DNA of 64,000 nt, from positions 1-64,000 of the forward strand of contig JBDRRP010000087.1 in the NCBI GenBank assembly GCA_043825735.1, given 5' to 3'. Positions 1 through 64,000 of this stretch are shown here, piece after piece (positions within the stretch are counted from its first letter, which is position 1; every line of letters begins with the position of its first letter). This stretch comes from Pseudomonadota bacterium (GTDB lineage: Bacteria > Desulfobacterota > Desulfobacteria > Desulfobacterales > JBDRRP01). Below the pieces are notes generated by a model that was given only the letters and a program-made list of their open reading frames with translations, had not been told where the DNA came from and did not search any database. The position numbers and the translations under genes were made by a program.

Positions 1-1
1 G

Positions 2-343
2 TTGCGGCGTCACGGGATCACTGAAAAGAGCGATGAAAGGATTTTAGGTAACGGTGAGTTTGTGGATGCCCTTCTCGAAGCGGCGGACGAGAATACAAAG
101 CGCCAGGTGCCGCTAAATGAAATGATCGATCAGGCCAGAAACCGTGTGAGCAGGGTCTGTAAAGAAAAAGGAATAGATGTGGTCCATCCGAGAGGCGGCA
201 ACCGGCGCAGGGGCGTTTCTGCAGTGCGCGCGCAACTGGCTGTCGAGTTGACGATAAAGATGGGGCTGTCTCTGGCCGAAACCGCCCGGCAACTGGGTGT
301 TTCTACTTCTGCCATTGCAAAAATAGTCGAACGAAACCAATAA
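2..343 (+). CDS. C-terminal part of a RAYT/IS200-like HUH (Y1) transposase with a DnaA_C-like HTH tail (5' truncated by window edge)
   Basis: DERILG..EFV motif followed by HTH 'LSLAETARQLGVSTSAIAK' is typical of the C-terminus of deltaproteobacterial RAYT-like transposases; REP-like palindromes lie downstream. Confidence 0.7.
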   Translation: MRRHGITEKSDERILGNGEFVDALLEAADENTKRQVPLNEMIDQARNRVSRVCKEKGIDVVHPRGGNRRRGVSAVRAQLAVELTIKMGLSLAETARQLGVSTSAIAKIVERNQ

Positions 344-540
344 GTGAATATAGTCCACAACGTCCCAAAACAACGGGCGCCTCTCAGCGCGAAAACGCGT
401 GAGACACTTCGATTTTCTGTCGGAAAGTGAAATCGCCCGTATGGAACAAGCCGTTCAATCGGTCTATGGCAAAGCCATCTCAGAAACTTGATAAGAACCA
501 CAGGGGATGCGGCTTCTTCCGAAAACAATTCCTACCTCCT

Positions 541-690
541 AATGCCGGTCCCGGATCAAGTCCGCGATAAAGGATACGGTATTCAGATTTGATGGATCCG
601 GAATCAGTCTCTATTCCGTCACCCCTTGAGAAGGCCGGGGTCTATAAGTGCCTGTTATCACAGGATCCAGACCTCCTCCCGGATGACGGA
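541..690. repeat. Degenerate REP-like palindromes
   Basis: 'gtcccggatcaagtccgcgat' (~548-568) and 'ccgtcacccc..gaaggccgggg..ggatccag..cccggatgacgg' (616-689) resemble GTCA..TGAC-type REP doublets. Confidence 0.55.
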
Positions 691-791
691 ATAAGGAAAT
701 AATCGACTCCTTCTGACGTTGAATGTCGGCCCAACGCCGTGATTGAAATTCGTTTCGTAAGCAACGAAACTGAGCATCAATGAGGGCGGCC

Positions 792-870
792 ACGCCACGG
801 GGAGCTCGGTTGGATGCGCCGGGGACGCTGTATCATGTGATTGTGCGTTGGGATCGAGCGCGGCGGCATT
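792..870 (+). pseudogene. Decayed 5' remnant of a second RAYT-like transposase
   Basis: Reads (ACG)TPRGARLDAPGTLYHVIVR, then after a 1-nt shift GIERGGI, matching the MPRxARLDAPGxLHHVIVRGIER RAYT N-terminus; start codon mutated. Confidence 0.75.
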
Positions 871-930
871 CCGGGGTAAAGTGGGTTTTATTATGATTTC
901 GTAGGGTCGTGGAGGAGCGGGTGAGGTGCC

Positions 931-2760
931 CTAATTCTTCTGCGCGATGGGCGCCACGTCTCCGCTGGTGCCGGTCAATTCCTGAAGCACCTTGGACAGT
1001 CTGACGATGTCGATGGGTTTCGGAATGTAGGCGGTCATGCCCGCCGCCGCGCATCGATCCGTGACATCGCCCAAGGCGTGGGCGGTCATGGCAATCACCG
1101 GTATGCAGCAGTTCTGCTTTCCGGCCTCGCCGGCCCGTATCCGACGCGTCGCTTCGATACCGTTCATCACCGGCATTTCCACGTCCATCAGCACGGCGTC
1201 AAAGCATCCGGCGCGCACCTTTTCCAGTGCGACTTCTCCGTTTTCGGCGACGCTGGTGTGGTGACCGCAGCGATCCAAAACCGCGCAGGCAAACCGGATG
1301 TTGATCGGGTTGTCCTCGACGAGAAGCAAATGCAGATGCCGGTAGCCGGTGATCGAGGATACCGTATCCAGGTCCGGTTCATCCCTTTCGGCAACCGCTC
1401 TGCCCGGGAGCATGGGCAGGGCGAAGCAGAACCGGCTGCCCTGATTCATTCGGCTGTCCACCCATATCCGACCCCCCATTTGCTCGACGATCTTTTTGCT
1501 GATGGGAAGCCCCAGTCCGGTGCCGCCGTAGATCCGTTGGTTGTCCCGGTCGACCTGGTAGAAACTGTCGAAGATGGAGATCATCTGATCGGCGGGTATC
1601 CCGACCCCGGAATCCTCGACGACGAACAGGAGCCAAACCGCGTCCGCCGGCGCGTCCAGGGCAGGGTCCGTCTCGCGCCAGCGCTCCAGGCTGATGCATA
1701 CCCGCCCCGTTTCGGTGAACTTCAGGGCATTGCCGAGGATATTGAACAAAACCTGCCGCAGCCTGACCGGGTCGCTGTGGATGAATACCGGCACATCGTC
1801 TGAAATGGTCAACTGCAGGTCCAGATTCTTCTTGTCGACGTGAAAATGCATCGTCTTCACGATGCTGGTGACAAGCCCTCTCAGGTTGAAATCGGTATTT
1901 TCCAGCCGCAACCGCCCCGAATCAATCCGGGAAAAATCGAGGATATCGTTGACCACGGCCAGAAGATGGCGGGTGGCGTCTTTCACCGTTGCCAGGTAAT
2001 CGCTTTGCTCGGTGTCCGTCTTTGCCGACAGCGCCAACTCGGTCATGCCGATAATGGCGTTCATGGGGGTTCGGATTTCATGGCTCATGTTGGCCAGAAA
2101 CCGGCTTTTGGCCTTGTTGGCTTCCTCGGCCCGGGCCATGGCCTCCCGAAGTGACCGGCGGCTGGCCCTGAGCCGCAGCAGGAACGAATGGCCCAAAAGC
2201 GCCACCAGTGACACATAGACGGTGATAAATCCCATGCAGGCCAGCATGACCGGCAGGCTCACATCCGCCACGAAGTGGAAGCCCATCACGGCAAGCGATA
2301 GTCCCATGCCCGAAAAGTAGGCGATGGCCGTGCGGATAAACAAGGGAAGTCCGTTGGAGGCTGCGGCGTTGACCACCAGCACGATGGTGAAAGTGATGGT
2401 CGGCCAGGGACAAAAACCGATTGCCGTGATGATGCCGCCGCCGATAAACGACTCGACGCAAATGAAACGCTGCTCGGTGCGCGCCGGATCGGCGCTTCGG
2501 CGCCCGGTCCAATAGACCACCAATGGCCAAACGATGGTCGCCGATAGCGCCGCCAGCCAGACAATGGCCCCGAACCTGTCGAAAAACATGGCCATCAGGA
2601 TCAGTCCGGTGAAAATCCAGCCGATCAAGCGCGGGAAAAAGTTCCAACTGACCATGGGGTGGACATCTGCGCGCTCATTAGAGACGGGGGGGTGATCACC
2701 GTTTGGGGGCGCGCCCATTGGATTATCTATACTGTCTGATGTCATGGGCAACGGCGCCAT
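931..2760 (-). CDS. Hybrid sensor histidine kinase (MASE2-like membrane domain, HisKA, HATPase, REC)
   Basis: [15 protein letters not shown]-box, N/G1/G2 boxes (GGTGLGL), REC with LLVEDN and VLMD; N-terminal PRLIG..WP..RRSADP..E multi-TM segment; start 2760 or 2745 (ORF open to 2886). Confidence 0.9.
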
Positions 2761-3023
2761 TCGAATAGTTCCCAAGGGGGTGGTTCGGTTGCCAATGCTA
2801 AGGGGTTTGAAACGACCTGTCAAATCGAAACGGAGGTGTGTCAGGGCAGTTATATGCGTAACGGTTCCTGACGGCGTTCCGTGCAACGTGTGAGGTCAGT
2901 GTCTTTCTCAAATGCATCAATCTGTACTATCGGTGCATCGATTCCGATCAGCGAAATTCAGGTTGATTTAGCAGATTGAAGGTATATACTGGACTATACC
3001 TAAACTGTGATGGGAGAAACATC

Positions 3024-3254
3024 ATGGAATCCACTGCCAAGTTATTTAAAAACGGCCGATCACAGGCGGTGAGGCTGCCGAAAGCCTTCCGTTTCAAAGG
3101 TACTGAAGTCAGGATCCGAAAAGAAGGGGCGCGGGTTATTTTGGAGCCCATGGATGACACCCACTGGCCCGAGGGTTTTTGGGAACTCTTTGGAGCTGAC
3201 CCCGATTTCGAAACGCCGAAAGCGCTGCCCCCTGGTGACATCAACCTGGATTAG
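3024..3254 (+). CDS. vapB: VapB antitoxin (AbrB/MazE fold)
   Basis: TAKLFKNGRSQAVRLPKAFRF motif; RBS ggag upstream; directly precedes a PIN toxin. Confidence 0.92.
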   Translation: MESTAKLFKNGRSQAVRLPKAFRFKGTEVRIRKEGARVILEPMDDTHWPEGFWELFGADPDFETPKALPPGDINLD

Positions 3255-3260
3255 TTAGTT

Positions 3261-3671
3261 ATGATTGGCGGCGGCGTGTACCTCCTCGATACAAATATCG
3301 TCAGCTACTGGATGCGCGGCGACGCGGCTGTAATTGCTCGAATTAGAAGCCACAGCCCATCCGAGATGGCCATGTCGGCGATAACCTTTGCTGAAATTCT
3401 GTACGGGATCGAAAAATCGCCCGTCAGAAAAAATGAACGAACCCGAAAAATTACCGAAATCGCTTCCTTACTCAGTCTTTATCCGTTTGAAGAACAGGCA
3501 GCCCGCCATTATGCCGTCATTCGGTCCCGCCTCGAAACAGAAGGATTGATCATCGGTGAAAGGGATCTGCAGATCGCCGCCATTGCCAGTGCCAATGCCT
3601 TTTCCCTCGTTACGCATAACACGAGGGAGTTTTCCCGAATTCCGGATCTGGCCGTTGAGGATTGGGCGTAG
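3261..3671 (+). CDS. vapC: VapC PIN-domain toxin
   Basis: YLLDTN, E..YG, DLQIAA, LVTHNTREF..IPDL..EDW motifs. Confidence 0.95.
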   Translation: MIGGGVYLLDTNIVSYWMRGDAAVIARIRSHSPSEMAMSAITFAEILYGIEKSPVRKNERTRKITEIASLLSLYPFEEQAARHYAVIRSRLETEGLIIGERDLQIAAIASANAFSLVTHNTREFSRIPDLAVEDWA

Positions 3672-3714
3672 CAGCAGTTGACTTTTCGGGTCATTCCGCA
3701 TAATCGGTAGTCAA

Positions 3715-4042
3715 CGCCAGGTGGCCCCAGTTGGTGTCCATCCATAAACGGCATCTTTTGGCCCAGAACTGCGTTATCGCACTTTTCGAAAACCTCGAAA
3801 TAGCGCTGCTATTCCTCGGGTTTCGAAAATGCTATAGCCTTGCTCTGAACCAAAATCTACCCTTTCTGGATAGACACCCGTTAAAAGGGAATCCGGTGAG
3901 AATCCGGAGCGGGACCGCCGCTGTGACCCTGCCCGATTATTTGATAAATCGGGAACCCGGTCGGCAATTGATGGCCACTGTTCGCCGTAGGCGAATGGGA
4001 AGGCCGCCGGCAGGGCAGGGGAGCCAGAAGACCTGCCTGGTG
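3715..4042 (+). ncRNA. Cobalamin (AdoCbl) riboswitch, interrupted by a MITE
   Basis: Conserved elements: ccaggtg (3717), ttaaaagggaatccggtgagaatccggagcggg..ccgccgctgtga, gccactg..gggaaggc, gagccagaagacctgcc; P1 cgccaggt pairs with gcctggtg; upstream of the cob operon. Confidence 0.95.
3732..3879. mobile_element. ~147-bp MITE-like palindromic element (family M, copy 1)
   Basis: TIR ggtgtccatccataaa / tttctggatagacacc, internal aatagc-gct-gctatt hairpin; close inverted copy at 63574-63720. Confidence 0.85.
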
Positions 4043-4099
4043 AATTATATCCGCTCCGGCACGCTCATCTGTCGCAACGGGAGGAATGAAAACGGCGAT

Positions 4100-4139
4100 T
4101 CCTCGAAGGCCCTGGTGTGGGCGTTCGAGGATTTTTTTT
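4100..4139 (+). terminator. Intrinsic terminator (riboswitch expression platform)
   Basis: tcctcgaaggccc-tggtgt-gggcgttcgagga stem followed by T8, ~60 nt after the aptamer. Confidence 0.85.
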
Positions 4140-4163
4140 GTTGGTTCAAGAAAAGTCGGGGGC

Positions 4164-4439
4164 TTTCGCAAAGCCGCCAAGATAGCAAAATTAATGCAAT
4201 TAATATTGATGGAACTGAAAAAAGTCTTCGCAACTATAGCTGCCATTCCGAGGAGCGGTCTCCGCTCTTCGATCCACGCACCCAGGGCCTGCGACAAGGA
4301 AGCCCAATAAAATGAAATCTTATGTGATTTTGTACCCAGTGGCGATCCCTCACTACGCTCGGGATGACATCGAAAGACTTTTACGAGGCTGTCAATACAA
4401 ATAACGTTTCCTTGGCGTCCTTGGCGCCTTGGCGAGAAA
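4164..4439. repeat. Nested palindromic repeat: CGCAAAG-core arms enclosing a shell element enclosing a REP doublet
   Basis: Arms 4164-4190 / 4411-4439; shell ttga..aaaaagtc 4206-4226 / gacttttacgag..tcaa 4376-4395; inner tgccattccgaggagc 4241 .. gatccctcactacgctcgggatgaca 4369. Confidence 0.75.
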
Positions 4440-4477
4440 ATCCTGTTTTACGGGTTTGCCTTTTTGGGGAGGTCGAT

Positions 4478-5857
4478 ATCAAAGGCTTTGTCGTGGCGGG
4501 CACCGGCAGCGGTGTCGGTAAAACCACCATTTCACTGGGGCTCATGGCGGCGCTAAAGCGCCGGGGGCTTTCGGTGGCGCCGTTCAAGGTGGGGCCCGAT
4601 TTCATCGATCCGGGCCATCACAGCCGGGTGTGCGGGGTTGCCAGCTGCAACCTGGACGGGTGGATGCTGAGTGAAGCCTTCAACCGCAGGACCTTTTTTA
4701 AAAATGCCGCCGATGCCGATGTGGCCGTGGTCGAAGGAGTGATGGGGCTCTTTGACGGCTATGACGGGAAAAGCGAGGCCGGCAGCACCGCCCAGATGGC
4801 CAAATGGCTGGGACTGCCGGTGGTTCTGGCGGTGAACGCACGGAGCATGGCCCGCAGCGCTGCGGCCCTGGTGCAAGGATTTGAGCGTTTTGACCCGGAT
4901 CTCAAATTTGCCGGCGTGGTGTTCAATCAGGTGGGCAGCGACACGCATGTGAGATACCTGCGGGAGGCCCTGGACGGGAACGCGGCCATGCCCTGTCTGG
5001 GCGGAATTGCCCGAAGCGCCGAGATTGCCATGCCCGAGCGGCACCTGGGACTGGTGACGGCCGATGATCATCCGCTCAGCACCGATGGCGTGAACCGCCT
5101 GGCCGATCTCATCGAAAATAGCCTGGATGTGGACGCGCTCTTGGCCGGATTGCCGGAATTACCGATGGCGGCCGCAGCGCGGTCGTTGACGACCCGCGAC
5201 CAACGGGCAGTGGTGGCCGTGGCCCGGGATGCGGCATTTTGTTTTTATTACCCAGAGAATATCGAACTGCTGGCGGCCGCCGGCGCCCGGATCGCGTATT
5301 TTTCGCCGCTCACAGATTCGGCTTTGCCGAAGGACAGTAGTGGGATTTATCTGGGCGGCGGATACCCCGAGCTCCATGCGCAGGCGCTGGCGGAAAACAG
5401 TGCCATGCGAACCGCCGTGGCGGACGCGTCAGCAGTCGGGATGCCCGTTTACGCTGAGTGCGGCGGATTCATGTATCTATGCCGGGAGTTGACGGATACC
5501 GAAGGGCGGCGCCACCCCATGTGCGGCTGCTTTCCATTTGAGGCACGCATGAGCGGCCGGCTCAGATCCCTGGGCTATCGTGAGGTTACCTGCACGACCG
5601 ACACCCTGGTGGGCGCGGCCGGGACGGTGATCCGGGGGCACGAATTTCATTATTCCGAAGCTGACACGCCGCCTGGGGTGTGGGCCAGCGATTACCGGCT
5701 GTCAGCACGCTCGGGCAACCATGTGACCAACGAAGGCTACCGGGTGGCGAACACCCTCGGCAGCTACGTACACCTGCATTTCGGCAGCCGGCCGGATGCG
5801 GCCGAAACATTTGTCAGCCGCTGTGAAGCATGGCAGCGGCAAGGAACCATTTCATGA
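4478..5857 (+). CDS. cbiA: Cobyrinate a,c-diamide synthase
   Basis: GSGVGKTT, FKVGPDFIDP, VEGVMGLFDG, PERHLGL, YAECGG, GHEFHYS; probable start is ATC after GGAGGT (ORF-track ATG 4364 lies in a repeat). Confidence 0.95.
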   Translation: MKGFVVAGTGSGVGKTTISLGLMAALKRRGLSVAPFKVGPDFIDPGHHSRVCGVASCNLDGWMLSEAFNRRTFFKNAADADVAVVEGVMGLFDGYDGKSEAGSTAQMAKWLGLPVVLAVNARSMARSAAALVQGFERFDPDLKFAGVVFNQVGSDTHVRYLREALDGNAAMPCLGGIARSAEIAMPERHLGLVTADDHPLSTDGVNRLADLIENSLDVDALLAGLPELPMAAAARSLTTRDQRAVVAVARDAAFCFYYPENIELLAAAGARIAYFSPLTDSALPKDSSGIYLGGGYPELHAQALAENSAMRTAVADASAVGMPVYAECGGFMYLCRELTDTEGRRHPMCGCFPFEARMSGRLRSLGYREVTCTTDTLVGAAGTVIRGHEFHYSEADTPPGVWASDYRLSARSGNHVTNEGYRVANTLGSYVHLHFGSRPDAAETFVSRCEAWQRQGTIS

Positions 5858-6474
5858 AACCCGAGGACATCGAGAAACAAAGCTTTGCCATCATCGACGC
5901 CGAGGCCGGCGATCACGGCTTTTCACCGGAGGCGTGGCCCCTGGTGCGCCGGATGATTCACACCTCCGCCGATTTTGAATACCTAAAGACCGTGCGGATT
6001 CATCCCGACGCCATCGCAGCGGGAATCGGCGCCATCCGCAGCGGTCAGCCCCTGTTCACCGACACCCACATGGCCCGCATGGGCATCAGCCGGGCGTTGC
6101 TGGCCGATACGGGCGCCGCGGTGACCTGTCTTATCACCGATTCGGAAGTGGTGCTGCAGGCCAAGAAAAACGGCACCACCCGGGCCCTGGCTGCGGTGGA
6201 TGCGGCAGCCGAGCACATGGACGGCGGCATTTATGTGGTGGGCAACGCCCCCACGGCGCTCTTGCGGCTCATCGAACACATCAGTGCCGGCCGGGTCACA
6301 CCGGCGTTGGTGATCGGACTGCCGGTGGGATTTGTCAATGCCGCCGAATCCAAGGCGGCGCTGCTTGAAACCGATATTCCTTATATTACCAACGTGGGAC
6401 GAAAGGGCGGCTCGAATGTGGCCGCCAGTGTGGTGAACGCACTGGCAATCATGAGCCGTGACGCGGTGTCTTAG
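5854..6474 (+). CDS. cbiC: Precorrin-8X/cobalt-precorrin-8 methylmutase
   Basis: IE..SF.II, RMIHTSADF, GNAPTAL, PVGFVNAAESK, GRKGGS; ATGA overlap with cbiA. Confidence 0.95.
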   Translation: MKPEDIEKQSFAIIDAEAGDHGFSPEAWPLVRRMIHTSADFEYLKTVRIHPDAIAAGIGAIRSGQPLFTDTHMARMGISRALLADTGAAVTCLITDSEVVLQAKKNGTTRALAAVDAAAEHMDGGIYVVGNAPTALLRLIEHISAGRVTPALVIGLPVGFVNAAESKAALLETDIPYITNVGRKGGSNVAASVVNALAIMSRDAVS

Positions 6475-6479
6475 AAAAC

Positions 6480-6615
6480 TTGATAAACTTGTAAAAAGGA
6501 ATTTTCTCGCAAAGGCGCAAAGTACGCCAAGAAAAACATATTTAACATCAGTTTGTCAGCTTTGAGATCGCTGCGGCTTTGCGAGAGATTCAGACTTTTT
6601 TTACGGTATTTTCAA
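6480..6615. repeat. Shell + CGCAAAG-core palindromic element
   Basis: ttga..gtaaaaag / gactttttttacgg..tcaa shell around tctcgcaaaggcgcaaagtacgccaag .. gcggctttgcgaga. Confidence 0.8.
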
Positions 6616-6633
6616 CCTGAAGGCGTGTAAACC

Positions 6634-7371
6634 ATGAATACCCAAAAAACCGGAACCCTGTACGGTATCGGCGTCGGTCCGGGCGATCCGGACCTGATCA
6701 CCGTCAAGGCGGTTCGAATCCTTGGCAACGTGGATGTCATTTTCGCGGCATCCTCCACCAAGAACCGGCACAGCCAGGCGGTGAATATCGCCAGCGCGCA
6801 CATTCCGGCCTCGGCCACCGTGCACCTGCTGAGCTTTCCCATGTGCAGCGACCCTGAGGAACTGGCCGGCGCCCGCCGGGCCAACGCCAGGGAGATCATC
6901 GCGGCGCTCCGGACCGGTAAGGACGCCGCCTTTCTCACCCTGGGCGATCCGCTCACGTACTCCACGTTCGGCTACGTGCTCAAATACGTCAAGGAAATGG
7001 CCCCGGAGCTAACCGTGGTATCGGTTCCCGGGATCACCTCCTACCAGGCGGCGGCGGCCCGGGTGAACCAGCCCCTGGTGGAGGGAAACGAGTCGCTGCT
7101 GGTGATGAGCGGTGTCAATGGCGGTGCGGCTTATCAGGGTATTTCGCCCGAACCGGAAAATCTCGTTTTTCTCAAAGCCTACCGCGGCGCGGGCGACATC
7201 GCCCGGGCGCTGGAGGCGGGCGGGCGCACCAAGGGCAGCATCGCCATCACCAACTGCGGTCTTGAAAACGAAGAAGTGGTCTCGGACATCAGTCGCTTCA
7301 AGGAAACGCCCCCTGGGTACTGGACCCTGATCATATCCAAAAAACCCGCCCCCAACGGTGCGGGGGAGTAG
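6634..7371 (+). CDS. cbiL: Precorrin-2/cobalt-factor II C20-methyltransferase
   Basis: GTLYGIGVGPGDPDLITVKA, FLTLGDPLTYSTF, VPGITS. Confidence 0.93.
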   Translation: MNTQKTGTLYGIGVGPGDPDLITVKAVRILGNVDVIFAASSTKNRHSQAVNIASAHIPASATVHLLSFPMCSDPEELAGARRANAREIIAALRTGKDAAFLTLGDPLTYSTFGYVLKYVKEMAPELTVVSVPGITSYQAAAARVNQPLVEGNESLLVMSGVNGGAAYQGISPEPENLVFLKAYRGAGDIARALEAGGRTKGSIAITNCGLENEEVVSDISRFKETPPGYWTLIISKKPAPNGAGE

Positions 7372-7384
7372 GGAATTCACGGAT

Positions 7385-7415
7385 AAGGGTTCAAGGGTTC
7401 GAGGGGGCGAGTGGG
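7385..7415 (+). repeat. G-rich 8-bp-period repeat (family D)
   Basis: aagggttcaagggttcgagggggcgagtggg. Confidence 0.75.
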
Positions 7416-7454
7416 AAACTCCAAAAAGACAATGCCATCCGTGAAGATACAATA

Positions 7455-8558
7455 ATGGCCCGCGCTACCGGAAAACGACTGAAATCGGGGTTCACCACCG
7501 GCACCGCGGCGGCCGCCGCCTTCAAGGCAGCGCTGGCTCTGGCACTTGACGGAACGGCGCCGGAATCGGTGCGTATCGATTTTCTCAGTGAGGGGCACGT
7601 GGTCATCCCGGTCCACCGGCATGGAAAAACCGGGGACGGACGCGTTTTCGCCACGGTGATCAAGGATGCCGGAGACGATCCGGATGTGACCCACCAGGCT
7701 GAAATCGGGGTGCGCCTCAGGCTGCGTGCGGACGGCACAGATCCAGCCATCACCATCGCTTCCGGCGAGGGGGTGGGAACGGTGACAAAACCCGGTCTTG
7801 GTCTGGGCATCGGGGCGCCGGCCGTGAACCCGGGTCCCCGGAAAATGCTGGCCATCGTTTTGGCGGAGATTTCGGCCACAGCGGGCAGAACGCTTGCCGC
7901 CGACGTGGAAATTTTTGTCCCCCGGGGCGCGGAACTGGCCGGCCACACCCTCAACGCCCGGCTGGGAATACTGGGGGGTATCAGCATCCTGGGCACCACG
8001 GGTATTGTCCGGCCCCTGTCCCACGAGGCCTATGTGGCCACTGTGCGAGCCGCATTGGGCGTAACCGCCGCCATGGGACAGCGCCGGGTGGTACTCACGA
8101 CCGGTCGGCGGACCGAGCGTTTCGCCCAGATGCGGTGGCCCGGATTGGCGCCCGAGGCCGTGGTGCAGATCGGTGATTACTTCGAGCAGTCACTGGCCCT
8201 GACCGCGGCGGCGGGTATTGCCGAGGCCGTTCTGGCCGTGATGTTCGGAAAGGCGCTGAAAATGGCCCAGGGCAAAGCCCACACCCATGCGGCCAAGGCG
8301 GCCTTGGGACTCGACCGACTGGGCCGATGGACCGTCGAGAAAACCGGTGACGCCGCTTTGGGCGCGCGCATCGGTGCGGCAAACACGGCCAGGGAGGCAT
8401 TCGATATTCTCCGGATCGATGCGCCCGTGATGCTCGCCGGTGTGGGCAAGCGAATGGTGGCTGCCGGCCGCGCATTTGCCGGACCTACGGTGCGTGTGAG
8501 CGGGATTTTATTCGACTATGACGGCCATCCCGTATGGGAATCGGAGGAAATCAGATGA
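7455..8558 (+). CDS. cbiD: Cobalt-precorrin-5B C1-methyltransferase
   Basis: LKSGFTTGTAA, KDAGDDPDVTH, TLNARLGILGGISILGTTGIVRP. Confidence 0.96.
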   Translation: MARATGKRLKSGFTTGTAAAAAFKAALALALDGTAPESVRIDFLSEGHVVIPVHRHGKTGDGRVFATVIKDAGDDPDVTHQAEIGVRLRLRADGTDPAITIASGEGVGTVTKPGLGLGIGAPAVNPGPRKMLAIVLAEISATAGRTLAADVEIFVPRGAELAGHTLNARLGILGGISILGTTGIVRPLSHEAYVATVRAALGVTAAMGQRRVVLTTGRRTERFAQMRWPGLAPEAVVQIGDYFEQSLALTAAAGIAEAVLAVMFGKALKMAQGKAHTHAAKAALGLDRLGRWTVEKTGDAALGARIGAANTAREAFDILRIDAPVMLAGVGKRMVAAGRAFAGPTVRVSGILFDYDGHPVWESEEIR

Positions 8559-8592
8559 GTGTCCGAATTTTACCATTTGCGGATGGATACCG

Positions 8593-9828
8593 ATGAATAC
8601 CCCCGTCACGATCATCGGCATGGGCATGTCCCCGGCGGATCTCACCGCGCGGCACCGGGAACTCATCGCGGCGGCGGACCTCCTGGTGGGAGGACGACGG
8701 CACCTGGCGGCATTCGACGACCTGCCCTGCGAAAAAGTGGTCATTGCCGCCCCGCTGACGGCCCTGTTCGAGCAGCTTCGCCGGCGGGGGGAGGCCAGGG
8801 TGGTGGTGCTGGCATCGGGAGATCCGCTCTATTACGGCATCGGCACGGCCCTTACCGCGGCACTGGGCCCGGACGCCGTGGTGGTCTATCCCAACGTCAC
8901 CGCCGTGGCCGCGGCCTTTTCGCGGATCCGCATCCCCTGGCAGGATGCCGGCGTGGTGAGCCTTCACGGCAGAGACGGCGGGCTTGACCGCTTGCCGGAA
9001 GCCCTGGCAGTGCATCCCCATGTGGCGGTGTTTACGGATCCTGCCAACGGCCCGGCCGCGGTGGCGGCATGGCTGATCGCCAATAATCTGGGGGGCCTTC
9101 GCCTGTGGGTTTTTGAACAAATGGGAGATCCTGCTGAACGGGTCACCTGTGAAACGGCCGCTGCGGTTGCTGCCGGCGCCTTTGCCGAGCCCAATTTGGT
9201 GGTCATCGAAAGCGGCGTGGCCCAACTACCGGAATCTTCGGCCATGAGCCGCCCAGACGCTGCCTATACCAGCGACGGCGGCCTCATCACCAAGCGTGAG
9301 GTGCGCGCCGTGGGCCTCTCGCTATTGGAATTGTCCAGAAGGCAGGTGGTCTGGGACCTGGGGGCGGGCAGCGGGGCTGTGGCCGTTGAGGCGGCTGCAC
9401 TGGTGGCGCCGGGCCGGGTGTTTGCCGTTGAGCGGAATCCGCAACGGGTAGAAATGATTGCCGAAAACCGGCGCCGTTTCAGGGCGGACAACCTGACACC
9501 GATCACCGGCGAGCTGCCTGACGCCATGGGCCCGCTGCCGGATCCCGACGCTGTGTTCGTGGGCGGCGGCGGGGCGCATCTTTCAGAGATCATCGCCGGC
9601 GCGGCCGCGCGACTTCGCCGCGGCGGACGGCTGGTGGTCAGCGCTGTGATGCTGGGCAGCGTGGAGACGGCCCTTCGTGCCATGGATGCGGCCGGCATGA
9701 CGCCCGAAGTCACCCAGGTGCAGATCAGCCGGGGCGTTTCCATCGCCGGGAGCCGGCGACTGGAAGCGCTCAATCCGGTATGGCTCGTCCACGGCGCAAA
9801 ACCGGTTGCGGAGACGGACAATGGATAA
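8593..9828 (+). CDS. cbiET: Fused precorrin-6Y C5,15-methyltransferase (decarboxylating) CbiE/CbiT
   Basis: VLASGDPLYYGIG, SLHGR; ITKREVR, WDLGAGSG, PDAVFVGGG, ALNPV. Confidence 0.95.
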   Translation: MNTPVTIIGMGMSPADLTARHRELIAAADLLVGGRRHLAAFDDLPCEKVVIAAPLTALFEQLRRRGEARVVVLASGDPLYYGIGTALTAALGPDAVVVYPNVTAVAAAFSRIRIPWQDAGVVSLHGRDGGLDRLPEALAVHPHVAVFTDPANGPAAVAAWLIANNLGGLRLWVFEQMGDPAERVTCETAAAVAAGAFAEPNLVVIESGVAQLPESSAMSRPDAAYTSDGGLITKREVRAVGLSLLELSRRQVVWDLGAGSGAVAVEAAALVAPGRVFAVERNPQRVEMIAENRRRFRADNLTPITGELPDAMGPLPDPDAVFVGGGGAHLSEIIAGAAARLRRGGRLVVSAVMLGSVETALRAMDAAGMTPEVTQVQISRGVSIAGSRRLEALNPVWLVHGAKPVAETDNG

Positions 9829-10612
9829 GCACGTGGTTCATTTCGTGGGTGCCGGTCCCGGCGATCCGGAGCTTATCACGGTGCGCGGGCGGCGGCTCCT
9901 TGAAGCGGCGGACCTGGTGGTCTACGCCGGCTCTCTGGTGCCCGAGGCCGTGCTTCAGTGGACCCGCGACGATGCCCGGCGCCTCGACAGCGCCGGCATG
10001 ACCCTGGAGGACATTGTTGCGGCCATGGTTACGGCCTGCCGCCGCGGCGAGCGGGTGGTGCGGCTTCACACCGGCGACCCGAGCCTTTACGGCGCCATTT
10101 TCGAGCAGATGGTTCAATTGGATGCCGCCGGTGTAAGCTATGCCGTCACCCCCGGGGTCACCGCCGCTTTTGCCGCGGCTGCGGCGCTGCAGATGGAATA
10201 CACCCTGCCCGAGCGCTGTCAGACCCTCATTTTGACGAGGATGGCAGGGCGCACGCCGGTGCCGGAAACCGAGTCGCTGGCGTCCCTGGCCGCCCACCGG
10301 GCCGCCATGGCCATTTATCTCAGCCTGAAACAGGTGGCGGCCGTGGCGGACATCCTCGCCGGCGCCTATGGCCCGGACGCCCCCTGCGCCGTGGCCTACC
10401 GGGTGAGCCACCCGGATGAAAAGCTCGTGTGCTGCCGCATTGCGGATCTGGTGGCGCGCGTTGCGGCCGAAGGCATCACCCGCCAGGCCCTGATTCTGGT
10501 GGGCGCCGCCCTGGGGGCACGAAGCGCCTGCAACGCCGCTTCGTCCCGGCTCTACGATGCGGGGTTCAGTCATGGATTCAGAAAGGCCGCGGTCGATGCC
10601 GATACCCCCTGA
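9821..10612 (+). CDS. cbiF: Precorrin-4 C11-methyltransferase
   Basis: VHFVGAGPGDPELIT, YAGSLV, RLHTGDPSLYGAI.EQ, SRLYD. Confidence 0.96.
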   Translation: MDKHVVHFVGAGPGDPELITVRGRRLLEAADLVVYAGSLVPEAVLQWTRDDARRLDSAGMTLEDIVAAMVTACRRGERVVRLHTGDPSLYGAIFEQMVQLDAAGVSYAVTPGVTAAFAAAAALQMEYTLPERCQTLILTRMAGRTPVPETESLASLAAHRAAMAIYLSLKQVAAVADILAGAYGPDAPCAVAYRVSHPDEKLVCCRIADLVARVAAEGITRQALILVGAALGARSACNAASSRLYDAGFSHGFRKAAVDADTP

Positions 10613-11699
10613 GATGGTTCCGCCGCCGGCGGAAAAGCCGCTGGCCGTCTGGGCCGTTACCGCCAACGGGGTCGGCATTGCCCAGCGTCTCAGGGCTGCC
10701 TTCCCTGGGATGCGGGGACTTTGTCTCGAACGGTTCGTCGGCACCACCGGGTTTTCAGGGGTGGATTCTCTGATACCTGCCGTAAGGGAGCGTTTCGGCG
10801 ACTTTACGGGCCATATCTTTGTCATGGCCGCCGGCATCGTGGTCCGGGCCATCGCCCCGGTCATCGGTCACAAGGCCACCGATCCGGCGGTGGTGGTGGT
10901 GGACGATACGGGCCGGTTCGCCGTGAGCCTGCTTTCCGGTCACATGGGCGGGGCCAACCGGCTGGCAAGAGAAGTGGCCGCAGTGCTGGGGGCCGCGCCG
11001 GTCATCACCACCGCCACCGATGTGAACCAACTGCCGGCGGTCGATACCATTGTCGTCGAAGCGGGGATGCGGATCGCCAACCCGACGGCCATCCGGGAGG
11101 TCAATGCGGCGGTTCTGGCCGAGCGACCCGTGCCGTTGTTCGATCGCTGGGGACTGCTCGCAGGCCGCCTGCCCACAGACCGGTTTCCGCCGGTAGTCCC
11201 GACAGCGGTGTTCGCGCCGTGGCCCGTAAACACCCTGGCCGCCGTAAAAGGACCGGCGGTCCTGGTGGACGACGCCGGACTGTGCCTGCCGCCGTCGGTG
11301 CTGGCGGTAAGGCCGCCCACCCTGGTGGTGGGTATCGGGTGCAATCGGGGAACCCCGGAGGCGGAGATCGAAGACCTTTTGCGGGAAACCTTGAGCCTGG
11401 CGGATCTGGCCGTGGAAAGCATCTGCGCGCTGGCATCGGTGGATCTCAAGGCCGATGAGGTTGGGCTTCTGGCCCTGGGGCGGCGCCTGGGAGTGCCGGT
11501 TGTCTTTTTTACCAAAACTGAACTGGCCCGGGTGTCGGATGTGCCTAATCCTTCACCAGCAGTGGCCGAGCACATCGGAGTCGACAGCGTATGCGAAGCA
11601 GCAGCGATCCTGGGTGCGGACAGCGGACGGCTGATCGTGCCCAAACGGAAAACCAGAGCCGTCACCGTGGCGATCGCCCGAAAGTCCTCCATATCGTAG
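10596..11699 (+). CDS. cbiG: Cobalt-precorrin-5A hydrolase
   Basis: MAAGIVVR, DPAVVVVD, LLSGH.GGAN, VITTATD, GIGCNRG, SVCEAAA. Confidence 0.95.
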   Translation: MPIPPEMVPPPAEKPLAVWAVTANGVGIAQRLRAAFPGMRGLCLERFVGTTGFSGVDSLIPAVRERFGDFTGHIFVMAAGIVVRAIAPVIGHKATDPAVVVVDDTGRFAVSLLSGHMGGANRLAREVAAVLGAAPVITTATDVNQLPAVDTIVVEAGMRIANPTAIREVNAAVLAERPVPLFDRWGLLAGRLPTDRFPPVVPTAVFAPWPVNTLAAVKGPAVLVDDAGLCLPPSVLAVRPPTLVVGIGCNRGTPEAEIEDLLRETLSLADLAVESICALASVDLKADEVGLLALGRRLGVPVVFFTKTELARVSDVPNPSPAVAEHIGVDSVCEAAAILGADSGRLIVPKRKTRAVTVAIARKSSIS

Positions 11700-12472
11700 G
11701 CATCGGGCCAGGGCACGTCACTCACCTTTCCAGGCGCGCCGCCGAGGTGCTGGCCGCCGTGGACACCGTGGCGGGCTACACCACCTACATCGATCTCATC
11801 CGGCCCCTGGTGGCGGAAAAAACCATCGTCAGCACCGGTATGATGAAAGAGGTGGACCGGGTGGACGCGGCGCTTGCCGCCGCCATTGTCGGAAACGCCA
11901 CCGCCATTGTTTCCAGCGGCGATCCGGGCATTTACGCCATGGCCGGTCTGGTGCTGGAAATGTGCCGCGACCGGGGTATCCCCATCGCCCCCATGCGGGA
12001 AATGGCCACGGCACCGGCGGGTGACCCGAGGCTGTTCATCGAAGTGGTGCCCGGCATTCCGGCACTGGCTTCGGGAGCGGCGCTGCTGGGCGCGCCTTTG
12101 ACTCACGATTTTGCCACCATCAGTCTGAGCGATCTTTTAACCCCGTGGGAGACCATCGAAAAACGGCTGGACGCAGCGGCTGCCGCTGATTTTGTCATCG
12201 TGCTCTACAACCCCAAGAGCAAGCGCCGCAGCGGCCATTTGGCCCGCGCCGTCGAGATCGTCATGGCCCACCGCGCCCCGGACACCCCCACCGGCATCGT
12301 CACCGCCGCCATGCGGGAGGGGCAGCGGGTGGAACTGACCACCCTGGACAGACTGGCCGAGGCCGAGGTGGACATGCAGACCACGGTGTTCATCGGCAGC
12401 AGCGCATCGGTGCGTTACCGCGATTTCATGATCACCCCGCGCGGGTACGGGGAAAAATATCAGCTGGCGTAA
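11591..12472 (+). CDS. cbiH: Precorrin-3B C17-methyltransferase (true start unclear; possibly reached by -1 frameshift from cbiG)
   Basis: LHIVGIGPG, GYTTY, SSGDPGIYAMA, GAPLTHDFATISLSDLLTPW, LYNP; homology begins ~11681. Confidence 0.93.
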   Translation: MRSSSDPGCGQRTADRAQTENQSRHRGDRPKVLHIVGIGPGHVTHLSRRAAEVLAAVDTVAGYTTYIDLIRPLVAEKTIVSTGMMKEVDRVDAALAAAIVGNATAIVSSGDPGIYAMAGLVLEMCRDRGIPIAPMREMATAPAGDPRLFIEVVPGIPALASGAALLGAPLTHDFATISLSDLLTPWETIEKRLDAAAAADFVIVLYNPKSKRRSGHLARAVEIVMAHRAPDTPTGIVTAAMREGQRVELTTLDRLAEAEVDMQTTVFIGSSASVRYRDFMITPRGYGEKYQLA

Positions 12473-12475
12473 CTA

Positions 12476-12531
12476 AAGGGTTCAAGGGTTCGAGGGTTCG
12501 AGGGGCCAAGGGGCCGAGGGGGCGAGTGAAA
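12476..12531 (+). repeat. G-rich 8-bp-period repeat (family D)
   Basis: aagggttcaagggttcgagggttcgaggggccaaggggccgagggggcgagtgaaa. Confidence 0.85.
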
Positions 12532-12593
12532 TCAGATACACAAGATCTGGAAGTGCCAATCGTGAAACTGCCGTTTAATTATAGGTCATCGGC

Positions 12594-12779
12594 GGGCGGG
12601 GGTAAACCCCGCCCCTACGAACACCTTTCCCTGACCCATGACGGGGAGGGGGTTTCGAACGCCAGAATCGGTACGATGTTCTACTGCGGTTCTTTAAAGG
12701 GAGCATTGGCATGGTATAAATCACACCCTTACGGACACCCTGGTCTGGATAATGTAGGGGATGGGTTTACCCCCTCCCG
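12594..12779. repeat. GTAG-type REP cluster
   Basis: Minus-strand gtaggggcggggtttacccccgccc (12594-12618), a degenerate copy ~12708-12732, and plus-strand gtaggggatgggtttaccccctcccg (12754-12779). Confidence 0.8.
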
Positions 12780-12884
12780 CATCGTCACCGATAACCCTGC
12801 CGGGCGTGCCCAAGAAGTCGGCGCGCAAGATATCGGAGTACTGGGTGTTCCAGTTGGGATGCCCGACTTGCCGGAGGCGCACAG

Positions 12885-14429
12885 ATGATGACGCTATCGG
12901 ACACGCCGTGTGCCCCCGGCCACTCGCGCCCTCCGGCCCCGTGCATCGCCGTGCTGGGTACCGGCTCCGATGTGGGAAAGAGCGTGGTGGCGACGGCTAT
13001 CTGCCGGGTGCTGGCCGACGCCGGTTTGACCGTGGCGCCCTACAAGGCCCAGAACATGTCCAACAACTCGGGGGTGACCCCCGAGGGCCTCGAGATGGGC
13101 AGGGCCCAGATCGTCCAGGCGGAAGCTGCCGGAATTACCCCGCATGTGGACATGAACCCGATTTTGCTCAAACCCACGAGCGACGTAGGCGCTCAAGTGG
13201 TGCTCATGGGAAGCGTGTGGGGCAACCAGAGCGCCCGGGACTATCACACCCGCAAGGAGACCCTCTTTGCCGCTGCCGCAGGCGCACTCGACCGGCTGCG
13301 GGCGCGCACCGACGCCGTCGTCATGGAAGGGGCCGGCTCGTGCGCCGAAGTGAACCTAATGGCAAACGATATCGTCAATTTTCGCATGGCGACTTATGCC
13401 GATGCGCCGGTGATACTGGTGGCGGACATCCATCGGGGAGGCGTTTTCGCCCAGATCGTGGGCACCCTGGCCTGCCTGCCGCCGGCCGAGCGCGACCGGG
13501 TGGCCGGGATCGTCATCAACCGCTTCCGGGGTGATTTGTCCCTTTTTGACGACGGGGTGGCATGGATCGCCGAGCGCACGGGAAAGCCCGTTTTAGGCGT
13601 ACTGCCGTGGTTTGCCGATTTTGCGATCGAGGCCGAGGACTCGGTGGTGATCGAAGCCCCGGACCGGGCATTGGGTGACCCGGCGGCCCAGCCTACCATC
13701 GGCGTAATCCGCATCCCCCACATTTCCAATTTTACTGACGTGCAGGCCCTGAAGCAGGTGGACGGCCTGGCGGTCCACTTTCTCGAGCGCCCACGCAATC
13801 TTGCCGCCTATGCGGCCATTTTGATGCCCGGCTCGAAAAACACCCGATACGATCTGCAGTGGCTCCACGATACGGGATGGCACCGCGAGATCCGGCGCTA
13901 TGCCGCAGGCGGGGGGCATGTACTCGGCATCTGCGGCGGCTACCAGATGATGGGCGTCCGGGTGCTGGATCCCCAGGGGCTTGAAGGGGCGCCCGGCGAG
14001 ACAGAGGGTTTGGGCCTTCTTCCCGTTGAAACGGTATTGAAGGCCCCCAAGACCACCACCCGCACTCGGTTTTCATGGAATGGTGCCCATGGTGAGGGCT
14101 ATGAAATCCACATGGGGGAAACAAGCCCGATCGGAGAGGCGGCCCCGCTTTTCTTGGTCAGCGATAGGAACGGAGCGCTCTGTGAGCGCACAGACGGGTG
14201 CATCAGTGACAGCGGAAACGTGTTGGGTACCTACATCCACGGCATGCTGGATAGCGGGCCGGTGCTCGGGCGGTGGCTGGAGAGTCTGGCATTGGCCGGA
14301 CCGGTGCGGATCGCCGATGACTGCGGTCTGGCTGCCCGGGAGGCTGCCTATAGGAAACTGGCCGATCATTTCAGGGTCCATGTGGACACGGCGCCTATCA
14401 TAGACTGGGCAAAAGGAGGCCGGCCATGA
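12885..14429 (+). CDS. cbiP: Cobyric acid synthase
   Basis: GTGSDVGKS, KAQNMSNNS, MNPILLKP, EGAGSCAEVNL, ISNFTD, GICGGYQM, GYEIHMG, GTYIHG. Confidence 0.96.
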   Translation: MMTLSDTPCAPGHSRPPAPCIAVLGTGSDVGKSVVATAICRVLADAGLTVAPYKAQNMSNNSGVTPEGLEMGRAQIVQAEAAGITPHVDMNPILLKPTSDVGAQVVLMGSVWGNQSARDYHTRKETLFAAAAGALDRLRARTDAVVMEGAGSCAEVNLMANDIVNFRMATYADAPVILVADIHRGGVFAQIVGTLACLPPAERDRVAGIVINRFRGDLSLFDDGVAWIAERTGKPVLGVLPWFADFAIEAEDSVVIEAPDRALGDPAAQPTIGVIRIPHISNFTDVQALKQVDGLAVHFLERPRNLAAYAAILMPGSKNTRYDLQWLHDTGWHREIRRYAAGGGHVLGICGGYQMMGVRVLDPQGLEGAPGETEGLGLLPVETVLKAPKTTTRTRFSWNGAHGEGYEIHMGETSPIGEAAPLFLVSDRNGALCERTDGCISDSGNVLGTYIHGMLDSGPVLGRWLESLALAGPVRIADDCGLAAREAAYRKLADHFRVHVDTAPIIDWAKGGRP

Positions 14430-14971
14430 CCACCGGTACCACGACGCTGGTGATCGGCGGCTGCCGCAGCGGCAAAAGCGATCACGGCCAGCGGCTGGCG
14501 GAGGCCGCCGGGCACAGTCGACTCTATGTAGCCACCTGCGTGCCGGCTGACGATGAAATGCACGCGCGGGTAAAACGGCACCGGGAGGGCCGTGGAGAGC
14601 GTTGGGATACCATTGAGGAACCACTTGATATAAGCGATGTCATCTTATTGAAAAAACAACAATATGATGTCGTATTGATTGACTGCCTGACTCTTTGGAC
14701 CACCCAGTTGACGCTGGCGGAGGCCACCGATGACGAAGTGAGCCGACGACTTGACGATCTGGCCGCTGCCATGGCAGCGCCGGGGGCGCCACTGATTTTT
14801 GTCACCAACGAAGTGGGCTGCGGTATCGTTCCGGAAAATGCCCTGGCCAGACGGTTCAGGGATCTGGCCGGCCAGGTGAACCGGACCGTGGCGGCGCGTG
14901 CCGAGCGGGTCGTATGGGTGGTGGCCGGCATTCCGGTGACCATTAAACCGACCGGGGGAGGGGCTGCATGA
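14426..14971 (+). CDS. cobU: Adenosylcobinamide kinase/phosphate guanylyltransferase
   Basis: GGCRSGKS, W.TIEEP, DCLTLW, VTNEVG.GIVP, RFRDLAG.VN. Confidence 0.96.
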   Translation: MTTGTTTLVIGGCRSGKSDHGQRLAEAAGHSRLYVATCVPADDEMHARVKRHREGRGERWDTIEEPLDISDVILLKKQQYDVVLIDCLTLWTTQLTLAEATDDEVSRRLDDLAAAMAAPGAPLIFVTNEVGCGIVPENALARRFRDLAGQVNRTVAARAERVVWVVAGIPVTIKPTGGGAA

Positions 14972-15726
14972 ATCCATTCAGTGGCGGAGCGCGGCAGTGG
15001 GCGAACGGCACCCGCGCCGCGCTCCAGTTTCTCACGCTGCTGCCGATGGGGCAGCTCGTCTATGAACCGCGCCGGATGCTGCCGTACTTCGCTGCCGCCG
15101 GTCTGATCATCGGCACCGTGCTGGGGGTGGTGGATCTGGCGGCATCCGCCTTCTGGGGGCCGGCCGCGGCGGCGGCGCTGGATGTGCTCTGTCTCATGCT
15201 CATTACCGGCGCGCTTCACCTGGACGGGGTGGCCGATACGGCCGACGGGCTGTTTGCCCACCACACGACGGAGCGGGCCCTGGCCATCATGAAGGACAGC
15301 CGGGTTGGTGCCATGGGTGTTGTGGCCGTAGTGGCCACGGTGCTGGTCAAATGGGCGGCGATATCGGAACTGGGCCATGCCCGGTTTGCCTGCCTGGTGC
15401 TGGTGCCGGCCTTTGCGCGCGCGGCCGTGGCGCTGGCCGTGCACCGACTCCCCTACGGGCGGCCCGAAGGCGGGCTGGCACACCCGCTGTTTGATGCGCC
15501 CATTACAGCGGCAGACGTCGCCGGTCTGCTGACCGTATGCGCCATGGCCCTGCTGCTGGGCGGGCGCGGCATCCTGCTGGTGGCCGGTTTTTTTGTGCTG
15601 GTGCTGGGTATTGTGGCGTTCTATCGCCGCCGCATCGGGTGCATTACCGGCGACATGCTGGGTGCAATGATCGAGTGGACCGAAACAGGCCTTTTTCTCA
15701 TAGCAGCCATGGCGGTGGGATCATGA
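14968..15726 (+). CDS. cobS: Adenosylcobinamide-GDP ribazoletransferase
   Basis: FLT.LP, TGALHLDG.ADTADG, IMKDSRVG, GCITGD.LGA. Confidence 0.95.
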   Translation: MNPFSGGARQWANGTRAALQFLTLLPMGQLVYEPRRMLPYFAAAGLIIGTVLGVVDLAASAFWGPAAAAALDVLCLMLITGALHLDGVADTADGLFAHHTTERALAIMKDSRVGAMGVVAVVATVLVKWAAISELGHARFACLVLVPAFARAAVALAVHRLPYGRPEGGLAHPLFDAPITAADVAGLLTVCAMALLLGGRGILLVAGFFVLVLGIVAFYRRRIGCITGDMLGAMIEWTETGLFLIAAMAVGS

Positions 15727-16799
15727 TTCACGGCCACGGCGGCAACGTGGAATCCCTGGCCCAACGTCTGGGGTGCGCGGCGGCGGACATCGTCGACATG
15801 AGCAGCAATGTAAATCCGCTGGGCCCGCCGCCAGCGCTCACGGCGCACCTTGCCGCCAACCTGGGGCGGATTCGGCGACTGCCCGAGGCCGATGCCGGCA
15901 GCACTGTTTCCCGCATGGCCCGGCACCTGGGAAGGGCGCCGGAGAGCGTCGTGGCCGGCAATGGCACCACCGAGCTCATCTACCGGCTGCCCCGTGCCCT
16001 CACCCCCAGACGGGTGCTCATCCTGGGCCCCACCTATTCCGATTACGAAGACGCCTGCCGGCAAAACGGCATCACGCCCCGATTCCTCCTGACCGGCCCG
16101 GAAACGAATTTTAAGGTGGATCTTGACGCACTGGACCGGGCCGCGGACGAGGCGGATCTGGTGTTCATCTGCAACCCCAACAACCCCACCGGCGTGCTGA
16201 CGGATCCGGCGGCCATCGATGCCCTCAGCAGTCGCCACCCGGAGACCTGCTTCGTGGTGGACGAGTCCTATCTGCCTTTTGCCGCGCCCGGAGAGACCCT
16301 GAGCCGCTCGGCGCGGCCCAACCTCGTCGTGCTCCATTCCCTTTCCAAAATCTTCACCCTGCCGGGGCTGCGTATCGGATTCGCCACGGCGCACCCGGAC
16401 ATCATTTCCCGGCTGCGCCGCTATGACAGCCCCTGGAGCATGAACAGCCTGGCAACGGCAGCGGTTGACTTTCTGATGGATAACCCATTGGAAACAGAAT
16501 TATTTATCAAGGACAGCGCCCGTTTCCTCTCAGATGAGCGCCGCCGGTTTGCACAAACTCTGACAACTGTCGCGGGCATTCGCACCTTTCCCAGTCACAC
16601 TTCTTTCATTCTTATGGCCCTGGAAGGCGCTCATCGCTCCCACGCCCTCTGCGCGGCGCTGGGGCTCCGGCGCATTCTCATCCGTAACTGTGCCAATTTC
16701 AATGGATTATCGGATCGTTACGTCCGCGTTTCGCTGAAGTCGGAAACGGAAAACCGGCGGTGCTGCGCGCTTCTGGCAGCGGCGGTGGGGGGCGCATGA
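15723..16799 (+). CDS. cobD: L-threonine-O-3-phosphate decarboxylase
   Basis: HGGN, D.SSNVNPLG, GNG.TELI, CNPNNPTG, VDESY, SLSKIF..PGLRIG, IRNCANF. Confidence 0.92.
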   Translation: MIHGHGGNVESLAQRLGCAAADIVDMSSNVNPLGPPPALTAHLAANLGRIRRLPEADAGSTVSRMARHLGRAPESVVAGNGTTELIYRLPRALTPRRVLILGPTYSDYEDACRQNGITPRFLLTGPETNFKVDLDALDRAADEADLVFICNPNNPTGVLTDPAAIDALSSRHPETCFVVDESYLPFAAPGETLSRSARPNLVVLHSLSKIFTLPGLRIGFATAHPDIISRLRRYDSPWSMNSLATAAVDFLMDNPLETELFIKDSARFLSDERRRFAQTLTTVAGIRTFPSHTSFILMALEGAHRSHALCAALGLRRILIRNCANFNGLSDRYVRVSLKSETENRRCCALLAAAVGGA

Positions 16800-17749
16800 C
16801 AGCGCATCTGGCCTGGATGATAGTGCCTGCTGCGGTGGCTCTGGATCTTGCGGTGGGTGATCCCCAGGGCTGGCCCCATCCGGTGCGGTGGATGGGCCGG
16901 GCCATCGAGGTCCTGGAACCCCGCGTCCGGCGGTTCAGGATTCCGCTGGTGGCGAGCGGCGCCGTGATGACGCTGGTGCTGGTCGCCGCCGTGTGGGCCG
17001 TCACCGCCTGGGTCATCGCAGCGGCCGCCGCCGTCCATCCGCTCTTGGGCACGGCCGTGGAGATCGTTCTCATGGCCTGGATCCTGTCGATGAAGTCCCT
17101 TTGCGAAGCCGGCACAGCCGTTCGCCGGGCGTTCGGGGAAGGGGGGATCGACGCGGCCCGTCGGGCGGTGGCCATGATCGTCGGCAGAGAAACCGCCCAT
17201 CTGGACCGGGCCGGCGTTTGCCGGGCTGCGGTGGAGAGCATGGCGGAAAACCTGGTGGACGGAATCGTCTCGCCACTGTTTTACGCCGCCCTTGGCGGCG
17301 CGCCTCTGGCCATGGCCTACAAGATGGTGAACACGCTCGATTCCATGATCGGCTACCGCAACGCGCGCTATGAAAAGTTTGGAAAGGTCGCCGCCCGCCT
17401 GGACGATGTGGCCAATTTCGTGCCTGCGAGGCTCTGCGTGCCGGCCGTCGCCGTGGCCGCCCACCTGCTCGGCGGCCACGGCCGGCGCAGCCTGGCGGTG
17501 GCCCGGCGGGATGGCAGACTGGCCGCCAGCCCCAACGCGGGCTACCCCGAGGCGGCATTTTCCGGCGCATTGGGGGTGCGTCTGGCCGGACCGGCCGTCT
17601 ACTTCGGACGCCGGATCGACAAGCCCCGCATCGGCGCCGAGTTCGCCGATCCGAAGCCGGCGGACATCGATCGCGCCGGCGCGCTGCTGACTATTGCCGG
17701 TCTCGTCTGTGCCGCTGTCGCGGCGGTGGCCGCCGGATGGCTGCGATGA
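16796..17749 (+). CDS. cbiB: Adenosylcobinamide-phosphate synthase
   Basis: GDP..WPHPV, IVGRET, ES.AEN..DG, YKMVNTLDSMIGY, SPNAGYPEAA. Confidence 0.96.
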   Translation: MTAHLAWMIVPAAVALDLAVGDPQGWPHPVRWMGRAIEVLEPRVRRFRIPLVASGAVMTLVLVAAVWAVTAWVIAAAAAVHPLLGTAVEIVLMAWILSMKSLCEAGTAVRRAFGEGGIDAARRAVAMIVGRETAHLDRAGVCRAAVESMAENLVDGIVSPLFYAALGGAPLAMAYKMVNTLDSMIGYRNARYEKFGKVAARLDDVANFVPARLCVPAVAVAAHLLGGHGRRSLAVARRDGRLAASPNAGYPEAAFSGALGVRLAGPAVYFGRRIDKPRIGAEFADPKPADIDRAGALLTIAGLVCAAVAAVAAGWLR

Positions 17750-18552
17750 ATCCGGAAACCGCGGTCCGCGGCCGGTTCGATTTCCGCGTAGCCGCCCCGT
17801 CTTTTCTCATCCCCGCCGACTGGGCGACCAACGCTCGGGCTGTCGGACATCTGGTGGACGAAATCGAACTGCTCGTCCTCGAAAGCCGGGAAGAAAGTCT
17901 GCCCGCCCCGGAGGTCGTGGCCACCCTGGGCGAGATCGCCGAGGGCTGCGGCGTGACCTACAACATCCATCTACCGACAGATCTCGGCCCCGGTCATCCG
18001 GACCGCGGCATCAGGCAGCATGCGGTTCGTGCGCTGAACCGCGCTGTCGATCGGCTCGCGCCGCTGACGCCGACGACCTACACCCTGCACCTGCCCTTTG
18101 CGGCGCACGATCGGCAGCCGGCATCGGTGAGGGCCTGGCAGGGGCGTATCAATGATTTCCTGGGAGCGCTGCTGGATGCGTCAAAAGGGCACCTTGGTCC
18201 GCAGCTGCTGACCGTGGAAAATATCGACACCCCGCCGTCATGGGTGTGGGACGCGGTGTCGGGCCGTGGGGTGGGATATTGCTTCGACGTGGGACACGCC
18301 ATGGTGCGGGGGGAGGCTGTGGGGGAAATCTTTGACCGGTTCAAGGCGCGCATCCCGCTGCTTCATATTCATGGGGTGGCGCAAGAGCGGGACCACCAGG
18401 CGCTGACGGCGTGCGATCCACGCCGGCGGCGGCAACTGGTTGACGTGCTGTCCGGATTCGGCGGAACGGCGGTCATCGAGGTTTTCAACCGGGAGGCCTT
18501 CTGGGCGTCCGTCGACTGGCTGCAAAGCGCCTTCCCGCGGCTTTCTCGTTGA
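17746..18552 (+). CDS. cbiR: CbiR-like cobamide-remodelling phosphodiesterase (AP endonuclease 2 TIM barrel)
   Basis: F.FR....SF..P, DEIELL..ES, HLP.D, VEN, CFDVGH, HIHG..DH, IEVF metal ligands; last gene of the cob operon with ATGA overlap. Confidence 0.75.
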   Translation: MNPETAVRGRFDFRVAAPSFLIPADWATNARAVGHLVDEIELLVLESREESLPAPEVVATLGEIAEGCGVTYNIHLPTDLGPGHPDRGIRQHAVRALNRAVDRLAPLTPTTYTLHLPFAAHDRQPASVRAWQGRINDFLGALLDASKGHLGPQLLTVENIDTPPSWVWDAVSGRGVGYCFDVGHAMVRGEAVGEIFDRFKARIPLLHIHGVAQERDHQALTACDPRRRRQLVDVLSGFGGTAVIEVFNREAFWASVDWLQSAFPRLSR

Positions 18553-18593
18553 GGAGGCACCACGCAGCCGTGCACCATCTGTAAATCAGTCCC

Positions 18594-18797
18594 TCAGGCG
18601 AGGCCGCCCATAAAAACGCTGCGCCAAGGATTGATGCGAATCCAGCCACGGCGACGCTCCTTGAACGGCAATCTTCTTTCTTTTACCTGCCGTCGTCTTT
18701 CGACCCCACCACTGATAAAGTAGTCAAGATCATAGGACTGTCGTCGATCCTTCCCTGAGCGGCGATCATCGGGGATTCTCTCGGGTGTATGTTCCAT
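18594..18797 (-). CDS. Small Arg-rich protein with repeated (D/E)RR motifs
   Basis: DRRSGKDRR..ERR..ERR..ERRRGW.R..W pattern; sigma-54-like promoter upstream; alternative start 18809. Confidence 0.7.
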   Translation of the reverse strand: MEHTPERIPDDRRSGKDRRQSYDLDYFISGGVERRRQVKERRLPFKERRRGWIRINPWRSVFMGGLA

Positions 18798-18865
18798 TTC
18801 GCAATCCATTATCAGAAAGGGAGACCCAGGATTCAGGGTTTTCAATGTCAGTTAATGGAAAATTA

Positions 18866-18882
18866 TGCAAAAACAGAGCCAA
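18866..18882 (-). promoter_or_regulatory. Sigma-54 (-24/-12) promoter
   Basis: Minus strand TTGGCTCTGTTTTTGCA: GG-N10-GC with TGGC and TTGC; AT-rich region upstream. Confidence 0.65.
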
Positions 18883-19277
18883 GACATCTTGCCATATGAC
18901 ACGTCCTGGCTTAGTAAATTGATCATAACTCACTGGAAACAATGTAATAAAAAGCAAACAAATCCTACAGTAATGGATTAAATAAATTTCAATTTGTTGC
19001 CAAATATATGAAAAAATCCTTCGATCTACAAATCTTGAAGGTTATAAAGACTCAAAGATCACATTTTTTAAGGGTATTTCACAACACCAGCGCATGACTT
19101 TTTTAGGGAGTTTTTTACCTATTCTCGTTCGACAATTATTATGTTTTTATTGTCGGACGTGGTGTCTTCTTGTCGGGGCGAAGCTCGCAGAGCGGAGACT
19201 GATGCGGGAAAATCACTTTTGCATGGATTCATCAACTTTCCGAGGTCTGTTGTTGTGAATCCGAGGTCCCAAACTGA

Positions 19278-19306
19278 TTGCCCGTGGTAGGGAATTCTGG
19301 TATGTT
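19278..19306 (+). promoter_or_regulatory. Putative sigma-70 promoter
   Basis: TTGCCC-17 bp-TATGTT with extended -10 TG, ~130 nt upstream of the thioesterase. Confidence 0.45.
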
Positions 19307-19438
19307 GATGACCGCACCCCCCCCCACCATGCACTACCCCTGCCGTATCGACCGGCAACGGGTACGATACCAATAAGAAACATCGATCGCCGGCCAGAGG
19401 CCGGTTCTCACAATCCCCATGCCAAAAGGAGGCGGATC

Positions 19439-19822
19439 ATGGAAATTCACACGCACCAGCGCATCAGCCGCAGCCTGTGCGGGTCACCGGTAGCTGTTGG
19501 CGAGGGTTTCAGCCGGGTTGAGATGATCGCGCTGCCGGAAATGGTCGTGGACGATTCAGGCCTGGTCCACGGCGGATATGTCTTCGGTCTGGCCGACCAC
19601 GCGGCCATGATTGCCGTCAATCACCCCAACGTGGTTCTGGGTGGTGCTGAGTGCCGCTTTCTGAAACCGGTGCGCGTTGGGGAGTCCATGACGGCAGAAG
19701 CCGCCATGGAACCGTCCGAGGGGAAAAAACGGTTGGTGTCGGTAACGGTCTCCCGCGGTGACGAGCCGGTATTCACAGGCACGTTCACCTGTTTCGTGCT
19801 GGACAAGCATGTGCTGGGGTAG
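19439..19822 (+). CDS. PaaI-family hotdog thioesterase
   Basis: GLVHGG..FGLAD.AAM, FLKPVRVG; RBS aggagg. Confidence 0.9.
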   Translation: MEIHTHQRISRSLCGSPVAVGEGFSRVEMIALPEMVVDDSGLVHGGYVFGLADHAAMIAVNHPNVVLGGAECRFLKPVRVGESMTAEAAMEPSEGKKRLVSVTVSRGDEPVFTGTFTCFVLDKHVLG

Positions 19823-19838
19823 GTGATCGGTGAAAGAC

Positions 19839-19900
19839 CGACAAACTCGTAAAAGGCCTAACTCACCACAGAGGACGCAGAGAGCGCAGAGATAACTTTA
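19839..19900. repeat. Left half of shell + CGCAGAG-core element
   Basis: gacaaactcgtaaaagg..caccacagaggacgcagagagcgcagagataac, the core identical to 21011-21043. Confidence 0.8.
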
Positions 19901-19938
19901 CGGGAGTATCTACGAAAGTAAGGTTACCGGTAGTCGTC

Positions 19939-20154
19939 GGCGTCGCAGGCATCCTCATTTTCGGCCCCGCCAGCAAAAGGCGTCTTTAGTACGAGCGCCG
20001 GCGCAGGGATAAAGGATCTGACCGTCAGCAGCCGACGCGCATCGGCTTTAAAGCCGCCGTTTCTTTGCGCCGGGTCCGATCACAGTGCGGCGGCGCCCTG
20101 CTGACAGCGATCATTAGAAGAAGCCGGGGACGAAAAGAGGATACCTGCGACACC
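19939..20154. other. ~215-bp element bounded by ~30-bp inverted repeats, with internal hairpins
   Basis: ggcgtcgcaggcatcctcattttcggccccg pairs with cggggacgaaaagaggatacctgcgacacc; inner ccggcgcag..ttgcgccgg stem. Confidence 0.65.
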
Positions 20155-20186
20155 CAATCGTTCAAACATTTTGCAAGGAGCTGATC

Positions 20187-20843
20187 ATGGCTAAAACCGT
20201 AGGTGTAATGCTGTCCGGATGCGGTGTTTTCGACGGGGCTGAAATCCACGAGGCGGTGCTCACATTGCTGGCCATCGGCAGGGCCGGCGCCACGGCGCGC
20301 TGCATGGCCCCGGACGTGGACCAGTTGCATGTGATCAACCACATCACCCAGCAGGAAATGGCCGAAACCCGGAATGTGTTGGTGGAATCGGCACGCATTG
20401 CCCGTGGCGAGATCGTGGATGTCGCATCGGTGAGCGCCGGTGATCTGGATGCGCTCATCATCCCCGGCGGATTCGGCGCTGCCAAGAATCTCAGTGATTT
20501 TGCAGTGAAGGGACCGGATGCCACGGTCCTTCCGGCAGTGAAGAAGATCATTTCTGACATGCTCGACGCCGGAAAGCCCGTGGGGGCCATCTGCATCGCA
20601 CCGGCGACCCTGACCAAGGCTGTGGCTCACCGGAATCCACAGGTGACCATTGGCAGCGACGCCGGCACGGCGGCCGCCATCGAAACCATGGGTGGGCATC
20701 ATGTCTCCTGCACGGTGGACATGATCCACGTGGACGCGGCAAACCGCATCGTCACCACACCGGCCTATATGCTGGGGCCCGGCATCGTGGACGTGGCCGT
20801 GGGCATCGAGAAGCTCGTTGCGAAGGTGCTGGAGATGGCGTGA
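20187..20843 (+). CDS. elbB: ElbB/ES1 glyoxalase (DJ-1/PfpI superfamily)
   Basis: LSGCGVFDGAEIHE, RNVLVESARIARG, PGGFGAAKNLSDFA, CIAP, TTPAYM. Confidence 0.95.
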   Translation: MAKTVGVMLSGCGVFDGAEIHEAVLTLLAIGRAGATARCMAPDVDQLHVINHITQQEMAETRNVLVESARIARGEIVDVASVSAGDLDALIIPGGFGAAKNLSDFAVKGPDATVLPAVKKIISDMLDAGKPVGAICIAPATLTKAVAHRNPQVTIGSDAGTAAAIETMGGHHVSCTVDMIHVDAANRIVTTPAYMLGPGIVDVAVGIEKLVAKVLEMA

Positions 20844-20847
20844 AAGG

Positions 20848-20981
20848 TTGATAAATCTGTAATTAGTGGCAATTTCCCGCAAAGCTGCAAAGATCGCAAA
20901 GTTAACAAATTGCTATTAATAATGTTTTTCTTGGCGTGCTTGGCGTCTTTGCGAGGAAATTGCTTTTTGCGGAGCTGTCAA
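20848..20981. repeat. Shell + CGCAAAG-core palindromic element
   Basis: ttga..cccgcaaagctgcaaagatcgcaaag [AT-rich] cttggcgtgcttggcgtctttgcgag..gctttttgcggagctgtcaa. Confidence 0.8.
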
Positions 20982-20983
20982 GG

Positions 20984-21118
20984 TTGACAGTCACGTAAAA
21001 AGTCTGAAATCACCACAGAGGACGCAGAGAGCGCAGAGATAACTTAATAATTATTCAATATATTCTCTGCGGCCCTCTGCGGTCGCTGTGGTTCAAAATC
21101 TCTTTTTACGGTTATATC
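20984..21118. repeat. Shell + CGCAGAG-core palindromic element
   Basis: ttgacagtcacgtaaaaagtctgaaatcaccacagaggacgcagagagcgcagag .. ctctgcggccctctgcggtcgctgtggt..ctttttacgg; close reverse complement of 49579-49715. Confidence 0.88.
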
Positions 21119-21164
21119 CGACCATGGGACTTGGTTAAGCGACTATACAGGGGGGGGAGCGCAC

Positions 21165-23141
21165 ATGACAGCGGGAGTGGCCGGTAAGTACTGCATCATC
21201 GACCTGAGCAGCGGCAACATCGAAGAGGTGATGCCAGAGGACGCATTTTACCGAAAATATCTGACCGGATACGGCTTGGGCGCTGCTGTCATCATGCAGC
21301 GACAGGCGCCGGGCATCGATCCGCTGGCCCCCGAGAGCATGCTGGGATTCTGCTCGGGGCTGCTCACGGGAACCGGCGCCTATTTTTCCGGGCGCTTCAT
21401 GGTTGTGGGCAAATCACCCCTCACCGGTGGCTGGGGAGATGCCAACGCCGGTGGATTTTTTTCCCATGAAATCAAAAAGACCGGATACGATGCGCTGTTT
21501 TTTACCGGAGCTGCCCCCAAACCGGTGTGGGTGGCCGTCACCGACGCGGGGATCGAGATCAACGACGCCGACGAACTCTGGGGCATGGATATCCCGGAAA
21601 CCGAGGCCTGGATTCGCGAGCGCATGGGAGACCGCAAGGTGCAGGTGGCCAGTATCGGCCCTGCCGGTGAGAATCGATCCCTCATTTCGGGGATCGCCAC
21701 CGATTCGGCCCGCATTGCGGCCCGCTCCGGGCTGGGAGCGGTCATGGGCAGTAAAAACCTCAAGGCCCTTGCCATGCGGGGCTCCGGAAAAGTGACCGTG
21801 GCCCATCCCAACCGACTCAAGGCCATCAACAAGGCCTTTATCGCCGATTACCGAAAATCGAATCTCATGGACCGCATCACGGTGCGTATCCTGAACACGG
21901 TGGCTCAGCTCATTTCAAAGACCGGCATTGCCGTGCCGGCCCAGCGCTCTCTCATTCGCGAAATCATGCGCCAATACGGCACCGCTGGTCTCACCGCCTA
22001 TTCCGCCCTGGTGGGGGACATGCCCATCAAGAACTGGGGCGGTGTGGGCGGCCGGGATTTTCCCCTGGAAATGGCGGGCAAGGGCTCGGATCGCAATGTG
22101 CTCAAGTACCAGAAGCGCCGCTACGCCTGCCAGTCCTGTCCGCTGGGGTGTGGGGGAATCATCGATATCGAGAAAGGCCGCTTCAAGGGAGAACAGGGTC
22201 ACAAGCCCGAATACGAAACCATCGGCGCCTTCGGCGGGATGCTGCTTCAAGACGATTTTGACGCCATCGTGGAGCTCAACGAACTGTGCAACCGGGCCGG
22301 CATCGACTCCATCTCCACCGGAGCGGCCGTGGCTTTTGCCATCGAGTGCTTTGAAAACGGTCTCATCGATGCCGGCGACACCGGCGGGCTGCAGCTCGGC
22401 TGGGGCCGTACACCGGAAATCCTGCGCCTTACCGAGATGATCATCGCCCGTGAGGGCTTTGGCGACGTGCTGGCCGACGGTGTGAAGCGGGCCGCCGCGC
22501 GTATCGGAAAGGGCTCCGAGCGGTTTGCCATCCACGCCGGCGGTCAGGAGCTGCCCATGCACGACAGCCGCCTGGATCCCGGGTTTGCCATCGCCTACGA
22601 GTGCGAACCCACCCCGGGCCGTCACACCATCTCCTGCTACCTCTATGCCGGTCTTTACGGCGTCAAGAAAGCGTTTCCCCGGGCCAAGGCCATGATTAAA
22701 TCAGCCAAAGGCGGACAGGCTAAAAAAGTGCAGTCTTACGCGGCGGGCTCATTTTATATGCAGCTTCTAAACTGCTCGGGGATGTGTCTGTTCGGCGCCA
22801 TCACCAGCATTCTTCCCATGGTGGATTACCTCAACGCGGCGACCGGCTGGGAAATGACAGCCGATGAATACCTGGAGGCCGGCGAGCGGATCCTCAATTT
22901 GAGAAAGGCCTTCAATGTGCGTGAAGGCATCACTTCTCTTGACTTTCGCCTCAACGACCGCGCCGCCGGCGTGGAAACCCTGGACAGCGGCCCCACCAAA
23001 GGCGTGTCTCTCGATATGGCGGCGCTGCGCGGCACTTTCTACCAGGCGCTCGGATGGGATCTGGAAAAGGGGGGGCCGTCCGAGGAGACGCTATCGCGTT
23101 TGGGGATTGCCGCCGCAGATACCGCGGTGAATGGTGCATAA
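21165..23141 (+). CDS. aor: Aldehyde:ferredoxin oxidoreductase (tungstopterin AOR family)
   Basis: KSPLTGGWGDANAGG, SIGPAGEN, AARSGLGAVMGSKNLKA, CQSCPLGC, PEYET, CN..G.D.IS.G, PMHD.R. Confidence 0.92.
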   Translation: MTAGVAGKYCIIDLSSGNIEEVMPEDAFYRKYLTGYGLGAAVIMQRQAPGIDPLAPESMLGFCSGLLTGTGAYFSGRFMVVGKSPLTGGWGDANAGGFFSHEIKKTGYDALFFTGAAPKPVWVAVTDAGIEINDADELWGMDIPETEAWIRERMGDRKVQVASIGPAGENRSLISGIATDSARIAARSGLGAVMGSKNLKALAMRGSGKVTVAHPNRLKAINKAFIADYRKSNLMDRITVRILNTVAQLISKTGIAVPAQRSLIREIMRQYGTAGLTAYSALVGDMPIKNWGGVGGRDFPLEMAGKGSDRNVLKYQKRRYACQSCPLGCGGIIDIEKGRFKGEQGHKPEYETIGAFGGMLLQDDFDAIVELNELCNRAGIDSISTGAAVAFAIECFENGLIDAGDTGGLQLGWGRTPEILRLTEMIIAREGFGDVLADGVKRAAARIGKGSERFAIHAGGQELPMHDSRLDPGFAIAYECEPTPGRHTISCYLYAGLYGVKKAFPRAKAMIKSAKGGQAKKVQSYAAGSFYMQLLNCSGMCLFGAITSILPMVDYLNAATGWEMTADEYLEAGERILNLRKAFNVREGITSLDFRLNDRAAGVETLDSGPTKGVSLDMAALRGTFYQALGWDLEKGGPSEETLSRLGIAAADTAVNGA

Positions 23142-23249
23142 CCGGGAAAAACGATTTGGTCGATGACGCCGGGTTAATTGATGGTGCCGGTGGCTGCCTG
23201 GAAAGGTGTGCCGCCGGGCCGTTACCGCATCCGCAAGGGATGACACCAT

Positions 23250-26200
23250 ATGCCGCAGGAGCACCGCCCGAAGGGAATGACCCTGTATGCCGGCAACCGG
23301 TTGGAAGATCTGGCCGACATGCTGGCACAGGTTCTTGACCGCCAGCCGACCGATCCCATGGAACCCGAGACGGTGATCATTCAGAGCCGGGGCATGGAAC
23401 GATGGGTCTCCCTTGCCCTGGCAGATCGACTGGGCATCTGCGCCAACCTGCGGTTCCCATTTCCCAACGCCTTTCTGGATACGATCATGACGGCGGTGTT
23501 CACCGACATGGATGCTGCGGCGTTCATGGACCGCGACACCCTGACCTTTCGCATGATGGATCCCCTGGCGGATCCTGAACTGCGGGCAGCCGCTCCGGAG
23601 CTGGCTGTTTATCTGAGCGGAGACGGCGACGCTGTATTGAAAGCCTACCAATTCGCGCGGCACCTCTCAGACCGATTCGATCAGTATGCGGTTTTCCGTC
23701 CGGACATGGTTACCGGGTGGCTCTCCGGTGTTGCCGTTCACTGGCAGGCGCGCCTGTGGCGCCGCGTGTTTGCCGACGCATCTGCGGATCACCGGGCTGT
23801 GCGTCTCAGTCGCCTGGTCCGCACGCTGCAGGCAGTGGATTCTGAAACCGCCTCCGGCTTGCCGAAACGGGTGTGCCTGTTTGGGATCAGCACCCTGCCG
23901 CCGATTTATACGGAGGCCTTCCGGGCACTGGCCGTCGCCTCGGAAGTCAACCTGTTTCTCCTGAATCCCTGCCGGGAATACTGGGCTCACATCCGTCCCC
24001 AGCGACAGATCCAGCGCACCATCGCCACGGCCCGCACGATCGGAGAACCGGTGGCTCAATGGCTGCATCTGGAAACCGGTAACCGGCTTCTGGCATCCTG
24101 GGGGTACCTGGGCCAGGAATACTTCGAACGGCTGTGCGGCATGGACGAGGTGGCCATCGAAGATGTTTTCGTGCCCCCCGGCGAGGACACGCTGCTGCAC
24201 CGGCTCCAGACCGATATCCTGGAACTTCGGGAATCGGACGGTGCCGATACCGCGCTTGCCATCCCATCCGGCGATGAGAGCATTCAGGTGCACGCCTGCC
24301 ATAGCCCCATGCGTGAAGTGGAAGTGCTATACGATCATGTCCTTCATTTCCTCGATACCCGTCCTGATCTGACACCCGCGGACATCCTGGTCATGAGCCC
24401 GGACATCGACACCTACGGCCCTCTGGTGGAAGCCGTTTTCGGCGCCGGCGAAAAAACCGCGGTGCGCGTCCCGTTTCACACGGCAGACCGGGGCGGCGCT
24501 GCTGAGCGTCCGGCCATCCAGGCCTTTTTGTACCTGTTGTCTTTTCATCAGCGGCGCATCACGGTTTCGGAGGTGGAGGCTTTCATGGCCTATCCGTTTG
24601 TGCGCGCCGCCTGGGATATCACCGAGGCGGATGTGGATGCCTTCAGACAGTGGATCGAGGGCACCGCCATCCGCTGGGGCATCGACAGTAACCACCGCGC
24701 GCGACTGGGTCTGCCGCCGGTGGCGGCCAACACCTGGCGCGAAGGGATCCGGCGTCTGCTCATGGGATATGCCATGGGCGATCCGCCGGGCGATGCAGCC
24801 CGGGAACTGGTGGAAAATATTTTACCCTACACGCCCTTGGAAGGCTCTGATGCGCTGCGATTTGGCCGTGTCATTGATTTTCTGGAAGCCCTTTTCGAAG
24901 CAATCACCGCACTGGAGACACCGCGCCGTCTGAGCGGATGGGCGCGATTTCTATTGTCGCTGGTGGACCGTTTTTTTGCGGCCGAACAGGTAGCGCCGGC
25001 CGATCTGCAGTTTCTCACACGGCATATCCACCGGATGGCGGAATTGGAACAGGCGGCCGCATTCGGGCAACCGGTGAGTATCGCGGTGGCGGCTGCCTGG
25101 CTCAAAGACGTCTGCGACGCCGAGCGCAGCAGCGGCGGTTTTCTCACCGGCGGGCTCACCGTCTGCGCCATGCTGCCCATGCGCAGCATACCCGCCCGGA
25201 TCATCTGCCTTTTGGGGATGAACTACGAGGATTTTCCCCGGCGTGATCGGCAGTCGGGGATCGATCTCATGGCGCGCGATCCGCGCCCCGGGGACCGGTC
25301 CACCCGCAATGACGATCGGTATCTCTTTTTGGAAGCCATCGTGTCGGCCAGGGATGTGCTCACCATCAGCTACGTGGGCCAGAGCGCCACCGACAATACG
25401 ACGCTTCCCCCGTCTGTACTGGTGAGCGAGTTGGTGGACTACATGGAGACCCGGTTCGGTATCTGTGAAGAATCGCTCGTGCGTCGCCACCGGCTCCAGC
25501 CATTTTCCCAAGCCTATTTCACCGGCGACGGCGCGCTGTTCAGCTATTCGGCGGAAAACTGCATATCACCGGTCGTTGATGAGGTAGTGCCGCCGTTGTT
25601 TGAAGGCGCGCTGCCCGAGCCGCCGCCGGACACCGGGCGCGTTGAGGTGGCTGAGCTGTGCCGCTTTTTCAGGCACCCTCCACGGTATCTGGCCCATCGG
25701 CGGCTCGGCATCGTGATCCCGGCAATGGCAGAAACAGTGGAAGACCGGGAACCGTTTGCCCTCAGTGGCCGCGCGCGCTGGATCATGGGCAACGAACTGC
25801 TGCAGGCGCTGATTCACGACGAATCGGCAGCGGAGTGTCGCCGGGTGCACCTGGCTGCCGGTGTCCTTGCGCCCGGCGCTCCCGGGCAGTCCGCCTATGA
25901 CCGGCTGTGGCGGGACGTCCAGGTGCTCTACCGGCGCATCCGGGCCTGTTGCAGTGGCGTGCCCGGCATCACTTCGGTGGCGCTGCGCATCGACGGCATG
26001 GACATCGTCGGCACTCTCGACGGCGTAACCCCGGACGGACGTATCGAATACCGTTTCGGCAAACTGCGGCCCGCAGATCGGGTGGCGGGCTGGATCCGCC
26101 ATCTTCTCTGGTCAGCGGGTGACGGAAAAGAGCGCCCTGGCGAGAGCCGGATTATCGCAGAGGACACCATGGTGGCGTACCGGCCGGTGGCGGACCCCAT

Positions 26201-26492
26201 AGGCCTGTTGGCGCCGCTGGTATCGTTGTACCAAAAAGGTCTGCGAGAACCGCTCCCGTTTTTGCCGGATCCGAGTTATACTTACGCCGCCCGATGGAAA
26301 AAAAACGAAAGCGCCAGCCTGCTCGCCGAAATGATTGCAAAAGATCAGGAAGCGCTCACATTCGGGGCCGGCGGCGTCGCCGCCGATCCCTACGTGGCGT
26401 TGTGCTGGCGGCAAGGAACGTTTTTCGACGATGCATTCGGCAGGGTTTCCCTGGCGGTGTGCGAGCCCATGATCGGCAACCAGACGCCCTGA
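23250..26492 (+). CDS. recC: Exodeoxyribonuclease V gamma subunit
   Basis: NRLE.L, VIIQSRGMERW, FDQY..FRPD, NPCREYW, CHSPMREVEVL, PMRSIP, DRYLFLEA, PPSVLVSEL, HRLQPFS; start 23250 or 23277. Confidence 0.96.
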   Translation: MPQEHRPKGMTLYAGNRLEDLADMLAQVLDRQPTDPMEPETVIIQSRGMERWVSLALADRLGICANLRFPFPNAFLDTIMTAVFTDMDAAAFMDRDTLTFRMMDPLADPELRAAAPELAVYLSGDGDAVLKAYQFARHLSDRFDQYAVFRPDMVTGWLSGVAVHWQARLWRRVFADASADHRAVRLSRLVRTLQAVDSETASGLPKRVCLFGISTLPPIYTEAFRALAVASEVNLFLLNPCREYWAHIRPQRQIQRTIATARTIGEPVAQWLHLETGNRLLASWGYLGQEYFERLCGMDEVAIEDVFVPPGEDTLLHRLQTDILELRESDGADTALAIPSGDESIQVHACHSPMREVEVLYDHVLHFLDTRPDLTPADILVMSPDIDTYGPLVEAVFGAGEKTAVRVPFHTADRGGAAERPAIQAFLYLLSFHQRRITVSEVEAFMAYPFVRAAWDITEADVDAFRQWIEGTAIRWGIDSNHRARLGLPPVAANTWREGIRRLLMGYAMGDPPGDAARELVENILPYTPLEGSDALRFGRVIDFLEALFEAITALETPRRLSGWARFLLSLVDRFFAAEQVAPADLQFLTRHIHRMAELEQAAAFGQPVSIAVAAAWLKDVCDAERSSGGFLTGGLTVCAMLPMRSIPARIICLLGMNYEDFPRRDRQSGIDLMARDPRPGDRSTRNDDRYLFLEAIVSARDVLTISYVGQSATDNTTLPPSVLVSELVDYMETRFGICEESLVRRHRLQPFSQAYFTGDGALFSYSAENCISPVVDEVVPPLFEGALPEPPPDTGRVEVAELCRFFRHPPRYLAHRRLGIVIPAMAETVEDREPFALSGRARWIMGNELLQALIHDESAAECRRVHLAAGVLAPGAPGQSAYDRLWRDVQVLYRRIRACCSGVPGITSVALRIDGMDIVGTLDGVTPDGRIEYRFGKLRPADRVAGWIRHLLWSAGDGKERPGESRIIAEDTMVAYRPVADPIGLLAPLVSLYQKGLREPLPFLPDPSYTYAARWKKNESASLLAEMIAKDQEALTFGAGGVAADPYVALCWRQGTFFDDAFGRVSLAVCEPMIGNQTP

Positions 26493-26517
26493 GGCGTGCC
26501 ACGCGGGGTCAATGATT

Positions 26518-26577
26518 ACCACGAAGAACACGAAGGTCACGAAGAAAACCTTAGTGTGCTTCGTGAACTTCGTGGTT
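26518..26577. repeat. CACGAAG-core palindromic element (family F)
   Basis: accacgaagaacacgaaggtcacgaag..cttagtgtgcttcgtgaacttcgtggt. Confidence 0.82.
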
Positions 26578-26669
26578 CAATATCGCTTTACGAAAAGACA
26601 AACTGGAACTTTCTGCATCAGCGCATTAACGAATCAGTCACACAACCGATACCGGAGGGGGTTGCCAAC

Positions 26670-27020
26670 ATGAACTACGTACTTCAAAAAGCCGTATCCC
26701 TCGAACTTCAGCCCTACCGCAAAGACGGCAGTGCCAGAAACATCAGGAAAACACATCTGCCCTTTACAGGCACCCCCTACCAGGATACGACGCGGGCGGG
26801 TGTGGTGATTCTTGTGGCCGACCCCTTCAACGTCCACACCGTGTACTACGAATTCCAGGCCGCCGATATCGGATTGGCCGAGGAGTTGCCCAGTGTGGTG
26901 AACATGGACGAGGAAAATGTGAGAATGGCCCGACTCTGGATCCGAAAAGGGGCGGTGGCTGTGCGCTGTGACCCGTTCCGCGTATCGGAGCTGCCGACCA
27001 GACAAGGAGACCGAGGATGA
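26670..27020 (+). CDS. Conserved hypothetical protein (116 aa)
   Basis: RBS ggagg; ATGA overlap with argJ; H.PFTG.P, ILVADP, YYEF...DI..AEELP motifs; no catalytic motif recognised. Confidence 0.75.
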   Translation: MNYVLQKAVSLELQPYRKDGSARNIRKTHLPFTGTPYQDTTRAGVVILVADPFNVHTVYYEFQAADIGLAEELPSVVNMDEENVRMARLWIRKGAVAVRCDPFRVSELPTRQGDRG

Positions 27021-28183
27021 TGCTTCACGACGCGCCGCGCCTGCCGCGGGGATTTTACTGTGCCAGTCGAAACTGCGGCTTGAAACCCACGGGAAACGAC
27101 CTGTCGGTGTTTTTTTCGGAGGCACCCGCCAGCGCCGCGGCCGTTTTTACCCGGAACCATTTCCCCGGCGCCCCGGTCATCCTGGGGCGCGAAACCATTC
27201 GATCCGGACGGCTGCAGGCCATCGTGATCAACAGCAAGATCAGCAACGTCGGCACCGGTGCCGCGGGCATTGAAAACGCCCGGCGGATGGCGCAGGCCGT
27301 TGCCGCGGAATTCAGCATCGCGGCGGACACCGTGCTGGTGAGCTCAACGGGGGTCATCGCCAAACAGCTCGCCATCGAAAAGATCGAAACCGGCATCGTG
27401 GGCATCAGGGCCCTTCTCAGCGACGATCCCATGGTCGGGGCCACCGGCATCATGACGACCGATACCTATCCCAAGGCCCTGTCCATGTCGGTGGGGCAGG
27501 CCACGGTGACGCTGGTGGCCAAGGGCAGCGGCATGATCGAACCCAACATGGCCACCATGCTGGCCTATATTTTTACAGACGCGGCGTTGCCTGCCGCCGA
27601 TCTGGATGCCATGCTCCGGCGGGCGGTGGGTGTATCGTTCAACATGCTCTCGGTGGACACCGACACCAGCACGTCGGATACCTGTGCCATCATGGCCAAC
27701 GGCCTGGCCGGGGCGGTCGCAGCCGATGCGTTCGAAGCGGCCCTGACCTTTTGCTGCGTTGAAATGGCCAAGAAACTGGCCAGAGACGGGGAGGGGGCCA
27801 CCAAGCTTCTGGAAATTCGGGTCAGCGGCGCAGCAAGCCCCCAAGAGGCCCGCATCGTCGCCAAATCAATTGTCAACTCACCGCTGATCAAGACCATGGC
27901 ATACGGCGCCGATCCCAATATCGGCCGGGTGCTCATGGCCGTGGGAAAATGCCAGGACTGCCAGGTCCATCCCCCGTCGATCACGGTCGTCATCAACGGC
28001 GCCCTTGTTTTTAAAAACCTCCAGCGACAGGACTATGACGACGCGCACCTGCGGCAGCTGCTGTCAGGCGAGCATGTCGTCATTGACGTGGACCTGGGCG
28101 TGGGGCCGGGAGCCGCCACCACGTACGGCTGTGATCTCACCGAAGGTTATATCCGGGAAAACGCGGCATATTATTCGTCCTGA
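27017..28183 (+). CDS. argJ: Ornithine acetyltransferase / N-acetylglutamate synthase
   Basis: AAVFTRN, SSTGVI, IMTTDT.PK, AKGSGMIEPNMATML, DTSTSD, ARDGEGATK, SPLIKT, GCDLT. Confidence 0.95.
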   Translation: MMLHDAPRLPRGFYCASRNCGLKPTGNDLSVFFSEAPASAAAVFTRNHFPGAPVILGRETIRSGRLQAIVINSKISNVGTGAAGIENARRMAQAVAAEFSIAADTVLVSSTGVIAKQLAIEKIETGIVGIRALLSDDPMVGATGIMTTDTYPKALSMSVGQATVTLVAKGSGMIEPNMATMLAYIFTDAALPAADLDAMLRRAVGVSFNMLSVDTDTSTSDTCAIMANGLAGAVAADAFEAALTFCCVEMAKKLARDGEGATKLLEIRVSGAASPQEARIVAKSIVNSPLIKTMAYGADPNIGRVLMAVGKCQDCQVHPPSITVVINGALVFKNLQRQDYDDAHLRQLLSGEHVVIDVDLGVGPGAATTYGCDLTEGYIRENAAYYSS

Positions 28184-28223
28184 GCCTGAACTGACATCCA
28201 CTGGGAACACCAAGGAAAACACG

Positions 28224-29756
28224 ATGCCGGAACCGTCGAAATCAACCACCGTTGCCTCCGACCATCTGCTTTGGGATATCCTTGCCAATGCGCCTGACGG
28301 AATCATCACCACGGATCTTAAGGGACGGATCACGACGGCATCGGCCTCGGTGAAGACGCTGCTGGGGTACGATCCGGTGGCGCTCGAAGGTACTCCGGTC
28401 CACAGGATTTACCCGGCCGGCCGGGAAACCGCCGATCATCTCATGGAAGCGCTCAAGCAAGATGGCAGCATCCGCGCCAGGGAGTTGAAGCTGAAGCGGC
28501 AGGACGGGACGCTGCTGGATATTTCCCTGTCGGTCGCCCTGCTGAAAGACGACAGCGGCAATCCGTCCGGCACGCTGGGCATATTCCGGGATATTTCAGA
28601 GCTCAAAGCGCTCTCTCAACAGGTGTTCCAGGCGGAGCGGATGGCTGCAGTGGCCACCCTGGCCGGGGGCATTGCCCATAATTTCAATAACCTTCTCATG
28701 AGCGTTCAGGGCTACACCTCCCTCATGCTCATGGACGTTTCCGAAAAACACCGCCACTTCGGCATGCTCCAGAAGATCGAAACCCAGATCGCCGCCGGTG
28801 CCCGGCTTACGCAGAAACTCATGGGGTTTGCACGGGAAGGGGAGTATACGGTCAAAGCGGTCAACCTGAACAACCTCATTGCCGATGTGACCGAGCGCTT
28901 CCAGGTATCCCGGGGAAACATCCTGATGCAAAACCAATTGGACGAGAAATCTCCCGCTGTCACAGCCGACCGCGCGCAGCTTGAAGAAGCCCTTTTGAAC
29001 CTGTTCATGAATGCCGCAGATGCGATGCCGAAAGGGGGAATGATCACCTGCCGCACACGGATGCTCTCTCACACCGATATCGAAGGGCGCGCCTATGCCG
29101 TGAAACCCGGCACGTACGTCCAGCTGACGGTCTCAGACACCGGACACGGCATCGCCGCCGAGCACCTGCCGTTTATTTTCGAGCCGTTCTATTCCACCAA
29201 AGACATCAGCCAGGGCGCCGGGCTTGGCCTGGCATCGGCCTACGGCATCGTCAAAGCCCACGGCGGGTTCATCGATGTGGCTTCGACGCAAGGGGCGGGG
29301 GCCGTCTTTGACATCCTTTTGCCGACGCAGGCGCTTGTCGCCGCACCAGAGACGCCGATCCGGGACCGGGTCACCCGTGGAAGCGAAACCGTTCTCGTTG
29401 TTGACGATGACGATATCGTCCTGGAGGTGGCAGCAAAAATGCTGTCGGCTTTGGGATACCAGACCTTGACGGCCAGTACCGTGGCGGCCGCCCTGGCGGT
29501 GTATGCCGACCATGCCGGGGCTGTCGATCTGGTGCTGTTGGATCTGACCCTTGAGGAAGCCGACGGGGCGGTGGTATTCTACGGCATTCGCGACATCGAC
29601 GCCACGGCCAGAGTGCTGCTTGCCAGTGGCCGCAGCCTGGACGATAATGTCCGGGAATTGCTCAATGCCGGCGCCAGCGGGTTTATCCAAAAACCCTTCG
29701 GATTGCGGGACCTTTCGGCGGCCGTAAGAAAAATCCTGGACAATGACCCCATTTGA
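28224..29756 (+). CDS. Cytoplasmic PAS hybrid histidine kinase (PAS-HisKA-HATPase-REC)
   Basis: PAS (PDGII.TD..G), LAGGIAHNFNN, NA.DAMP.GG, IFEPFYSTK..GAGLGL, REC (VDDD, LLD, KPF). Confidence 0.92.
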   Translation: MPEPSKSTTVASDHLLWDILANAPDGIITTDLKGRITTASASVKTLLGYDPVALEGTPVHRIYPAGRETADHLMEALKQDGSIRARELKLKRQDGTLLDISLSVALLKDDSGNPSGTLGIFRDISELKALSQQVFQAERMAAVATLAGGIAHNFNNLLMSVQGYTSLMLMDVSEKHRHFGMLQKIETQIAAGARLTQKLMGFAREGEYTVKAVNLNNLIADVTERFQVSRGNILMQNQLDEKSPAVTADRAQLEEALLNLFMNAADAMPKGGMITCRTRMLSHTDIEGRAYAVKPGTYVQLTVSDTGHGIAAEHLPFIFEPFYSTKDISQGAGLGLASAYGIVKAHGGFIDVASTQGAGAVFDILLPTQALVAAPETPIRDRVTRGSETVLVVDDDDIVLEVAAKMLSALGYQTLTASTVAAALAVYADHAGAVDLVLLDLTLEEADGAVVFYGIRDIDATARVLLASGRSLDDNVRELLNAGASGFIQKPFGLRDLSAAVRKILDNDPI

Positions 29757-32700
29757 TCCTCTGTCCGTGCCGCTGACCGGCACGCACCTCATCGAAGCCA
29801 GTGCCGGCACGGGAAAAACGTTTGCCATTGCCTCCCTGTTTCTCCGCCTGGTGGTGACAGCCGGAGTGCCGGTTGACAAAATCCTGGTGGTCACCTTTAC
29901 CCAGTCGGCCACCGCCGAACTCAGGGACCGCATCCGGCGGCGACTGTCTTCGGCGCTTCTGGAGCTGCGCTCGGGAAATGCCCGTGATGAACTGGTGGCC
30001 GCACTGGTTGCTGACCCGGACACAGCGGTCATGGCCGCGGCGCGGCTGTCGGCGGCCCTGGCTGATTTTGACCGGGCGCCGATTCTCACCATTCACGGTT
30101 TTTGCAACCGGATTCTCCAGGACCACGCCTTTGAAACCGGTATGGTTTTCGATGCGCAGTTGGTGACCGACATCGGTCTGTACCGATTGATGGTGGCGGA
30201 CGATTTCTGGCGCCGACATGTCATGACTCTGCCGCCCCTGGCCGCGCGGTGTGTCCAGGTCACCATCCACAGTCCCGAAACCCTGCTGGAAGTGGACCGG
30301 CGGTCAATAGGCCCCACAGTTACGGTCATACCGCCCCCTGAAGTCCCTCTGCCGGAAACGGATTTGAACCAGATGATGTCGGCCTACCGGCTGCTGAAGC
30401 AGGACTGGCAGCGCCACCGGCAAGAGATCCTCACCCTTCTTGAGGATCCTGCCTTGAACGGGACGGTGTTTGGTGCTGTGAAACCCGCTCCCCAACGGCC
30501 TGATCGAACCCTGCGGCAGATTCGCCTGGCCGCCCGTGCAGATGCCATCGACGCACACCTGACGCTCGACATTCCCGATCTTTGCTTTCCCAAGGCGCTC
30601 TCGCAGTTGACCACCGAGGCGATCATTCACTACACCCGGAAAGGGCAAATCCCGCCGGTGCATCCGTTCTTTGATCGTTGCGCCGGCACCCTTGCTCAGG
30701 CAGAGGCCTTGAACGCGGCCATGTCGGCTTTTGCAGTCGATCTTCGGTACCGGTTTTCCCGGCATCTGGACGAGGCTCTGGACAGGCTCAAGGCCCGGGA
30801 TCATGTTCTATTTTACGATGATCTACTGCTGCGGGTGTACCGCGCCCTGGAAGCCGCCCAGACCGGTGAGGATGCGCTGATCCGAAGCATTCGGGATCAG
30901 TATCAGTGCGCCCTCGTTGACGAATTTCAGGATACCGACGGACTCCAGTACCGAATCTTTTCCCGGTTGTTCCACGATCCCGCCACGCTACTGTTCATGA
31001 TCGGAGACCCCAAGCAGGCCATCTACGCATTCCGGGGCGCCGACATCTTCTCCTATCTGGAGGCATCACGAAAAGCCGCCGGCGTGTTCACACTCGAAAA
31101 AAACTGGCGGTCCGTCCCGTCGCTGGTAAGCGCGGTAAACGCACTTTTTTCGCAACAATCCAGCCCGTTTGTAATGACAGGCCTGACCTACGCTCAGGTG
31201 GTCGCCCAAAAAGCAGATGCGGATAGCCCGTTTGGCGATGCGCCGGCGATGATCGTGTGGCAACTGCCGCCGGCTCCCGACGATTCGCCGGATCGCCGTC
31301 TGAGCGCCGGCGCAGCCGGCGAGATTGCCGCTGCGGCGGTGGCTGCGGAAATTGTGCATCTTACCTATGCCGATGGCAGGACGCTGGCGCGCGCGCCGGT
31401 GCCGTTGGCGGACATGGCGGTACTGGTGCGCACCAACGCCCAGGCACGAACGATCCGTCGCCATCTTGTCGGCTGCGGGATCCCCTGCGTGCTGCAAAGC
31501 AGTGACAGCGTTTTTAACACCACCGAGGCGACAATGTTGTGGCAGGTGCTCCACTGCCTGGCGAGCCCCCATGCTACAACCGTGCTGAGAACGGCCCTGA
31601 CCACCGCGCTCATGGGCGTAGACTTGACCCATATCGGGCTTCCCGAAGATGACGACGATCATGCACTGGCCCGTTACCGGGACTTATTGAACCGGCTTGG
31701 GCAGTTATGGGCGGCCAGGGGCTTCATGCGCATGTTCACCGAACTGTTGGCCGCCTTCGACACACGCCGCCGGTTTCTGGCCTTTGCCGACGGCCCGCGG
31801 AAAATGACCAATCTGAGGCATCTGGCCGAGCTGATCCACGGCGCCGAAGGCAGCGGGCTGTCACCCAAAGAGACGGTGGCCTGGCTCTCGGGACGGATCA
31901 CCGACGGCGACGGCGGGGACGAGGCCGCGCAACTCAGGCTGGAGACAGATGCCGGTGCAGTGACCATCGTCACCGTCCACAAAAGCAAAGGGCTCGAATA
32001 CCCGGTGGTGTTCTGCCCGTTTCTGTGGCGCGACGCCTTGAGGGCAAACGATCCCGTGTACTATCACGATCCTGCCAATGACTACCGCGAAACGGTGGAT
32101 TTCGGCTCCTCCCGGATCGAAGCGGGGCGCCGTCAGGCCCTGGCAGAGACTTTTGCCGAAAACCTTCGACTGGTCTACGTAGCTCTGACCCGGGCCAAAC
32201 ACCGGTGTTATTTTCCGTGGGATCAAAGACTGCCTGCCGACGGCTCGGCTCTGGCCTATCTCATCCACGGCTGCGCGCCGCCGGGTGACATTTTGCCCGA
32301 CAGTGGCAATGCCCGGTTTGAAGGCCCTTTTTCGGTTTTACCCCACGAGCGGTTCGCCGAAGATCTCAACGCGCTTGAGAGACGGTCCGCCGGCGCGATC
32401 CAGCGGTCTCCGGCGCCGTCGCCGGTGCCAGGCGCAGTTTACCGCCGGCCGGCGCAAGCGAGCGGAGCGCTGCACCCACGCGTGTTTTCCGCACGAATCG
32501 CCGAGGGCGGGCGGGTGGTGAGCTATACGGGGCTCACTGCCGGCAGCGATCACGGCAATCATCCCGAAGGCGCGGACCATGACGGCGTGGTGGCCTCACG
32601 GCCCGCAGCGCCCATCTCTACGGAAACCGCGGACATGGCGGTTTTTCCCCGGGGAGCCACCGCTGGAAGCCTCTTCCATGAAATCATGGAATCCATCGAC

Positions 32701-33390
32701 TACCGGTATCCCGAATCACCGGCGACGGCGCGCACTGTGGTACGCGTGCTCGGCGATTACGGCTACGATCCAGGTTGGCAGGACGCCTTGTGCCGGTGTG
32801 TGGCCAAAGTGCTTCGGGCGCCGCTGCCACTGCACGGCGTACGTGCGCCGCTGGTGGACCTCTCGCCTGCGGACCGGATGTGCGAAATGGCTTTTACATT
32901 TCCGTTGAAACGACTCGCACCCGCAGACCTGAAGGCGGTTTTCGCTGAATCGGGCGTCTTTGACGGTGATCCGAACGTTGAACGCTGGCCGGATCGACTC
33001 CGGTTTTCACCGGTCCATGGTCATATGAAAGGGTTCATCGACCTGTGGTTTCGCCACGAGGGCCGGTTCTATATTCTGGACTGGAAAACAAACTACTTGG
33101 GTCCTTCGCCTGCTGATTACAGCGGTCCCAACGTGGCCTCGGCCATGCTGCAGGGAGACTATCACCTTCAGTATCACCTCTATGTGCTGGCACTGCACCT
33201 GTATCTGAAATGGCGGCTTGCCGGGTACAGATATGACCGACACTTCGGCGGCGCCATCTATCTGTTCGTCCGGGGAATGGATCCACACCGGTCTCCCGGC
33301 GCCGGCATTTTTACCCATTGCCCCGATCCGGCCGTGATGCATGCCCTCGAAGCACGGCTGGTGGACCGGGAAAGGATGATTGCGGCATGA
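29743..33390 (+). CDS. recB: Exodeoxyribonuclease V beta subunit
   Basis: IEASAGTGKT, VVTFT..AT.ELR.RI, TIHGFC, LVDEFQDTD, IGDPKQAIY.FRGAD, TVHKSKGLEYP, YVALTRA, nuclease GFIDL..DWKTN. Confidence 0.96.
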   Translation: MTPFDPLSVPLTGTHLIEASAGTGKTFAIASLFLRLVVTAGVPVDKILVVTFTQSATAELRDRIRRRLSSALLELRSGNARDELVAALVADPDTAVMAAARLSAALADFDRAPILTIHGFCNRILQDHAFETGMVFDAQLVTDIGLYRLMVADDFWRRHVMTLPPLAARCVQVTIHSPETLLEVDRRSIGPTVTVIPPPEVPLPETDLNQMMSAYRLLKQDWQRHRQEILTLLEDPALNGTVFGAVKPAPQRPDRTLRQIRLAARADAIDAHLTLDIPDLCFPKALSQLTTEAIIHYTRKGQIPPVHPFFDRCAGTLAQAEALNAAMSAFAVDLRYRFSRHLDEALDRLKARDHVLFYDDLLLRVYRALEAAQTGEDALIRSIRDQYQCALVDEFQDTDGLQYRIFSRLFHDPATLLFMIGDPKQAIYAFRGADIFSYLEASRKAAGVFTLEKNWRSVPSLVSAVNALFSQQSSPFVMTGLTYAQVVAQKADADSPFGDAPAMIVWQLPPAPDDSPDRRLSAGAAGEIAAAAVAAEIVHLTYADGRTLARAPVPLADMAVLVRTNAQARTIRRHLVGCGIPCVLQSSDSVFNTTEATMLWQVLHCLASPHATTVLRTALTTALMGVDLTHIGLPEDDDDHALARYRDLLNRLGQLWAARGFMRMFTELLAAFDTRRRFLAFADGPRKMTNLRHLAELIHGAEGSGLSPKETVAWLSGRITDGDGGDEAAQLRLETDAGAVTIVTVHKSKGLEYPVVFCPFLWRDALRANDPVYYHDPANDYRETVDFGSSRIEAGRRQALAETFAENLRLVYVALTRAKHRCYFPWDQRLPADGSALAYLIHGCAPPGDILPDSGNARFEGPFSVLPHERFAEDLNALERRSAGAIQRSPAPSPVPGAVYRRPAQASGALHPRVFSARIAEGGRVVSYTGLTAGSDHGNHPEGADHDGVVASRPAAPISTETADMAVFPRGATAGSLFHEIMESIDYRYPESPATARTVVRVLGDYGYDPGWQDALCRCVAKVLRAPLPLHGVRAPLVDLSPADRMCEMAFTFPLKRLAPADLKAVFAESGVFDGDPNVERWPDRLRFSPVHGHMKGFIDLWFRHEGRFYILDWKTNYLGPSPADYSGPNVASAMLQGDYHLQYHLYVLALHLYLKWRLAGYRYDRHFGGAIYLFVRGMDPHRSPGAGIFTHCPDPAVMHALEARLVDRERMIAA

Positions 33391-35249
33391 CCGATGACAC
33401 CACAGCAAGGGGTTCGTCTCTGAATGATACCCCGCCGGTGTTTTCAGCCCTGGATCTGCATTTCTCCCGGATGATGGCCGAGATGGGCGGCCGTTCGTCT
33501 CAAGAGGTTGCCATGGCCGCGGCCTTGGCCAGTTGGGCGGTGGGGCAGGGCAGCGTCTGCCTGGACCTCTCCCTATGGGCATCAGGCCCTGCTGTCATCG
33601 GCGGCGCCGGCGTGAGCCCGGAGCTGGAACAGTGGCGTTCGCGACTTCTCTCCTCTGGGGTTGTGGGGGCACCCGGCGAGTTAAAACCCCTCATCCTCGA
33701 CGCCGGGCATCGGCTGTATCTTCACCGCTACTGGTCCTATGAACAGCGCACGGCCGAAGCCCTGCTGAAACGGGCCTCGGTGCTGCGGCAGTATCCCGAA
33801 AACGCCATGGCCGCAGCTCTGAAGCGCCTCTTCCAGCAACCGGCCCACGACGGCGATTCGACCCATTGGCCGGCGGTGGCTGCCGGGGTGGCGGCCGTAA
33901 AAGGGCTTTGCATCCTCAGCGGGGGGCCCGGCACCGGGAAAACCTACACGGCCGTGCGAATTATGGCGCTGCTGCAGGCACTGTCGCAGCGGCCCCTGCG
34001 CATGGTCATGGCCGCCCCCACCGGTAAGGCGGCCAGCCGGCTCATGGCTTCCCTGACAGCTGCCCGTAACAACGCGGGAGACGCCGCCGATCTTTTCGCA
34101 GCCCTTCCGCAAGAGGCGTTTACACTGCATCGCCTGCTGGGAATCCGGCCGGGAACAACGCAGCCCCGGCACCACCGGGATAACCCGCTTTGCGCCGATG
34201 TGGTGGTCATCGACGAGGCCTCCATGATTGACATCTCCCTCATGTGCCGCCTGCTGGAAGCCGTGCCGGAAACAGCCACCCTGGTCCTTATCGGCGACCG
34301 GGATCAGCTATCTTCGGTTGAGGCCGGCGCCGTGTTCGGAGATATTTGCCGAACCGATCAGGGCCGCCGTTTTTCCGCTGCACTGCGCACTGCGCTATCG
34401 CCGGTTCTAACGATGCCGCCAACCGGTAATGCCGGCGCCGACGGCCTTTCGGATTGTTTGGTTTTTCTGGAGCGGACCCATCGTTTTGCCTCTGGCAGTG
34501 GCCTGCAGCGACTTTTCGAAGCGATCAACGCCGGCGACGCCGATGCCGTGACTGGGGCGCTAAAAAGCGGACATCCCGAGATTTCCTGGCTGTCTTCGAT
34601 GGGGCCAGACGCGTGCCGCCGGTGGCTCTTGCCACAACTCGTCCAGCGGCGAATTGCCTTGGCGGCTGAAAAAGATCCGTTTCAAGCCCTGGCACAGCTC
34701 GGCCACTGGCAGGTGCTCTGCGCCCTCAACAAGGGGCCCTGGGGTGTGGCCGCGATAAACCAGATCGCCGAGACGGCCGTCAGTGGTGATGATCGGGGGG
34801 GGCATGGACGCTTCGAGCGTGAGCGATGGTATCCCGGCATGCCGGTACTGGTGCTTCAAAACGACTACGAGCTGGGTCTCTATAATGGCGACGTGGGCAT
34901 CTTGATGTCCGTGGAAGACGAAACAGCGGGCGGCCACCGCCTGAGAGCGCATTTCAGCAGTCAGGATGATCGTATCACTGATATTGACCCATTGCGTCTT
35001 CCGACCCATGAACCGGCCCACGCGCTGACCGTTCACAAGAGTCAGGGCTCGGAGTTCAAGCATGTCGTGTTGCTCTTGCCCGAGCGTGACACGCCTGTAC
35101 TGAGCCGTGAACTGCTTTATACGGGCATGACCCGGGCAACCACCGCGCTCACTATCATCGCTCCGCCCCACGTCCTTGAAAAGGCTGTCCGACGTGCCGT
35201 CAGGCGGCCATCCGGCCTTGGTCCCGCCTTATGGGGAAATGGCGCGTGA
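33387..35249 (+). CDS. recD: Exodeoxyribonuclease V alpha subunit
   Basis: LYL.RYW..E, GGPGTGKT, APTGKAA, TLHRLLG, DEASM, GDRDQL.SVEAG, TVHKSQGSEF, RELLYT..TRA. Confidence 0.96.
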   Translation: MTDDTTARGSSLNDTPPVFSALDLHFSRMMAEMGGRSSQEVAMAAALASWAVGQGSVCLDLSLWASGPAVIGGAGVSPELEQWRSRLLSSGVVGAPGELKPLILDAGHRLYLHRYWSYEQRTAEALLKRASVLRQYPENAMAAALKRLFQQPAHDGDSTHWPAVAAGVAAVKGLCILSGGPGTGKTYTAVRIMALLQALSQRPLRMVMAAPTGKAASRLMASLTAARNNAGDAADLFAALPQEAFTLHRLLGIRPGTTQPRHHRDNPLCADVVVIDEASMIDISLMCRLLEAVPETATLVLIGDRDQLSSVEAGAVFGDICRTDQGRRFSAALRTALSPVLTMPPTGNAGADGLSDCLVFLERTHRFASGSGLQRLFEAINAGDADAVTGALKSGHPEISWLSSMGPDACRRWLLPQLVQRRIALAAEKDPFQALAQLGHWQVLCALNKGPWGVAAINQIAETAVSGDDRGGHGRFERERWYPGMPVLVLQNDYELGLYNGDVGILMSVEDETAGGHRLRAHFSSQDDRITDIDPLRLPTHEPAHALTVHKSQGSEFKHVVLLLPERDTPVLSRELLYTGMTRATTALTIIAPPHVLEKAVRRAVRRPSGLGPALWGNGA

Positions 35250-35373
35250 CCACCCGATTCCGATAGCAACCAACAAATATTGGTGCGATAATCCACAAAA
35301 AAAGTGTGCTCGAGGATGTTTTTCAGTGCTCGAACCTGGCTTTGACATAACGATTCATGGAAAACGATTGGAA

Positions 35374-35389
35374 GGGCATGAAATTTGCT
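35374..35389 (+). promoter_or_regulatory. Sigma-54 (-24/-12) promoter
   Basis: GGGCATGAAATTTGCT: GG-N10-GC with GGCA and TTGC, ~85 nt upstream of ORF 35473. Confidence 0.6.
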
Positions 35390-35472
35390 TGTTTGACACT
35401 GCATAAACTGCATGTAGCAGTGCCGATGCATTGTATCCTACGATGTTTTTGACCACCACGAAGGAGCCGTAG

Positions 35473-36051
35473 ATGTCCGCGGTAACGACGATCCTACTGC
35501 AAAGTACAGAAATCCTGACGATATTGGTCGCCGTTGTCGGCCTTATATTATCCGGGGCGATTCTAATTTCTCCGGCCGCAGTGCGCAAATTGAGTTTCAG
35601 GCTCAATCGTCAGTTCAATCTGGATGCACCGTTAAGCCAATTGAACCGCCAGGTGCCGATTGAAATGATCCTGGATTGGTTTCCGTTTGTTTCCGGTAGC
35701 ATCATTGCCGGCGTGTCACTGGCCGTTATCATTTATTTGTTTTTTACCTCAATGCCGACATACTCAGGCAGAGTGCTGCTGGCGATCGGGTTCGAATCAC
35801 TGCTCTGGCTGGCGCGACTGGCAAGCGTACTGGCCTTTGTTTTCGGACTCCTTCTGATGTTTGCCCCTGAGGTTCTAAAGCGCATCAATGAGAAATTGAA
35901 CCGCTGGCATGACGCTGATGCCGTCGTGCGCCACATGGAGCAGACCGTATACGATTTTGACGGCTGGATATTGAACAACCCGAGAGCGTCCGGAGTGATC
36001 GGGTTTCTCCTGTCGGTGATCCTTCTGACCATCACCATCAGTCCTTTTTAG
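35473..36051 (+). CDS. Hypothetical membrane protein (~4 TM, internal duplication)
   Basis: RBS aaggag; two repeats of TM-P..++L...LNR-..D-..-TM. Confidence 0.75.
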   Translation: MSAVTTILLQSTEILTILVAVVGLILSGAILISPAAVRKLSFRLNRQFNLDAPLSQLNRQVPIEMILDWFPFVSGSIIAGVSLAVIIYLFFTSMPTYSGRVLLAIGFESLLWLARLASVLAFVFGLLLMFAPEVLKRINEKLNRWHDADAVVRHMEQTVYDFDGWILNNPRASGVIGFLLSVILLTITISPF

Positions 36052-36145
36052 TTGATTTCCTTTGCCTGGATGATAAACAAGACCCGGTGGGTGACGGTAT
36101 CGCAAGGCGTGCCGCCTGCCGGTGTTTTTTTTCAAAGCGTCAACA

Positions 36146-36281
36146 TTGATAACGCCGTAAAAAGTCATTTTAAACCGCAGAGCGCACAGAGAACCGAAGA
36201 GTATATACTGAGAATTGACAAGTTATCTCTGCGTTCTCTGCGTCCTCTGTGGTGATTTCGGACTTTATAAAAAGCCATCAA
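36146..36281. repeat. Shell + CGCAGAG-core palindromic element
   Basis: ttgataacgccgtaaaaagtc..accgcagag..gttatctctgcgttctctgcgtcctctgtggtgatttcggacttt..catcaa. Confidence 0.85.
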
Positions 36282-36352
36282 CAAGAGCATTGGACCAGCG
36301 CATCAGGCGCTGAAACCGACTGACGGATGCCCAGACTGGAGGAGGACTGCTC

Positions 36353-37363
36353 ATGATTCGCACCCGTATTCGCAGCACCGGCCGATACCTACCGCCGCGG
36401 ATTGTCACCAATGAAGACATGACTCAGTGGATGGACACCTCTGACGAGTGGATCGAGCAGCGCACCGGCATCCGGCAGCGCCATTGGATCCCCGAAGAAG
36501 GGGGCGTGGGGGCCTCCGATCTCGGCCTGGAAGCATCCCGCATCGCTCTCGAGAGGGCCGGATGGCAACCTGAAGATCTGGATCTCATCATTTTCGCCAC
36601 CCTCAGCCCTGATCTTTTCTTTCCCGGCTCCGGCTGCCTGCTTCAGCACAAACTGGGACTGAAGGACACACCGGCGCTGGACATCCGCCAGCAGTGCACC
36701 GGTTTTCTCTATGGTCTCCAGATCGCCGACGCCTACATTCTCAGCGGCATGGCCAAGCGGGTGCTTTTTGTCGGCGGCGAGGTCCACAGCTCGGGGCTGG
36801 ATATCTCAACCCGGGGACGGGACGTGGCGGTGATCTTTGGCGATGGTGCGGCGGCGGTCTGTCTGGAGGCCATTGACGGGGACGCATCCGTCGGGGTCCT
36901 GGCCCACCAGCTCCACGCCCAGGGGGAATATGCCCAGAGCCTGATGGTGGAGGCGCCGGCGTCCAGAGAAATGCCGCGGCTGACCGAAAAGATGCTTGCC
37001 GAGGGGCGGCACTACCCCACCATGGATGGCAAGTCCATCTTCAAGCTGGCCGTCAGCCGCCTGCCTCAGGTGACCGTGAGCGTCCTGGCGTCGGCGGGCC
37101 TTACCGTTGCTGACGTTGACCTGTTCATCCCGCACCAGGCCAATCTGCGCATCAACCAGATGTTCCAGCGGGCGCTGGAGCTTCCCGACGCCAAGGTCTT
37201 CAACAATATCCAGAAATACGGCAACACCACGGCCGCCACCATTCCGCTGGCCTTGGACGAAGCGATAGAGCAGGGGATTGTGGGCAAATCCGGCGACGTG
37301 GTGGCCTTCATGGGTCTTGGTGCCGGTCTCACCTGGGGCGCCTCGGTGTATCGGTTCCCCTGA
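36353..37363 (+). CDS. fabH: 3-oxoacyl-ACP synthase III
   Basis: DTSDEWI..RTGI..R, catalytic C (QQCTGF), FGDGA, PHQAN, YGNT.AA. Confidence 0.93.
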   Translation: MIRTRIRSTGRYLPPRIVTNEDMTQWMDTSDEWIEQRTGIRQRHWIPEEGGVGASDLGLEASRIALERAGWQPEDLDLIIFATLSPDLFFPGSGCLLQHKLGLKDTPALDIRQQCTGFLYGLQIADAYILSGMAKRVLFVGGEVHSSGLDISTRGRDVAVIFGDGAAAVCLEAIDGDASVGVLAHQLHAQGEYAQSLMVEAPASREMPRLTEKMLAEGRHYPTMDGKSIFKLAVSRLPQVTVSVLASAGLTVADVDLFIPHQANLRINQMFQRALELPDAKVFNNIQKYGNTTAATIPLALDEAIEQGIVGKSGDVVAFMGLGAGLTWGASVYRFP

Positions 37364-37377
37364 TCATCGTTTTCATG

Positions 37378-38355
37378 TTATGCTCCGGCGCGGTGTTTAA
37401 GATCGTTGTGACTTAAAAAGCCGCAAAGCGATTCTGCCCGGGTGACCGCCGCCACCACCGCCCGTTCCATGACACGCGCCGCCAGCAGACCCACCACGCT
37501 CAGATCCGCCGCAACCCGACCCGTGCACATGGCGAAAATCGTGTCGCCATCGACCATGGAGTGGGCAGGGCGCAGGGTGCGGCCGTAACCGTTGTGGGCC
37601 ATGGACGCCAGTTTGGTCGCTTCGGCTTTGGTCAATGCCGCGTTGGTAACGATCACCCCGATCGTGGTATTGCCGCTGAACAGGTTTTTTTTGTCTGCAT
37701 ACGCCTGGATCATGATCTCTTCGGTATCGGCCAGGGCGCTGCGATCTTCGGCCAGCACGCCCGCCAGCTTTTGGCCGGTGAGGGGATCGATCACATCTCC
37801 CAGGCAGTTGACGGCCACCATGGCGCCGACAACCAGCTCCCCCACCCGAAGGGCATAGGCGCCGAGACCGCTTTTCATGGCTCTGTCCATGCCCGCGATT
37901 TTCCCCACCACCGCACCGGTGCCGGCGCCGATGTTTCCCTGCCGGTCACCGCCGTGGTCGGCGTTGACGCAGGCCTGATATCCCATGTCTTTGTCAGGAC
38001 GGATCCGGCTGCTGCCGATGGTCAGATCAAAGAGCACGGCACCGCAGACGATCGGGACAACGGCAACCCCGACGTCGAACCCGACACCGCGTTCTTCGAG
38101 GTAGGCCATGACACCGGCGGCGGCATCGAGCCCGAAGGCGCTGCCGCCGGCCAGCATGACCGCGTGCGCCTGCTGCACCATGTTGACCGGATCGAGCAGG
38201 TCGGTCTCACGGGTGCCCGGGGCGCCCCCTCTGACGTCGACGCCGACGGTGGCGCCGTGGTCACTGATGATAACGCTCACGCCGGTGGCGGCATCCAAGT
38301 CCTGTGCATGGCCGATGCGGATGTCTTCGATGTCACTGAACGATATGGGGGTCAT
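37378..38355 (-). CDS. P1/S58 (DmpA-like) peptidase
   Basis: IGHAQ, DVRGGAPGTRETDLL, GGSAFGL, GAGTGA, NTTIG, H..DGDT.F. Confidence 0.9.
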   Translation of the reverse strand: MTPISFSDIEDIRIGHAQDLDAATGVSVIISDHGATVGVDVRGGAPGTRETDLLDPVNMVQQAHAVMLAGGSAFGLDAAAGVMAYLEERGVGFDVGVAVVPIVCGAVLFDLTIGSSRIRPDKDMGYQACVNADHGGDRQGNIGAGTGAVVGKIAGMDRAMKSGLGAYALRVGELVVGAMVAVNCLGDVIDPLTGQKLAGVLAEDRSALADTEEIMIQAYADKKNLFSGNTTIGVIVTNAALTKAEATKLASMAHNGYGRTLRPAHSMVDGDTIFAMCTGRVAADLSVVGLLAARVMERAVVAAVTRAESLCGFLSHNDLKHRAGA

Positions 38356-38421
38356 TGTGGTCAGGCCTTTCCGAGCCTTGAGTGTTGAGAATAGAAATCT
38401 GCGTATTGCAGCGTCTTAATT

Positions 38422-38553
38422 TTAATAGTCATGTAAAAAGTAATTTTGAACCGCAGAGATCGCAGAGAAACGCAGAGAATGTGTTGATAATTTATGGTTT
38501 GTCTCTGTGGTCTCTGCGCCCTCTGTGGTGATTTCTTTTTTAGGAGTTTTCAA
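38422..38553. repeat. Shell + CGCAGAG-core palindromic element
   Basis: gtaaaaagt..accgcagagatcgcagagaaacgcagag [AT] tctctgtggtctctgcgccctctgtggtg..tttttaggagttttcaa. Confidence 0.82.
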
Positions 38554-38555
38554 TT

Positions 38556-39047
38556 CTACCCGGTATGCCTCAACTGCCCGATGAGAACTCTCAGGTACCG
38601 GATACTTGAGAGCACCAGAGACAGACCGATGCCGATGTAGAGTACCGACAGCCAGGATTTCGGAATTGACGAATGGCGCAGCAGCACCCCCATTGCGATC
38701 ATTACGGCCACCATGACATAGCTCTTCCACGACATGAAGGAAAACACGCAGCGTTTGCCCTCCAGGGGCAGGATCCGCCCCAGGTTTTTGTCGACGATCT
38801 TTAAAAAACCGAAATGGTGAATCACCAGGGCAGCGGCGATGCCGGCGCCCGCATAGTCCATCGCACCGCGGATGCCGGGTGCTGACAGCCAGGCCCAGGC
38901 CAGTCGCACCAGCATGAGTCCGACGCCCAACCACATGACACCGGCCAATAGCAGCAGGACGCGTTTATCCACGGCCGGAGTCAATGTAATTCTTTTCTTT
39001 TTCATGACAAAGTCCGCCGCGCTGTTTCGATTCATAGACCGCTTCAA
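38556..39047 (-). CDS. Hypothetical membrane protein (4 TM)
   Basis: LLLLAG.MW..VG, F.KIV.KN..RI, C.FSF.SWKSY, LYIGIG.SL; start uncertain (39006-39047). Confidence 0.75.
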   Translation of the reverse strand: MKRSMNRNSAADFVMKKKRITLTPAVDKRVLLLLAGVMWLGVGLMLVRLAWAWLSAPGIRGAMDYAGAGIAAALVIHHFGFLKIVDKNLGRILPLEGKRCVFSFMSWKSYVMVAVMIAMGVLLRHSSIPKSWLSVLYIGIGLSLVLSSIRYLRVLIGQLRHTG

Positions 39048-39359
39048 AAATTATTTTCCCATCGGCGCTCTGCGATACCGGCGGTGAGCGGGATAATCAA
39101 GAGCAGCGCGCAGGCAGCCACCACTGCCGGTCAAAATGATCGGCATTGGATTGCAATAATTAAGTTCATAAGTAAAGCGTTATCGACGTCAACTAATGGC
39201 GCCTTCTCGTCTGCGATCGACGGAGTGGGCGCCAAGCGGCGCTCCTCTCAGAGGGCTGTTTCTCCTCCAGCGGGCATTGACAGCGCACCCGTTTATCCTT
39301 TAACAGAATTCGATTAATCTCATGACCATTCCACTCAGCAGCATCCAAGGAGGTTTTCC

Positions 39360-40187
39360 ATGTCTCTGATTACCGTTGATCCCGAACTGTGCCGGCGAGA
39401 CGGCATTTGTGCGGCCGAATGCCCCATGAAAATCATCGCTTTCAACGCACAGGGCGGCGCGCCGCCGGCATTGCTCGAAGCAGCCGAACCGGCATGCATC
39501 AACTGCGGTCACTGCGTGGCAGTCTGCCCCACTGCGGCGCTGACTCACAAGAACCTGTCTCCGGCCGATTGCCTGCCCGTAAATCCCGAGTGGCTGATGG
39601 GGGCGGACCGTGTCGAACACTTTCTGCGCTGCCGGCGCTCCATCCGCGTCTACAAGAAAAAGCCCGTGCTTCGGGAAGATATGGAAAAACTGCTCGATAT
39701 CGCCCGCTACGCCCCCAGCGGTCACAACCTGCAGCCGGTGAAGTGGCTGGTGGTCGACGGGCCGGAAAAGGTGCGCCAACTTGCGGCCCATGTGGCGGAC
39801 TGGATGCGCTATCTGATCAAAGCGCACCCGGAGATGGCCGGCCCCATGCACCTGGAGATGATCGTGGGCGCCTGGGAGCAAAACGTGGACGTGATCTGCC
39901 GCAGCGCGCCGGCCCTGGTGCTGGCAACTGCCGGTAAAAACGATCGCACCGCGCCGGCGGCCTGCACCCTGGCCTTGGCCTATCTCGATCTGGCCGCGCC
40001 CAGCCTTGGGATGGGGTCCTGCTGGGCCGGGTATTTCGGCGTGGCGGCGGCCCAGTGGCCCGCGCTCGTTCAGGCTCTGGGGCTGCCCGAAGGGATGATT
40101 ACCTATGCTGCCATGATGGTGGGTTATCCCAAGTTCAAGTACCACCGCATGCCCACCCGAAAACCGGTCGATGTGATCTGGAAATAA
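39360..40187 (+). CDS. Nitroreductase with N-terminal 2x[4Fe-4S] ferredoxin domain
   Basis: CRRDGICAAECP, CINCGHCVAVCP, RRSIR.Y, APSGHN.QP, GSCWAG. Confidence 0.93.
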   Translation: MSLITVDPELCRRDGICAAECPMKIIAFNAQGGAPPALLEAAEPACINCGHCVAVCPTAALTHKNLSPADCLPVNPEWLMGADRVEHFLRCRRSIRVYKKKPVLREDMEKLLDIARYAPSGHNLQPVKWLVVDGPEKVRQLAAHVADWMRYLIKAHPEMAGPMHLEMIVGAWEQNVDVICRSAPALVLATAGKNDRTAPAACTLALAYLDLAAPSLGMGSCWAGYFGVAAAQWPALVQALGLPEGMITYAAMMVGYPKFKYHRMPTRKPVDVIWK

Positions 40188-40205
40188 TACGGGAGGCGGC
40201 GCGGT

Positions 40206-40703
40206 TTATTTTTGCCTCAGGTCGAGGATGAATTTTTGCTCCACCACCTGCGTGCCCCACTGGGTGCCGGCATGCGCTTCGGCAAGTCGGAAACCGTACT
40301 TTTCGTAAAGGTGGCGGGCCGGGGCGAGGCCCTCGAAAGTCCACAGATAAATGGACGGGTGCCCGGCCTGGCGGCAGAAATCCAGGGCGCTGATCAACAA
40401 GAGATTGCCGGCACCCTGTTGGCGCAGGGCATCCGAAACGATGAACCATCGCAGGTGGGCGCCGTAGCGGGCGTCGTTAGCGCCGTCAATGGCAATGCCG
40501 CCTTCGATGGTGTCGCCGATGGCTGCGGTCCAGAACCCGTCCGTTGCCGGATCGAAGCGTTGGAGAAATGCGGCCATTTCGGTGGCGACCTTGGCTTCAA
40601 AGAACAAACCGAACTGCCAGTGGCGGCTGTAGTAGCGGGCATGGAGTTCAGCGATACGGCCGATGGCGCCGGGGCTGTAGCCGGCGGTAAGGCGAGGGGT
40701 CAT
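40206..40703 (-). CDS. GNAT acetyltransferase
   Basis: HARYY, FE..VA, AHLRWFIV, RQQGAG..L, LWTF.GL..ARHLYEKYGF. Confidence 0.9.
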   Translation of the reverse strand: MTPRLTAGYSPGAIGRIAELHARYYSRHWQFGLFFEAKVATEMAAFLQRFDPATDGFWTAAIGDTIEGGIAIDGANDARYGAHLRWFIVSDALRQQGAGNLLLISALDFCRQAGHPSIYLWTFEGLAPARHLYEKYGFRLAEAHAGTQWGTQVVEQKFILDLRQK

Positions 40704-40873
40704 TGTGGCTCCTTTTGGATACGGAAAGGCAATAGTCTACTGCCGGGCATCGGCGGGGTCAAGCCGGGCACATGCATGATATTTGATTGCCTCGGTCAAA
40801 ACTGCCGTTTATGATAATAAGCCGCGATGGGTATAATAAAAATATCGTTTTGAACAATGCCGAGGTAACGTCC

Positions 40874-43054
40874 GTGAAACGATTTGTGCTGATTGCCTGC
40901 CTGGCCCTGGCGGTCTGGAGCGCGGCTTCCAGCGGGGCTCAGGCCAAGGACGAATATGCCCGCGAAACGGGCAAGGGCTGTATCTTCTGTCACCAGGAAA
41001 GCACCGGCGGGGGGCTCAATACCGCCGGCTTTGCCTACATCCGCAACGGCTACCGATATCCCATTTCTGCGGCCGTGCTGGAAAAGGCCGAATCGCTTCA
41101 GAGCGCTTTTCACAAGACCGTGCGCTTTTTTGTGGGATACCTGCACCTGGTGGCGGCGGTGATTTTTTTCGGCGCGATCTTCTATATCCACATCTTCATC
41201 AAACCCGCCACACTCACCACCGGCATCCCCAAACCGGAGCGGGTGCTTGGGCTCACGTGCATGGTCGTTCTTACGGCCACCGGCGCCTATCTCACCTGGG
41301 CACGCATCGATCGCTGGGAGCAGTTTTTCAACAACAGTTTCGGGTTGCTGCTGTTTGTAAAGATCCTGCTTTTTGCCGTTATGGTGGCCATCGGCTTGAC
41401 GGCTGTTTTTTTCATCCACCGTCGCATGTCCCCGGCTACCGATGAACCGGCCGGCAGCACTGTATTGCCCGGCGCGGGCACCACGGACGCCGCACGCCCA
41501 GCGGTGTTTGTATTCGAAGGGAAAACCTATGATGTCGCCAACAGCGTCAAGTGGAAAGACGGGCGGCATTTCGGCCGGCACCAGTGCGGCACCGATCTCA
41601 CCGAAAGTCTGGCTGCCGCGCCCCATGGCAGGGAGGTTTTGGACAGGGTCCCTTGCATCGGGAATGTCGGCGAAGCGAAGACACCGAAACACCGGCAGCC
41701 GGCGGTACAAAAAGTCTTTGTGGTCATGGCCTATACCAATCTGGTGATCATTTTTCTCATTCTGGCCTGCATCAGTGTCTGGCGCTGGGATTTTCCGGTG
41801 CGCCTCATTGCCGAGTCCAGGGCGGATGTTATTGCCGGGACGACCTGCGTGGACTGTCACCGGGTCAAAACACCCGGGGTGACAAAGGACTGGGCCGCCG
41901 GTGTCCACGCCCGGCTGAATGTGGACTGCTACAAATGCCACCGGGCCAACACCGATTCGGCTGTCCTGAAGCGCCACCTCCAGTATGACCGCCACCCCAT
42001 TTCAGCGGTGGTGAGCCCGATCAATTGCGGCGGCTGCCACCCGAAGCAGGCGGAGGAGTACGCCCGGAGCAAGCACGCCAATACCCAGGAAATCATGTGG
42101 AAGGTGGACATCTGGCTCAACCAGGGGCACACCAACGCCCTGGAGCGCACCACCGGGTGCTTCGACTGCCACGGCACCGTGGTGCGTCTGGACCAAGACG
42201 GGCGCCCCGCGACCGGCACCTGGCCCAATGTGGGCGTAGGACGCATCAACCCCGATGGGAGCCTGGGCAGTTGCAGCGCCTGCCACACCCGGCACAAATT
42301 TTCCAAGAGCGAGGCCAGAAAACCCGAAGCCTGCGACCAGTGCCATCTGGGACCGGATCATCCCCAGATCGAGATTTACAACGAATCAAAACACGGCACC
42401 ATTTACCACGCCGAAGGCGCTGCCTGGGAGTGGGATCCGGAAGGCCGGCCCTGGACGGCGGCAACCGATTTCCGGGCGCCCACCTGTGCGGTCTGCCACA
42501 TGTCGGCCGCCGGCAGTCAACCGGCCTCACACGACGTGACCCGCCGGCTGAGCTGGGAGACGCAGGCGCCGCTAACTGTTCGCCCCGAAGATTTCAAACC
42601 TTTTCCCAGCAGCACTTCCTGGCGGGAGGAGCGAAAAGCCATGGAAGCGGTCTGCCTTCAGTGCCACGGCACCAGTTGGACGGCAGGGCATTTTGACAAC
42701 TACGACCGGGTGATCGCGCTTTACAACGACACCTACTACCGCCCGGTCCGCGTCCTGATGGACGACCTTTACACCATGGGGCTGCTGAGCAGCGGCACCT
42801 ATTTCGACGATCCCCTGGAATGGCAGTTCTATGAATTCTGGCATCACGAGGGGCGCCGGGCACGGATGGGCACGGCCATGATGGCCCCGGACTATGCCTG
42901 GTGGCATGGTTTCTATGAACTCAAACACCGCACCGCCACCATTCACGAAGCCGCCGATTATCTCGTGGGCCATGGACCGTCCACGCCATACCCGGCGCTC
43001 GCGGGGTCAGACGCGGCGACGACGCTCGATGCCCCGCTGCCGCCGCGCCCCTGA
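40874..43054 (+). CDS. Membrane-bound multiheme cytochrome c: monoheme + 4 TM + cytochrome b5-like + HAO-family octaheme domain
   Basis: 9 CxxCH motifs; signal peptide ending GAQA; FEGKTYDV..W..GRH..H..GTDLT..APHG b5-like motif; CHLGPDHPQIEIYNESKHG; HHEGRRARMG..MMAPDYAWWHGFYE. Confidence 0.9.
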   Translation: MKRFVLIACLALAVWSAASSGAQAKDEYARETGKGCIFCHQESTGGGLNTAGFAYIRNGYRYPISAAVLEKAESLQSAFHKTVRFFVGYLHLVAAVIFFGAIFYIHIFIKPATLTTGIPKPERVLGLTCMVVLTATGAYLTWARIDRWEQFFNNSFGLLLFVKILLFAVMVAIGLTAVFFIHRRMSPATDEPAGSTVLPGAGTTDAARPAVFVFEGKTYDVANSVKWKDGRHFGRHQCGTDLTESLAAAPHGREVLDRVPCIGNVGEAKTPKHRQPAVQKVFVVMAYTNLVIIFLILACISVWRWDFPVRLIAESRADVIAGTTCVDCHRVKTPGVTKDWAAGVHARLNVDCYKCHRANTDSAVLKRHLQYDRHPISAVVSPINCGGCHPKQAEEYARSKHANTQEIMWKVDIWLNQGHTNALERTTGCFDCHGTVVRLDQDGRPATGTWPNVGVGRINPDGSLGSCSACHTRHKFSKSEARKPEACDQCHLGPDHPQIEIYNESKHGTIYHAEGAAWEWDPEGRPWTAATDFRAPTCAVCHMSAAGSQPASHDVTRRLSWETQAPLTVRPEDFKPFPSSTSWREERKAMEAVCLQCHGTSWTAGHFDNYDRVIALYNDTYYRPVRVLMDDLYTMGLLSSGTYFDDPLEWQFYEFWHHEGRRARMGTAMMAPDYAWWHGFYELKHRTATIHEAADYLVGHGPSTPYPALAGSDAATTLDAPLPPRP

Positions 43055-43164
43055 ACCCGCTCATCGGCGGCGGGGGCACGGACGCTCCTTGCGCGTTTAG
43101 CCGTTTTCCGGTTTTGATGAAGAAATAGGGGCGGTGGTCATGACAATTGAAAGGATTTGAAACG

Positions 43165-43560
43165 ATGATGAAGATTTTGGTGGGGTTTGACAGAAGCAAC
43201 ACGGCCAAGGCCGCCCTGGATGTGGCAATCAAATACGCCGGCACCATGGGCGGAGAACTCATGGTGGTGAGCTCCCTGGTAGAGGGTAAGGACGACAACC
43301 TTCATGACATCGGTAACGCCGAGTCGGATCTTGACGCGGCCAAGGCCATGGCCACCAAAGCGGGCGTGCCGTGCACGACCCATCTGCTCATCCGGGGACT
43401 GCAGCCGGGAGAGGACCTTGTCCGATTTGCAGGAGAGCAGGGGGCCGATCTGGTGGTGGTGGGTATCCACCGGCGCTCCAAGGTGGGCAAACTCCTCATG
43501 GGGTCGACGGCCCAGTTCGTGATCCTCAAATCGCCGTGCCCGGTGCTGACGGTAAAATAG
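43165..43560 (+). CDS. Universal stress protein
   Basis: KILVGFD.S, ADLVVVG..RRSKVGKLLMGSTAQ.VIL..PCPVLTVK. Confidence 0.93.
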   Translation: MMKILVGFDRSNTAKAALDVAIKYAGTMGGELMVVSSLVEGKDDNLHDIGNAESDLDAAKAMATKAGVPCTTHLLIRGLQPGEDLVRFAGEQGADLVVVGIHRRSKVGKLLMGSTAQFVILKSPCPVLTVK

Positions 43561-43566
43561 AAAAGC

Positions 43567-43675
43567 AGGGTTCGAGGGTTCCAGGGGCCAAGGGTTCGAG
43601 GGGGGAAAAAACACACTCAATGATGGCTGGCTGGGGGTTTTGGGGTTCACTCGAACCCTTGAATCCTTGAACCCT
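43567..43675. repeat. Family D G-rich 8-bp repeat as an inverted pair
   Basis: agggttcgagggttccaggggccaagggttcgagg (43567-43601) .. ttcactcgaacccttgaatccttgaaccct (43646-43675). Confidence 0.82.
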
Positions 43676-43689
43676 CACAGGTCTTTGGC

Positions 43690-43784
43690 GGACAACCGGA
43701 GGCGTAGCGGCGCAACGTCGAGGATTGCAAAAGGAGCGAGCACGCCGCCGGGGGCCAAAAGATGCCATCTGTGGGCGGGCACTA
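43690..43784. mobile_element. Diverged partial family-M MITE
   Basis: accggaggcgtagc..tcgaggatt..gggccaaaagatgcc..tgggcgggcacta aligns with 63632-63720. Confidence 0.7.
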
Positions 43785-45161
43785 GTTGTTGAGGCTGTTA
43801 ATCGGCGCGGGAATGAGACCGCCGCGTCGTATAAAAAGATTGTCGCCCTTCTCGTTGTTGACCGCCATGATGACCGATTGCCCCAGCAGGCCGCCGAAAA
43901 AGGCAAACTCGCCGGCTTTTTTGCCGGGGACGGGGATGATGCGGGTGGCCGTGGTTTTTCTGTTGATGACGCCGATGGCCATTTCGTCGGCGATGATGCC
44001 GGAAAGCGTTTCGGCGGTCGTATCGCCGGGGATGGCTACCATGTCCAGCCCGACCGAGCAGACACTGGTGATGGCTTCCAGTTTTTCGATGGTCAGGTGC
44101 CCGGCTTCGGCGGCGGCTGAAATATTGAGGTCTTCACTGACAGGGATAAAGGCACCGCTGAGCCCTCCGACGTGAGAGCTGGCAAATGCGCCCCCTTTTT
44201 TTACGGCGTCGTTGAGCAGGGCCAGTGCGGCCGTCGTGCCGGGCACGCCGATGGCCTTCAGGCCCAGGCTCTGGAAAATCTCGCCCACGCTGTCGCCCAC
44301 GTTGGGGGTGGGCGCCAGGCTCAGATCCACCGCTCCGAACTGGATCTTGAGAGAATCTGCCACTTCACGGCCAATGAGCTCACCCACGCGGGTCACCTTA
44401 TAGGCCGTGTGCTTGATCAACTCCGATATCTGGCCCAGGTCAAGAGACGGTGTGTTGGCCAGTGCCCGCTGGATGGCCTTGTTCACCACACCGGGGCCGC
44501 TGACACCGACGTTGATGACCGCATCCGGCTCACCCACCCCCAGGTAGGCGCCGGCCATGAATGGAATGTCCTGGGGAATGTTGGCGAAGATGCACAATTT
44601 GGCGCAGGCCAACCCGTCTTTGTCCGCCGAGAGCGCCGCCGCTTGTTTGATGATCTGCCCCATGAGCACCACCGCATCGATGTTAATGCCCGCCTTGGTG
44701 GAGGCCACGTTCACCGAAGCGCAGACCCGCTCGGTCTGCGCCAAAGCCCGGGGGATGGCTTCGATGAGGGAGCGGTCTCCGTTGGCGATGCCTTTTTCCA
44801 CGAGGGCCGAAAATCCACCGATAAAATCCACATGCACCGCCTCTGCGGCGCGGTTGAGGGTATGGGCGATGTCCACCATGTCGTCGGCGGAGAAGGGGGC
44901 GGCGGCTACCGCGATGGGACTTACCGAAATACGTTTGTTCACCACGGGGATCCCGTATTTTTCGCCGACCCGGTCGCAGATGTCTACCAGGGGGGCTGCC
45001 AGTGTGGTGATTTTGGTGTAAATGTTGGCCTTGAACCGCTCGATGTCGTCGCTGGCGCAGTCAAAGAGATTGATACCGAGGGTGACGGTACGAAGGTCCA
45101 GATGTTCATTCCTGACCATCTCAAGTGTGCTCAGTATCTCATTTTCGTTAAGCATTTTCAC
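43782..45161 (-). CDS. DUF711/UPF0210 (PFL-like superfamily) protein
   Basis: LD.RTVTLGI.L.DC, NKRISVSP, PFMAGA, NVGVSGPGVV, DLSLAPTP, VGGLSGAFIPVSED, CSVGLDM. Confidence 0.93.
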   Translation of the reverse strand: MKMLNENEILSTLEMVRNEHLDLRTVTLGINLFDCASDDIERFKANIYTKITTLAAPLVDICDRVGEKYGIPVVNKRISVSPIAVAAAPFSADDMVDIAHTLNRAAEAVHVDFIGGFSALVEKGIANGDRSLIEAIPRALAQTERVCASVNVASTKAGINIDAVVLMGQIIKQAAALSADKDGLACAKLCIFANIPQDIPFMAGAYLGVGEPDAVINVGVSGPGVVNKAIQRALANTPSLDLGQISELIKHTAYKVTRVGELIGREVADSLKIQFGAVDLSLAPTPNVGDSVGEIFQSLGLKAIGVPGTTAALALLNDAVKKGGAFASSHVGGLSGAFIPVSEDLNISAAAEAGHLTIEKLEAITSVCSVGLDMVAIPGDTTAETLSGIIADEMAIGVINRKTTATRIIPVPGKKAGEFAFFGGLLGQSVIMAVNNEKGDNLFIRRGGLIPAPINSLNN

Positions 45162-45197
45162 AGTTTCCTTGCAGCGGTCGCTGCGGGGGACCAGCCG

Positions 45198-45752
45198 TTA
45201 CAGCCGGTTAAGGGTTTCGAAGATTTTTCGGTGTTGGATGCTGATTTCCAGATCCAGGTCAGAGGCCTTCGACCGAAGTTCGGCGTAAAGGGACCGGTGA
45301 TCGGTGTCATTGGGGATGTCCACTTCATAAATCATGAAGTTGTCGTTGGGATCGTTGCCGCCTTTAAACACTGCACGCAGGTTTGTGACATTGACACCGT
45401 GCTTGGCGATGATGGCCGTGATGGACGCTACCAGCCCCTTGCGGTCAGGGCCGCGGGTGGTGAGCACGAAGGGTTCGGCGTTGACGAAGCGGGGGTCGGG
45501 CTTGCGGGCGTCGAGGCGTTTGATGGTGACGTGCTGCCCCAGCGGTTTGAGCCCCAGACGGAGTGCATTGCCGAGGCAGTCGAGACCGCATTCGACGGGT
45601 ATGGTGGCAATGAATATTCCCGAAAATTCCGATTGCAAAATGGTCTGATCCACATTCTCGATGTTGCAGCCCTGTTCGAACAGGATCCGTGACACCGCCG
45701 CGATGATCCCCGGCCGGTCCTGGCCCAATACTGATATAACGACTTTGTTCAT
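45198..45752 (-). CDS. Double ACT-domain protein (GcvR-like)
   Basis: VISVLGQDRPGII..NI and GPDRKGLV..NV; ends IF..LNRL; upstream of DUF711. Confidence 0.88.
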   Translation of the reverse strand: MNKVVISVLGQDRPGIIAAVSRILFEQGCNIENVDQTILQSEFSGIFIATIPVECGLDCLGNALRLGLKPLGQHVTIKRLDARKPDPRFVNAEPFVLTTRGPDRKGLVASITAIIAKHGVNVTNLRAVFKGGNDPNDNFMIYEVDIPNDTDHRSLYAELRSKASDLDLEISIQHRKIFETLNRL

Positions 45753-45954
45753 CTCTATGCTCCATTAAAACGCCGTGCCTGTAACAGCCATCGCTGCTGC
45801 AGGCCTCGGTAAATTGGGAATCAAAAGCTTTTATCAGAACCGAAGACCGTGTCAAGGAACTTGACGCCGTCTTCGGTTCTTGAATCGATGGGGGCCTTTA
45901 TGCTAATTAGTGCCCAACCGCAAACGGTCATGACGAACTGAGCATGGAATCAAC

Positions 45955-46809
45955 ATGGAGCAGACGCCGCTGATCCGATTGATGAGGGAACACCGCACGC
46001 TGTTTATCGTCGTGGCCGTGGGGCTGCTGCTTTTGGAACTGGAAATCTTCGCCATTGCCGTGACCAAGTCCGGCCGAGAGTCCTTCCTTCAGGTGCTCGA
46101 CACCAGCGGCAATGTTTTGTATGAAACCGACGGCGAGCAGCTCAGCGACTTCAACAAGTACTATTTCGAAAAAACGTTCGGCCCCCTGGAGCATTTTCAA
46201 AAACGGCTCCAGACCCGTGAGCGCCCCTTTCCCTTCAGAGCCTGGTTCGCCGCCGCCGTGGGTGTCCCGGTCGGGGTGATATTGCTTATCGGGTTCGTGT
46301 TCAGAGCCTATGTCACCATGGTGTTCGGCCACCGAAAAACCCAGGAAACGGCGGAAGATGCACCGGCTCCGGTCGGCAGCCGTCTCGGTAGTTTCGACAA
46401 TCTGGTGCGCACGGTGAGCCAGTATAACATCTTCATTATCGGCTTCATCGTTTTCATCGGCGTTCTGGGTATTTGGTATCTACCTAATATGCTTAATGAA
46501 ATCGGTAAAATGGGGGTTGAGACCATTGCCAGATACAAGTGGGTATCCATCTCCGTTGTGGCGGTGATGCTGGGGCTCGTCATCTGGGTGATCTATTTGC
46601 GCTACCTGCTGGCCCGGAAAGTCATAGACAGCCAGACGGAGGTCGAAAAATACCGGCTTCAGTTGCAGTTGGACCCCTCGCTGCGAAATATGCCGGTGCT
46701 GGAGCACCGCCCCGAGGCGCCCATAGCCGTGGCCGCCTTGCCTCCCGGCGACGAACCGATACCGGAGCGGCCGGATCGGGTTAAATGGAACGGCGTCACC
46801 GATCATTGA
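45955..46809 (+). CDS. Hypothetical membrane protein (~4 TM)
   Basis: Long ORF with host-like codon usage and four hydrophobic segments. Confidence 0.75.
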   Translation: MEQTPLIRLMREHRTLFIVVAVGLLLLELEIFAIAVTKSGRESFLQVLDTSGNVLYETDGEQLSDFNKYYFEKTFGPLEHFQKRLQTRERPFPFRAWFAAAVGVPVGVILLIGFVFRAYVTMVFGHRKTQETAEDAPAPVGSRLGSFDNLVRTVSQYNIFIIGFIVFIGVLGIWYLPNMLNEIGKMGVETIARYKWVSISVVAVMLGLVIWVIYLRYLLARKVIDSQTEVEKYRLQLQLDPSLRNMPVLEHRPEAPIAVAALPPGDEPIPERPDRVKWNGVTDH

Positions 46810-46921
46810 CGAGCCGGGTGCGGGAATGCCGGTGAATACCCGCCGCGGTCGTGCTCTATGAGACGCCCATCGCCCGGTCGGGTTGACGCCCGCATCGGTT
46901 CTGCTCAGCGGAAGACGCTTT

Positions 46922-48220
46922 ATGCGCATTGCCACCACCCACAAAAACACTGATTTTGACGGCCTGGCGTCGGTTATGGCGGCCACGCTTATTTTCCCCG
47001 ATACCGTAGCCGTCATCCCCACAGTGGTGAACCCCAATCTCAAGGGGTTTCTTTCCATCCACAAAGATTTGTTCAGTATCTGGTCACCGGCAGAGGTAGA
47101 CCTTGAAGTGGTGAGCGAGCTCATCGTGGTGGACGTCAACCGGTGGGACCGGCTGGACAGTCTTCAGCCCTTGAGAGATCGCAAAGAGCTCACCATCCGT
47201 CTATGGGACCACCACGAGTCGGAGGGCGATATCGACGCCCAGCATGTCTGCCAGGAGCCCGTGGGGGCGACGGTCACCCTCATGATGCGCATGATTCGGG
47301 AGCGGCGGTTGCTGCTGACGCCGATTCAGGCCACCCTGTTTCTGGCCGGTATCTACGAGGATACCGGCAATCTCACTTTCAGCGCCACCCAGGCCGAAGA
47401 TGCCTATGCCGCGGCATACCTGCTGGAGCGCAAGGCTGATCTTGGCATCCTCAACAGTTTTCTGAAGCCGGCATATGGGGCCAAGCAAAAGGAAGTGCTT
47501 TACGAGATGCTTCAGGACGCCTCGCGGGAAACCATCAACGGGCACACCGTGAGCATCCGTCACATGCGTATTTCAGGTCATATCGACCGGTTGGCGGTGG
47601 TGGTGCGGATGTTTCGGGAAATCATGAACGTAGAGGCCGCATTCGGCCTGTTTACCGACGTGGACAAAAAACGCACCATGATCATCGCCCGCAGCGATGT
47701 GGAAGACCTGGATGTGGGCACGATGATGAAGAGCCTTGGCGGCGGGGGGCACCCCGGTGCGGGCAGTGCTGTGGTCAAAAACGCCAACCCGGAAGCCGTG
47801 GCCGATCTGCTCCGGGAACTTCTCGCCGGAAACCAGCAGGCGTCGGTGCAGATCAGCGACCTCATGTCGTTTCCGGTGTTCAGCATCCACGCCGACACCT
47901 CCATGCGGGAAGCGGCCGCAATGCTTCGGGAAAAGGGATGCACCGGCGTGCCGGTAGTGGACGGCGAAGGCATCGTCGGCATCCTCAGCCGCCGGGATTT
48001 TCGCAAAATCAAGAATGAAAAACGCCTTGATGCGCCGGTCAAAGCCTTTATGAGCAAATCCGTTGTGACCATCAGCCCAGGCAGAAGCCCTATGTACGCG
48101 GCCCGACTGATGGTCAAGCACGACATCGGCCGTCTTCCTGTGGTCGAAGACGGCAAACTCATCGGTATTATCACCCGCTCTGATGCCATGATGTATTTTT
48201 ACGACCTGCTGCCGGACTGA
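46922..48220 (+). CDS. DHH/DHHA1 phosphoesterase with C-terminal CBS pair
   Basis: H.N.DFDG, VVD, WDHH, GIYEDTG, GGGGHPGA, two CBS domains. Confidence 0.9.
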   Translation: MRIATTHKNTDFDGLASVMAATLIFPDTVAVIPTVVNPNLKGFLSIHKDLFSIWSPAEVDLEVVSELIVVDVNRWDRLDSLQPLRDRKELTIRLWDHHESEGDIDAQHVCQEPVGATVTLMMRMIRERRLLLTPIQATLFLAGIYEDTGNLTFSATQAEDAYAAAYLLERKADLGILNSFLKPAYGAKQKEVLYEMLQDASRETINGHTVSIRHMRISGHIDRLAVVVRMFREIMNVEAAFGLFTDVDKKRTMIIARSDVEDLDVGTMMKSLGGGGHPGAGSAVVKNANPEAVADLLRELLAGNQQASVQISDLMSFPVFSIHADTSMREAAAMLREKGCTGVPVVDGEGIVGILSRRDFRKIKNEKRLDAPVKAFMSKSVVTISPGRSPMYAARLMVKHDIGRLPVVEDGKLIGIITRSDAMMYFYDLLPD

Positions 48221-48226
48221 TAAGAG

Positions 48227-48266
48227 AAGGGTTCGAGGGGCCAAGGGGTCAAGGATTCAAGTGAAA
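48227..48266 (+). repeat. G-rich 8-bp-period repeat (family D)
   Basis: aagggttcgaggggccaaggggtcaaggattcaagtgaaa. Confidence 0.8.
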
Positions 48267-48293
48267 CACCAAACAACATCACAACGGATAGCC

Positions 48294-49565
48294 ATGACAG
48301 ATTATCCCAATGAGAAGCTTCGTCGGCTGATGGAAAAGGGCGTGCGGATACCGACTCCCGAGAGTGTGGACATCGGCGATGAGGTGTCGGTGGATCGGAT
48401 TTCAGGGCAGGGCGTAACGATTCACGCCGGCAGCCGCATCCGGGGCGCCGGCACCCTGATCATGGCCGGTGCGCGCATCGGGGAGGAGGCGCCGGCCACT
48501 GTGGACAACTGCCACATCGGTCCGGAGGTGCAGCTCAAGGGCGGTTTTTATTCAGGATCCGTATTTTTGAAAGGCGCGGCTGTCGGGTCATCGGCGCACA
48601 TCCGCCCCGGGACCATTTTTGAGGAAAAGGCCTCGGCCGCGCATGCTGTCGGCCTCAAGCAGAGCATTCTTTTTCCTTATGTAACTATCGGAAGTTTAAT
48701 TAATTTTTGTGATATCTTGATGTCCGGTGGCACCGGCCCGAAACACCACAGCGAGGTGGGCAGTTCTTATATTCATTTCAATTTTACGCCCAATCAGGAC
48801 AAGGCCACGGCCTCGCTGCTCGGCGACGTTCCCCAGGGGGTCATGCTGGACCAGGATCCCATTTTTCTGGGAGGGCAGGGCGGTCTGGTAGGCCCCTGCA
48901 ACCTGGCCTTCGGCACCGTCATCGCCGCCGGCACCATTTACCGCAAGGATGAAAGCCGCCCGGGTCGACTTCTCACCGCCGCGACCGGCCGTGGCGGCAG
49001 CATCCCCTACACGGCCGGCATTTACCGCAGCGTCAAACGGGTGGTGGCCAACAACATGAACTATCTGGCCAATCTCATAGCCCTGGGGCAGTGGTACCGC
49101 CACGCTCGAAAACGGTTCATCGGTGCTGAGTTCAGCGAAGCGCTCTGGGAAGGGCTGATCGCTGCACTGGATGCAGATACGGCGGCTCATGTCAGACAGT
49201 TCGAGGGGTTTGTGGCTAAACTGACGGGTTCCGTTGATAAACTTAGACAGGGAATCATCACGACGGCAGGGGACCACCTCATTGCCCAACACGAAGCGGT
49301 GATCGACCGGTGGCCAGAAATGTTATCAATAATAAATGAGCTGCGTGCCGCCCCCGGCGACGTGACGCTTCAGGAACGGTTTTTGGAAGCCCTGTCCCGG
49401 CGTATTGCGCGATCGGAAGGGGACTACCTGAGCGCTATTCACGCCTTGGACGAACAAGAAAAGGAATCGGGACGGCGATGGCTGGCGGGAATCGTCGACC
49501 AAGTGGTGGCACCCCTTGAAGCGCTGCTCCCCGCCCTTTTCGGGTCTCCGAAAAAACAAATCTGA
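48294..49565 (+). CDS. GlmU-related left-handed beta-helix protein without a pyrophosphorylase domain
   Basis: LMEKGVRI..P.SV.I, AHIRPG, hexapeptide repeats, NF...DK; directly upstream of glmM. Confidence 0.7.
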   Translation: MTDYPNEKLRRLMEKGVRIPTPESVDIGDEVSVDRISGQGVTIHAGSRIRGAGTLIMAGARIGEEAPATVDNCHIGPEVQLKGGFYSGSVFLKGAAVGSSAHIRPGTIFEEKASAAHAVGLKQSILFPYVTIGSLINFCDILMSGGTGPKHHSEVGSSYIHFNFTPNQDKATASLLGDVPQGVMLDQDPIFLGGQGGLVGPCNLAFGTVIAAGTIYRKDESRPGRLLTAATGRGGSIPYTAGIYRSVKRVVANNMNYLANLIALGQWYRHARKRFIGAEFSEALWEGLIAALDADTAAHVRQFEGFVAKLTGSVDKLRQGIITTAGDHLIAQHEAVIDRWPEMLSIINELRAAPGDVTLQERFLEALSRRIARSEGDYLSAIHALDEQEKESGRRWLAGIVDQVVAPLEALLPALFGSPKKQI

Positions 49566-49578
49566 CGGCTAATTAAGA

Positions 49579-49715
49579 TTGATGAAACCGTAAAAAGTGA
49601 TTTTTAACCACAGAGACCGCAGAGGAACGCAGAGAATATTATGAATAATTAATAAGTTATCTCTGCGCTCTCTGCGTCCTCTGTGGTGATTTCAGACTTT
49701 TTACGAGTTTGTCAA
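49579..49715. repeat. Shell + CGCAGAG-core palindromic element
   Basis: ttgatgaaaccgtaaaaagtg..accacagagaccgcagaggaacgcagag [AT] ctctgcgctctctgcgtcctctgtggtg..gactttttacgagtttgtcaa. Confidence 0.9.
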
Positions 49716-49721
49716 GATTCG

Positions 49722-49808
49722 AACCACGAAGTTCACGAAGGACACGAAGATATTATAATAGCTCATTTTCTTTAGGTTTTCTTCGTGCACTTCGTGATCT
49801 TCGTGGTT
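49722..49808. repeat. CACGAAG-core palindromic element (family F)
   Basis: aaccacgaagttcacgaaggacacgaag [AT] cttcgtgcacttcgtgatcttcgtggtt. Confidence 0.88.
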
Positions 49809-49845
49809 AAACCTTTTTATCAGCGCCAATACATTGAGGAGATCC

Positions 49846-51264
49846 ATGGGGGTATTATTCGGGACGGACGGCATTCGCGGAAAAGCCAATACGCATCCCA
49901 TGGTACCGGAGACCGCCCTTCGGGTGGGAAGGGCCTTGGTGCGGCATTTTGCCACCAATGGGAGCACTGGGCCCGTGGTGGTCGGCAGAGATACCCGGTT
50001 GTCCGGTGAAATGCTTGAGCATGCCTTAATGTCCGGCATTTGTGCAGAAGGCGCCGAAGTTCTTGCCGCAGGCGTCATCCCCACGCCGGCGGTTGCCGCT
50101 CTGTGCCGCAAACACGCGGCCATTGCGGGAGTGGTCATTTCAGCCTCCCACAATCCGTACACCGATAATGGCATCAAGCTGTTTCGGGGAGACGGGTTCA
50201 AGCTCGGCGACGAAGAAGAAGCAGCCATCGAGGCCATGGTGCTGATGCCCTATGCCGGAGATATCCCCGGAACGGACCGGGTGGGCCGCGTGCGAAGGTT
50301 AAAGACGGCGGAAAACGACTACCTGGAAGCCATGATGGCCGCACTGCCGAGCGGATTTTCACTCAAAGGGTGCCGGATTATTCTGGATTGCGCCAACGGG
50401 GCGTCCTACCACGTGGCGCCGGAAATGTTCCGCCGACTGGGTGCCGATGTCATTTCGCTGAACAACCATCCCGACGGGGTCAATATCAACAAGGATTGCG
50501 GCTCGGAACACCTGGAAGGCATCTGTTCCGCCGTAAAAACCTACAAGGCTGACATCGGACTGGCCTTCGACGGCGATGCCGACCGGCTTCTGGCAGTCGA
50601 TGAGACCGGGGCTGCGGCCACCGGCGATCAGCTCATTGCCATATTTGCCGATTATCTGAATAAAAACGGTAGATTGGATAACAATCGGGTGGTGACCACC
50701 GTCATGAGCAACCTGGGGCTCAAGCAAGCCCTTCAGACCATGGGCATCATCCACACCACCAGCGCCGTGGGAGACCGCCACGTTATGACGGAAATGCGCC
50801 AAAGCGGCGCGGTGCTTGGCGGCGAGGACTCCGGCCACATCATTTTTCTCAGGCACCAGACCACGGGCGATGGGCTGCTGTCGGCATTGAAACTGTGTGA
50901 GATCCTTAAGGACTTCGGGAAGCCGTTTTCCCTTCTGAAACGGGTCATGACGGTATTTCCGCAGAAACTCGTAGCCGTGGCGGTGAGGGAAACGCCGGAT
51001 TTAACAGGTATCGACAGCATCCGGGCGGCCATATCGCTGGTGGAACGGAACCTGGGCGACAGCGGGCGGGTTCTGGTACGCTATTCCGGCACCCAGCCGG
51101 TATGCCGGGTCATGGTGGAAGGCCCCGATGCTGCTGCCACCGAAGAAGGGTGCCGGGTCATCGCAGATGCGATAGATCAGGCGATCGGCATGTCGGGTGA
51201 AACGGAGAAGGCTGAAAACCGAAATCACCGCAGAGGCGCAGAGAACGCAGAGATAACTCATTGA
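49846..51264 (+). CDS. glmM: Phosphoglucosamine mutase
   Basis: LFGTDGIRG, ISASHNP..DNGIK, DGDADR, TVMSN, GGE.SGH, TGDG, VRYSGT. Confidence 0.95.
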   Translation: MGVLFGTDGIRGKANTHPMVPETALRVGRALVRHFATNGSTGPVVVGRDTRLSGEMLEHALMSGICAEGAEVLAAGVIPTPAVAALCRKHAAIAGVVISASHNPYTDNGIKLFRGDGFKLGDEEEAAIEAMVLMPYAGDIPGTDRVGRVRRLKTAENDYLEAMMAALPSGFSLKGCRIILDCANGASYHVAPEMFRRLGADVISLNNHPDGVNINKDCGSEHLEGICSAVKTYKADIGLAFDGDADRLLAVDETGAAATGDQLIAIFADYLNKNGRLDNNRVVTTVMSNLGLKQALQTMGIIHTTSAVGDRHVMTEMRQSGAVLGGEDSGHIIFLRHQTTGDGLLSALKLCEILKDFGKPFSLLKRVMTVFPQKLVAVAVRETPDLTGIDSIRAAISLVERNLGDSGRVLVRYSGTQPVCRVMVEGPDAAATEEGCRVIADAIDQAIGMSGETEKAENRNHRRGAENAEITH

Positions 51265-51320
51265 TAATTAGAAAATATACTCTGCGGACCTCTGCGGCCT
51301 CTGTGGTGCGAAATCACTTA
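51221..51320. repeat. CGCAGAG-core element overlapping the glmM 3' end
   Basis: gaaatcaccgcagaggcgcagagaacgcagagataac..ctctgcggacctctgcggcctctgtggtg. Confidence 0.85.
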
Positions 51321-51333
51321 TTGCGCCTTGGAC

Positions 51334-51373
51334 AAAAAAAAGGCCTTCGGCAAGGGCTGCCGAAGGCCTTAAA
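51334..51373 (-). terminator. Intrinsic terminator between convergent glmM and yccA
   Basis: A-run then aggccttcggca-agggc-tgccgaaggcct perfect stem; T-run on the minus strand. Confidence 0.88.
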
Positions 51374-51393
51374 TAGCTGATATTTTATATATT

Positions 51394-52122
51394 TTACTTG
51401 CGATCGCCAAAGATTCTGAGCAGCATCAGGAACAGGTTGATGAAGTCCAGATAGAGCGTCAGGGCGCCGATCAGCGCGCCTTTGCGGATCATGGCACCGG
51501 TGGCGTCAACGGGTTGGCTCATGGCCATGTATTTGATTTTTTGCGTGTCATAGGCGGTCAGTCCCACAAAAATGACGACGCCGATATAACTGATGATCAT
51601 GTGCATGGCCGAGCTTTTCATGAACATATTGACCACCGATGCGATGATGATGCCGATCAGTCCCATGAACATGAACTGTCCCATGGACGTGAGGTCTTTT
51701 TTGGTCATCCATCCGTAGGCGCTGGTCGCCAGAAATGTGGCTGAACAGATAAAAAAGACCGACGTGATGGACGCGCTCGTGTAAATCAGAAAAATGGACG
51801 ACAGCGTGGCCCCGTTGAGGGCCGAGTAGGCTATAAACAATGCCGTTGCAGTGCTGGCCTGCATTTTGTTCACGCGGGCGCTGAGGGTGAACACCATGGC
51901 CAGTTCAGCGATGATCAGCCCGTAAAACAGAATCGTTGGCTGAAGCCGGTTGCCCACCACCTGAAAGAGCATGCTGAGCAGCGTCGGGCTGTTGGCAAAA
52001 AAATAGGCGGTGAAACCGGTGAGCGCCAATCCGATGGCCATCCAGTTGTAAACGCTTCGGACAAAGCTGTTGACCCTGATCTGGGACTGGGCCTGTGTGC
52101 CCTGAAACGGTGCGGTCTGCAT
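51394..52122 (-). CDS. Bax inhibitor-1/YccA family membrane protein
   Basis: VY.WM..GL..T, YSALNG.TLS, TKKDL, GLTAYDTQKIK, GALTLYLDFINLFL; RBS aggagg. Confidence 0.93.
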   Translation of the reverse strand: MQTAPFQGTQAQSQIRVNSFVRSVYNWMAIGLALTGFTAYFFANSPTLLSMLFQVVGNRLQPTILFYGLIIAELAMVFTLSARVNKMQASTATALFIAYSALNGATLSSIFLIYTSASITSVFFICSATFLATSAYGWMTKKDLTSMGQFMFMGLIGIIIASVVNMFMKSSAMHMIISYIGVVIFVGLTAYDTQKIKYMAMSQPVDATGAMIRKGALIGALTLYLDFINLFLMLLRIFGDRK

Positions 52123-52305
52123 TTTGAACCTCCTGTGCATGTGCTTTACGGGTAAAAATGAATGTTTTGTCGCGAATAAGATAACACATGATGGTTTTGA
52201 ATCAAGGCAAATCGGACGATCGATAAACAGATTTAAATTCGCCCCGATATGGTATAAGTCCTTTCACTGGCTAATGAAACGCGACAGATCGGCGAGGTAT
52301 GCACG

Positions 52306-52596
52306 ATGAAACCTCTGGAACTATACGAAGAGCTTAAACAGGTGGCCGAGAAACTGGATATCACGGTGAACGAGCAAAATTTTCGAACCACCGGTATAGC
52401 CGTTAAAAGCGGACTGTGCAAGGTCAGGGGCAAATATCAATACATCATGAACAAGCACAACAGCATCAACAAAAAGATCGAACTGCTGGCTGAATGCATC
52501 AATGCATTTGCTCACGAAAATGTCTACGTGATGCCCGCCGTGCGCGATTACCTTAAAACCCACGATAGCGCGGAGGAAGACGAGGGGAATGATTAA
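52306..52596 (+). CDS. Conserved hypothetical protein (96 aa)
   Basis: RBS gaggt; AEKL.I.V, SGLC.VRG, YVMPAVR. Confidence 0.75.
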   Translation: MKPLELYEELKQVAEKLDITVNEQNFRTTGIAVKSGLCKVRGKYQYIMNKHNSINKKIELLAECINAFAHENVYVMPAVRDYLKTHDSAEEDEGND

Positions 52597-52701
52597 GGGG
52601 CGTGCACCGGTATTAAAGGTAGGAGAAACAGGGATTTACGGCACCCCTATATAAGTTTACATAATATATCTTATCAGACTTTTTAGGTATTCAGATTTTC
52701 C

Positions 52702-54057
52702 ATGGCAATTCCAGATATCACCGACGCTCCCCGAACGATTCTCAGCGTTTCCGAACTCACTCGGCGTATCAAGAGTCTCCTTGAGGGGGCCTTCGAATTT
52801 GTCTGGATCACCGGGGAGATATCCAACCATCGGATTCCCACCTCTGGGCACCATTATTTTACGCTGAAAGACAAAGAGGCTCAGATTTCCGCAGTAATGT
52901 TCCGGGGCGCTGCCCGGTCATTGACTTTTTCTCCGGATGACGGTGTGCGAATCACGGGCATGGGGCGAGTCAGTGTCTATCCACCAAGAGGCAACTACCA
53001 GATTATTCTAGAATATATGGTCCCAGACGGTATAGGGGCGCTCCAACTGGCTTTTGAACAACTGAAAAGTCGCTTGGCAGCAGAAGGTCTTTTTAACACT
53101 GAACGCAAGCGCCCCCTGCCCCTTCTACCCAGGCATGTGACCCTGGTGACTTCGCCCAGCGGCGCCGTGGTCCATGATTTCATAAACATTGTCAACCGTC
53201 GTTTCGCCAATCTGCCCATCACCGTGGTGCCGGTGAAAGTTCAGGGCGATGGCGCTGCGCTCGAGATCGCCGCGGCGCTGGGGTTTATCAACCGCCGGGT
53301 TGCCACCGATGTCATCGTCATCTGCCGCGGCGGAGGCTCTCTGGAAGACCTTCAGGCATTTAACACCGAAGTCGTGGCCCGCGCTGTTTTTGACAGCCGT
53401 ATCCCAGTAGTTTCTGCCGTTGGTCACGAAACCGACTACACCATTGCCGATTTCACGGCAGATGTGAGGGCACCGACACCGTCGGCCGCCGCTGAAATAA
53501 TCGTCCCGGTGAAGACCGAGTTGGATAACACACTGAGACAAACCCGGTTGTCGTTGGAACGGCAGATACGTCATCGCCTGGAGCAGCACAGAAGGCAATT
53601 GAACGCGCTGTTCAGGCATCTGGGAAATCCTCGACGCCATATCATCGATCTCAGGCTGCATCTGGATGATATGACCGGCCGTGTGGTCCGTTCCGTGGCC
53701 GGAATGATCCGCAGGCAGCGCGAGAAACTCCAATGGAGAAGCCGTCAACTCGGCGTTTCAAGACTTCAGATCCGGCTCACAGAACATAATCAATCGCTTT
53801 ATGATTATAATCTCAACTTGCTTAAAAACATCAATAATCTATTAATCAGCCGCAGACAAAAAATCCAAGCGACTGCAGGCATGCTCACTGCCCTGGATCC
53901 AACTGCCGTTCTCCAGCGTGGCTACAGCATCGCCCGCAATCTTAAGAATGGTCGCATCGTTCGAAATGCCGCCACGCTTTCGGTCGGCGACGGCGTCGAA
54001 GTGGTGCTGGCCCTGGGACGCTTCGAAGCCGAGGTAAACCGTGTCGACGAGAAATAA
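52702..54057 (+). CDS. xseA: Exodeoxyribonuclease VII large subunit
   Basis: SVSEL, GEISN, SGH.YFTLKD, RGGGSLEDL.AFN, SAVGHETD, RAPTPSAAAE, LQRGYS. Confidence 0.96.
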   Translation: MAIPDITDAPRTILSVSELTRRIKSLLEGAFEFVWITGEISNHRIPTSGHHYFTLKDKEAQISAVMFRGAARSLTFSPDDGVRITGMGRVSVYPPRGNYQIILEYMVPDGIGALQLAFEQLKSRLAAEGLFNTERKRPLPLLPRHVTLVTSPSGAVVHDFINIVNRRFANLPITVVPVKVQGDGAALEIAAALGFINRRVATDVIVICRGGGSLEDLQAFNTEVVARAVFDSRIPVVSAVGHETDYTIADFTADVRAPTPSAAAEIIVPVKTELDNTLRQTRLSLERQIRHRLEQHRRQLNALFRHLGNPRRHIIDLRLHLDDMTGRVVRSVAGMIRRQREKLQWRSRQLGVSRLQIRLTEHNQSLYDYNLNLLKNINNLLISRRQKIQATAGMLTALDPTAVLQRGYSIARNLKNGRIVRNAATLSVGDGVEVVLALGRFEAEVNRVDEK

Positions 54058-54060
54058 TAG

Positions 54061-54158
54061 TGAGTGCCCATCCATAAACGGCATCTTTTGGCCCAGTATT
54101 AATGGGAGAAGACCCCAAGAAATTCATCAGTGTCCGTCCAGAAGTGGATGGACACTCA
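54061..54158. mobile_element. Internally deleted family-M MITE
   Basis: tgagtgcccatccataaacggcatcttttggcccag (core identical to 3739-3766) .. tggatggacactca. Confidence 0.78.
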
Positions 54159-54173
54159 TTAGGAGCCCCCGAT

Positions 54174-54407
54174 ATGGCCAAGCAGACATTTGAAAGCGCC
54201 ATGAAACAATTGGAAAAAATCGTCGATACCCTGGAGGACGACACCGTCAGCCTGGACAGTGCGTTGAAGAAATTCGAAGAGGGTATGAAACTGGTTCGGT
54301 ATTGTTCAGATCAGCTCGATGCCATGGAAAAAAAGGTTGCCCTGTTGACGGAAACCCCCGATGGTGGCGTGGCAGAGCTTCCGTTTACACCCATCGAGGG
54401 GGAATGA
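54174..54407 (+). CDS. xseB: Exodeoxyribonuclease VII small subunit
   Basis: TFE.AM..LE.IV..LE, SL..AL..FEEG; RBS aggag. Confidence 0.95.
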   Translation: MAKQTFESAMKQLEKIVDTLEDDTVSLDSALKKFEEGMKLVRYCSDQLDAMEKKVALLTETPDGGVAELPFTPIEGE

Positions 54408-54416
54408 CGAAACCCT

Positions 54417-55340
54417 ATGACGCGCAGCACGACCCACTTCGCAAAAGCGTCTTTCGATCTCGCCGGTTATCTCACACGTCAGCGAGAACGGGTCAATTTG
54501 CATCTGGCATCCATCATGACGGGCATTTCCCCATCGCGTCTTCGAGATGCCATGCAGTATTCGCTGCTCGCCGGCGGCAAACGGTTTCGACCTGTTCTCT
54601 GTCTGGCCGCCGCAGAAGCTGTGGGAAATGCTGACCGAGACGTCCTCATCGCCGCCTGCGCCCTGGAATGCATCCACACGTATTCTCTGATTCACGACGA
54701 TCTGCCGGCCATGGATGACGACGATCTTCGCCGGGGGCGCCCCACGTGCCACCGGGCCTTTGACGAAGCCACGGCGGTGCTTGCCGGTGATGGGCTACTC
54801 ACACTGGCCTTCGAGCTTTTGTCGGATGCGGCCGAGCGCTCTCAGCAGCAGAATGCCGCTCGCTGGTGTCGGGTGATTCACGCCGTCGCCCGCGGCGCCG
54901 GCCACGCCGGTATGATTGAAGGGCAGATGCGGGACATGGCCGCGGAAGGCCGCCGGTTGGATCTCGACGCGCTTGAGCAGCTCCATCGACTCAAAACCGG
55001 TGCGCTGATTCGGGTTTCGGTGGAAACCGGCGCCACCCTGGCCGGCGCTGACCCCAGCTGCATTGCGGCACTTTCCGCCTATGCCGAGCAGCTGGGGCTC
55101 GCATTTCAGGTCACCGATGACGTTCTCAACGAAACGGGAAATCCTCACACCATGGGAAAGGCTGTCGGTACCGACAAGGATAGACAAAAAAGCACTTACC
55201 CCGCCCTCATGGGGTTGACCGAGTCCAGTACCCACGCCGCCCGCCTTATTGATAATGCCTTGAAATGCATAGGCCATTTTGATAACAGAGCGGAGCCCTT
55301 GCGGGCGCTGGCGACCTATATCCTACACAGGCAGCGATGA
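54417..55340 (+). CDS. ispA: Geranyl/farnesyl diphosphate synthase
   Basis: [43 protein letters not shown]. Confidence 0.95.
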
Positions 55341-55344
55341 TACC

Positions 55345-57225
55345 ATGACCCTTCTCGACAGCATCGATTCCCCGGCAGACCTCAAGTTCCTTTCCCGCGG
55401 AGACCTGCCGAAGCTGGCGGAAGAAATCCGTTCAGTCATTGTGGATGTGGTGTCTAAAAACGGTGGACACCTGGCATCGAGCCTTGGCGCTGTGGAACTG
55501 GCCATTGCCATCCACTACGTGTTCAATGTTCCCACCGACAAAGTGATCTGGGATGTGGGCCACCAGGCTTACGCCCACAAACTGCTCACCGGGCGGCGCA
55601 AACAGTTTCACAGCCTGCGCCAGCACGGCGGCCTTTCGGGATTCACCAAAATCAGTGAAAGCCCCTATGATGCCTTCACCACCGGCCACAGCAGCACATC
55701 CATTTCTGCCGGTCTGGGCATCGCGTCCGCAAAGCAGATCAAAAAAGAAAAAGGCAAGGTCATCGCCGTCATCGGCGACGGATCCATGACTGCCGGACTG
55801 GCCTACGAAGGCCTCAACCAGGCCGGAGACAGCCATATCGACAAGGACCTCATTGTCATTCTCAATGACAACGACATGTCCATCGCTAAAAATGTCGGCG
55901 CCCTTTCCTCCTTTTTAAGTCGTACGTTTTCAGGAAAGAAACTCCAGGAATGGCGAAAGGAGCTCGGCGTTTTCCTGAAATCACTGCCTGGCATCGGTGA
56001 CGATATGTACCAGATCGCCAAGCGAAGCGAAGAGTCGTTTAAATCATTTGTGACGCCGGGCATGCTCTTTGAGGCATTCAATTTCGAGTATTTCGGCCCC
56101 ATCAACGGCCACCGGCTCAACCACCTTATAGATATACTAAACAATATCAATTATCTGGACGGCCCAATCCTTCTGCACGTGACCACCACCAAGGGCAAAG
56201 GATACGCCCCGGCCGAGAAGAATCCGGTGTATTTTCACGGCTGCGGATGCTTTGAAAAAGAGACTGGTGCTTGCATTGACAAACCCAAGCAGGCGCCCAC
56301 CTATACCGAAGTTTTCGGCCGTACCATGGTGGATCTGGCCGCAGACGATGCCCGCATCATTGCCGTCACCGCCGCCATGCCCGAGGGGACCGGTCTATTG
56401 GCGTTCTCCAAGCGCTTCCCGGAACGGTTTTTCGACGTAGGCATCGCTGAACCCCACGGTGTCACATTCGCTGCCGGTCTGGCCACCGAAGGCCTGCGAC
56501 CGGTGGTGGCCATTTATTCAACATTCCTGCAGCGTGGCTACGATCAGATCATCCACGATGTGTGCATCGAAAAGCTGCCGGTGGTGTTCGCCATTGACCG
56601 GGGCGGCATCGTCGGTGAAGACGGCCCCACCCACCATGGCCTTTTCGACCTGTCCTATCTGCGCAGTCTGCCCAATATGGTGGTGATGGCTCCCAAGGAC
56701 GAGAACGAACTGCGACGGATGCTCAAGACGGCCCTGGATCACAACGGCCCCATTGCCCTGCGATATCCCCGGGGTATGGCTGAAGGGGTCGATTTGGACG
56801 ATGTCATCACCCCCGTTGCCATCGGCCGGGCAGAAACGCTCATTGCCGGAGACGACCTGGCGATTCTGACCATTGGCCATACCGTTTCCGTGTCCCTGGC
56901 AGCGGCCGAGATACTTTCCGCTGAAGGCATCGCCGCCACTGTTGTCAACTGCCGTTTTGTCAAACCACTGGACACCGATCTGATTTGTGAAGTGGCCACT
57001 CGTTTGAAAAAAATCATCACCATCGAGGAAAATATTCTTCAAGGTGGATTCGGCAGTGCTGTGCTGGAATGCCTCAGTGACAACGGTGTCATCGATTGCC
57101 GGGTCCAGCGACTGGGTCTGCCCGATGCCTTCATAGAACATGGCACTCAGGCCCGTCTGCGATCGGCTTATGGTGTGGATGCCGCCGCAGTGGTGGCAGC
57201 GGCCCGTCGACTCATGGAACCGTAG
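55345..57225 (+). CDS. dxs: 1-deoxy-D-xylulose-5-phosphate synthase
   Basis: [55 protein letters not shown]. Confidence 0.97.
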
Positions 57226-57242
57226 TCCCCTCACTGCGGGCT

Positions 57243-57314
57243 TCACGGAGCACACGGAAATGTTTTAACCCAAAAAGATGTTTTCGCGCAGAGGCGCGGA
57301 GACGCAGAGAACGG
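57243..57314. repeat. Partial 9-bp-period repeat arms
   Basis: cacggagcacacggaaa and tcgcgcagaggcgcggagacgcagagaac, without partner arms. Confidence 0.55.
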
Positions 57315-57337
57315 CGAAAAATGGATATGAACGGGTT

Positions 57338-58078
57338 TTGACTGAAGGAAAGACACGCATCGATTTGCTGATGGTCCAGCGAGGACTGGCACCGTCCCGG
57401 CAACGGGCTCAGGCCCTGCTCATGAGCGGTGCGGTTCTGGTGGACGGCCGGTCAGTTGAAAAATCGGGCACCGTTGTCGATGTCGGCGCCGACATTCAGC
57501 TAAAAGGCAGCGATCACCCTTACGTGAGCCGGGGAGGATTGAAGCTGAAGGCGGCTATCGACGCCTTTGGGCTGGACGTGGCCGGTCTCGTCTGTCTGGA
57601 TGTGGGCGCGTCCACCGGTGGTTTCACCGACTGCCTCCTAAAGCACGGTGCCGCCCATGTTCACGCCGTCGATGTCGGATACGGACAGATCGCCTGGTCT
57701 CTGCGGCAAGATCCCCGGGTGAGCGTTGTAGAACGCACCAATATCCGCAACATGGCAGACGACGCCCTTCCGGCGCCGGTGGATCTGATCACCATTGACA
57801 CATCCTTTATCTCGCTGCGCATCGTGGTGCCGGCGGCCTTGCGTTTTCTCAATCCCGGCGGCAAGATAGTGGCCCTCATCAAACCCCAGTTCGAAGTGGG
57901 CCGCGGCATGGTGGGCAAGGGCGGCGTGGTCCGCGATCCCGCTCTTCACGAACAGGTCGTCAGGGATCTGACCGCCGTCTTTCAGCACCTCGGATTGCGC
58001 ATTCGGCCTGTAGTCCCCTCCCCTGTTCTCGGTCCCAAGGGAAACCGGGAGTTTCTGGCGTGTCTTGATTTCGCTTGA
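57338..58078 (+). CDS. tlyA: TlyA-family rRNA methyltransferase
   Basis: RID..., YVSRGGLKL, LDVGASTGGFTD, D.SFISL, LIKPQFE, GPKGNREF; probable TTG start. Confidence 0.95.
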   Translation: MTEGKTRIDLLMVQRGLAPSRQRAQALLMSGAVLVDGRSVEKSGTVVDVGADIQLKGSDHPYVSRGGLKLKAAIDAFGLDVAGLVCLDVGASTGGFTDCLLKHGAAHVHAVDVGYGQIAWSLRQDPRVSVVERTNIRNMADDALPAPVDLITIDTSFISLRIVVPAALRFLNPGGKIVALIKPQFEVGRGMVGKGGVVRDPALHEQVVRDLTAVFQHLGLRIRPVVPSPVLGPKGNREFLACLDFA

Positions 58079-58172
58079 TTTTTTAGTAGCATCGGGCTAA
58101 CGATTTCGCTTCACGCGAATCAATCCCTCACGAAACGGGAATACTTTATCAACCTACCAGAGAGGACCGGAG

Positions 58173-60239
58173 ATGTCTGAAATCGTTGACAAACTGAGAA
58201 ACATCGCTCTCGTTGGACACAGCGGTGGGGGAAAGACCTCGCTGTCGGAAGTCATGCTCTTCAATACCGGCATCACCAATCGGCTGGGAAGCGTGGAGGC
58301 CGGCAACACCGTGATGGACTTCGAGCCCGAAGAGCTCAAGCGCGCCTCAAGCATCAGCACCGGATTCAATCTGTTTCCTTGGAAAAAGCATGATATCAGC
58401 ATTATGGACACACCCGGCGATGTCAACTTTTTCACCGACACCAAATACTGCATGAAGGCGGCCGACAGCATCGTGCTGGTCGTGGACGGGGTGGACGGCC
58501 TCAAGGTCCAGTCGGAACTGGCCTGGCAGTTCGCCGCCGACTACAACCTACCGTGCATGATATTTATAAACCGACTGGACCGTGATCGGGCCGATTTCAT
58601 GAAAACCTTTGAAGACGCCCGCGACAGCCTGAGCCCTAAACCGATCCTGCTGCAGCTGCCTATCGGCAGTGAGGCTGAGTTCAAGGGCGTGGTGGATCTA
58701 ATCTCCGGTAAAGCCTACGTGTACGACGAGGATGGTAAATCGAGCGAAACCGATGTACCCGCCGATCTAAAGGACCAGGTGGACAGCGAGAAGGAAACGC
58801 TTATCGAAAACATCGCCGAAGCCGACGATGCCCTGCTGGAACGCTATTTGGAGGGCGAGACCATCAGCAACGCCGAAGTCCGCGCCGCACTAAAAAAAGG
58901 CATCCTGTCGCGGATTTTTGCACCGGTTCTCTGCGGCTCGGCCACGGGCAATATCGGCATCGACAAACTGTGCGATTTCATCGTCGACGCCATGCCGTCA
59001 CCGGCGGATCGCGGCGCCTTCAGTGCCTTGGCAGGTGATGAAACCCTGGAGATCGCCCCTGATCCGGACGCAGCGTTTACCGGATTCGTCTTTAAAACCA
59101 TCGCCGATCCCTATGCCGGCCGATTGTCTATTATCCGCGTCGTTTCAGGCACTCTGGGAGGTGACGGTAACTTCTACAATGTCACCAAATCCGCCAAGGA
59201 GCGTTTCAGTCAACTCCTGCGCATCGCCGGCAAGGAACAAAAGACCGTCGAGCAGGCAGGCCCGGGCGCCATCGTGGCCATGGCCAAACTCAAAGAAACC
59301 ACCACCGGTGACAGCATCTGCACTGACAACCGCAAGGTGTCCTTCGACTTTCCAAAAGCGCTTCCCACGGTCATCAGCTTCGCCTTGACCGCCAAGGTCA
59401 AGGGAGAGGAAGACAAGATCGTCCAGGCACTGAGCAAAATCATGGAAGAGGACCCGGCCCTGCAACTGGAGCGACGGGCCGAGACCGCCGAGATTCTTCT
59501 GTCCGGACTCGGGCAAATCCACATTGAGACCACCATCGAAAAAATGAAACGGAAATACAATGTGGAGACCCTGCTCAACACGCCCAAGATTCCGTACCGT
59601 GAGACGGTCAAGAAAAAGGTGCGCGTTCAGGGAAGGCACAAGAAACAGTCCGGTGGCCACGGACAGTTCGGCGACTGCTGGATTCAGTTGGCCCCCCTGC
59701 CCAGCGGTTCCGGATTCGAGTTTGTGGATGCCGTTGTGGGCGGTTCCATCCCCCGCCAGTATATCCCCGCTGTGGAAAAGGGTGTCGTTGAAGCGGCCGT
59801 GAAAGGCGTTTTGGCCGGTTTTCCCACCGTGGACTTCAAGGTGACACTGGACGACGGGTCCTTCCACGCGGTGGACTCTTCGGAAATGGCGTTCAAGATC
59901 GCCGGGTCCATAGCGTTCAAGAAAGCCGTCCAGGAAGCCTCCCCCGTGCTTCTGGAGCCCATCATGAGTGTCACCGTCACCACCCCCGATGAATTCATGG
60001 GCGACATCATGGGGGACCTGAACTCCCGGCGCGGCCGCGTACTGGGTATGGACAGCGCCGGCAAGTACCAGATCATCAAGGCCGAAGTGCCCCTGAGCGA
60101 ATTCCAGACCTATTCCCCCGACCTGACTTCGATGACCGGTGGTCGGGGTATGTACAGCATGACCTTCTCCCGGTACGAGGAAGTCCCTTCGCATATGACC
60201 GAAAAGATCATCGCCGCGGTGAAGGCTGACGCAGAATAA
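58173..60239 (+). CDS. fusA: Elongation factor G paralogue (EF-G2 type)
   Basis: RNIALVGHSGGGKT, DTPG, G.G..H, PYRET, KKQSGGHGQFG, VDSSEMAFK, LEP; divergent G1/G2. Confidence 0.92.
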   Translation: MSEIVDKLRNIALVGHSGGGKTSLSEVMLFNTGITNRLGSVEAGNTVMDFEPEELKRASSISTGFNLFPWKKHDISIMDTPGDVNFFTDTKYCMKAADSIVLVVDGVDGLKVQSELAWQFAADYNLPCMIFINRLDRDRADFMKTFEDARDSLSPKPILLQLPIGSEAEFKGVVDLISGKAYVYDEDGKSSETDVPADLKDQVDSEKETLIENIAEADDALLERYLEGETISNAEVRAALKKGILSRIFAPVLCGSATGNIGIDKLCDFIVDAMPSPADRGAFSALAGDETLEIAPDPDAAFTGFVFKTIADPYAGRLSIIRVVSGTLGGDGNFYNVTKSAKERFSQLLRIAGKEQKTVEQAGPGAIVAMAKLKETTTGDSICTDNRKVSFDFPKALPTVISFALTAKVKGEEDKIVQALSKIMEEDPALQLERRAETAEILLSGLGQIHIETTIEKMKRKYNVETLLNTPKIPYRETVKKKVRVQGRHKKQSGGHGQFGDCWIQLAPLPSGSGFEFVDAVVGGSIPRQYIPAVEKGVVEAAVKGVLAGFPTVDFKVTLDDGSFHAVDSSEMAFKIAGSIAFKKAVQEASPVLLEPIMSVTVTTPDEFMGDIMGDLNSRRGRVLGMDSAGKYQIIKAEVPLSEFQTYSPDLTSMTGGRGMYSMTFSRYEEVPSHMTEKIIAAVKADAE

Positions 60240-60285
60240 ACAGCGCTTCATCTCACTTCGGTCGATGAAACGCTGTTTATATAGG

Positions 60286-60322
60286 AAAAACGGGCGGGGC
60301 ACAGCCCCCGCCCGTGCGTTTA
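60286..60322 (+). terminator. Probable terminator hairpin after the EF-G gene
   Basis: acgggcggggc-aca-gcccccgcccgt stem; weak U-tract. Confidence 0.6.
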
Positions 60323-60545
60323 TACGCCAGGCCCCGCCCATAGCCCCCCCTTTTTCCGCATTTTCTGGACAAATCCAGCCAGAATTGTCTTTCCAATATG
60401 AATTCGGGCTGTTTCGAATTCATCCAAATTGACATTCCGCCCGGGATTTTTTATATCAGAACCATCTCTTCACCGGCCTCCCGTCGCCGATCGAATAGAA
60501 TCAAGGCTTTGCCGGTGCGCCCTACCCATCCGAACGGCACGCGAT

Positions 60546-60755
60546 ATGAACGCGAGTAAATACAGACGACTGATCGGGCTGTTTATTTTAGGCTGCCTTC
60601 TATTCAATTACCCGATCCTCTCCATATTCGACCGGGCTGTCCTCATCGGTGGCATCCCCCTGCTCTACCTTTACCTGTTCACGGCCTGGGCGGTGGTCAT
60701 CATGCTCATCGCACTGATCTGCCGGCCCCGGCGAGATGAATCCGACAGGGCATAA
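60546..60755 (+). CDS. Small 2-TM protein preceding the SLC5 kinase (DUF3311/DUF485-like)
   Basis: LF.LG..LFNYP.L.IF, G.PLLY.YLF..W. Confidence 0.8.
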   Translation: MNASKYRRLIGLFILGCLLFNYPILSIFDRAVLIGGIPLLYLYLFTAWAVVIMLIALICRPRRDESDRA

Positions 60756-60775
60756 CGCATCACCATGGGTGAGCG

Positions 60776-63517
60776 ATGCTTGAAACCGGCACCATCCTGT
60801 TTTTTGCCTTCGGATATGTCCTGCTGCTTTTTGCAATCGCCTGGTACGGCGATCGCCGGGCAGATGAGGGCGCCAGTATCACCAGCAATCCCTACATCTA
60901 CACCCTGTCGCTGGCTGTATACTGCACGGCGTGGACGTTCTACGGCAGTGTTGGCCGGGCGGTACGCAGCGGCGCGGGCTTTCTCACCATCTACATCGGC
61001 CCTACCCTCATGGCCGTCCTGGGATGGTTCCTGCTGAAAAAAATAATCCGTATCTGCAAGGTCTACCGCATCACCAGCATCGCCGATTTCATTTCATCGC
61101 GTTACGGGAAAAGCCCCATGCTCGCCGGGGGTGTGAGCATCGTGGCGGTGTTGGGTATCATTCCCTACATCGCCCTCCAGCTCAAAGCGATCGCTGTGAG
61201 TTACGTGCTGATCCGGCAGTATCCATCCATCCGCATACCCGATCACGTGTTCGACATCCCAGTGCTCGGAGATACCAGTTTTTACGTGGCCATCCTGCTC
61301 TCACTGTTCGCCGTGTTTTTCGGGACACGGCATTTGGAGGCCACCGAGCGGCATGAAGGGTTGGTGGCGGCGATCGCCTTTGAGTCGGTGGTGAAGATGG
61401 CAGCGTTTCTTGCCGTGGGCATCTTCGTGACCTGGGGAATCATGGACGGCCCGGCGGATATCTTCAGTCGGGTTAACGAAAACGCCCGACTCAGCCGGAT
61501 GTTGACGCTGGAGCCTCCCGGCTCCGGTTACCTGGACTGGTTGGTCACCCTGTTTTTGTCTATGATGGCCATCGTTTTGTTGCCGCGGCAGTTTCAAGTC
61601 ATGGTCGTCGAAAACGTGAACCCGGAGCACCTCAACAAGGCCATGTGGCTGTTTCCATTATATCTGCTGATCATCAACATCTTCGTTCTGCCCATCGCCT
61701 TCACGGGTTTGCTCATGTTCCCGGACGGCAGTGTGGACGCCGACACCTTTGTCATTTCGCTGCCCATGGCGGTGGACCAGCAGGAACTGGCCATGCTGGT
61801 GTTCCTGGGAGGACTCTCTGCGGCCACCGGAATGGTCATCGTGGAAAGCATCGCCCTGTCCACAATGATCTGCAATGATCTGATCATGCCGGTCCTGCTG
61901 CGTATCCCGCAGTTTGAGCTGTCCCGGCGTCCCGATTTGACGCGTCTCATTTTGAGTATCCGCCGCGGCAGCATCGTGCTGATCCTGATGCTGGGTTATA
62001 TCTACTATCGGATCATCGGCGGGTTCTATCCGCTCGTGTCCATCGGCATCATTTCCTTTGCCGCAGTGACCCAGTTCGCACCGGCCGTCATTCTGGGAAT
62101 ATTCTGGAAGCAAGGAACCCGTGCCGGCGCCACGTGGGGCCTCGTGGCGGGGTTTTCGGTATGGTGCTACACCCTTGCCCTGCCGACCCTTGCGCAAGCC
62201 GGATTTGTGGGTCACGGCTTCATGACCGATGGGGCCTTCGGCTTGCACTGGCTCAAGCCCTATTCCCTCTTCGGAATGACAGGTATGGGGGAAGTCACTC
62301 ACGGGGTGTTCTGGAGCATGGTATCCAACATGGGGACATACATCGGCGTTTCCCTGTTCACCCGACCCTCCATGATCGAACGGTCCCAAGCCGTTCTTTT
62401 CGTGGACGTAATGATCCTTCAGGGCGGTCCAGACGGATCGCCCGTAAGACCTGGGGTTGCCTCGGTGCACGACCTCAGGCGGCTTTTGGAGCGATTTCTC
62501 GGCAGGAAACGCACCTCCGAGGCATTTGCCGCCTTTGCCAATGGCCGCGACATCAACTGGGACATACAACAGGATGCCGGATCCGATCTGGTCGATTACA
62601 TGGAAAAACTGCTGGCCGGCGCCATCGGTTCGGCATCGGCCCATGTGCTGGTGGGTTCGGTGGTCAAGGAAGCCCCGCTGGGACTCGACGACGTCATGCA
62701 CATGCTCGATGAAACCCGGCAGTTCATCAGTTACAGCCGTGAACTTGAAAAAGCCACGGCAGAACTTCAGGCTGCCAATTTACGTCTGAAGGAACTGGAC
62801 CGGTTGAAGGACGAGTTCGTTTCCACGGTGACCCACGAGCTGCGCACGCCGCTCACCTCCATCCGCTCCCTGGCCGAAATCATCCATGACACCCCGGATT
62901 TGGAAACTGATCGCAGCAAGCGGTTTTCTGCGATCATCATCAAGGAAAGTGAGCGTCTTACGCGGCTGATCACTCAGATGCTAGATGTCCAGAAGATCGA
63001 ATCCGGCAGAATGACATGGAAAATCAGCCAGATGAGACCGAACGACATGGTCCGCGACGCCTTGGCGGCAACCCGCCAGCTCATAGACGACAAAGGCATC
63101 ACCCTGGAATTAGATGTGCCCGACGGGCTGCCGAACATCACCGGTGACAGCGACCGGCTCATTCAGGTCATGGTGAACCTGATCTACAATGCCGTCAAAT
63201 TCTGCCCGGAAAACACCGGCTGGATCCGCATCCGTATACGTCGGGAGAACGACATGATGCGGGTGGATGTTACCGACAACGGCATCGGGATCCCTGCAGC
63301 GTATCATCAGCAGATTTTTGAAAAATTTTATCAGGTCACTGACGACAACCGTGGACGCCCCATGGGATCCGGTCTGGGGCTCAGCATCACCCGCAGTATC
63401 ATCGATTTTCACAAAGGACGCATCTGGGTAGACAGTTCCCCGGGCCAGGGCGCCACCTTCTCTTTTGTGCTCCCCCTCAAATTGTCACCGGACACACAAA
63501 ACCCCTACGGTGTATAA
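60776..63517 (+). CDS. SLC5(SSS)-STAC histidine kinase (CrbS/CbrA family)
   Basis: YTLSLAVYCTAWTFYGSVG, SIADFISSRYGKS, PYIALQLKA, LPRQF, SAATGMVIV, LAGAIGSASA, THELRTPL, G boxes. Confidence 0.93.
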   Translation: MLETGTILFFAFGYVLLLFAIAWYGDRRADEGASITSNPYIYTLSLAVYCTAWTFYGSVGRAVRSGAGFLTIYIGPTLMAVLGWFLLKKIIRICKVYRITSIADFISSRYGKSPMLAGGVSIVAVLGIIPYIALQLKAIAVSYVLIRQYPSIRIPDHVFDIPVLGDTSFYVAILLSLFAVFFGTRHLEATERHEGLVAAIAFESVVKMAAFLAVGIFVTWGIMDGPADIFSRVNENARLSRMLTLEPPGSGYLDWLVTLFLSMMAIVLLPRQFQVMVVENVNPEHLNKAMWLFPLYLLIINIFVLPIAFTGLLMFPDGSVDADTFVISLPMAVDQQELAMLVFLGGLSAATGMVIVESIALSTMICNDLIMPVLLRIPQFELSRRPDLTRLILSIRRGSIVLILMLGYIYYRIIGGFYPLVSIGIISFAAVTQFAPAVILGIFWKQGTRAGATWGLVAGFSVWCYTLALPTLAQAGFVGHGFMTDGAFGLHWLKPYSLFGMTGMGEVTHGVFWSMVSNMGTYIGVSLFTRPSMIERSQAVLFVDVMILQGGPDGSPVRPGVASVHDLRRLLERFLGRKRTSEAFAAFANGRDINWDIQQDAGSDLVDYMEKLLAGAIGSASAHVLVGSVVKEAPLGLDDVMHMLDETRQFISYSRELEKATAELQAANLRLKELDRLKDEFVSTVTHELRTPLTSIRSLAEIIHDTPDLETDRSKRFSAIIIKESERLTRLITQMLDVQKIESGRMTWKISQMRPNDMVRDALAATRQLIDDKGITLELDVPDGLPNITGDSDRLIQVMVNLIYNAVKFCPENTGWIRIRIRRENDMMRVDVTDNGIGIPAAYHQQIFEKFYQVTDDNRGRPMGSGLGLSITRSIIDFHKGRIWVDSSPGQGATFSFVLPLKLSPDTQNPYGV

Positions 63518-63568
63518 ACGAACCTGTGTGAGCATGGCGAGTCGCCATGCTCACGCAGGCTCGTTTAT
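63514..63568. repeat. Long near-perfect palindrome (REP-like or bidirectional terminator)
   Basis: ataaacgaacctgtgtgagcatggcga-g-tcgccatgctcacgcaggctcgtttat; 27-bp arms with 2 mismatches. Confidence 0.8.
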
Positions 63569-63573
63569 TTAGA

Positions 63574-63720
63574 TAGTGTCCATCCAGAAATGGTAGATTT
63601 TGGTTCAGAGCAAGGCTTGAGCATTTTCGAAACCGGAGGAATAGCCTGCTATTTCGAGGATTTCGAAAAATGCGAAAACGCAGCTCTGGGCCAAAAGATG
63701 CCGTTTATGGATGGACACTA
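63574..63720. mobile_element. ~147-bp MITE-like element (family M, complete copy)
   Basis: TIR tagtgtccatccagaaa / tttatggatggacacta (16 of 17 match); internal aatagc-ct-gctatt hairpin. Confidence 0.88.
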
Positions 63721-64000
63721 AATAGGATAGATGCCGGCAGGCACTGTTTATCCGGGGCAAAGCCGGCGTGAAAGGCTTCTCTGGCGGCGGGGAAGGGGCG
63801 GCGGTTTTTAGTTGAGATTTTTTTACCGTAGGGGCAGTCGCGGTGATGAAAACGCCGGGAGTTACTGTTTCCCATCACCGCGCCGATGTCGCTCGATAGC
63901 ATCGACCACAGTCCGCGCCGGGCCGCCATAGCCTTTCGCTGGGCAGCCAGCAGCCTGTCGGCGTATCGATCGTTGGGCTTCAGAGGCAGGCAGTAGGCCA
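63705..64000 (-). CDS. 3' part of a thermonuclease (SNase) family protein with Ada-like metal-binding tail (5' end outside window)
   Basis: AYCL..PNDRYADRLLAAQRKAMAARRGLW, then GN.NSRRFH..DC..KNR..F..EA...GF.P...C. Confidence 0.78.
   Translation of the reverse strand, partial: AYCLPLKPNDRYADRLLAAQRKAMAARRGLWSMLSSDIGAVMGNSNSRRFHHRDCPYGKKISTKNRRPFPAAREAFHAGFAPDKQCLPASILFSVHP

Follow-up and report, generated by a model that had tools for sequence, protein, structure and literature searches.

A mobile palindrome lies between the closing-helix strands of a Cbl-I-type cobalamin riboswitch in a cbiA leader

Correia, ERIC and RUP are prokaryotic MITEs that are transcribed as RNA hairpins. The accessible text on such elements (PMC10969869) presents them as non-coding, intergenic and co-transcribed sequences that are present in dozens of copies and carry terminal inverted repeats and a target duplication. 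As for riboswitches, according to the accessible text of Barrick and Breaker 2007 (PMC2258182) many of them tolerate long non-conserved stem-loops at specific sites, the so-called 'variable insertions'. Transposons are not mentioned in the main text of that paper, where the string 'transpos' occurs 0 times. For the cobalamin riboswitches, the accessible text of PMC7367189 defines the Cbl-I class by a large P6 extension (P7–P11) together with a loop-stem-loop, P2, between P1 and P3. The same text describes the P2 module as peripheral and without a major role in Cbl-I riboswitches, and it has all cobalamin riboswitches signal via an L5–L13 kissing loop, so that switching uses L5–L13 and not P1. 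The nearest published case of a small repeat in such a leader is the pneumococcal trp leader, in which, according to the accessible text of Croucher et al. 2011 (PMC3049150), a BOX element lies between two T-box riboswitches and regulation is apparently retained. In full-text literature searches, no description of a MITE within the aptamer of a riboswitch was found.

The locus described here lies in the window, by which we mean the whole stretch of 64,000 nucleotides that was analysed, and brings these known elements together in one leader. A palindromic MITE of 146 nt, called family M in the following (3733–3878, + strand), sits inside a cobalamin aptamer, where it separates the P1 5′ strand from the UUAAAAGGGAA core. 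With the Cbl-I riboswitch of Thermoanaerobacter tengcongensis (PDB 4GMA), as far as the accessible text of PMC7367189 describes it, the riboswitch shares the core, the B12 box, the P6 extension, P1, the cbi genes downstream and a terminator-type platform, but here the P2 module holds a transposable hairpin of 146 nt, the P1 strands are 312 nt apart and the P1 5′ strand is wrongly placed by the Rfam model. Like the variable insertions, as the accessible part of PMC2258182 presents them, the insert is a long non-conserved stem-loop at a permissive site that should leave the core undisturbed, and unlike them it is an identifiable multi-copy mobile element with a target duplication. The BOX element, again judged from the accessible text of PMC3049150, is likewise a small repeat that is co-transcribed within a riboswitch-controlled leader, but it is located between two complete T boxes, whereas the MITE is inside one aptamer and parts the strands of the helix that closes it. 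Family M agrees with the MITEs of PMC10969869, within the accessible text, in all of the properties listed above; it differs from known MITEs in being spread in Desulfobacterales (at least 115 stretches) and in that the draft genome yielded no autonomous partner that shares its ends. The riboswitch class, the tolerance for insertions and the type of mobile element are each known, and it is their combination that is little documented in print.

In an Rfam covariance-model scan we obtained a match to Cobalamin (RF00174) at 3850–4054 on the + strand with 72.9 bits against a gathering threshold of 31.5 bits, and this was the sole above-threshold Rfam match in the window. When the scan was limited to 3879–4060 the score was 75.5 bits for a 5′-truncated match at 3879–4054 that covers model positions 38–189. 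The Rfam model pushes the 5′ strand of P1 into the end of the repeat, and without the repeat the aptamer score rises by 2.6 bits. The segment 3879–4054 (+ strand) comprises the RF00174 aptamer from the 3′ edge of P2 to its 3′ end, including P3–P6, the P6 extension and the B12 box. The core words AAGGGAA, GCCACUG and GGGAAGG and the B12 box AGCCAGAAGACCUGCC are all present in the cmscan alignments and every highly conserved position of the aptamer matches the Rfam model. The core TTAAAAGGGAA starts at 3881, exactly where the initial annotation of this DNA had placed it. Of the two features that characterize Cbl-I, the P6 extension is aligned over 3925–4018 and the P2 loop-stem-loop position is taken up by a linker, the MITE hairpin and a second linker, and the genes downstream of the riboswitch (cbiA, cbiC, methyltransferases and cbiD) are cobalamin genes. 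Among the eight riboswitches ranked by Rfam score in the genome the one in the window is only the seventh, a low rank that results from the misplaced P1, as the core alone reaches 75.5 bits and its conserved positions are intact. Further downstream a candidate hairpin for the L5–L13 kissing loop with the expression platform could be read from the sequence at 4081–4104, with a loop that contains ACGG opposite the ACCG of L5, a word that is also found in the same-family comparison genome (G002).

The 3′ strand of P1 is GCCUGGUG at 4035–4042 (+ strand), as indicated by the Rfam alignment, the duplex energy and the pair probabilities, and its partner is CGCCAGGU at 3715–3722 (+ strand), for which duplex energy, pair probabilities and homology speak. 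Together they form eight contiguous pairs, six of them Watson–Crick and two G–U, which agrees with the pairing of 3715–3723 and 4035–4042 that had been proposed initially. The duplex has an energy of −14.4 kcal/mol and makes 3715–3722 the top partner of 4035–4042 anywhere in 3600–3880, other partners within this range being no better than −9.5 kcal/mol. This strand lies about 140 nt upstream of the one chosen by the Rfam model. The alternative 5′ strand inside the MITE (3858–3870) showed only 7 of 12 standard pairs with at most two of them consecutive in a hand count on the cmscan alignment, and was ruled out by its duplex energy of −4.7 kcal/mol as compared to −14.4 kcal/mol and by the loss of 2.6 bits when it is included. 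A better P1 strand within 3860–3880 was one of the findings that the initial annotation had named as contradicting its reading, and none exists there, the strand in the repeat lowering the score from 75.5 to 72.9 bits. Taken alone, the duplex energy is unusual to a moderate degree only, since it was equalled by 49 out of 2000 shuffled versions of the intergenic stretch of 61 nt. What settles the choice is homology, because CCAGGTG is found at the P1 5′ position also in the orthologous cbiA leader of G002 and in the closest paralog from the genome of the window, and in both of them the core follows within 11–13 nt; 3715–3722 is therefore taken as the real 5′ strand. The register of the helix is that of the Rfam consensus, with GGU facing GCC and abutting the P3 strand CCU. 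A P1 helix that closes the aptamer is present across the insertion, and in partition-function folds of 3711–4047 its eight pairs reached probabilities of 0.96–1.0, which were equal with the MITE and with the MITE removed in silico.

The P1 5′ strand is followed by the linker GGCCCCAGUU (3723–3732, + strand), an L2A-like remnant of the P2 module, the last four nucleotides of which, AGTT (3729–3732), represent the left target duplication. The right target-site duplication, CGTT (3879–3882, + strand), matches the left copy in three of four bases. From this duplication the insertion point can be deduced to lie between GUU and AAAAGGGAA (GUU^AAAA), and the right copy restores the conserved GUU that precedes AAAAGGGAA beside the core. 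Downstream of the MITE the alignment resumes at model position 38, i.e. with the final two positions in the 3′ strand of P2, and by hand count the GGU that ends the P1 5′ strand of the model is at about position 21, upstream of the MITE. The insert is therefore located within the P2 module, more precisely at its 3′ edge and not within a P2 hairpin. Before the insertion the gap between P1 and UUAAAAGGGAA had a length of about 8 nt (GGCCCC, A or C, and G), which cannot form a hairpin. In the initial annotation the MITE was placed in the P2 position and was thought to replace P2; its place between P1 and the core stands, but as P2 was already vestigial with about 8 nt the MITE adds a stem rather than replacing one. 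The P2 lengths that we read from the alignments are 11 nt in the G002 ortholog and about 7 to 56 nt in the seven paralogs from the genome of the window. The longest belongs to the paralog L032 (C83), which at 1669–1724 on the minus strand contains a GC-rich P2 module of 56 nt with −29.4 kcal/mol and can be regarded as a 'variable insertion' that arose naturally in the same place. The possibility that this 56-nt module is itself a repeat was rejected, its sequence being unique.

The element is a palindrome over its whole length with the termini GGTGTCCATCCA and TGGATAGACACC in the riboswitch copy, while the terminal inverted repeats of the family consensus read AGTGTCCATCCA and TGGATGGACACT. 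It had been described as a complete element of 147 bp at 3732–3879; the element is indeed there, but its real span is 3733–3878, which corresponds to 146 nt. The inverted twin that had been noticed at 63574–63720 was found at 63575–63719 on the minus strand with 92% identity. Using BLAST against the genome of the window we identified 106 MITE loci, 32 of them full-length (144–147 nt), and a separate genome search listed 51 matches in the same genome. Many of the genome-wide partial matches cover only the right half (query 66–145) or the left third of the MITE, which suggests subfamilies or chimeras that share parts. The target-site duplication of the family has a length of 4 bp, with 7 of the 32 full-length copies matching in four of four and 6 in three of four bases, and in a control with the right flank shifted by 1–3 bases only 0–2 of 32 copies reached three of four or better. 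The preferred target is approximately ANTT followed by A, and the upstream flank of the riboswitch copy (3600–3732) is unique in the genome. Small, dispersed and without coding capacity, present in multiple copies and bounded by terminal inverted repeats and a target duplication, the element is a MITE, as had been proposed.

The RNA of the MITE folds autonomously with −54.5 kcal/mol (z −7.47), a stability that was reached in 0 of 200 shuffles, and thereby shows the long hairpin that had been expected from the palindrome. Among the other full-length copies 20 of 31 fold more stably than the riboswitch copy. The latter differs at 13 positions from the consensus of 17 other aligned copies and 9 of these changes are private, a number well above the 0–3 of the twelve most similar copies, while four more diverged ones carry 5–18. 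These nine changes, in one copy and without an outgroup, suggest that the insertion is probably not recent, and yet no decay is visible in the aptamer. In the riboswitch copy two pairs of the hairpin have compensating changes in both strands, three have been lost and the terminal pair has changed from A–U to G–C, and other diverged copies show one to nine compensated pairs. No signal of selection on the stem of the riboswitch copy was obtained from the hairpin energies in comparison to the 31 copies or from the compensatory changes among the aligned copies.

Beyond this genome, public genomes contain the end motif of the MITE in at least 115 stretches, almost all of which are titled as Desulfobacterales, Desulfobacteraceae or Desulfosarcina MAGs, with Desulfosarcina widdelii as one of the listed carriers; the family is hence an old one with a wide distribution in the order. 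None of 80 copies from other genomes adjoins a cobalamin core in a regular-expression search whose positive control, the site in the window, was recovered, which makes the MITE beside a cobalamin core a one-off. As to an autonomous partner IS, no recurrent pair of 12-nt ends at a distance of 600–4000 nt was found in the draft genome, a weak result since IS copies are often unassembled.

For comparison we used one other genome of the same genus and one other genome of the same family. The latter, G002, possesses an orthologous cbiA leader (L059 1104–1293, 93.2 bits) that is without the MITE at the site, at family-level distance, and reads CTCCAGGTG, followed by a P2 of 11 nt and then TTAATATGGGAA. 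Right after the terminator of this leader (L059, C399, about 1384–1436) there is a short palindrome with the related ends GGTGCCCATCC and GGGATGGGCAC, so relatives of the MITE family have also targeted that leader. No ortholog is present in the other genome, G001, whose CbiA is 41% identical and for which no riboswitch was found. The CbiA relatives from metagenomes are at most about 60–70% identical, and a cobalamin riboswitch was detected in 2 of the 20 loci scanned (out of 80), in both cases on the opposite strand. Neither an empty-site allele nor an orthologous filled site was found in the comparison genomes, the metagenome CbiA loci and the contigs of four sequencing runs.

The contigs of the four runs also include none that joins 3732 to 3879 or 3883, where the uncovered parts carry no weight. 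In run X1, the DNA run in which the locus is best represented, the listed contigs break off at 3709 and begin again at 3881, without one that bridges the MITE. The two breaks (3709/3710 and 3880/3881) are located outside the repeat and not where 31-mers become shared; they could reflect a second allele in the sample or the way in which the contigs were built or filtered. Run X3, an RNA library, contains a contig of 151 nt that matches 3726–3841 with one other letter and a contig of 165 nt that spans 3804–3968 across the right junction with ten other letters. Both are a weak hint that the riboswitch copy of the MITE is transcribed, or is present in a relative, as DNA can occur in RNA libraries. 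The RNA runs X21 and X22 from the same study as X1 contain next to none of the words of the locus.

Upstream of the P1 5′ strand a promoter-like site was identified by eye, consisting of TTGACT (3678–3683), a spacer of 15 nt and CATAAT (3699–3704) on the + strand, and its −35 word TTGACTTT is aligned to an identical one in the orthologous G002 leader. A consensus scanner gave 0 promoter-like sites for both strands of 3600–4450, but it demands a spacer of 16–18 nt, misses the hand-read site with its 15 nt and is thus insensitive. Directly upstream we found an ORF for a MazE/AbrB-type antitoxin (2976–3254) and one for a PIN-domain toxin (3261–3671), and the putative riboswitch promoter is within the 44 nt that separate the PIN stop codon and P1.

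On the aptamer's other side, the expression platform (4043–4099, + strand) offers two candidate alternative pairings, namely 4050–4056 with 4079–4085, taken from the MFE fold of 4043–4147, and 4081–4087 with 4098–4104, found by eye. A chain of alternative pairings that would compete with the terminator is plausible, and the platform word GGAGGA..GAAAACGG is common to the G002 ortholog. The intrinsic terminator at 4100–4139 (+ strand), recognized from sequence and fold, consists of a stem at 4100–4131 and a U8 run at 4132–4139, and it is intact, in agreement with the initial annotation. A simple terminator scanner missed it because its loop exceeds the stated limit of 3–8 nt, and the terminator-like sites reported by this scanner in 3600–4450 are on the minus strand only. 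No U run follows the MITE hairpin on the + strand. The MFE folds of the full leader favour some non-native pairings.

The first gene of the cbi operon encodes a cobyrinate a,c-diamide synthase of the cbiA/cobB type (4478–5857, + strand), as identified by Pfam and homology, and is followed by cbiC, methyltransferases and cbiD. Full-length Pfam matches to CbiA, GATase_3, CbiC, TP_methylase and CbiD were obtained, and the operon is intact. The interval between the terminator and cbiA is occupied by a second repeat (4151–4458, + strand) in two halves, 4151–4207 and 4399–4458, which are split by an insert of 191 nt (4208–4398). At many other loci, e.g. at C4:59821–59937, these halves directly adjoin each other, and the 191-nt insert is low-copy with three partial matches elsewhere in the genome. 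Together with the MITE the cbiA leader carries three nested or serial insertions, and given the two between the terminator and cbiA it appears to be generally loosely constrained. The cbiA ORF opens at an ATG at 4364 inside the 191-nt insert and is homologous to the G002 ortholog from its residue 40 onwards. At the position where the ortholog has GGAG and ATG, we observed GGGGAGG (4466–4472), 5 nt and ATC (4478). The protein may have either a repeat-derived N-terminal extension of 39 amino acids or a non-ATG start.

The leader contains the insertion at an exactly defined site, with the complementarity of P1 preserved across it and with core, terminator and operon intact. As to the consequences for the switch, we are inclined to favour a tolerated and essentially neutral insertion, at a peripheral and permissive position, into an OFF switch that would have retained its control by the ligand. 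According to this model the MITE would have inserted into the cbiA leader inside the Cbl-I-type riboswitch, between the P1 5′ strand and UUAAAAGGGAA. A transcript starting at about 3711 from the promoter-like site 3678–3704 would cover the P1 5′ strand and the whole MITE, the RNA of which would fold locally into its own hairpin and thereby bring the P1 5′ strand beside the core, so that P1 could close once 4035–4042 is made. The aptamer would still bind adenosylcobalamin and favour the terminator 4100–4139, i.e. it would act as a transcriptional OFF switch, and the insertion would be a 'variable insertion' and not an adaptation. A long near-perfect RNA duplex is also a possible target of double-strand-specific RNases, and a rather unlikely but serious alternative is that the insertion killed the switch, either with P1 forming too slowly during transcription or with the leader being processed at the duplex. 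What we see would then be a recent pseudo-riboswitch, with the cbi genes expressed constitutively or from some other site of the MITE-rich leader. Such a dead riboswitch could last, because with a switch that is blind to its ligand the operon would probably stay on, a state that can be survived. The seventh rank of eight by Rfam score would fit to such a loss, but it is due to the misplaced P1, with a core of 75.5 bits and intact conserved positions. The two further insertions in the leader, the uncertain start of cbiA with an ATG inside an insert and the MITE stem without a sign of selection point in the same direction; against them stand the P1 complementarity, which is perfect over eight pairs despite nine private changes in the MITE, the intact terminator, and the peripheral role of P2 in Cbl-I together with switching via L5–L13 and not P1, as given in the accessible text of PMC7367189.

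The opposite outcome, in which the MITE hairpin was co-opted as the P2 stem of a loop-stem-loop with GGCCCCAGUU as L2A and CGUUAAAA as L2B, or retunes the switch as an element for processing or pausing, is in our view very unlikely. In its favour, the layout after the insertion is the loop-stem-loop described for Cbl-I in the accessible text of PMC7367189, the preceding gap of about 8 nt between P1 and the core was too short for a hairpin, and the terminal pair of the riboswitch copy changed from A–U to G–C. However, terminal and internal compensated pairs are found in other copies too, the stability of the hairpin is unremarkable, P2 has no major role in Cbl-I according to the same accessible text, and 0 of 80 copies from other genomes are located beside a cobalamin core. 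Similarly doubtful, if slightly less so, is the broader idea that the hairpin is now the working stem of a restored L2A–P2–L2B and that MITE capture is a regular route to variable insertions or peripheral riboswitch stems. That the arrangement is an assembly artefact, for which a metagenome assembler would have threaded a repeat copy between contiguous flanks, is hardly credible. The genome is a draft of 160 contigs and the listed X1 contigs stop at 3709 and restart at 3881 with none bridging the MITE, but the nine private substitutions show that the copy is not a duplicate of another locus, the target duplication is typical for the family, the X3 contigs match 3726–3841 and span 3804–3968 across the right junction, and no contig joins 3732 to 3879 or 3883.

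In the tolerated insertion that we favour, the cbiA leader represents a natural experiment on the modularity of an aptamer, in which a foreign hairpin of 146 nt parts the strands of the closing helix and the defining parts of the sensor are intact. Similar cases are likely under-reported, because the standard covariance model mis-assigns P1 and underscores split aptamers. If the switch works, mobile hairpins would be absorbable at the permissive helices of structured RNAs, and the locus would provide a concrete origin for the 'variable insertions' of riboswitches.

Follow-up and report, generated by a model that had tools for sequence, protein, structure and literature searches.

The plant Stowaway and Tourist families of miniature elements (MITEs) are cross-mobilised by Tc1/mariner and PIF/Harbinger transposases. 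What they have in common with the autonomous element is limited to terminal repeats and target duplication, and their interiors are unrelated both to that element and to one another. They differ from the MITEs described here in being eukaryotic, in using other transposase superfamilies and in their TA or TWA duplications. The Correia (Neisseria), ERIC, REP/BIME and BOX repeats are about 100-150 bp long, intergenic, hairpin-forming and often co-transcribed, and BOX and BIME are assembled from modules in mosaic fashion. To our knowledge, Correia and ERIC have no matching insertion sequence (IS) end, and REP depends on Y1 RAYT enzymes. In contrast to Correia, ERIC and REP, our elements had the ends of a DDE IS, and their cores were not linked to any Y1 gene.

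Two further close systems belong to the IS1182 family. IS1272, a member of this family, is reported to target palindromes and to replace stem-loops without duplication (PMC5678879). The partner IS of our elements was ~1.9 kb long and had terminal inverted repeats, which fits the usual features of the family, and it preferred palindromic targets, as described in PMC5678879. Unlike in IS1272, however, its short AANNTT palindrome was regularly duplicated as 6 bp. MITEs of the IS1182 family have been listed for Methanosarcina (PMC3852290): the M. acetivorans elements, with ISMac2 as partner, are 160-169 bp long, multi-copy and non-autonomous like ours, and their repeats match an IS1182-family IS. 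They differ from our elements in being archaeal, with a DR of 4 or 0 and two MITE entries given (PMC3852290), whereas the present ones had a 6-bp duplication and, throughout a bacterial phylum, one end common to many unrelated interiors.

We analysed a window of 64,000 nucleotides in which a sequence-only reading had described one inverted shell of ~20 bp, recurring about 135 bp apart around differing interiors. The counts in the window and in the genome agreed with this description. The shell TTGA-N7-GTAAAAAGT, with up to 2 mismatches, matched 12 times in the 64-kb window against 0.33 expected, and 0 of 100 shuffled windows had 12 or more matches. The ~135-bp palindromes are very probably MITEs with the ends of an IS1182-like IS and differing fillers. 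Namely, the ends and a 6-bp AANNTT signature were common to the IS and the short elements, which identified the latter as MITEs, and they showed small size (below ~300 bp), no coding capacity, terminal inverted repeats, target duplication, IS-matching ends and high copy number. Such elements are of an ordinary kind, but the form found here is unusually rich.

Each site named in that reading carried the sequence described. Some shell arms were degenerate, and those on the right of 20984-21118 and 38422-38553 had more than 2 mismatches. An outer B-type MITE with decayed shells (4151-4457; nhmmer B-profile matches at 4151-4211 and 4342-4457) had its AT-rich loop split by a 190-bp shell MITE (4206-4395) with an unrelated interior of the GTCATTCCGAGGAGC...CTCGGGATGAC type and flanking 6-mers AATATT / AATACA; a 157-bp relative of the nested element was located at C37:43069-43225. 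A B-type MITE with CGCAAAG/CGCCAAG arms (6480-6615; fold z = -2.7) lay between two + strand ORFs. At 19839-19899, sequence and profile indicated a truncated A-type half element, consisting of one shell arm and three heptamers; A-type arms in the window had CACAGAG/CGCAGAG heptamers. A B-type MITE (20848-20981; z = -3.6) and an A-type MITE whose right shell arm had decayed (20984-21118; z = -7.2) formed a tandem pair with the 6-bp site AAGGTT in common. Other A-type MITEs were an intergenic one at 36146-36281 (z = -3.9), one with a decayed right shell arm at 38422-38553 (z = -6.0) and one at 49579-49715 with both shells perfect and AAGATT as a 6-bp direct repeat at each end (z = -10.1). Cores without the shell had also been proposed, and two heptamer-hairpin cores of the CACGAAG type truly lacked this shell (shell 1), one at 26518-26580 and one at 49722-49830 that abutted the duplicated AAGATT of the 49579-49715 MITE. 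On the other hand, the core at 51221 proved by its profile match to be an A-type copy (51216-51329) with decayed shell remnants (CACTTATTGCG versus CACTTTTTACG).

A genome-wide scan with the shell motif returned 648 half-sites and 155 inverted pairs in 6.8 Mb, and 102 of the 155 pairs were 130-139 bp long. A profile search of the same 6.8-Mb genome gave 393 non-overlapping A/B loci, and there were 59 class-C half-sites. The typical element was a hairpin of 131-137 bp with no ORF. Its terminal inverted repeats of ~18-20 bp, with the consensus TTGAYR-NNN-YCGTAAAAAGTC, were kept within the source genome as well as across genomes.

The shell had been regarded as an independent unit without a match to any named element. 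On contig C38 of the source genome, however, 22-nt inverted repeats (ATTGATGACCTCGCAGAAACCC and GGGTTTTTACGAGGTCATCAAT, 1847 nt apart) bounded a single IS copy and enclosed one 559-aa ORF. The ORF had the domains DUF772, DDE_Tnp_1 and DDE_Tnp_1_6, as does the single DDE transposase of the IS1182 family (e.g., staphylococcal IS1272), and its best NCBIfam model was the IS1182 family transposase (E 2e-59). This model was the best match, over the whole length, for 12 of 12 transposases tested, and its positions ~30-487 of 488 were aligned in 13 of 13 proteins. Unlike the family, all the transposases scored 152-202 bits, below the NCBI cut-off of 270 bits, and the assignment was therefore worded as 'IS1182-like'. 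Homologues were present in 21 of the 151 genomes of the order. The lineage of this IS occurs widely within Desulfobacterales, and such an IS is common among sulfate-reducing Desulfobacterota. Among the 30 homologue loci returned, both ends matched the shell with no more than 2 mismatches in 18, and 17 of these 18 spanned 1868-2095 bp (three of the 17 spans included an adjoining short element), the IS itself being ~1.88-1.92 kb long. Since the ORF stopped 19-31 bp from the IS end in most copies, the terminal repeat belongs to the IS. Shells that enclose ORFs had been suggested as something to look for, and a transposase gene was so enclosed in the C38 IS and in 17 homologous copies from other Desulfobacterales genomes. 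The shell is therefore a terminal inverted repeat, namely that of this ~1.9-kb IS with its IS1182-like DDE transposase, and most likely serves as the recognition site of the enzyme. At the family level it thus matches an already described IS, which the earlier reading had named as grounds for its refutation. The IS length, the inverted repeats and the palindromic AANNTT target also fit what we take to be the features of the IS1182 family. The source-genome IS departed from the pattern in its end (...CGTAAAAACCC rather than ...CGTAAAAAGTC) and in its flanking 6-mers, which differed from each other (AACATT / AATCAT).

At their insertion sites, the short elements and the IS had the same signature: the palindromic AANNTT target was present as a 6-bp duplication. 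The left and right flanks were identical above expectation at exactly six positions (A-A-n-n-T-T), with zero excess on either side, and the two independent sets compared (107 source-genome elements and 123 from other genomes) agreed. Identical 6-mers of the AANNTT form flanked 8 of the 16 testable full-length IS copies and were lacking in the other 8. Accordingly, the element proper is GAYR...YRTC, and the outer TT/AA belong to the duplication. Moreover, the GA/TC termini beside the duplication rebuilt an extended target, TCAANNTTGA, on both sides. The target is thus restored with each insertion, and this accounts for the tandem pairs exactly 2 bp apart; new copies would land beside old ones and leave tandem pairs with one common AANNTT. 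The tandem arrangement pointed out earlier was seen at 20981/20984 in the window, and 24 of 26 junctions genome-wide had exactly 2 bp between TCAA and TTGA. At two loci (L145 and L155), short elements were in tandem with IS ends and had the 6-mer in common with them.

These MITEs are most likely mobilised in trans. The transposase, acting in trans, would recognise the ends only, so that any short DNA between two such ends would be movable. New interiors could arise when other small repeats nest in the AT-rich loops and deletion follows, or alternatively by filler capture during repair.

The interiors can also be viewed as the products of a single MITE lineage, all derived from one ancestor and merely looking different. 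The consensus sequences of A (CGCAGAG) and B (CGCAAAG) were indeed colinear from end to end, their loops were similar and each arm had the same layout of three heptamers, and single-linkage clustering united their halves; judging from this alignment, they are diverged subfamilies of one MITE. The single lineage was valid for the A/B pair only. As a full explanation it was refuted by the unrelated interiors of classes C (GTCATCCCGG...), E (GTCATTCCGAGGAGC...) and D, and by those of other genomes, which were unrelated to each other as well as to A/B and in many cases formed no comparable hairpin, and we consider it improbable. These unrelated interiors imply several MITE families with one common transposase-binding end. 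The earlier view that one ~20-bp shell surrounds unrelated interiors thus held for A/B, C, E and D here and far more broadly across genomes, but its interchangeable cargo did not: the halves were paired as 90 A1+A2 and 27 B1+B2 with 2 chimeras among ~150 complete elements, and since the halves co-segregate, the cargo is not freely interchangeable. The proposal of two tiers, with the palindromes as independent modules and the shell as a separate unit that repeatedly wraps them, each with its own history, could draw on the heptamer-hairpin core, which has an AT-rich loop and three ~9-bp repeats in each arm and which was found outside this shell, as the earlier reading had noted. Namely, 58 of the 59 CACGAAG cores in the source genome had no shell 1, yet their core boundaries coincided with those of the A interior, and this core type carried shell 1 in genome G018. 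In the source genome, it also occurred inside a second, different shell (TTATGCACAATTCTCAAGT...) that wrapped an unrelated ~245-bp interior as well. Other repeats were inserted in the loops of eight A/B MITEs, and one near-empty shell of 62 bp was found. None of 274 MITE interiors matched the subterminal 150 bp of the 17 IS copies, indicating that the MITEs were not simple deletion derivatives. Against two tiers, the shell was an IS end and not free-standing, the halves co-segregated, and A and B were colinear descendants of one element. Capture of palindromes by the shell is thus conjectural, and no capture event, intermediate series or mechanism was demonstrated. Nor did the cores have an associated Y1 (REP-type) transposase: among the 8 Y1_Tnp matches in the genome, none was flanked by cores and one had a core within 1.8 kb, so the core-flanked Y1 gene required for a REP/REPIN system with RAYT was absent. 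We regard the two-tier proposal as possible but doubtful. It is similarly tentative that the heptamer-hairpin core is a module with its own evolutionary life, placed in at least two transposon shells (the IS1182-like ends and TTATGCACAATTCTCAAGT). Transposases acting on or preferring extruded palindromes might favour hairpin cargo, and since AT-rich loops would be hot targets, nested insertion followed by deletion could keep swapping it. If this were true, the MITEs of Desulfobacterota would make up a combinatorial ecosystem of shells and cargo and not a set of isolated families.

Two other readings assign the shell to different machinery. As host-functional structures (RNA stabilisers, terminators, or protein-binding palindromes of the REP/BIME or ERIC type), the elements would carry the shell as a protein- or RNA-level signal and not as a transposase site. 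In DNA folding, the window elements formed long hairpins whose z values (-2.7 to -10.1) set them far apart from shuffled controls, many interiors of other genomes had GNRA-like hairpin loops, and the window elements were intergenic between co-directional ORFs and would therefore be co-transcribed. However, 17 IS copies had a transposase gene between the same ends, the target duplications had an identical form in the short elements and the IS, the interiors were not conserved between genomes, and an Rfam search of the window returned no family matching the elements. Host function is thus unlikely to be the primary role, and a secondary, co-opted one may exist. It is far less plausible still that the shells are sites of a site-specific (e.g., serine) recombinase with a 2-bp crossover and movement as circles. 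The end junction ...CATCAA-nn-TTGATG... formed a perfect palindrome of ~40 bp around a 2-bp centre, and in 74 of 134 elements the two sides had identical nn. The direct repeat was nevertheless 6 bp and not 2 bp in MITEs and IS, departures from AA or TT occurred in both duplicate copies alike, nn was unrestricted, and the gene bounded by these ends encoded a DDE transposase, which contradicted the recombinase reading.

Returning to MITEs with IS1182-like ends, 14 of 41 relatives and 60 of the 301 phylum genomes contained the shell pair, and a reversed control pattern had 0 matches. The co-occurrence of MITEs and transposase was loose: only 4 of the 14 genomes with MITE pairs had a homologue (G000, G012, G013 and G018), and G021, G023, G024 and G025 had 23, 121, 25 and 6 pairs without one, these being draft genomes in which an IS often fails to assemble. 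The proposal that the elements are non-autonomous and mobile was supported, and nested insertions were present (e.g., 4206-4395 in the B element). Orthologous sites were compared as suggested. In the same-genus genome G001, the intergenic region orthologous to that of 49579-49715 was without the element, but the spacer was too diverged to place the exact site, and the contigs searched gave no clean empty allele; neither a precise empty site nor a transposition event was observed.

Several hundred intergenic repeats in the source genome are explained in this way as products of one transposase lineage, and the similar repeats seen in roughly one in five of the Desulfobacterota genomes sampled are attributed to the same lineage. 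The ends GAYR-NNN-YCGTAAAAAGTC with the 6-bp AANNTT duplication provide a signature for annotation. Such repeats break assemblies, and the contigs of the source run stopped at each element. Dozens of unrelated interiors, the recreated target and the tandem arrays offer natural material on what an IS1182-like transposase needs beyond the ends. Finally, elements were located between genes that would be co-transcribed, including between a cobalamin riboswitch and its gene, and may affect expression. This riboswitch, at 3850-4054, was the only Rfam match in the window.

The motif TTGA-N7-GTAAAAAGT, referred to here as the shell, matched the window 12 times when up to two mismatches were allowed, against a mean of 0.33 in shuffled sequences, and none of 100 shuffles reached 12. 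The sequence-only reading had claimed that this inverted shell recurred around different interiors, and the sequence at every position it listed fitted the description. Namely, there were two elements with CGCAAAG/CGCCAAG arms (class B) at 6480-6615 and 20848-20981, four with CACAGAG/CGCAGAG arms (class A) at 20984-21118, 36146-36281, 38422-38553 and 49579-49715, a truncated half of an A element at 19839, and a 190-bp element at 4206-4395 with the same shell around an unrelated interior. According to the ORF map, all the window copies were intergenic and lay mostly between co-directional ORFs. When folded as single-stranded DNA, the elements formed long hairpins (z = -2.7 to -10.1 against shuffles). 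The source genome (6.8 Mb in 160 contigs, 57.5% G+C, with the window in contig C87) contained 648 shell half-sites, or single arms, and 155 inverted pairs, 102 of which measured 130-139 bp. Profiles of classes A and B detected 236 A and 157 B loci (393 in total, none overlapping), and 267 of these were nearly full length. At C81:20067-20128 of this genome, a near-empty 62-bp shell had just 22 bp of unrelated sequence between its two arms.

By interior class, the half-sites of the source genome comprised 259 A, 122 B, 59 C and 204 without a class, and 167 of these 204 were two-mismatch matches that partly reflected chance. Complete elements paired A1 with A2 in 90 cases, B1 with B2 in 27 plus a few variants, and C with C in 13, while there were only two chimeras (C71:178-303 and C47:8298-8464). 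The A and B consensus sequences were colinear from end to end, their arms had one common layout and their loops were similar; therefore, the CGCAAAG and CGCAGAG cores were diverged subfamilies of one miniature inverted-repeat transposable element (MITE). Classes C, D and E were unrelated to A and B. The proposal of a shell with interchangeable cargo was right in that the elements are non-autonomous and that one shell surrounds different interiors. It went too far in treating the shell, an end of an insertion sequence (IS), as a new unit, and in separating two subfamilies of one MITE when only two chimeras existed. Modularity is below the proposal within the source genome and beyond a single lineage overall.

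The flanks of complete elements were non-random, with the reading ...CAA-nn-[TTGA...TCAA]-nn-TTG.... In 74 of 134 elements, the left and right nn dinucleotides were the same. To leave the ends unbiased, we located elements through the inner GTAAAAAGT alone. In this set, the flanking AA was conserved like the "terminal" TT (0.83/0.69 vs 0.84/0.74), and deviations from AA or TT were mostly common to the left and right copies. Left/right identity was in excess at exactly six positions (A-A-n-n-T-T) and at neither of the next positions, both in 107 elements of the source genome and, independently, in 123 elements of other genomes. Since the excess was limited to these six positions, the palindromic AANNTT target is present at both ends as a 6-bp duplication, which leaves GAYR...YRTC as the element itself. 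The nn was also considered as the 2-bp spacer of a serine-recombinase site, which we rejected given the shared AA/TT deviations and the six-position identity excess. With the 6-bp duplication as the boundary, the GA/TC of the element beside it rebuilds TCAANNTTGA, a form already present in about 40-50% of flanks, so that the preferred target is made anew by each insertion. Tandem pairs fitted such recreation: exactly 2 bp separated TCAA from TTGA at 24 of 26 junctions, i.e. the neighbours had one AANNTT in common.

Several candidate carriers of the shell were considered in the source genome. Long-range shell pairs (300-8000 bp) were rejected as IS copies: they belonged to separate elements, and the genes between them were housekeeping genes (deacetylase-like, MoxR-type ATPase, response regulator and DUF362), with no transposases. 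Self-BLAST for multi-copy segments returned no IS family with shell ends, and in a long-read genome (G041) the lone half-sites that we sampled belonged to short elements or solo shells and to no IS copy. A DDE_Tnp_1 scan of the source genome gave six matches, one of them on the 3-kb contig C38. There, 22-nt inverted repeats (ATTGATGACCTCGCAGAAACCC / GGGTTTTTACGAGGTCATCAAT) lay 1847 nt apart around a single 559-aa ORF with DUF772, DDE_Tnp_1 and DDE_Tnp_1_6 domains. Its best NCBIfam match was the IS1182 family transposase (E 2e-59), with a score of 201.7 bits, below the cut-off of 270 bits. The ends of this 1.89-kb IS agreed with the shell at TTGATG, TCG and TAAAAA. It was the only copy of this IS in the source genome, with a slightly divergent end (...AAAAACCC) and flanking 6-mers that were not identical.

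Of 151 genomes of the same order, 21 encoded homologues of the C38 transposase at 34-60% identity. Shell matches with up to two mismatches flanked the transposase gene on both sides in 18 of the 30 returned loci, and 17 of these 18 pairs were 1868-2095 bp apart, three of the spans taking in an adjoining short element. The remaining loci were mostly contig-end fragments with one shell arm, while L146, L147 and L156 were among those with an intact IS. In most IS copies, the ORF stopped 19-31 bp from the terminus, and therefore the repeat was part of the IS rather than a MITE remnant around it. For all 12 further transposases examined, the IS1182 model was the best match and was covered in full, with scores of 152-195 bits, under the NCBI cut-off of 270 bits. 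Identical AANNTT-type 6-mers flanked 8 of 16 testable IS copies (AACCTT, AATCTT, AATTTT, AAGACT, AAGTTT, AATTTT, AATATT and AAAGTT), and at two loci (L145 and L155) short elements stood in tandem with IS ends with the same 6-mer. Since shells bound transposase genes and the 6-mers were shared, the shell is most probably the terminal inverted repeat of an IS1182-like lineage, with the 135-bp elements as its MITEs. None of 274 MITE interiors matched the subterminal DNA of 17 IS copies, and thus the MITEs had only their ends in common with the IS. The homologue search of the order's genomes gave no transposase homologue in four MITE-rich drafts (G021, G023, G024 and G025).

In other genomes, we searched for shell pairs of the form CGTAAAAAGT-N(90-120)-ACTTTTTACG, with the reversed pattern as a control. 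Matches occurred in 14 of 41 relatives (close ones and others of the order) and in 60 of 301 genomes sampled across the phylum, where a single genome had as many as 124 copies; the control was zero in both sets. At least 124 stretches of public genome contigs had the pattern. Among the matches listed, almost all were in Desulfobacterales, Desulfobacteraceae, Desulfosudaceae or Thermodesulfobacteriota MAGs, and a few were labelled Nitrospirota, Thermodesulfovibrionales, Syntrophaceae or Acidobacteriota. Ends were still conserved beyond the fixed pattern (TTGAYG-NNT-CGTAAAAAGTC), and interiors were wholly different between genomes, including GTCATTCCGGCGAAAGCCGGAATCCAG..., GGGAGGGG, CACGAAG and CACAAAG heptamers, a 155-bp type in which the shell occurs once more internally, and others. 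This 155-bp type was common (L013, L017, L023, L030, L031 and many more loci). Its additional arm adjoined one end in the layout ACTTTTTAC-N8-GTC, then about 9 bp, then the terminal shell, so that the element looks three-ended.

The elements are of a known kind and not a novel type of unit, since the shell is an IS end; MITE families that share just their ends with an autonomous element are familiar in plants. Notable features are how widely the shell is conserved, a regular palindromic duplication of 6 bp that recreates its own target, and the occurrence of the same hairpin core inside two distinct shells. A table in PMC3852290 gives IS1182-family MITEs of Methanosarcina acetivorans with ISMac2 as partner. 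PMC5678879 describes IS1272, an IS1182-family member, as targeting inverted-repeat structures, and its authors quote ISfinder curators on palindrome targeting by some members of the family. Literature searches on MITEs in Desulfobacter-type or sulfate-reducing bacteria, and on IS1182 in connection with MITEs, target duplication or palindromes, did not turn up these Desulfobacterota elements.

As to mobility, a genome of the same genus (G001) had an element-free spacer of about 113 bp where the source genome has a MITE and a CACGAAG core; a precise empty site was not found in it, the spacers being too diverged to place the exact site. In a source-like sequencing run, contigs stopped at each element and depth rose in bins with elements, which fits a high copy number but displays no alleles. 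A relative's contig (X3; depth 2.6, 85% likeness) had 21 other letters in place of 36130-36293, too weak as an empty site.

Cores without shells had also been reported. The one at 51221 turned out to be a decayed A element, but of the 59 CACGAAG cores in the source genome, 58 did lack shell 1; in another genome (G018) such cores occurred with it. Immediately downstream of the decayed A element, at 51335-51375, a GC-rich hairpin after an A run (aaaaaaaaggccttcggcaagggctgccgaaggcctt) looks like an intrinsic terminator common to convergent genes. The CACGAAG cores kept the A-interior boundaries (...GAAC|CAC...GTG|GTGAT...), and about 30 of them were inside a second shell, forming a ~187-bp element with ends TTATGCACAATTCTCAAGT... 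/ ...ACTTGAGTTTTGTGCATAA. This second, MITE-like shell (CTGG-TTATGCACAATTCTCAAGT ... ACTTGAGTTTTGTGCATAA-CCAG) had 96 half-sites in the source genome and also surrounded an unrelated GGGGAGGGG-rich interior of about 245 bp. Examples were C19:5339-5527, C116:311-497, C105:1339-1526, C27:78799-79044 and C93:23052-23295. Its parent IS was sought in the source genome and not found; a 3.4-kb pair on C48 was rejected, as the gene inside encoded a sigma-54-type response regulator and no transposase. Y1 (REP-type) transposases were rejected as movers of the heptamer cores, none being linked to cores in this genome. Eight Y1_Tnp (IS200/RAYT-like) domains were present, in unusually long open frames of up to 390 aa (C86:121576-121911, C34:837-1160, C128:67-390, C136:90449-90781, C112:6284-6604 and three more).

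Many small repeats of the source genome were nested. The AT-rich loops of eight A/B MITEs held other inserted small repeats (C155:15571-15898, C4:62671-63159, C22:111289-111598, C40:112258-112635, C90:33913-34202, C90:18293-18656, C89:12036-12521 and C115:11119-11451). Among them were a CACGGAG-hairpin element whose ends resembled CGCTTATGCAGAAAGCGCCAGTGG, an element of the GTGCCCATCCATAAATACC... kind with TAGTTAG on its flanks, and tandem repeats of the GATCGG/CGATACCGAT type. Such nested copies are plausible intermediates in an exchange of interiors, which may proceed by insertion and then deletion. In the window, a decayed B element at 4151-4457 carried the 4206-4395 element in its loop. 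The sole Rfam match in the window was a cobalamin riboswitch (RF00174, 72.9 bits) at 3850-4054; the nested pair came after it and before the next long ORF, so that these MITE insertions separated the riboswitch from its presumed target gene.
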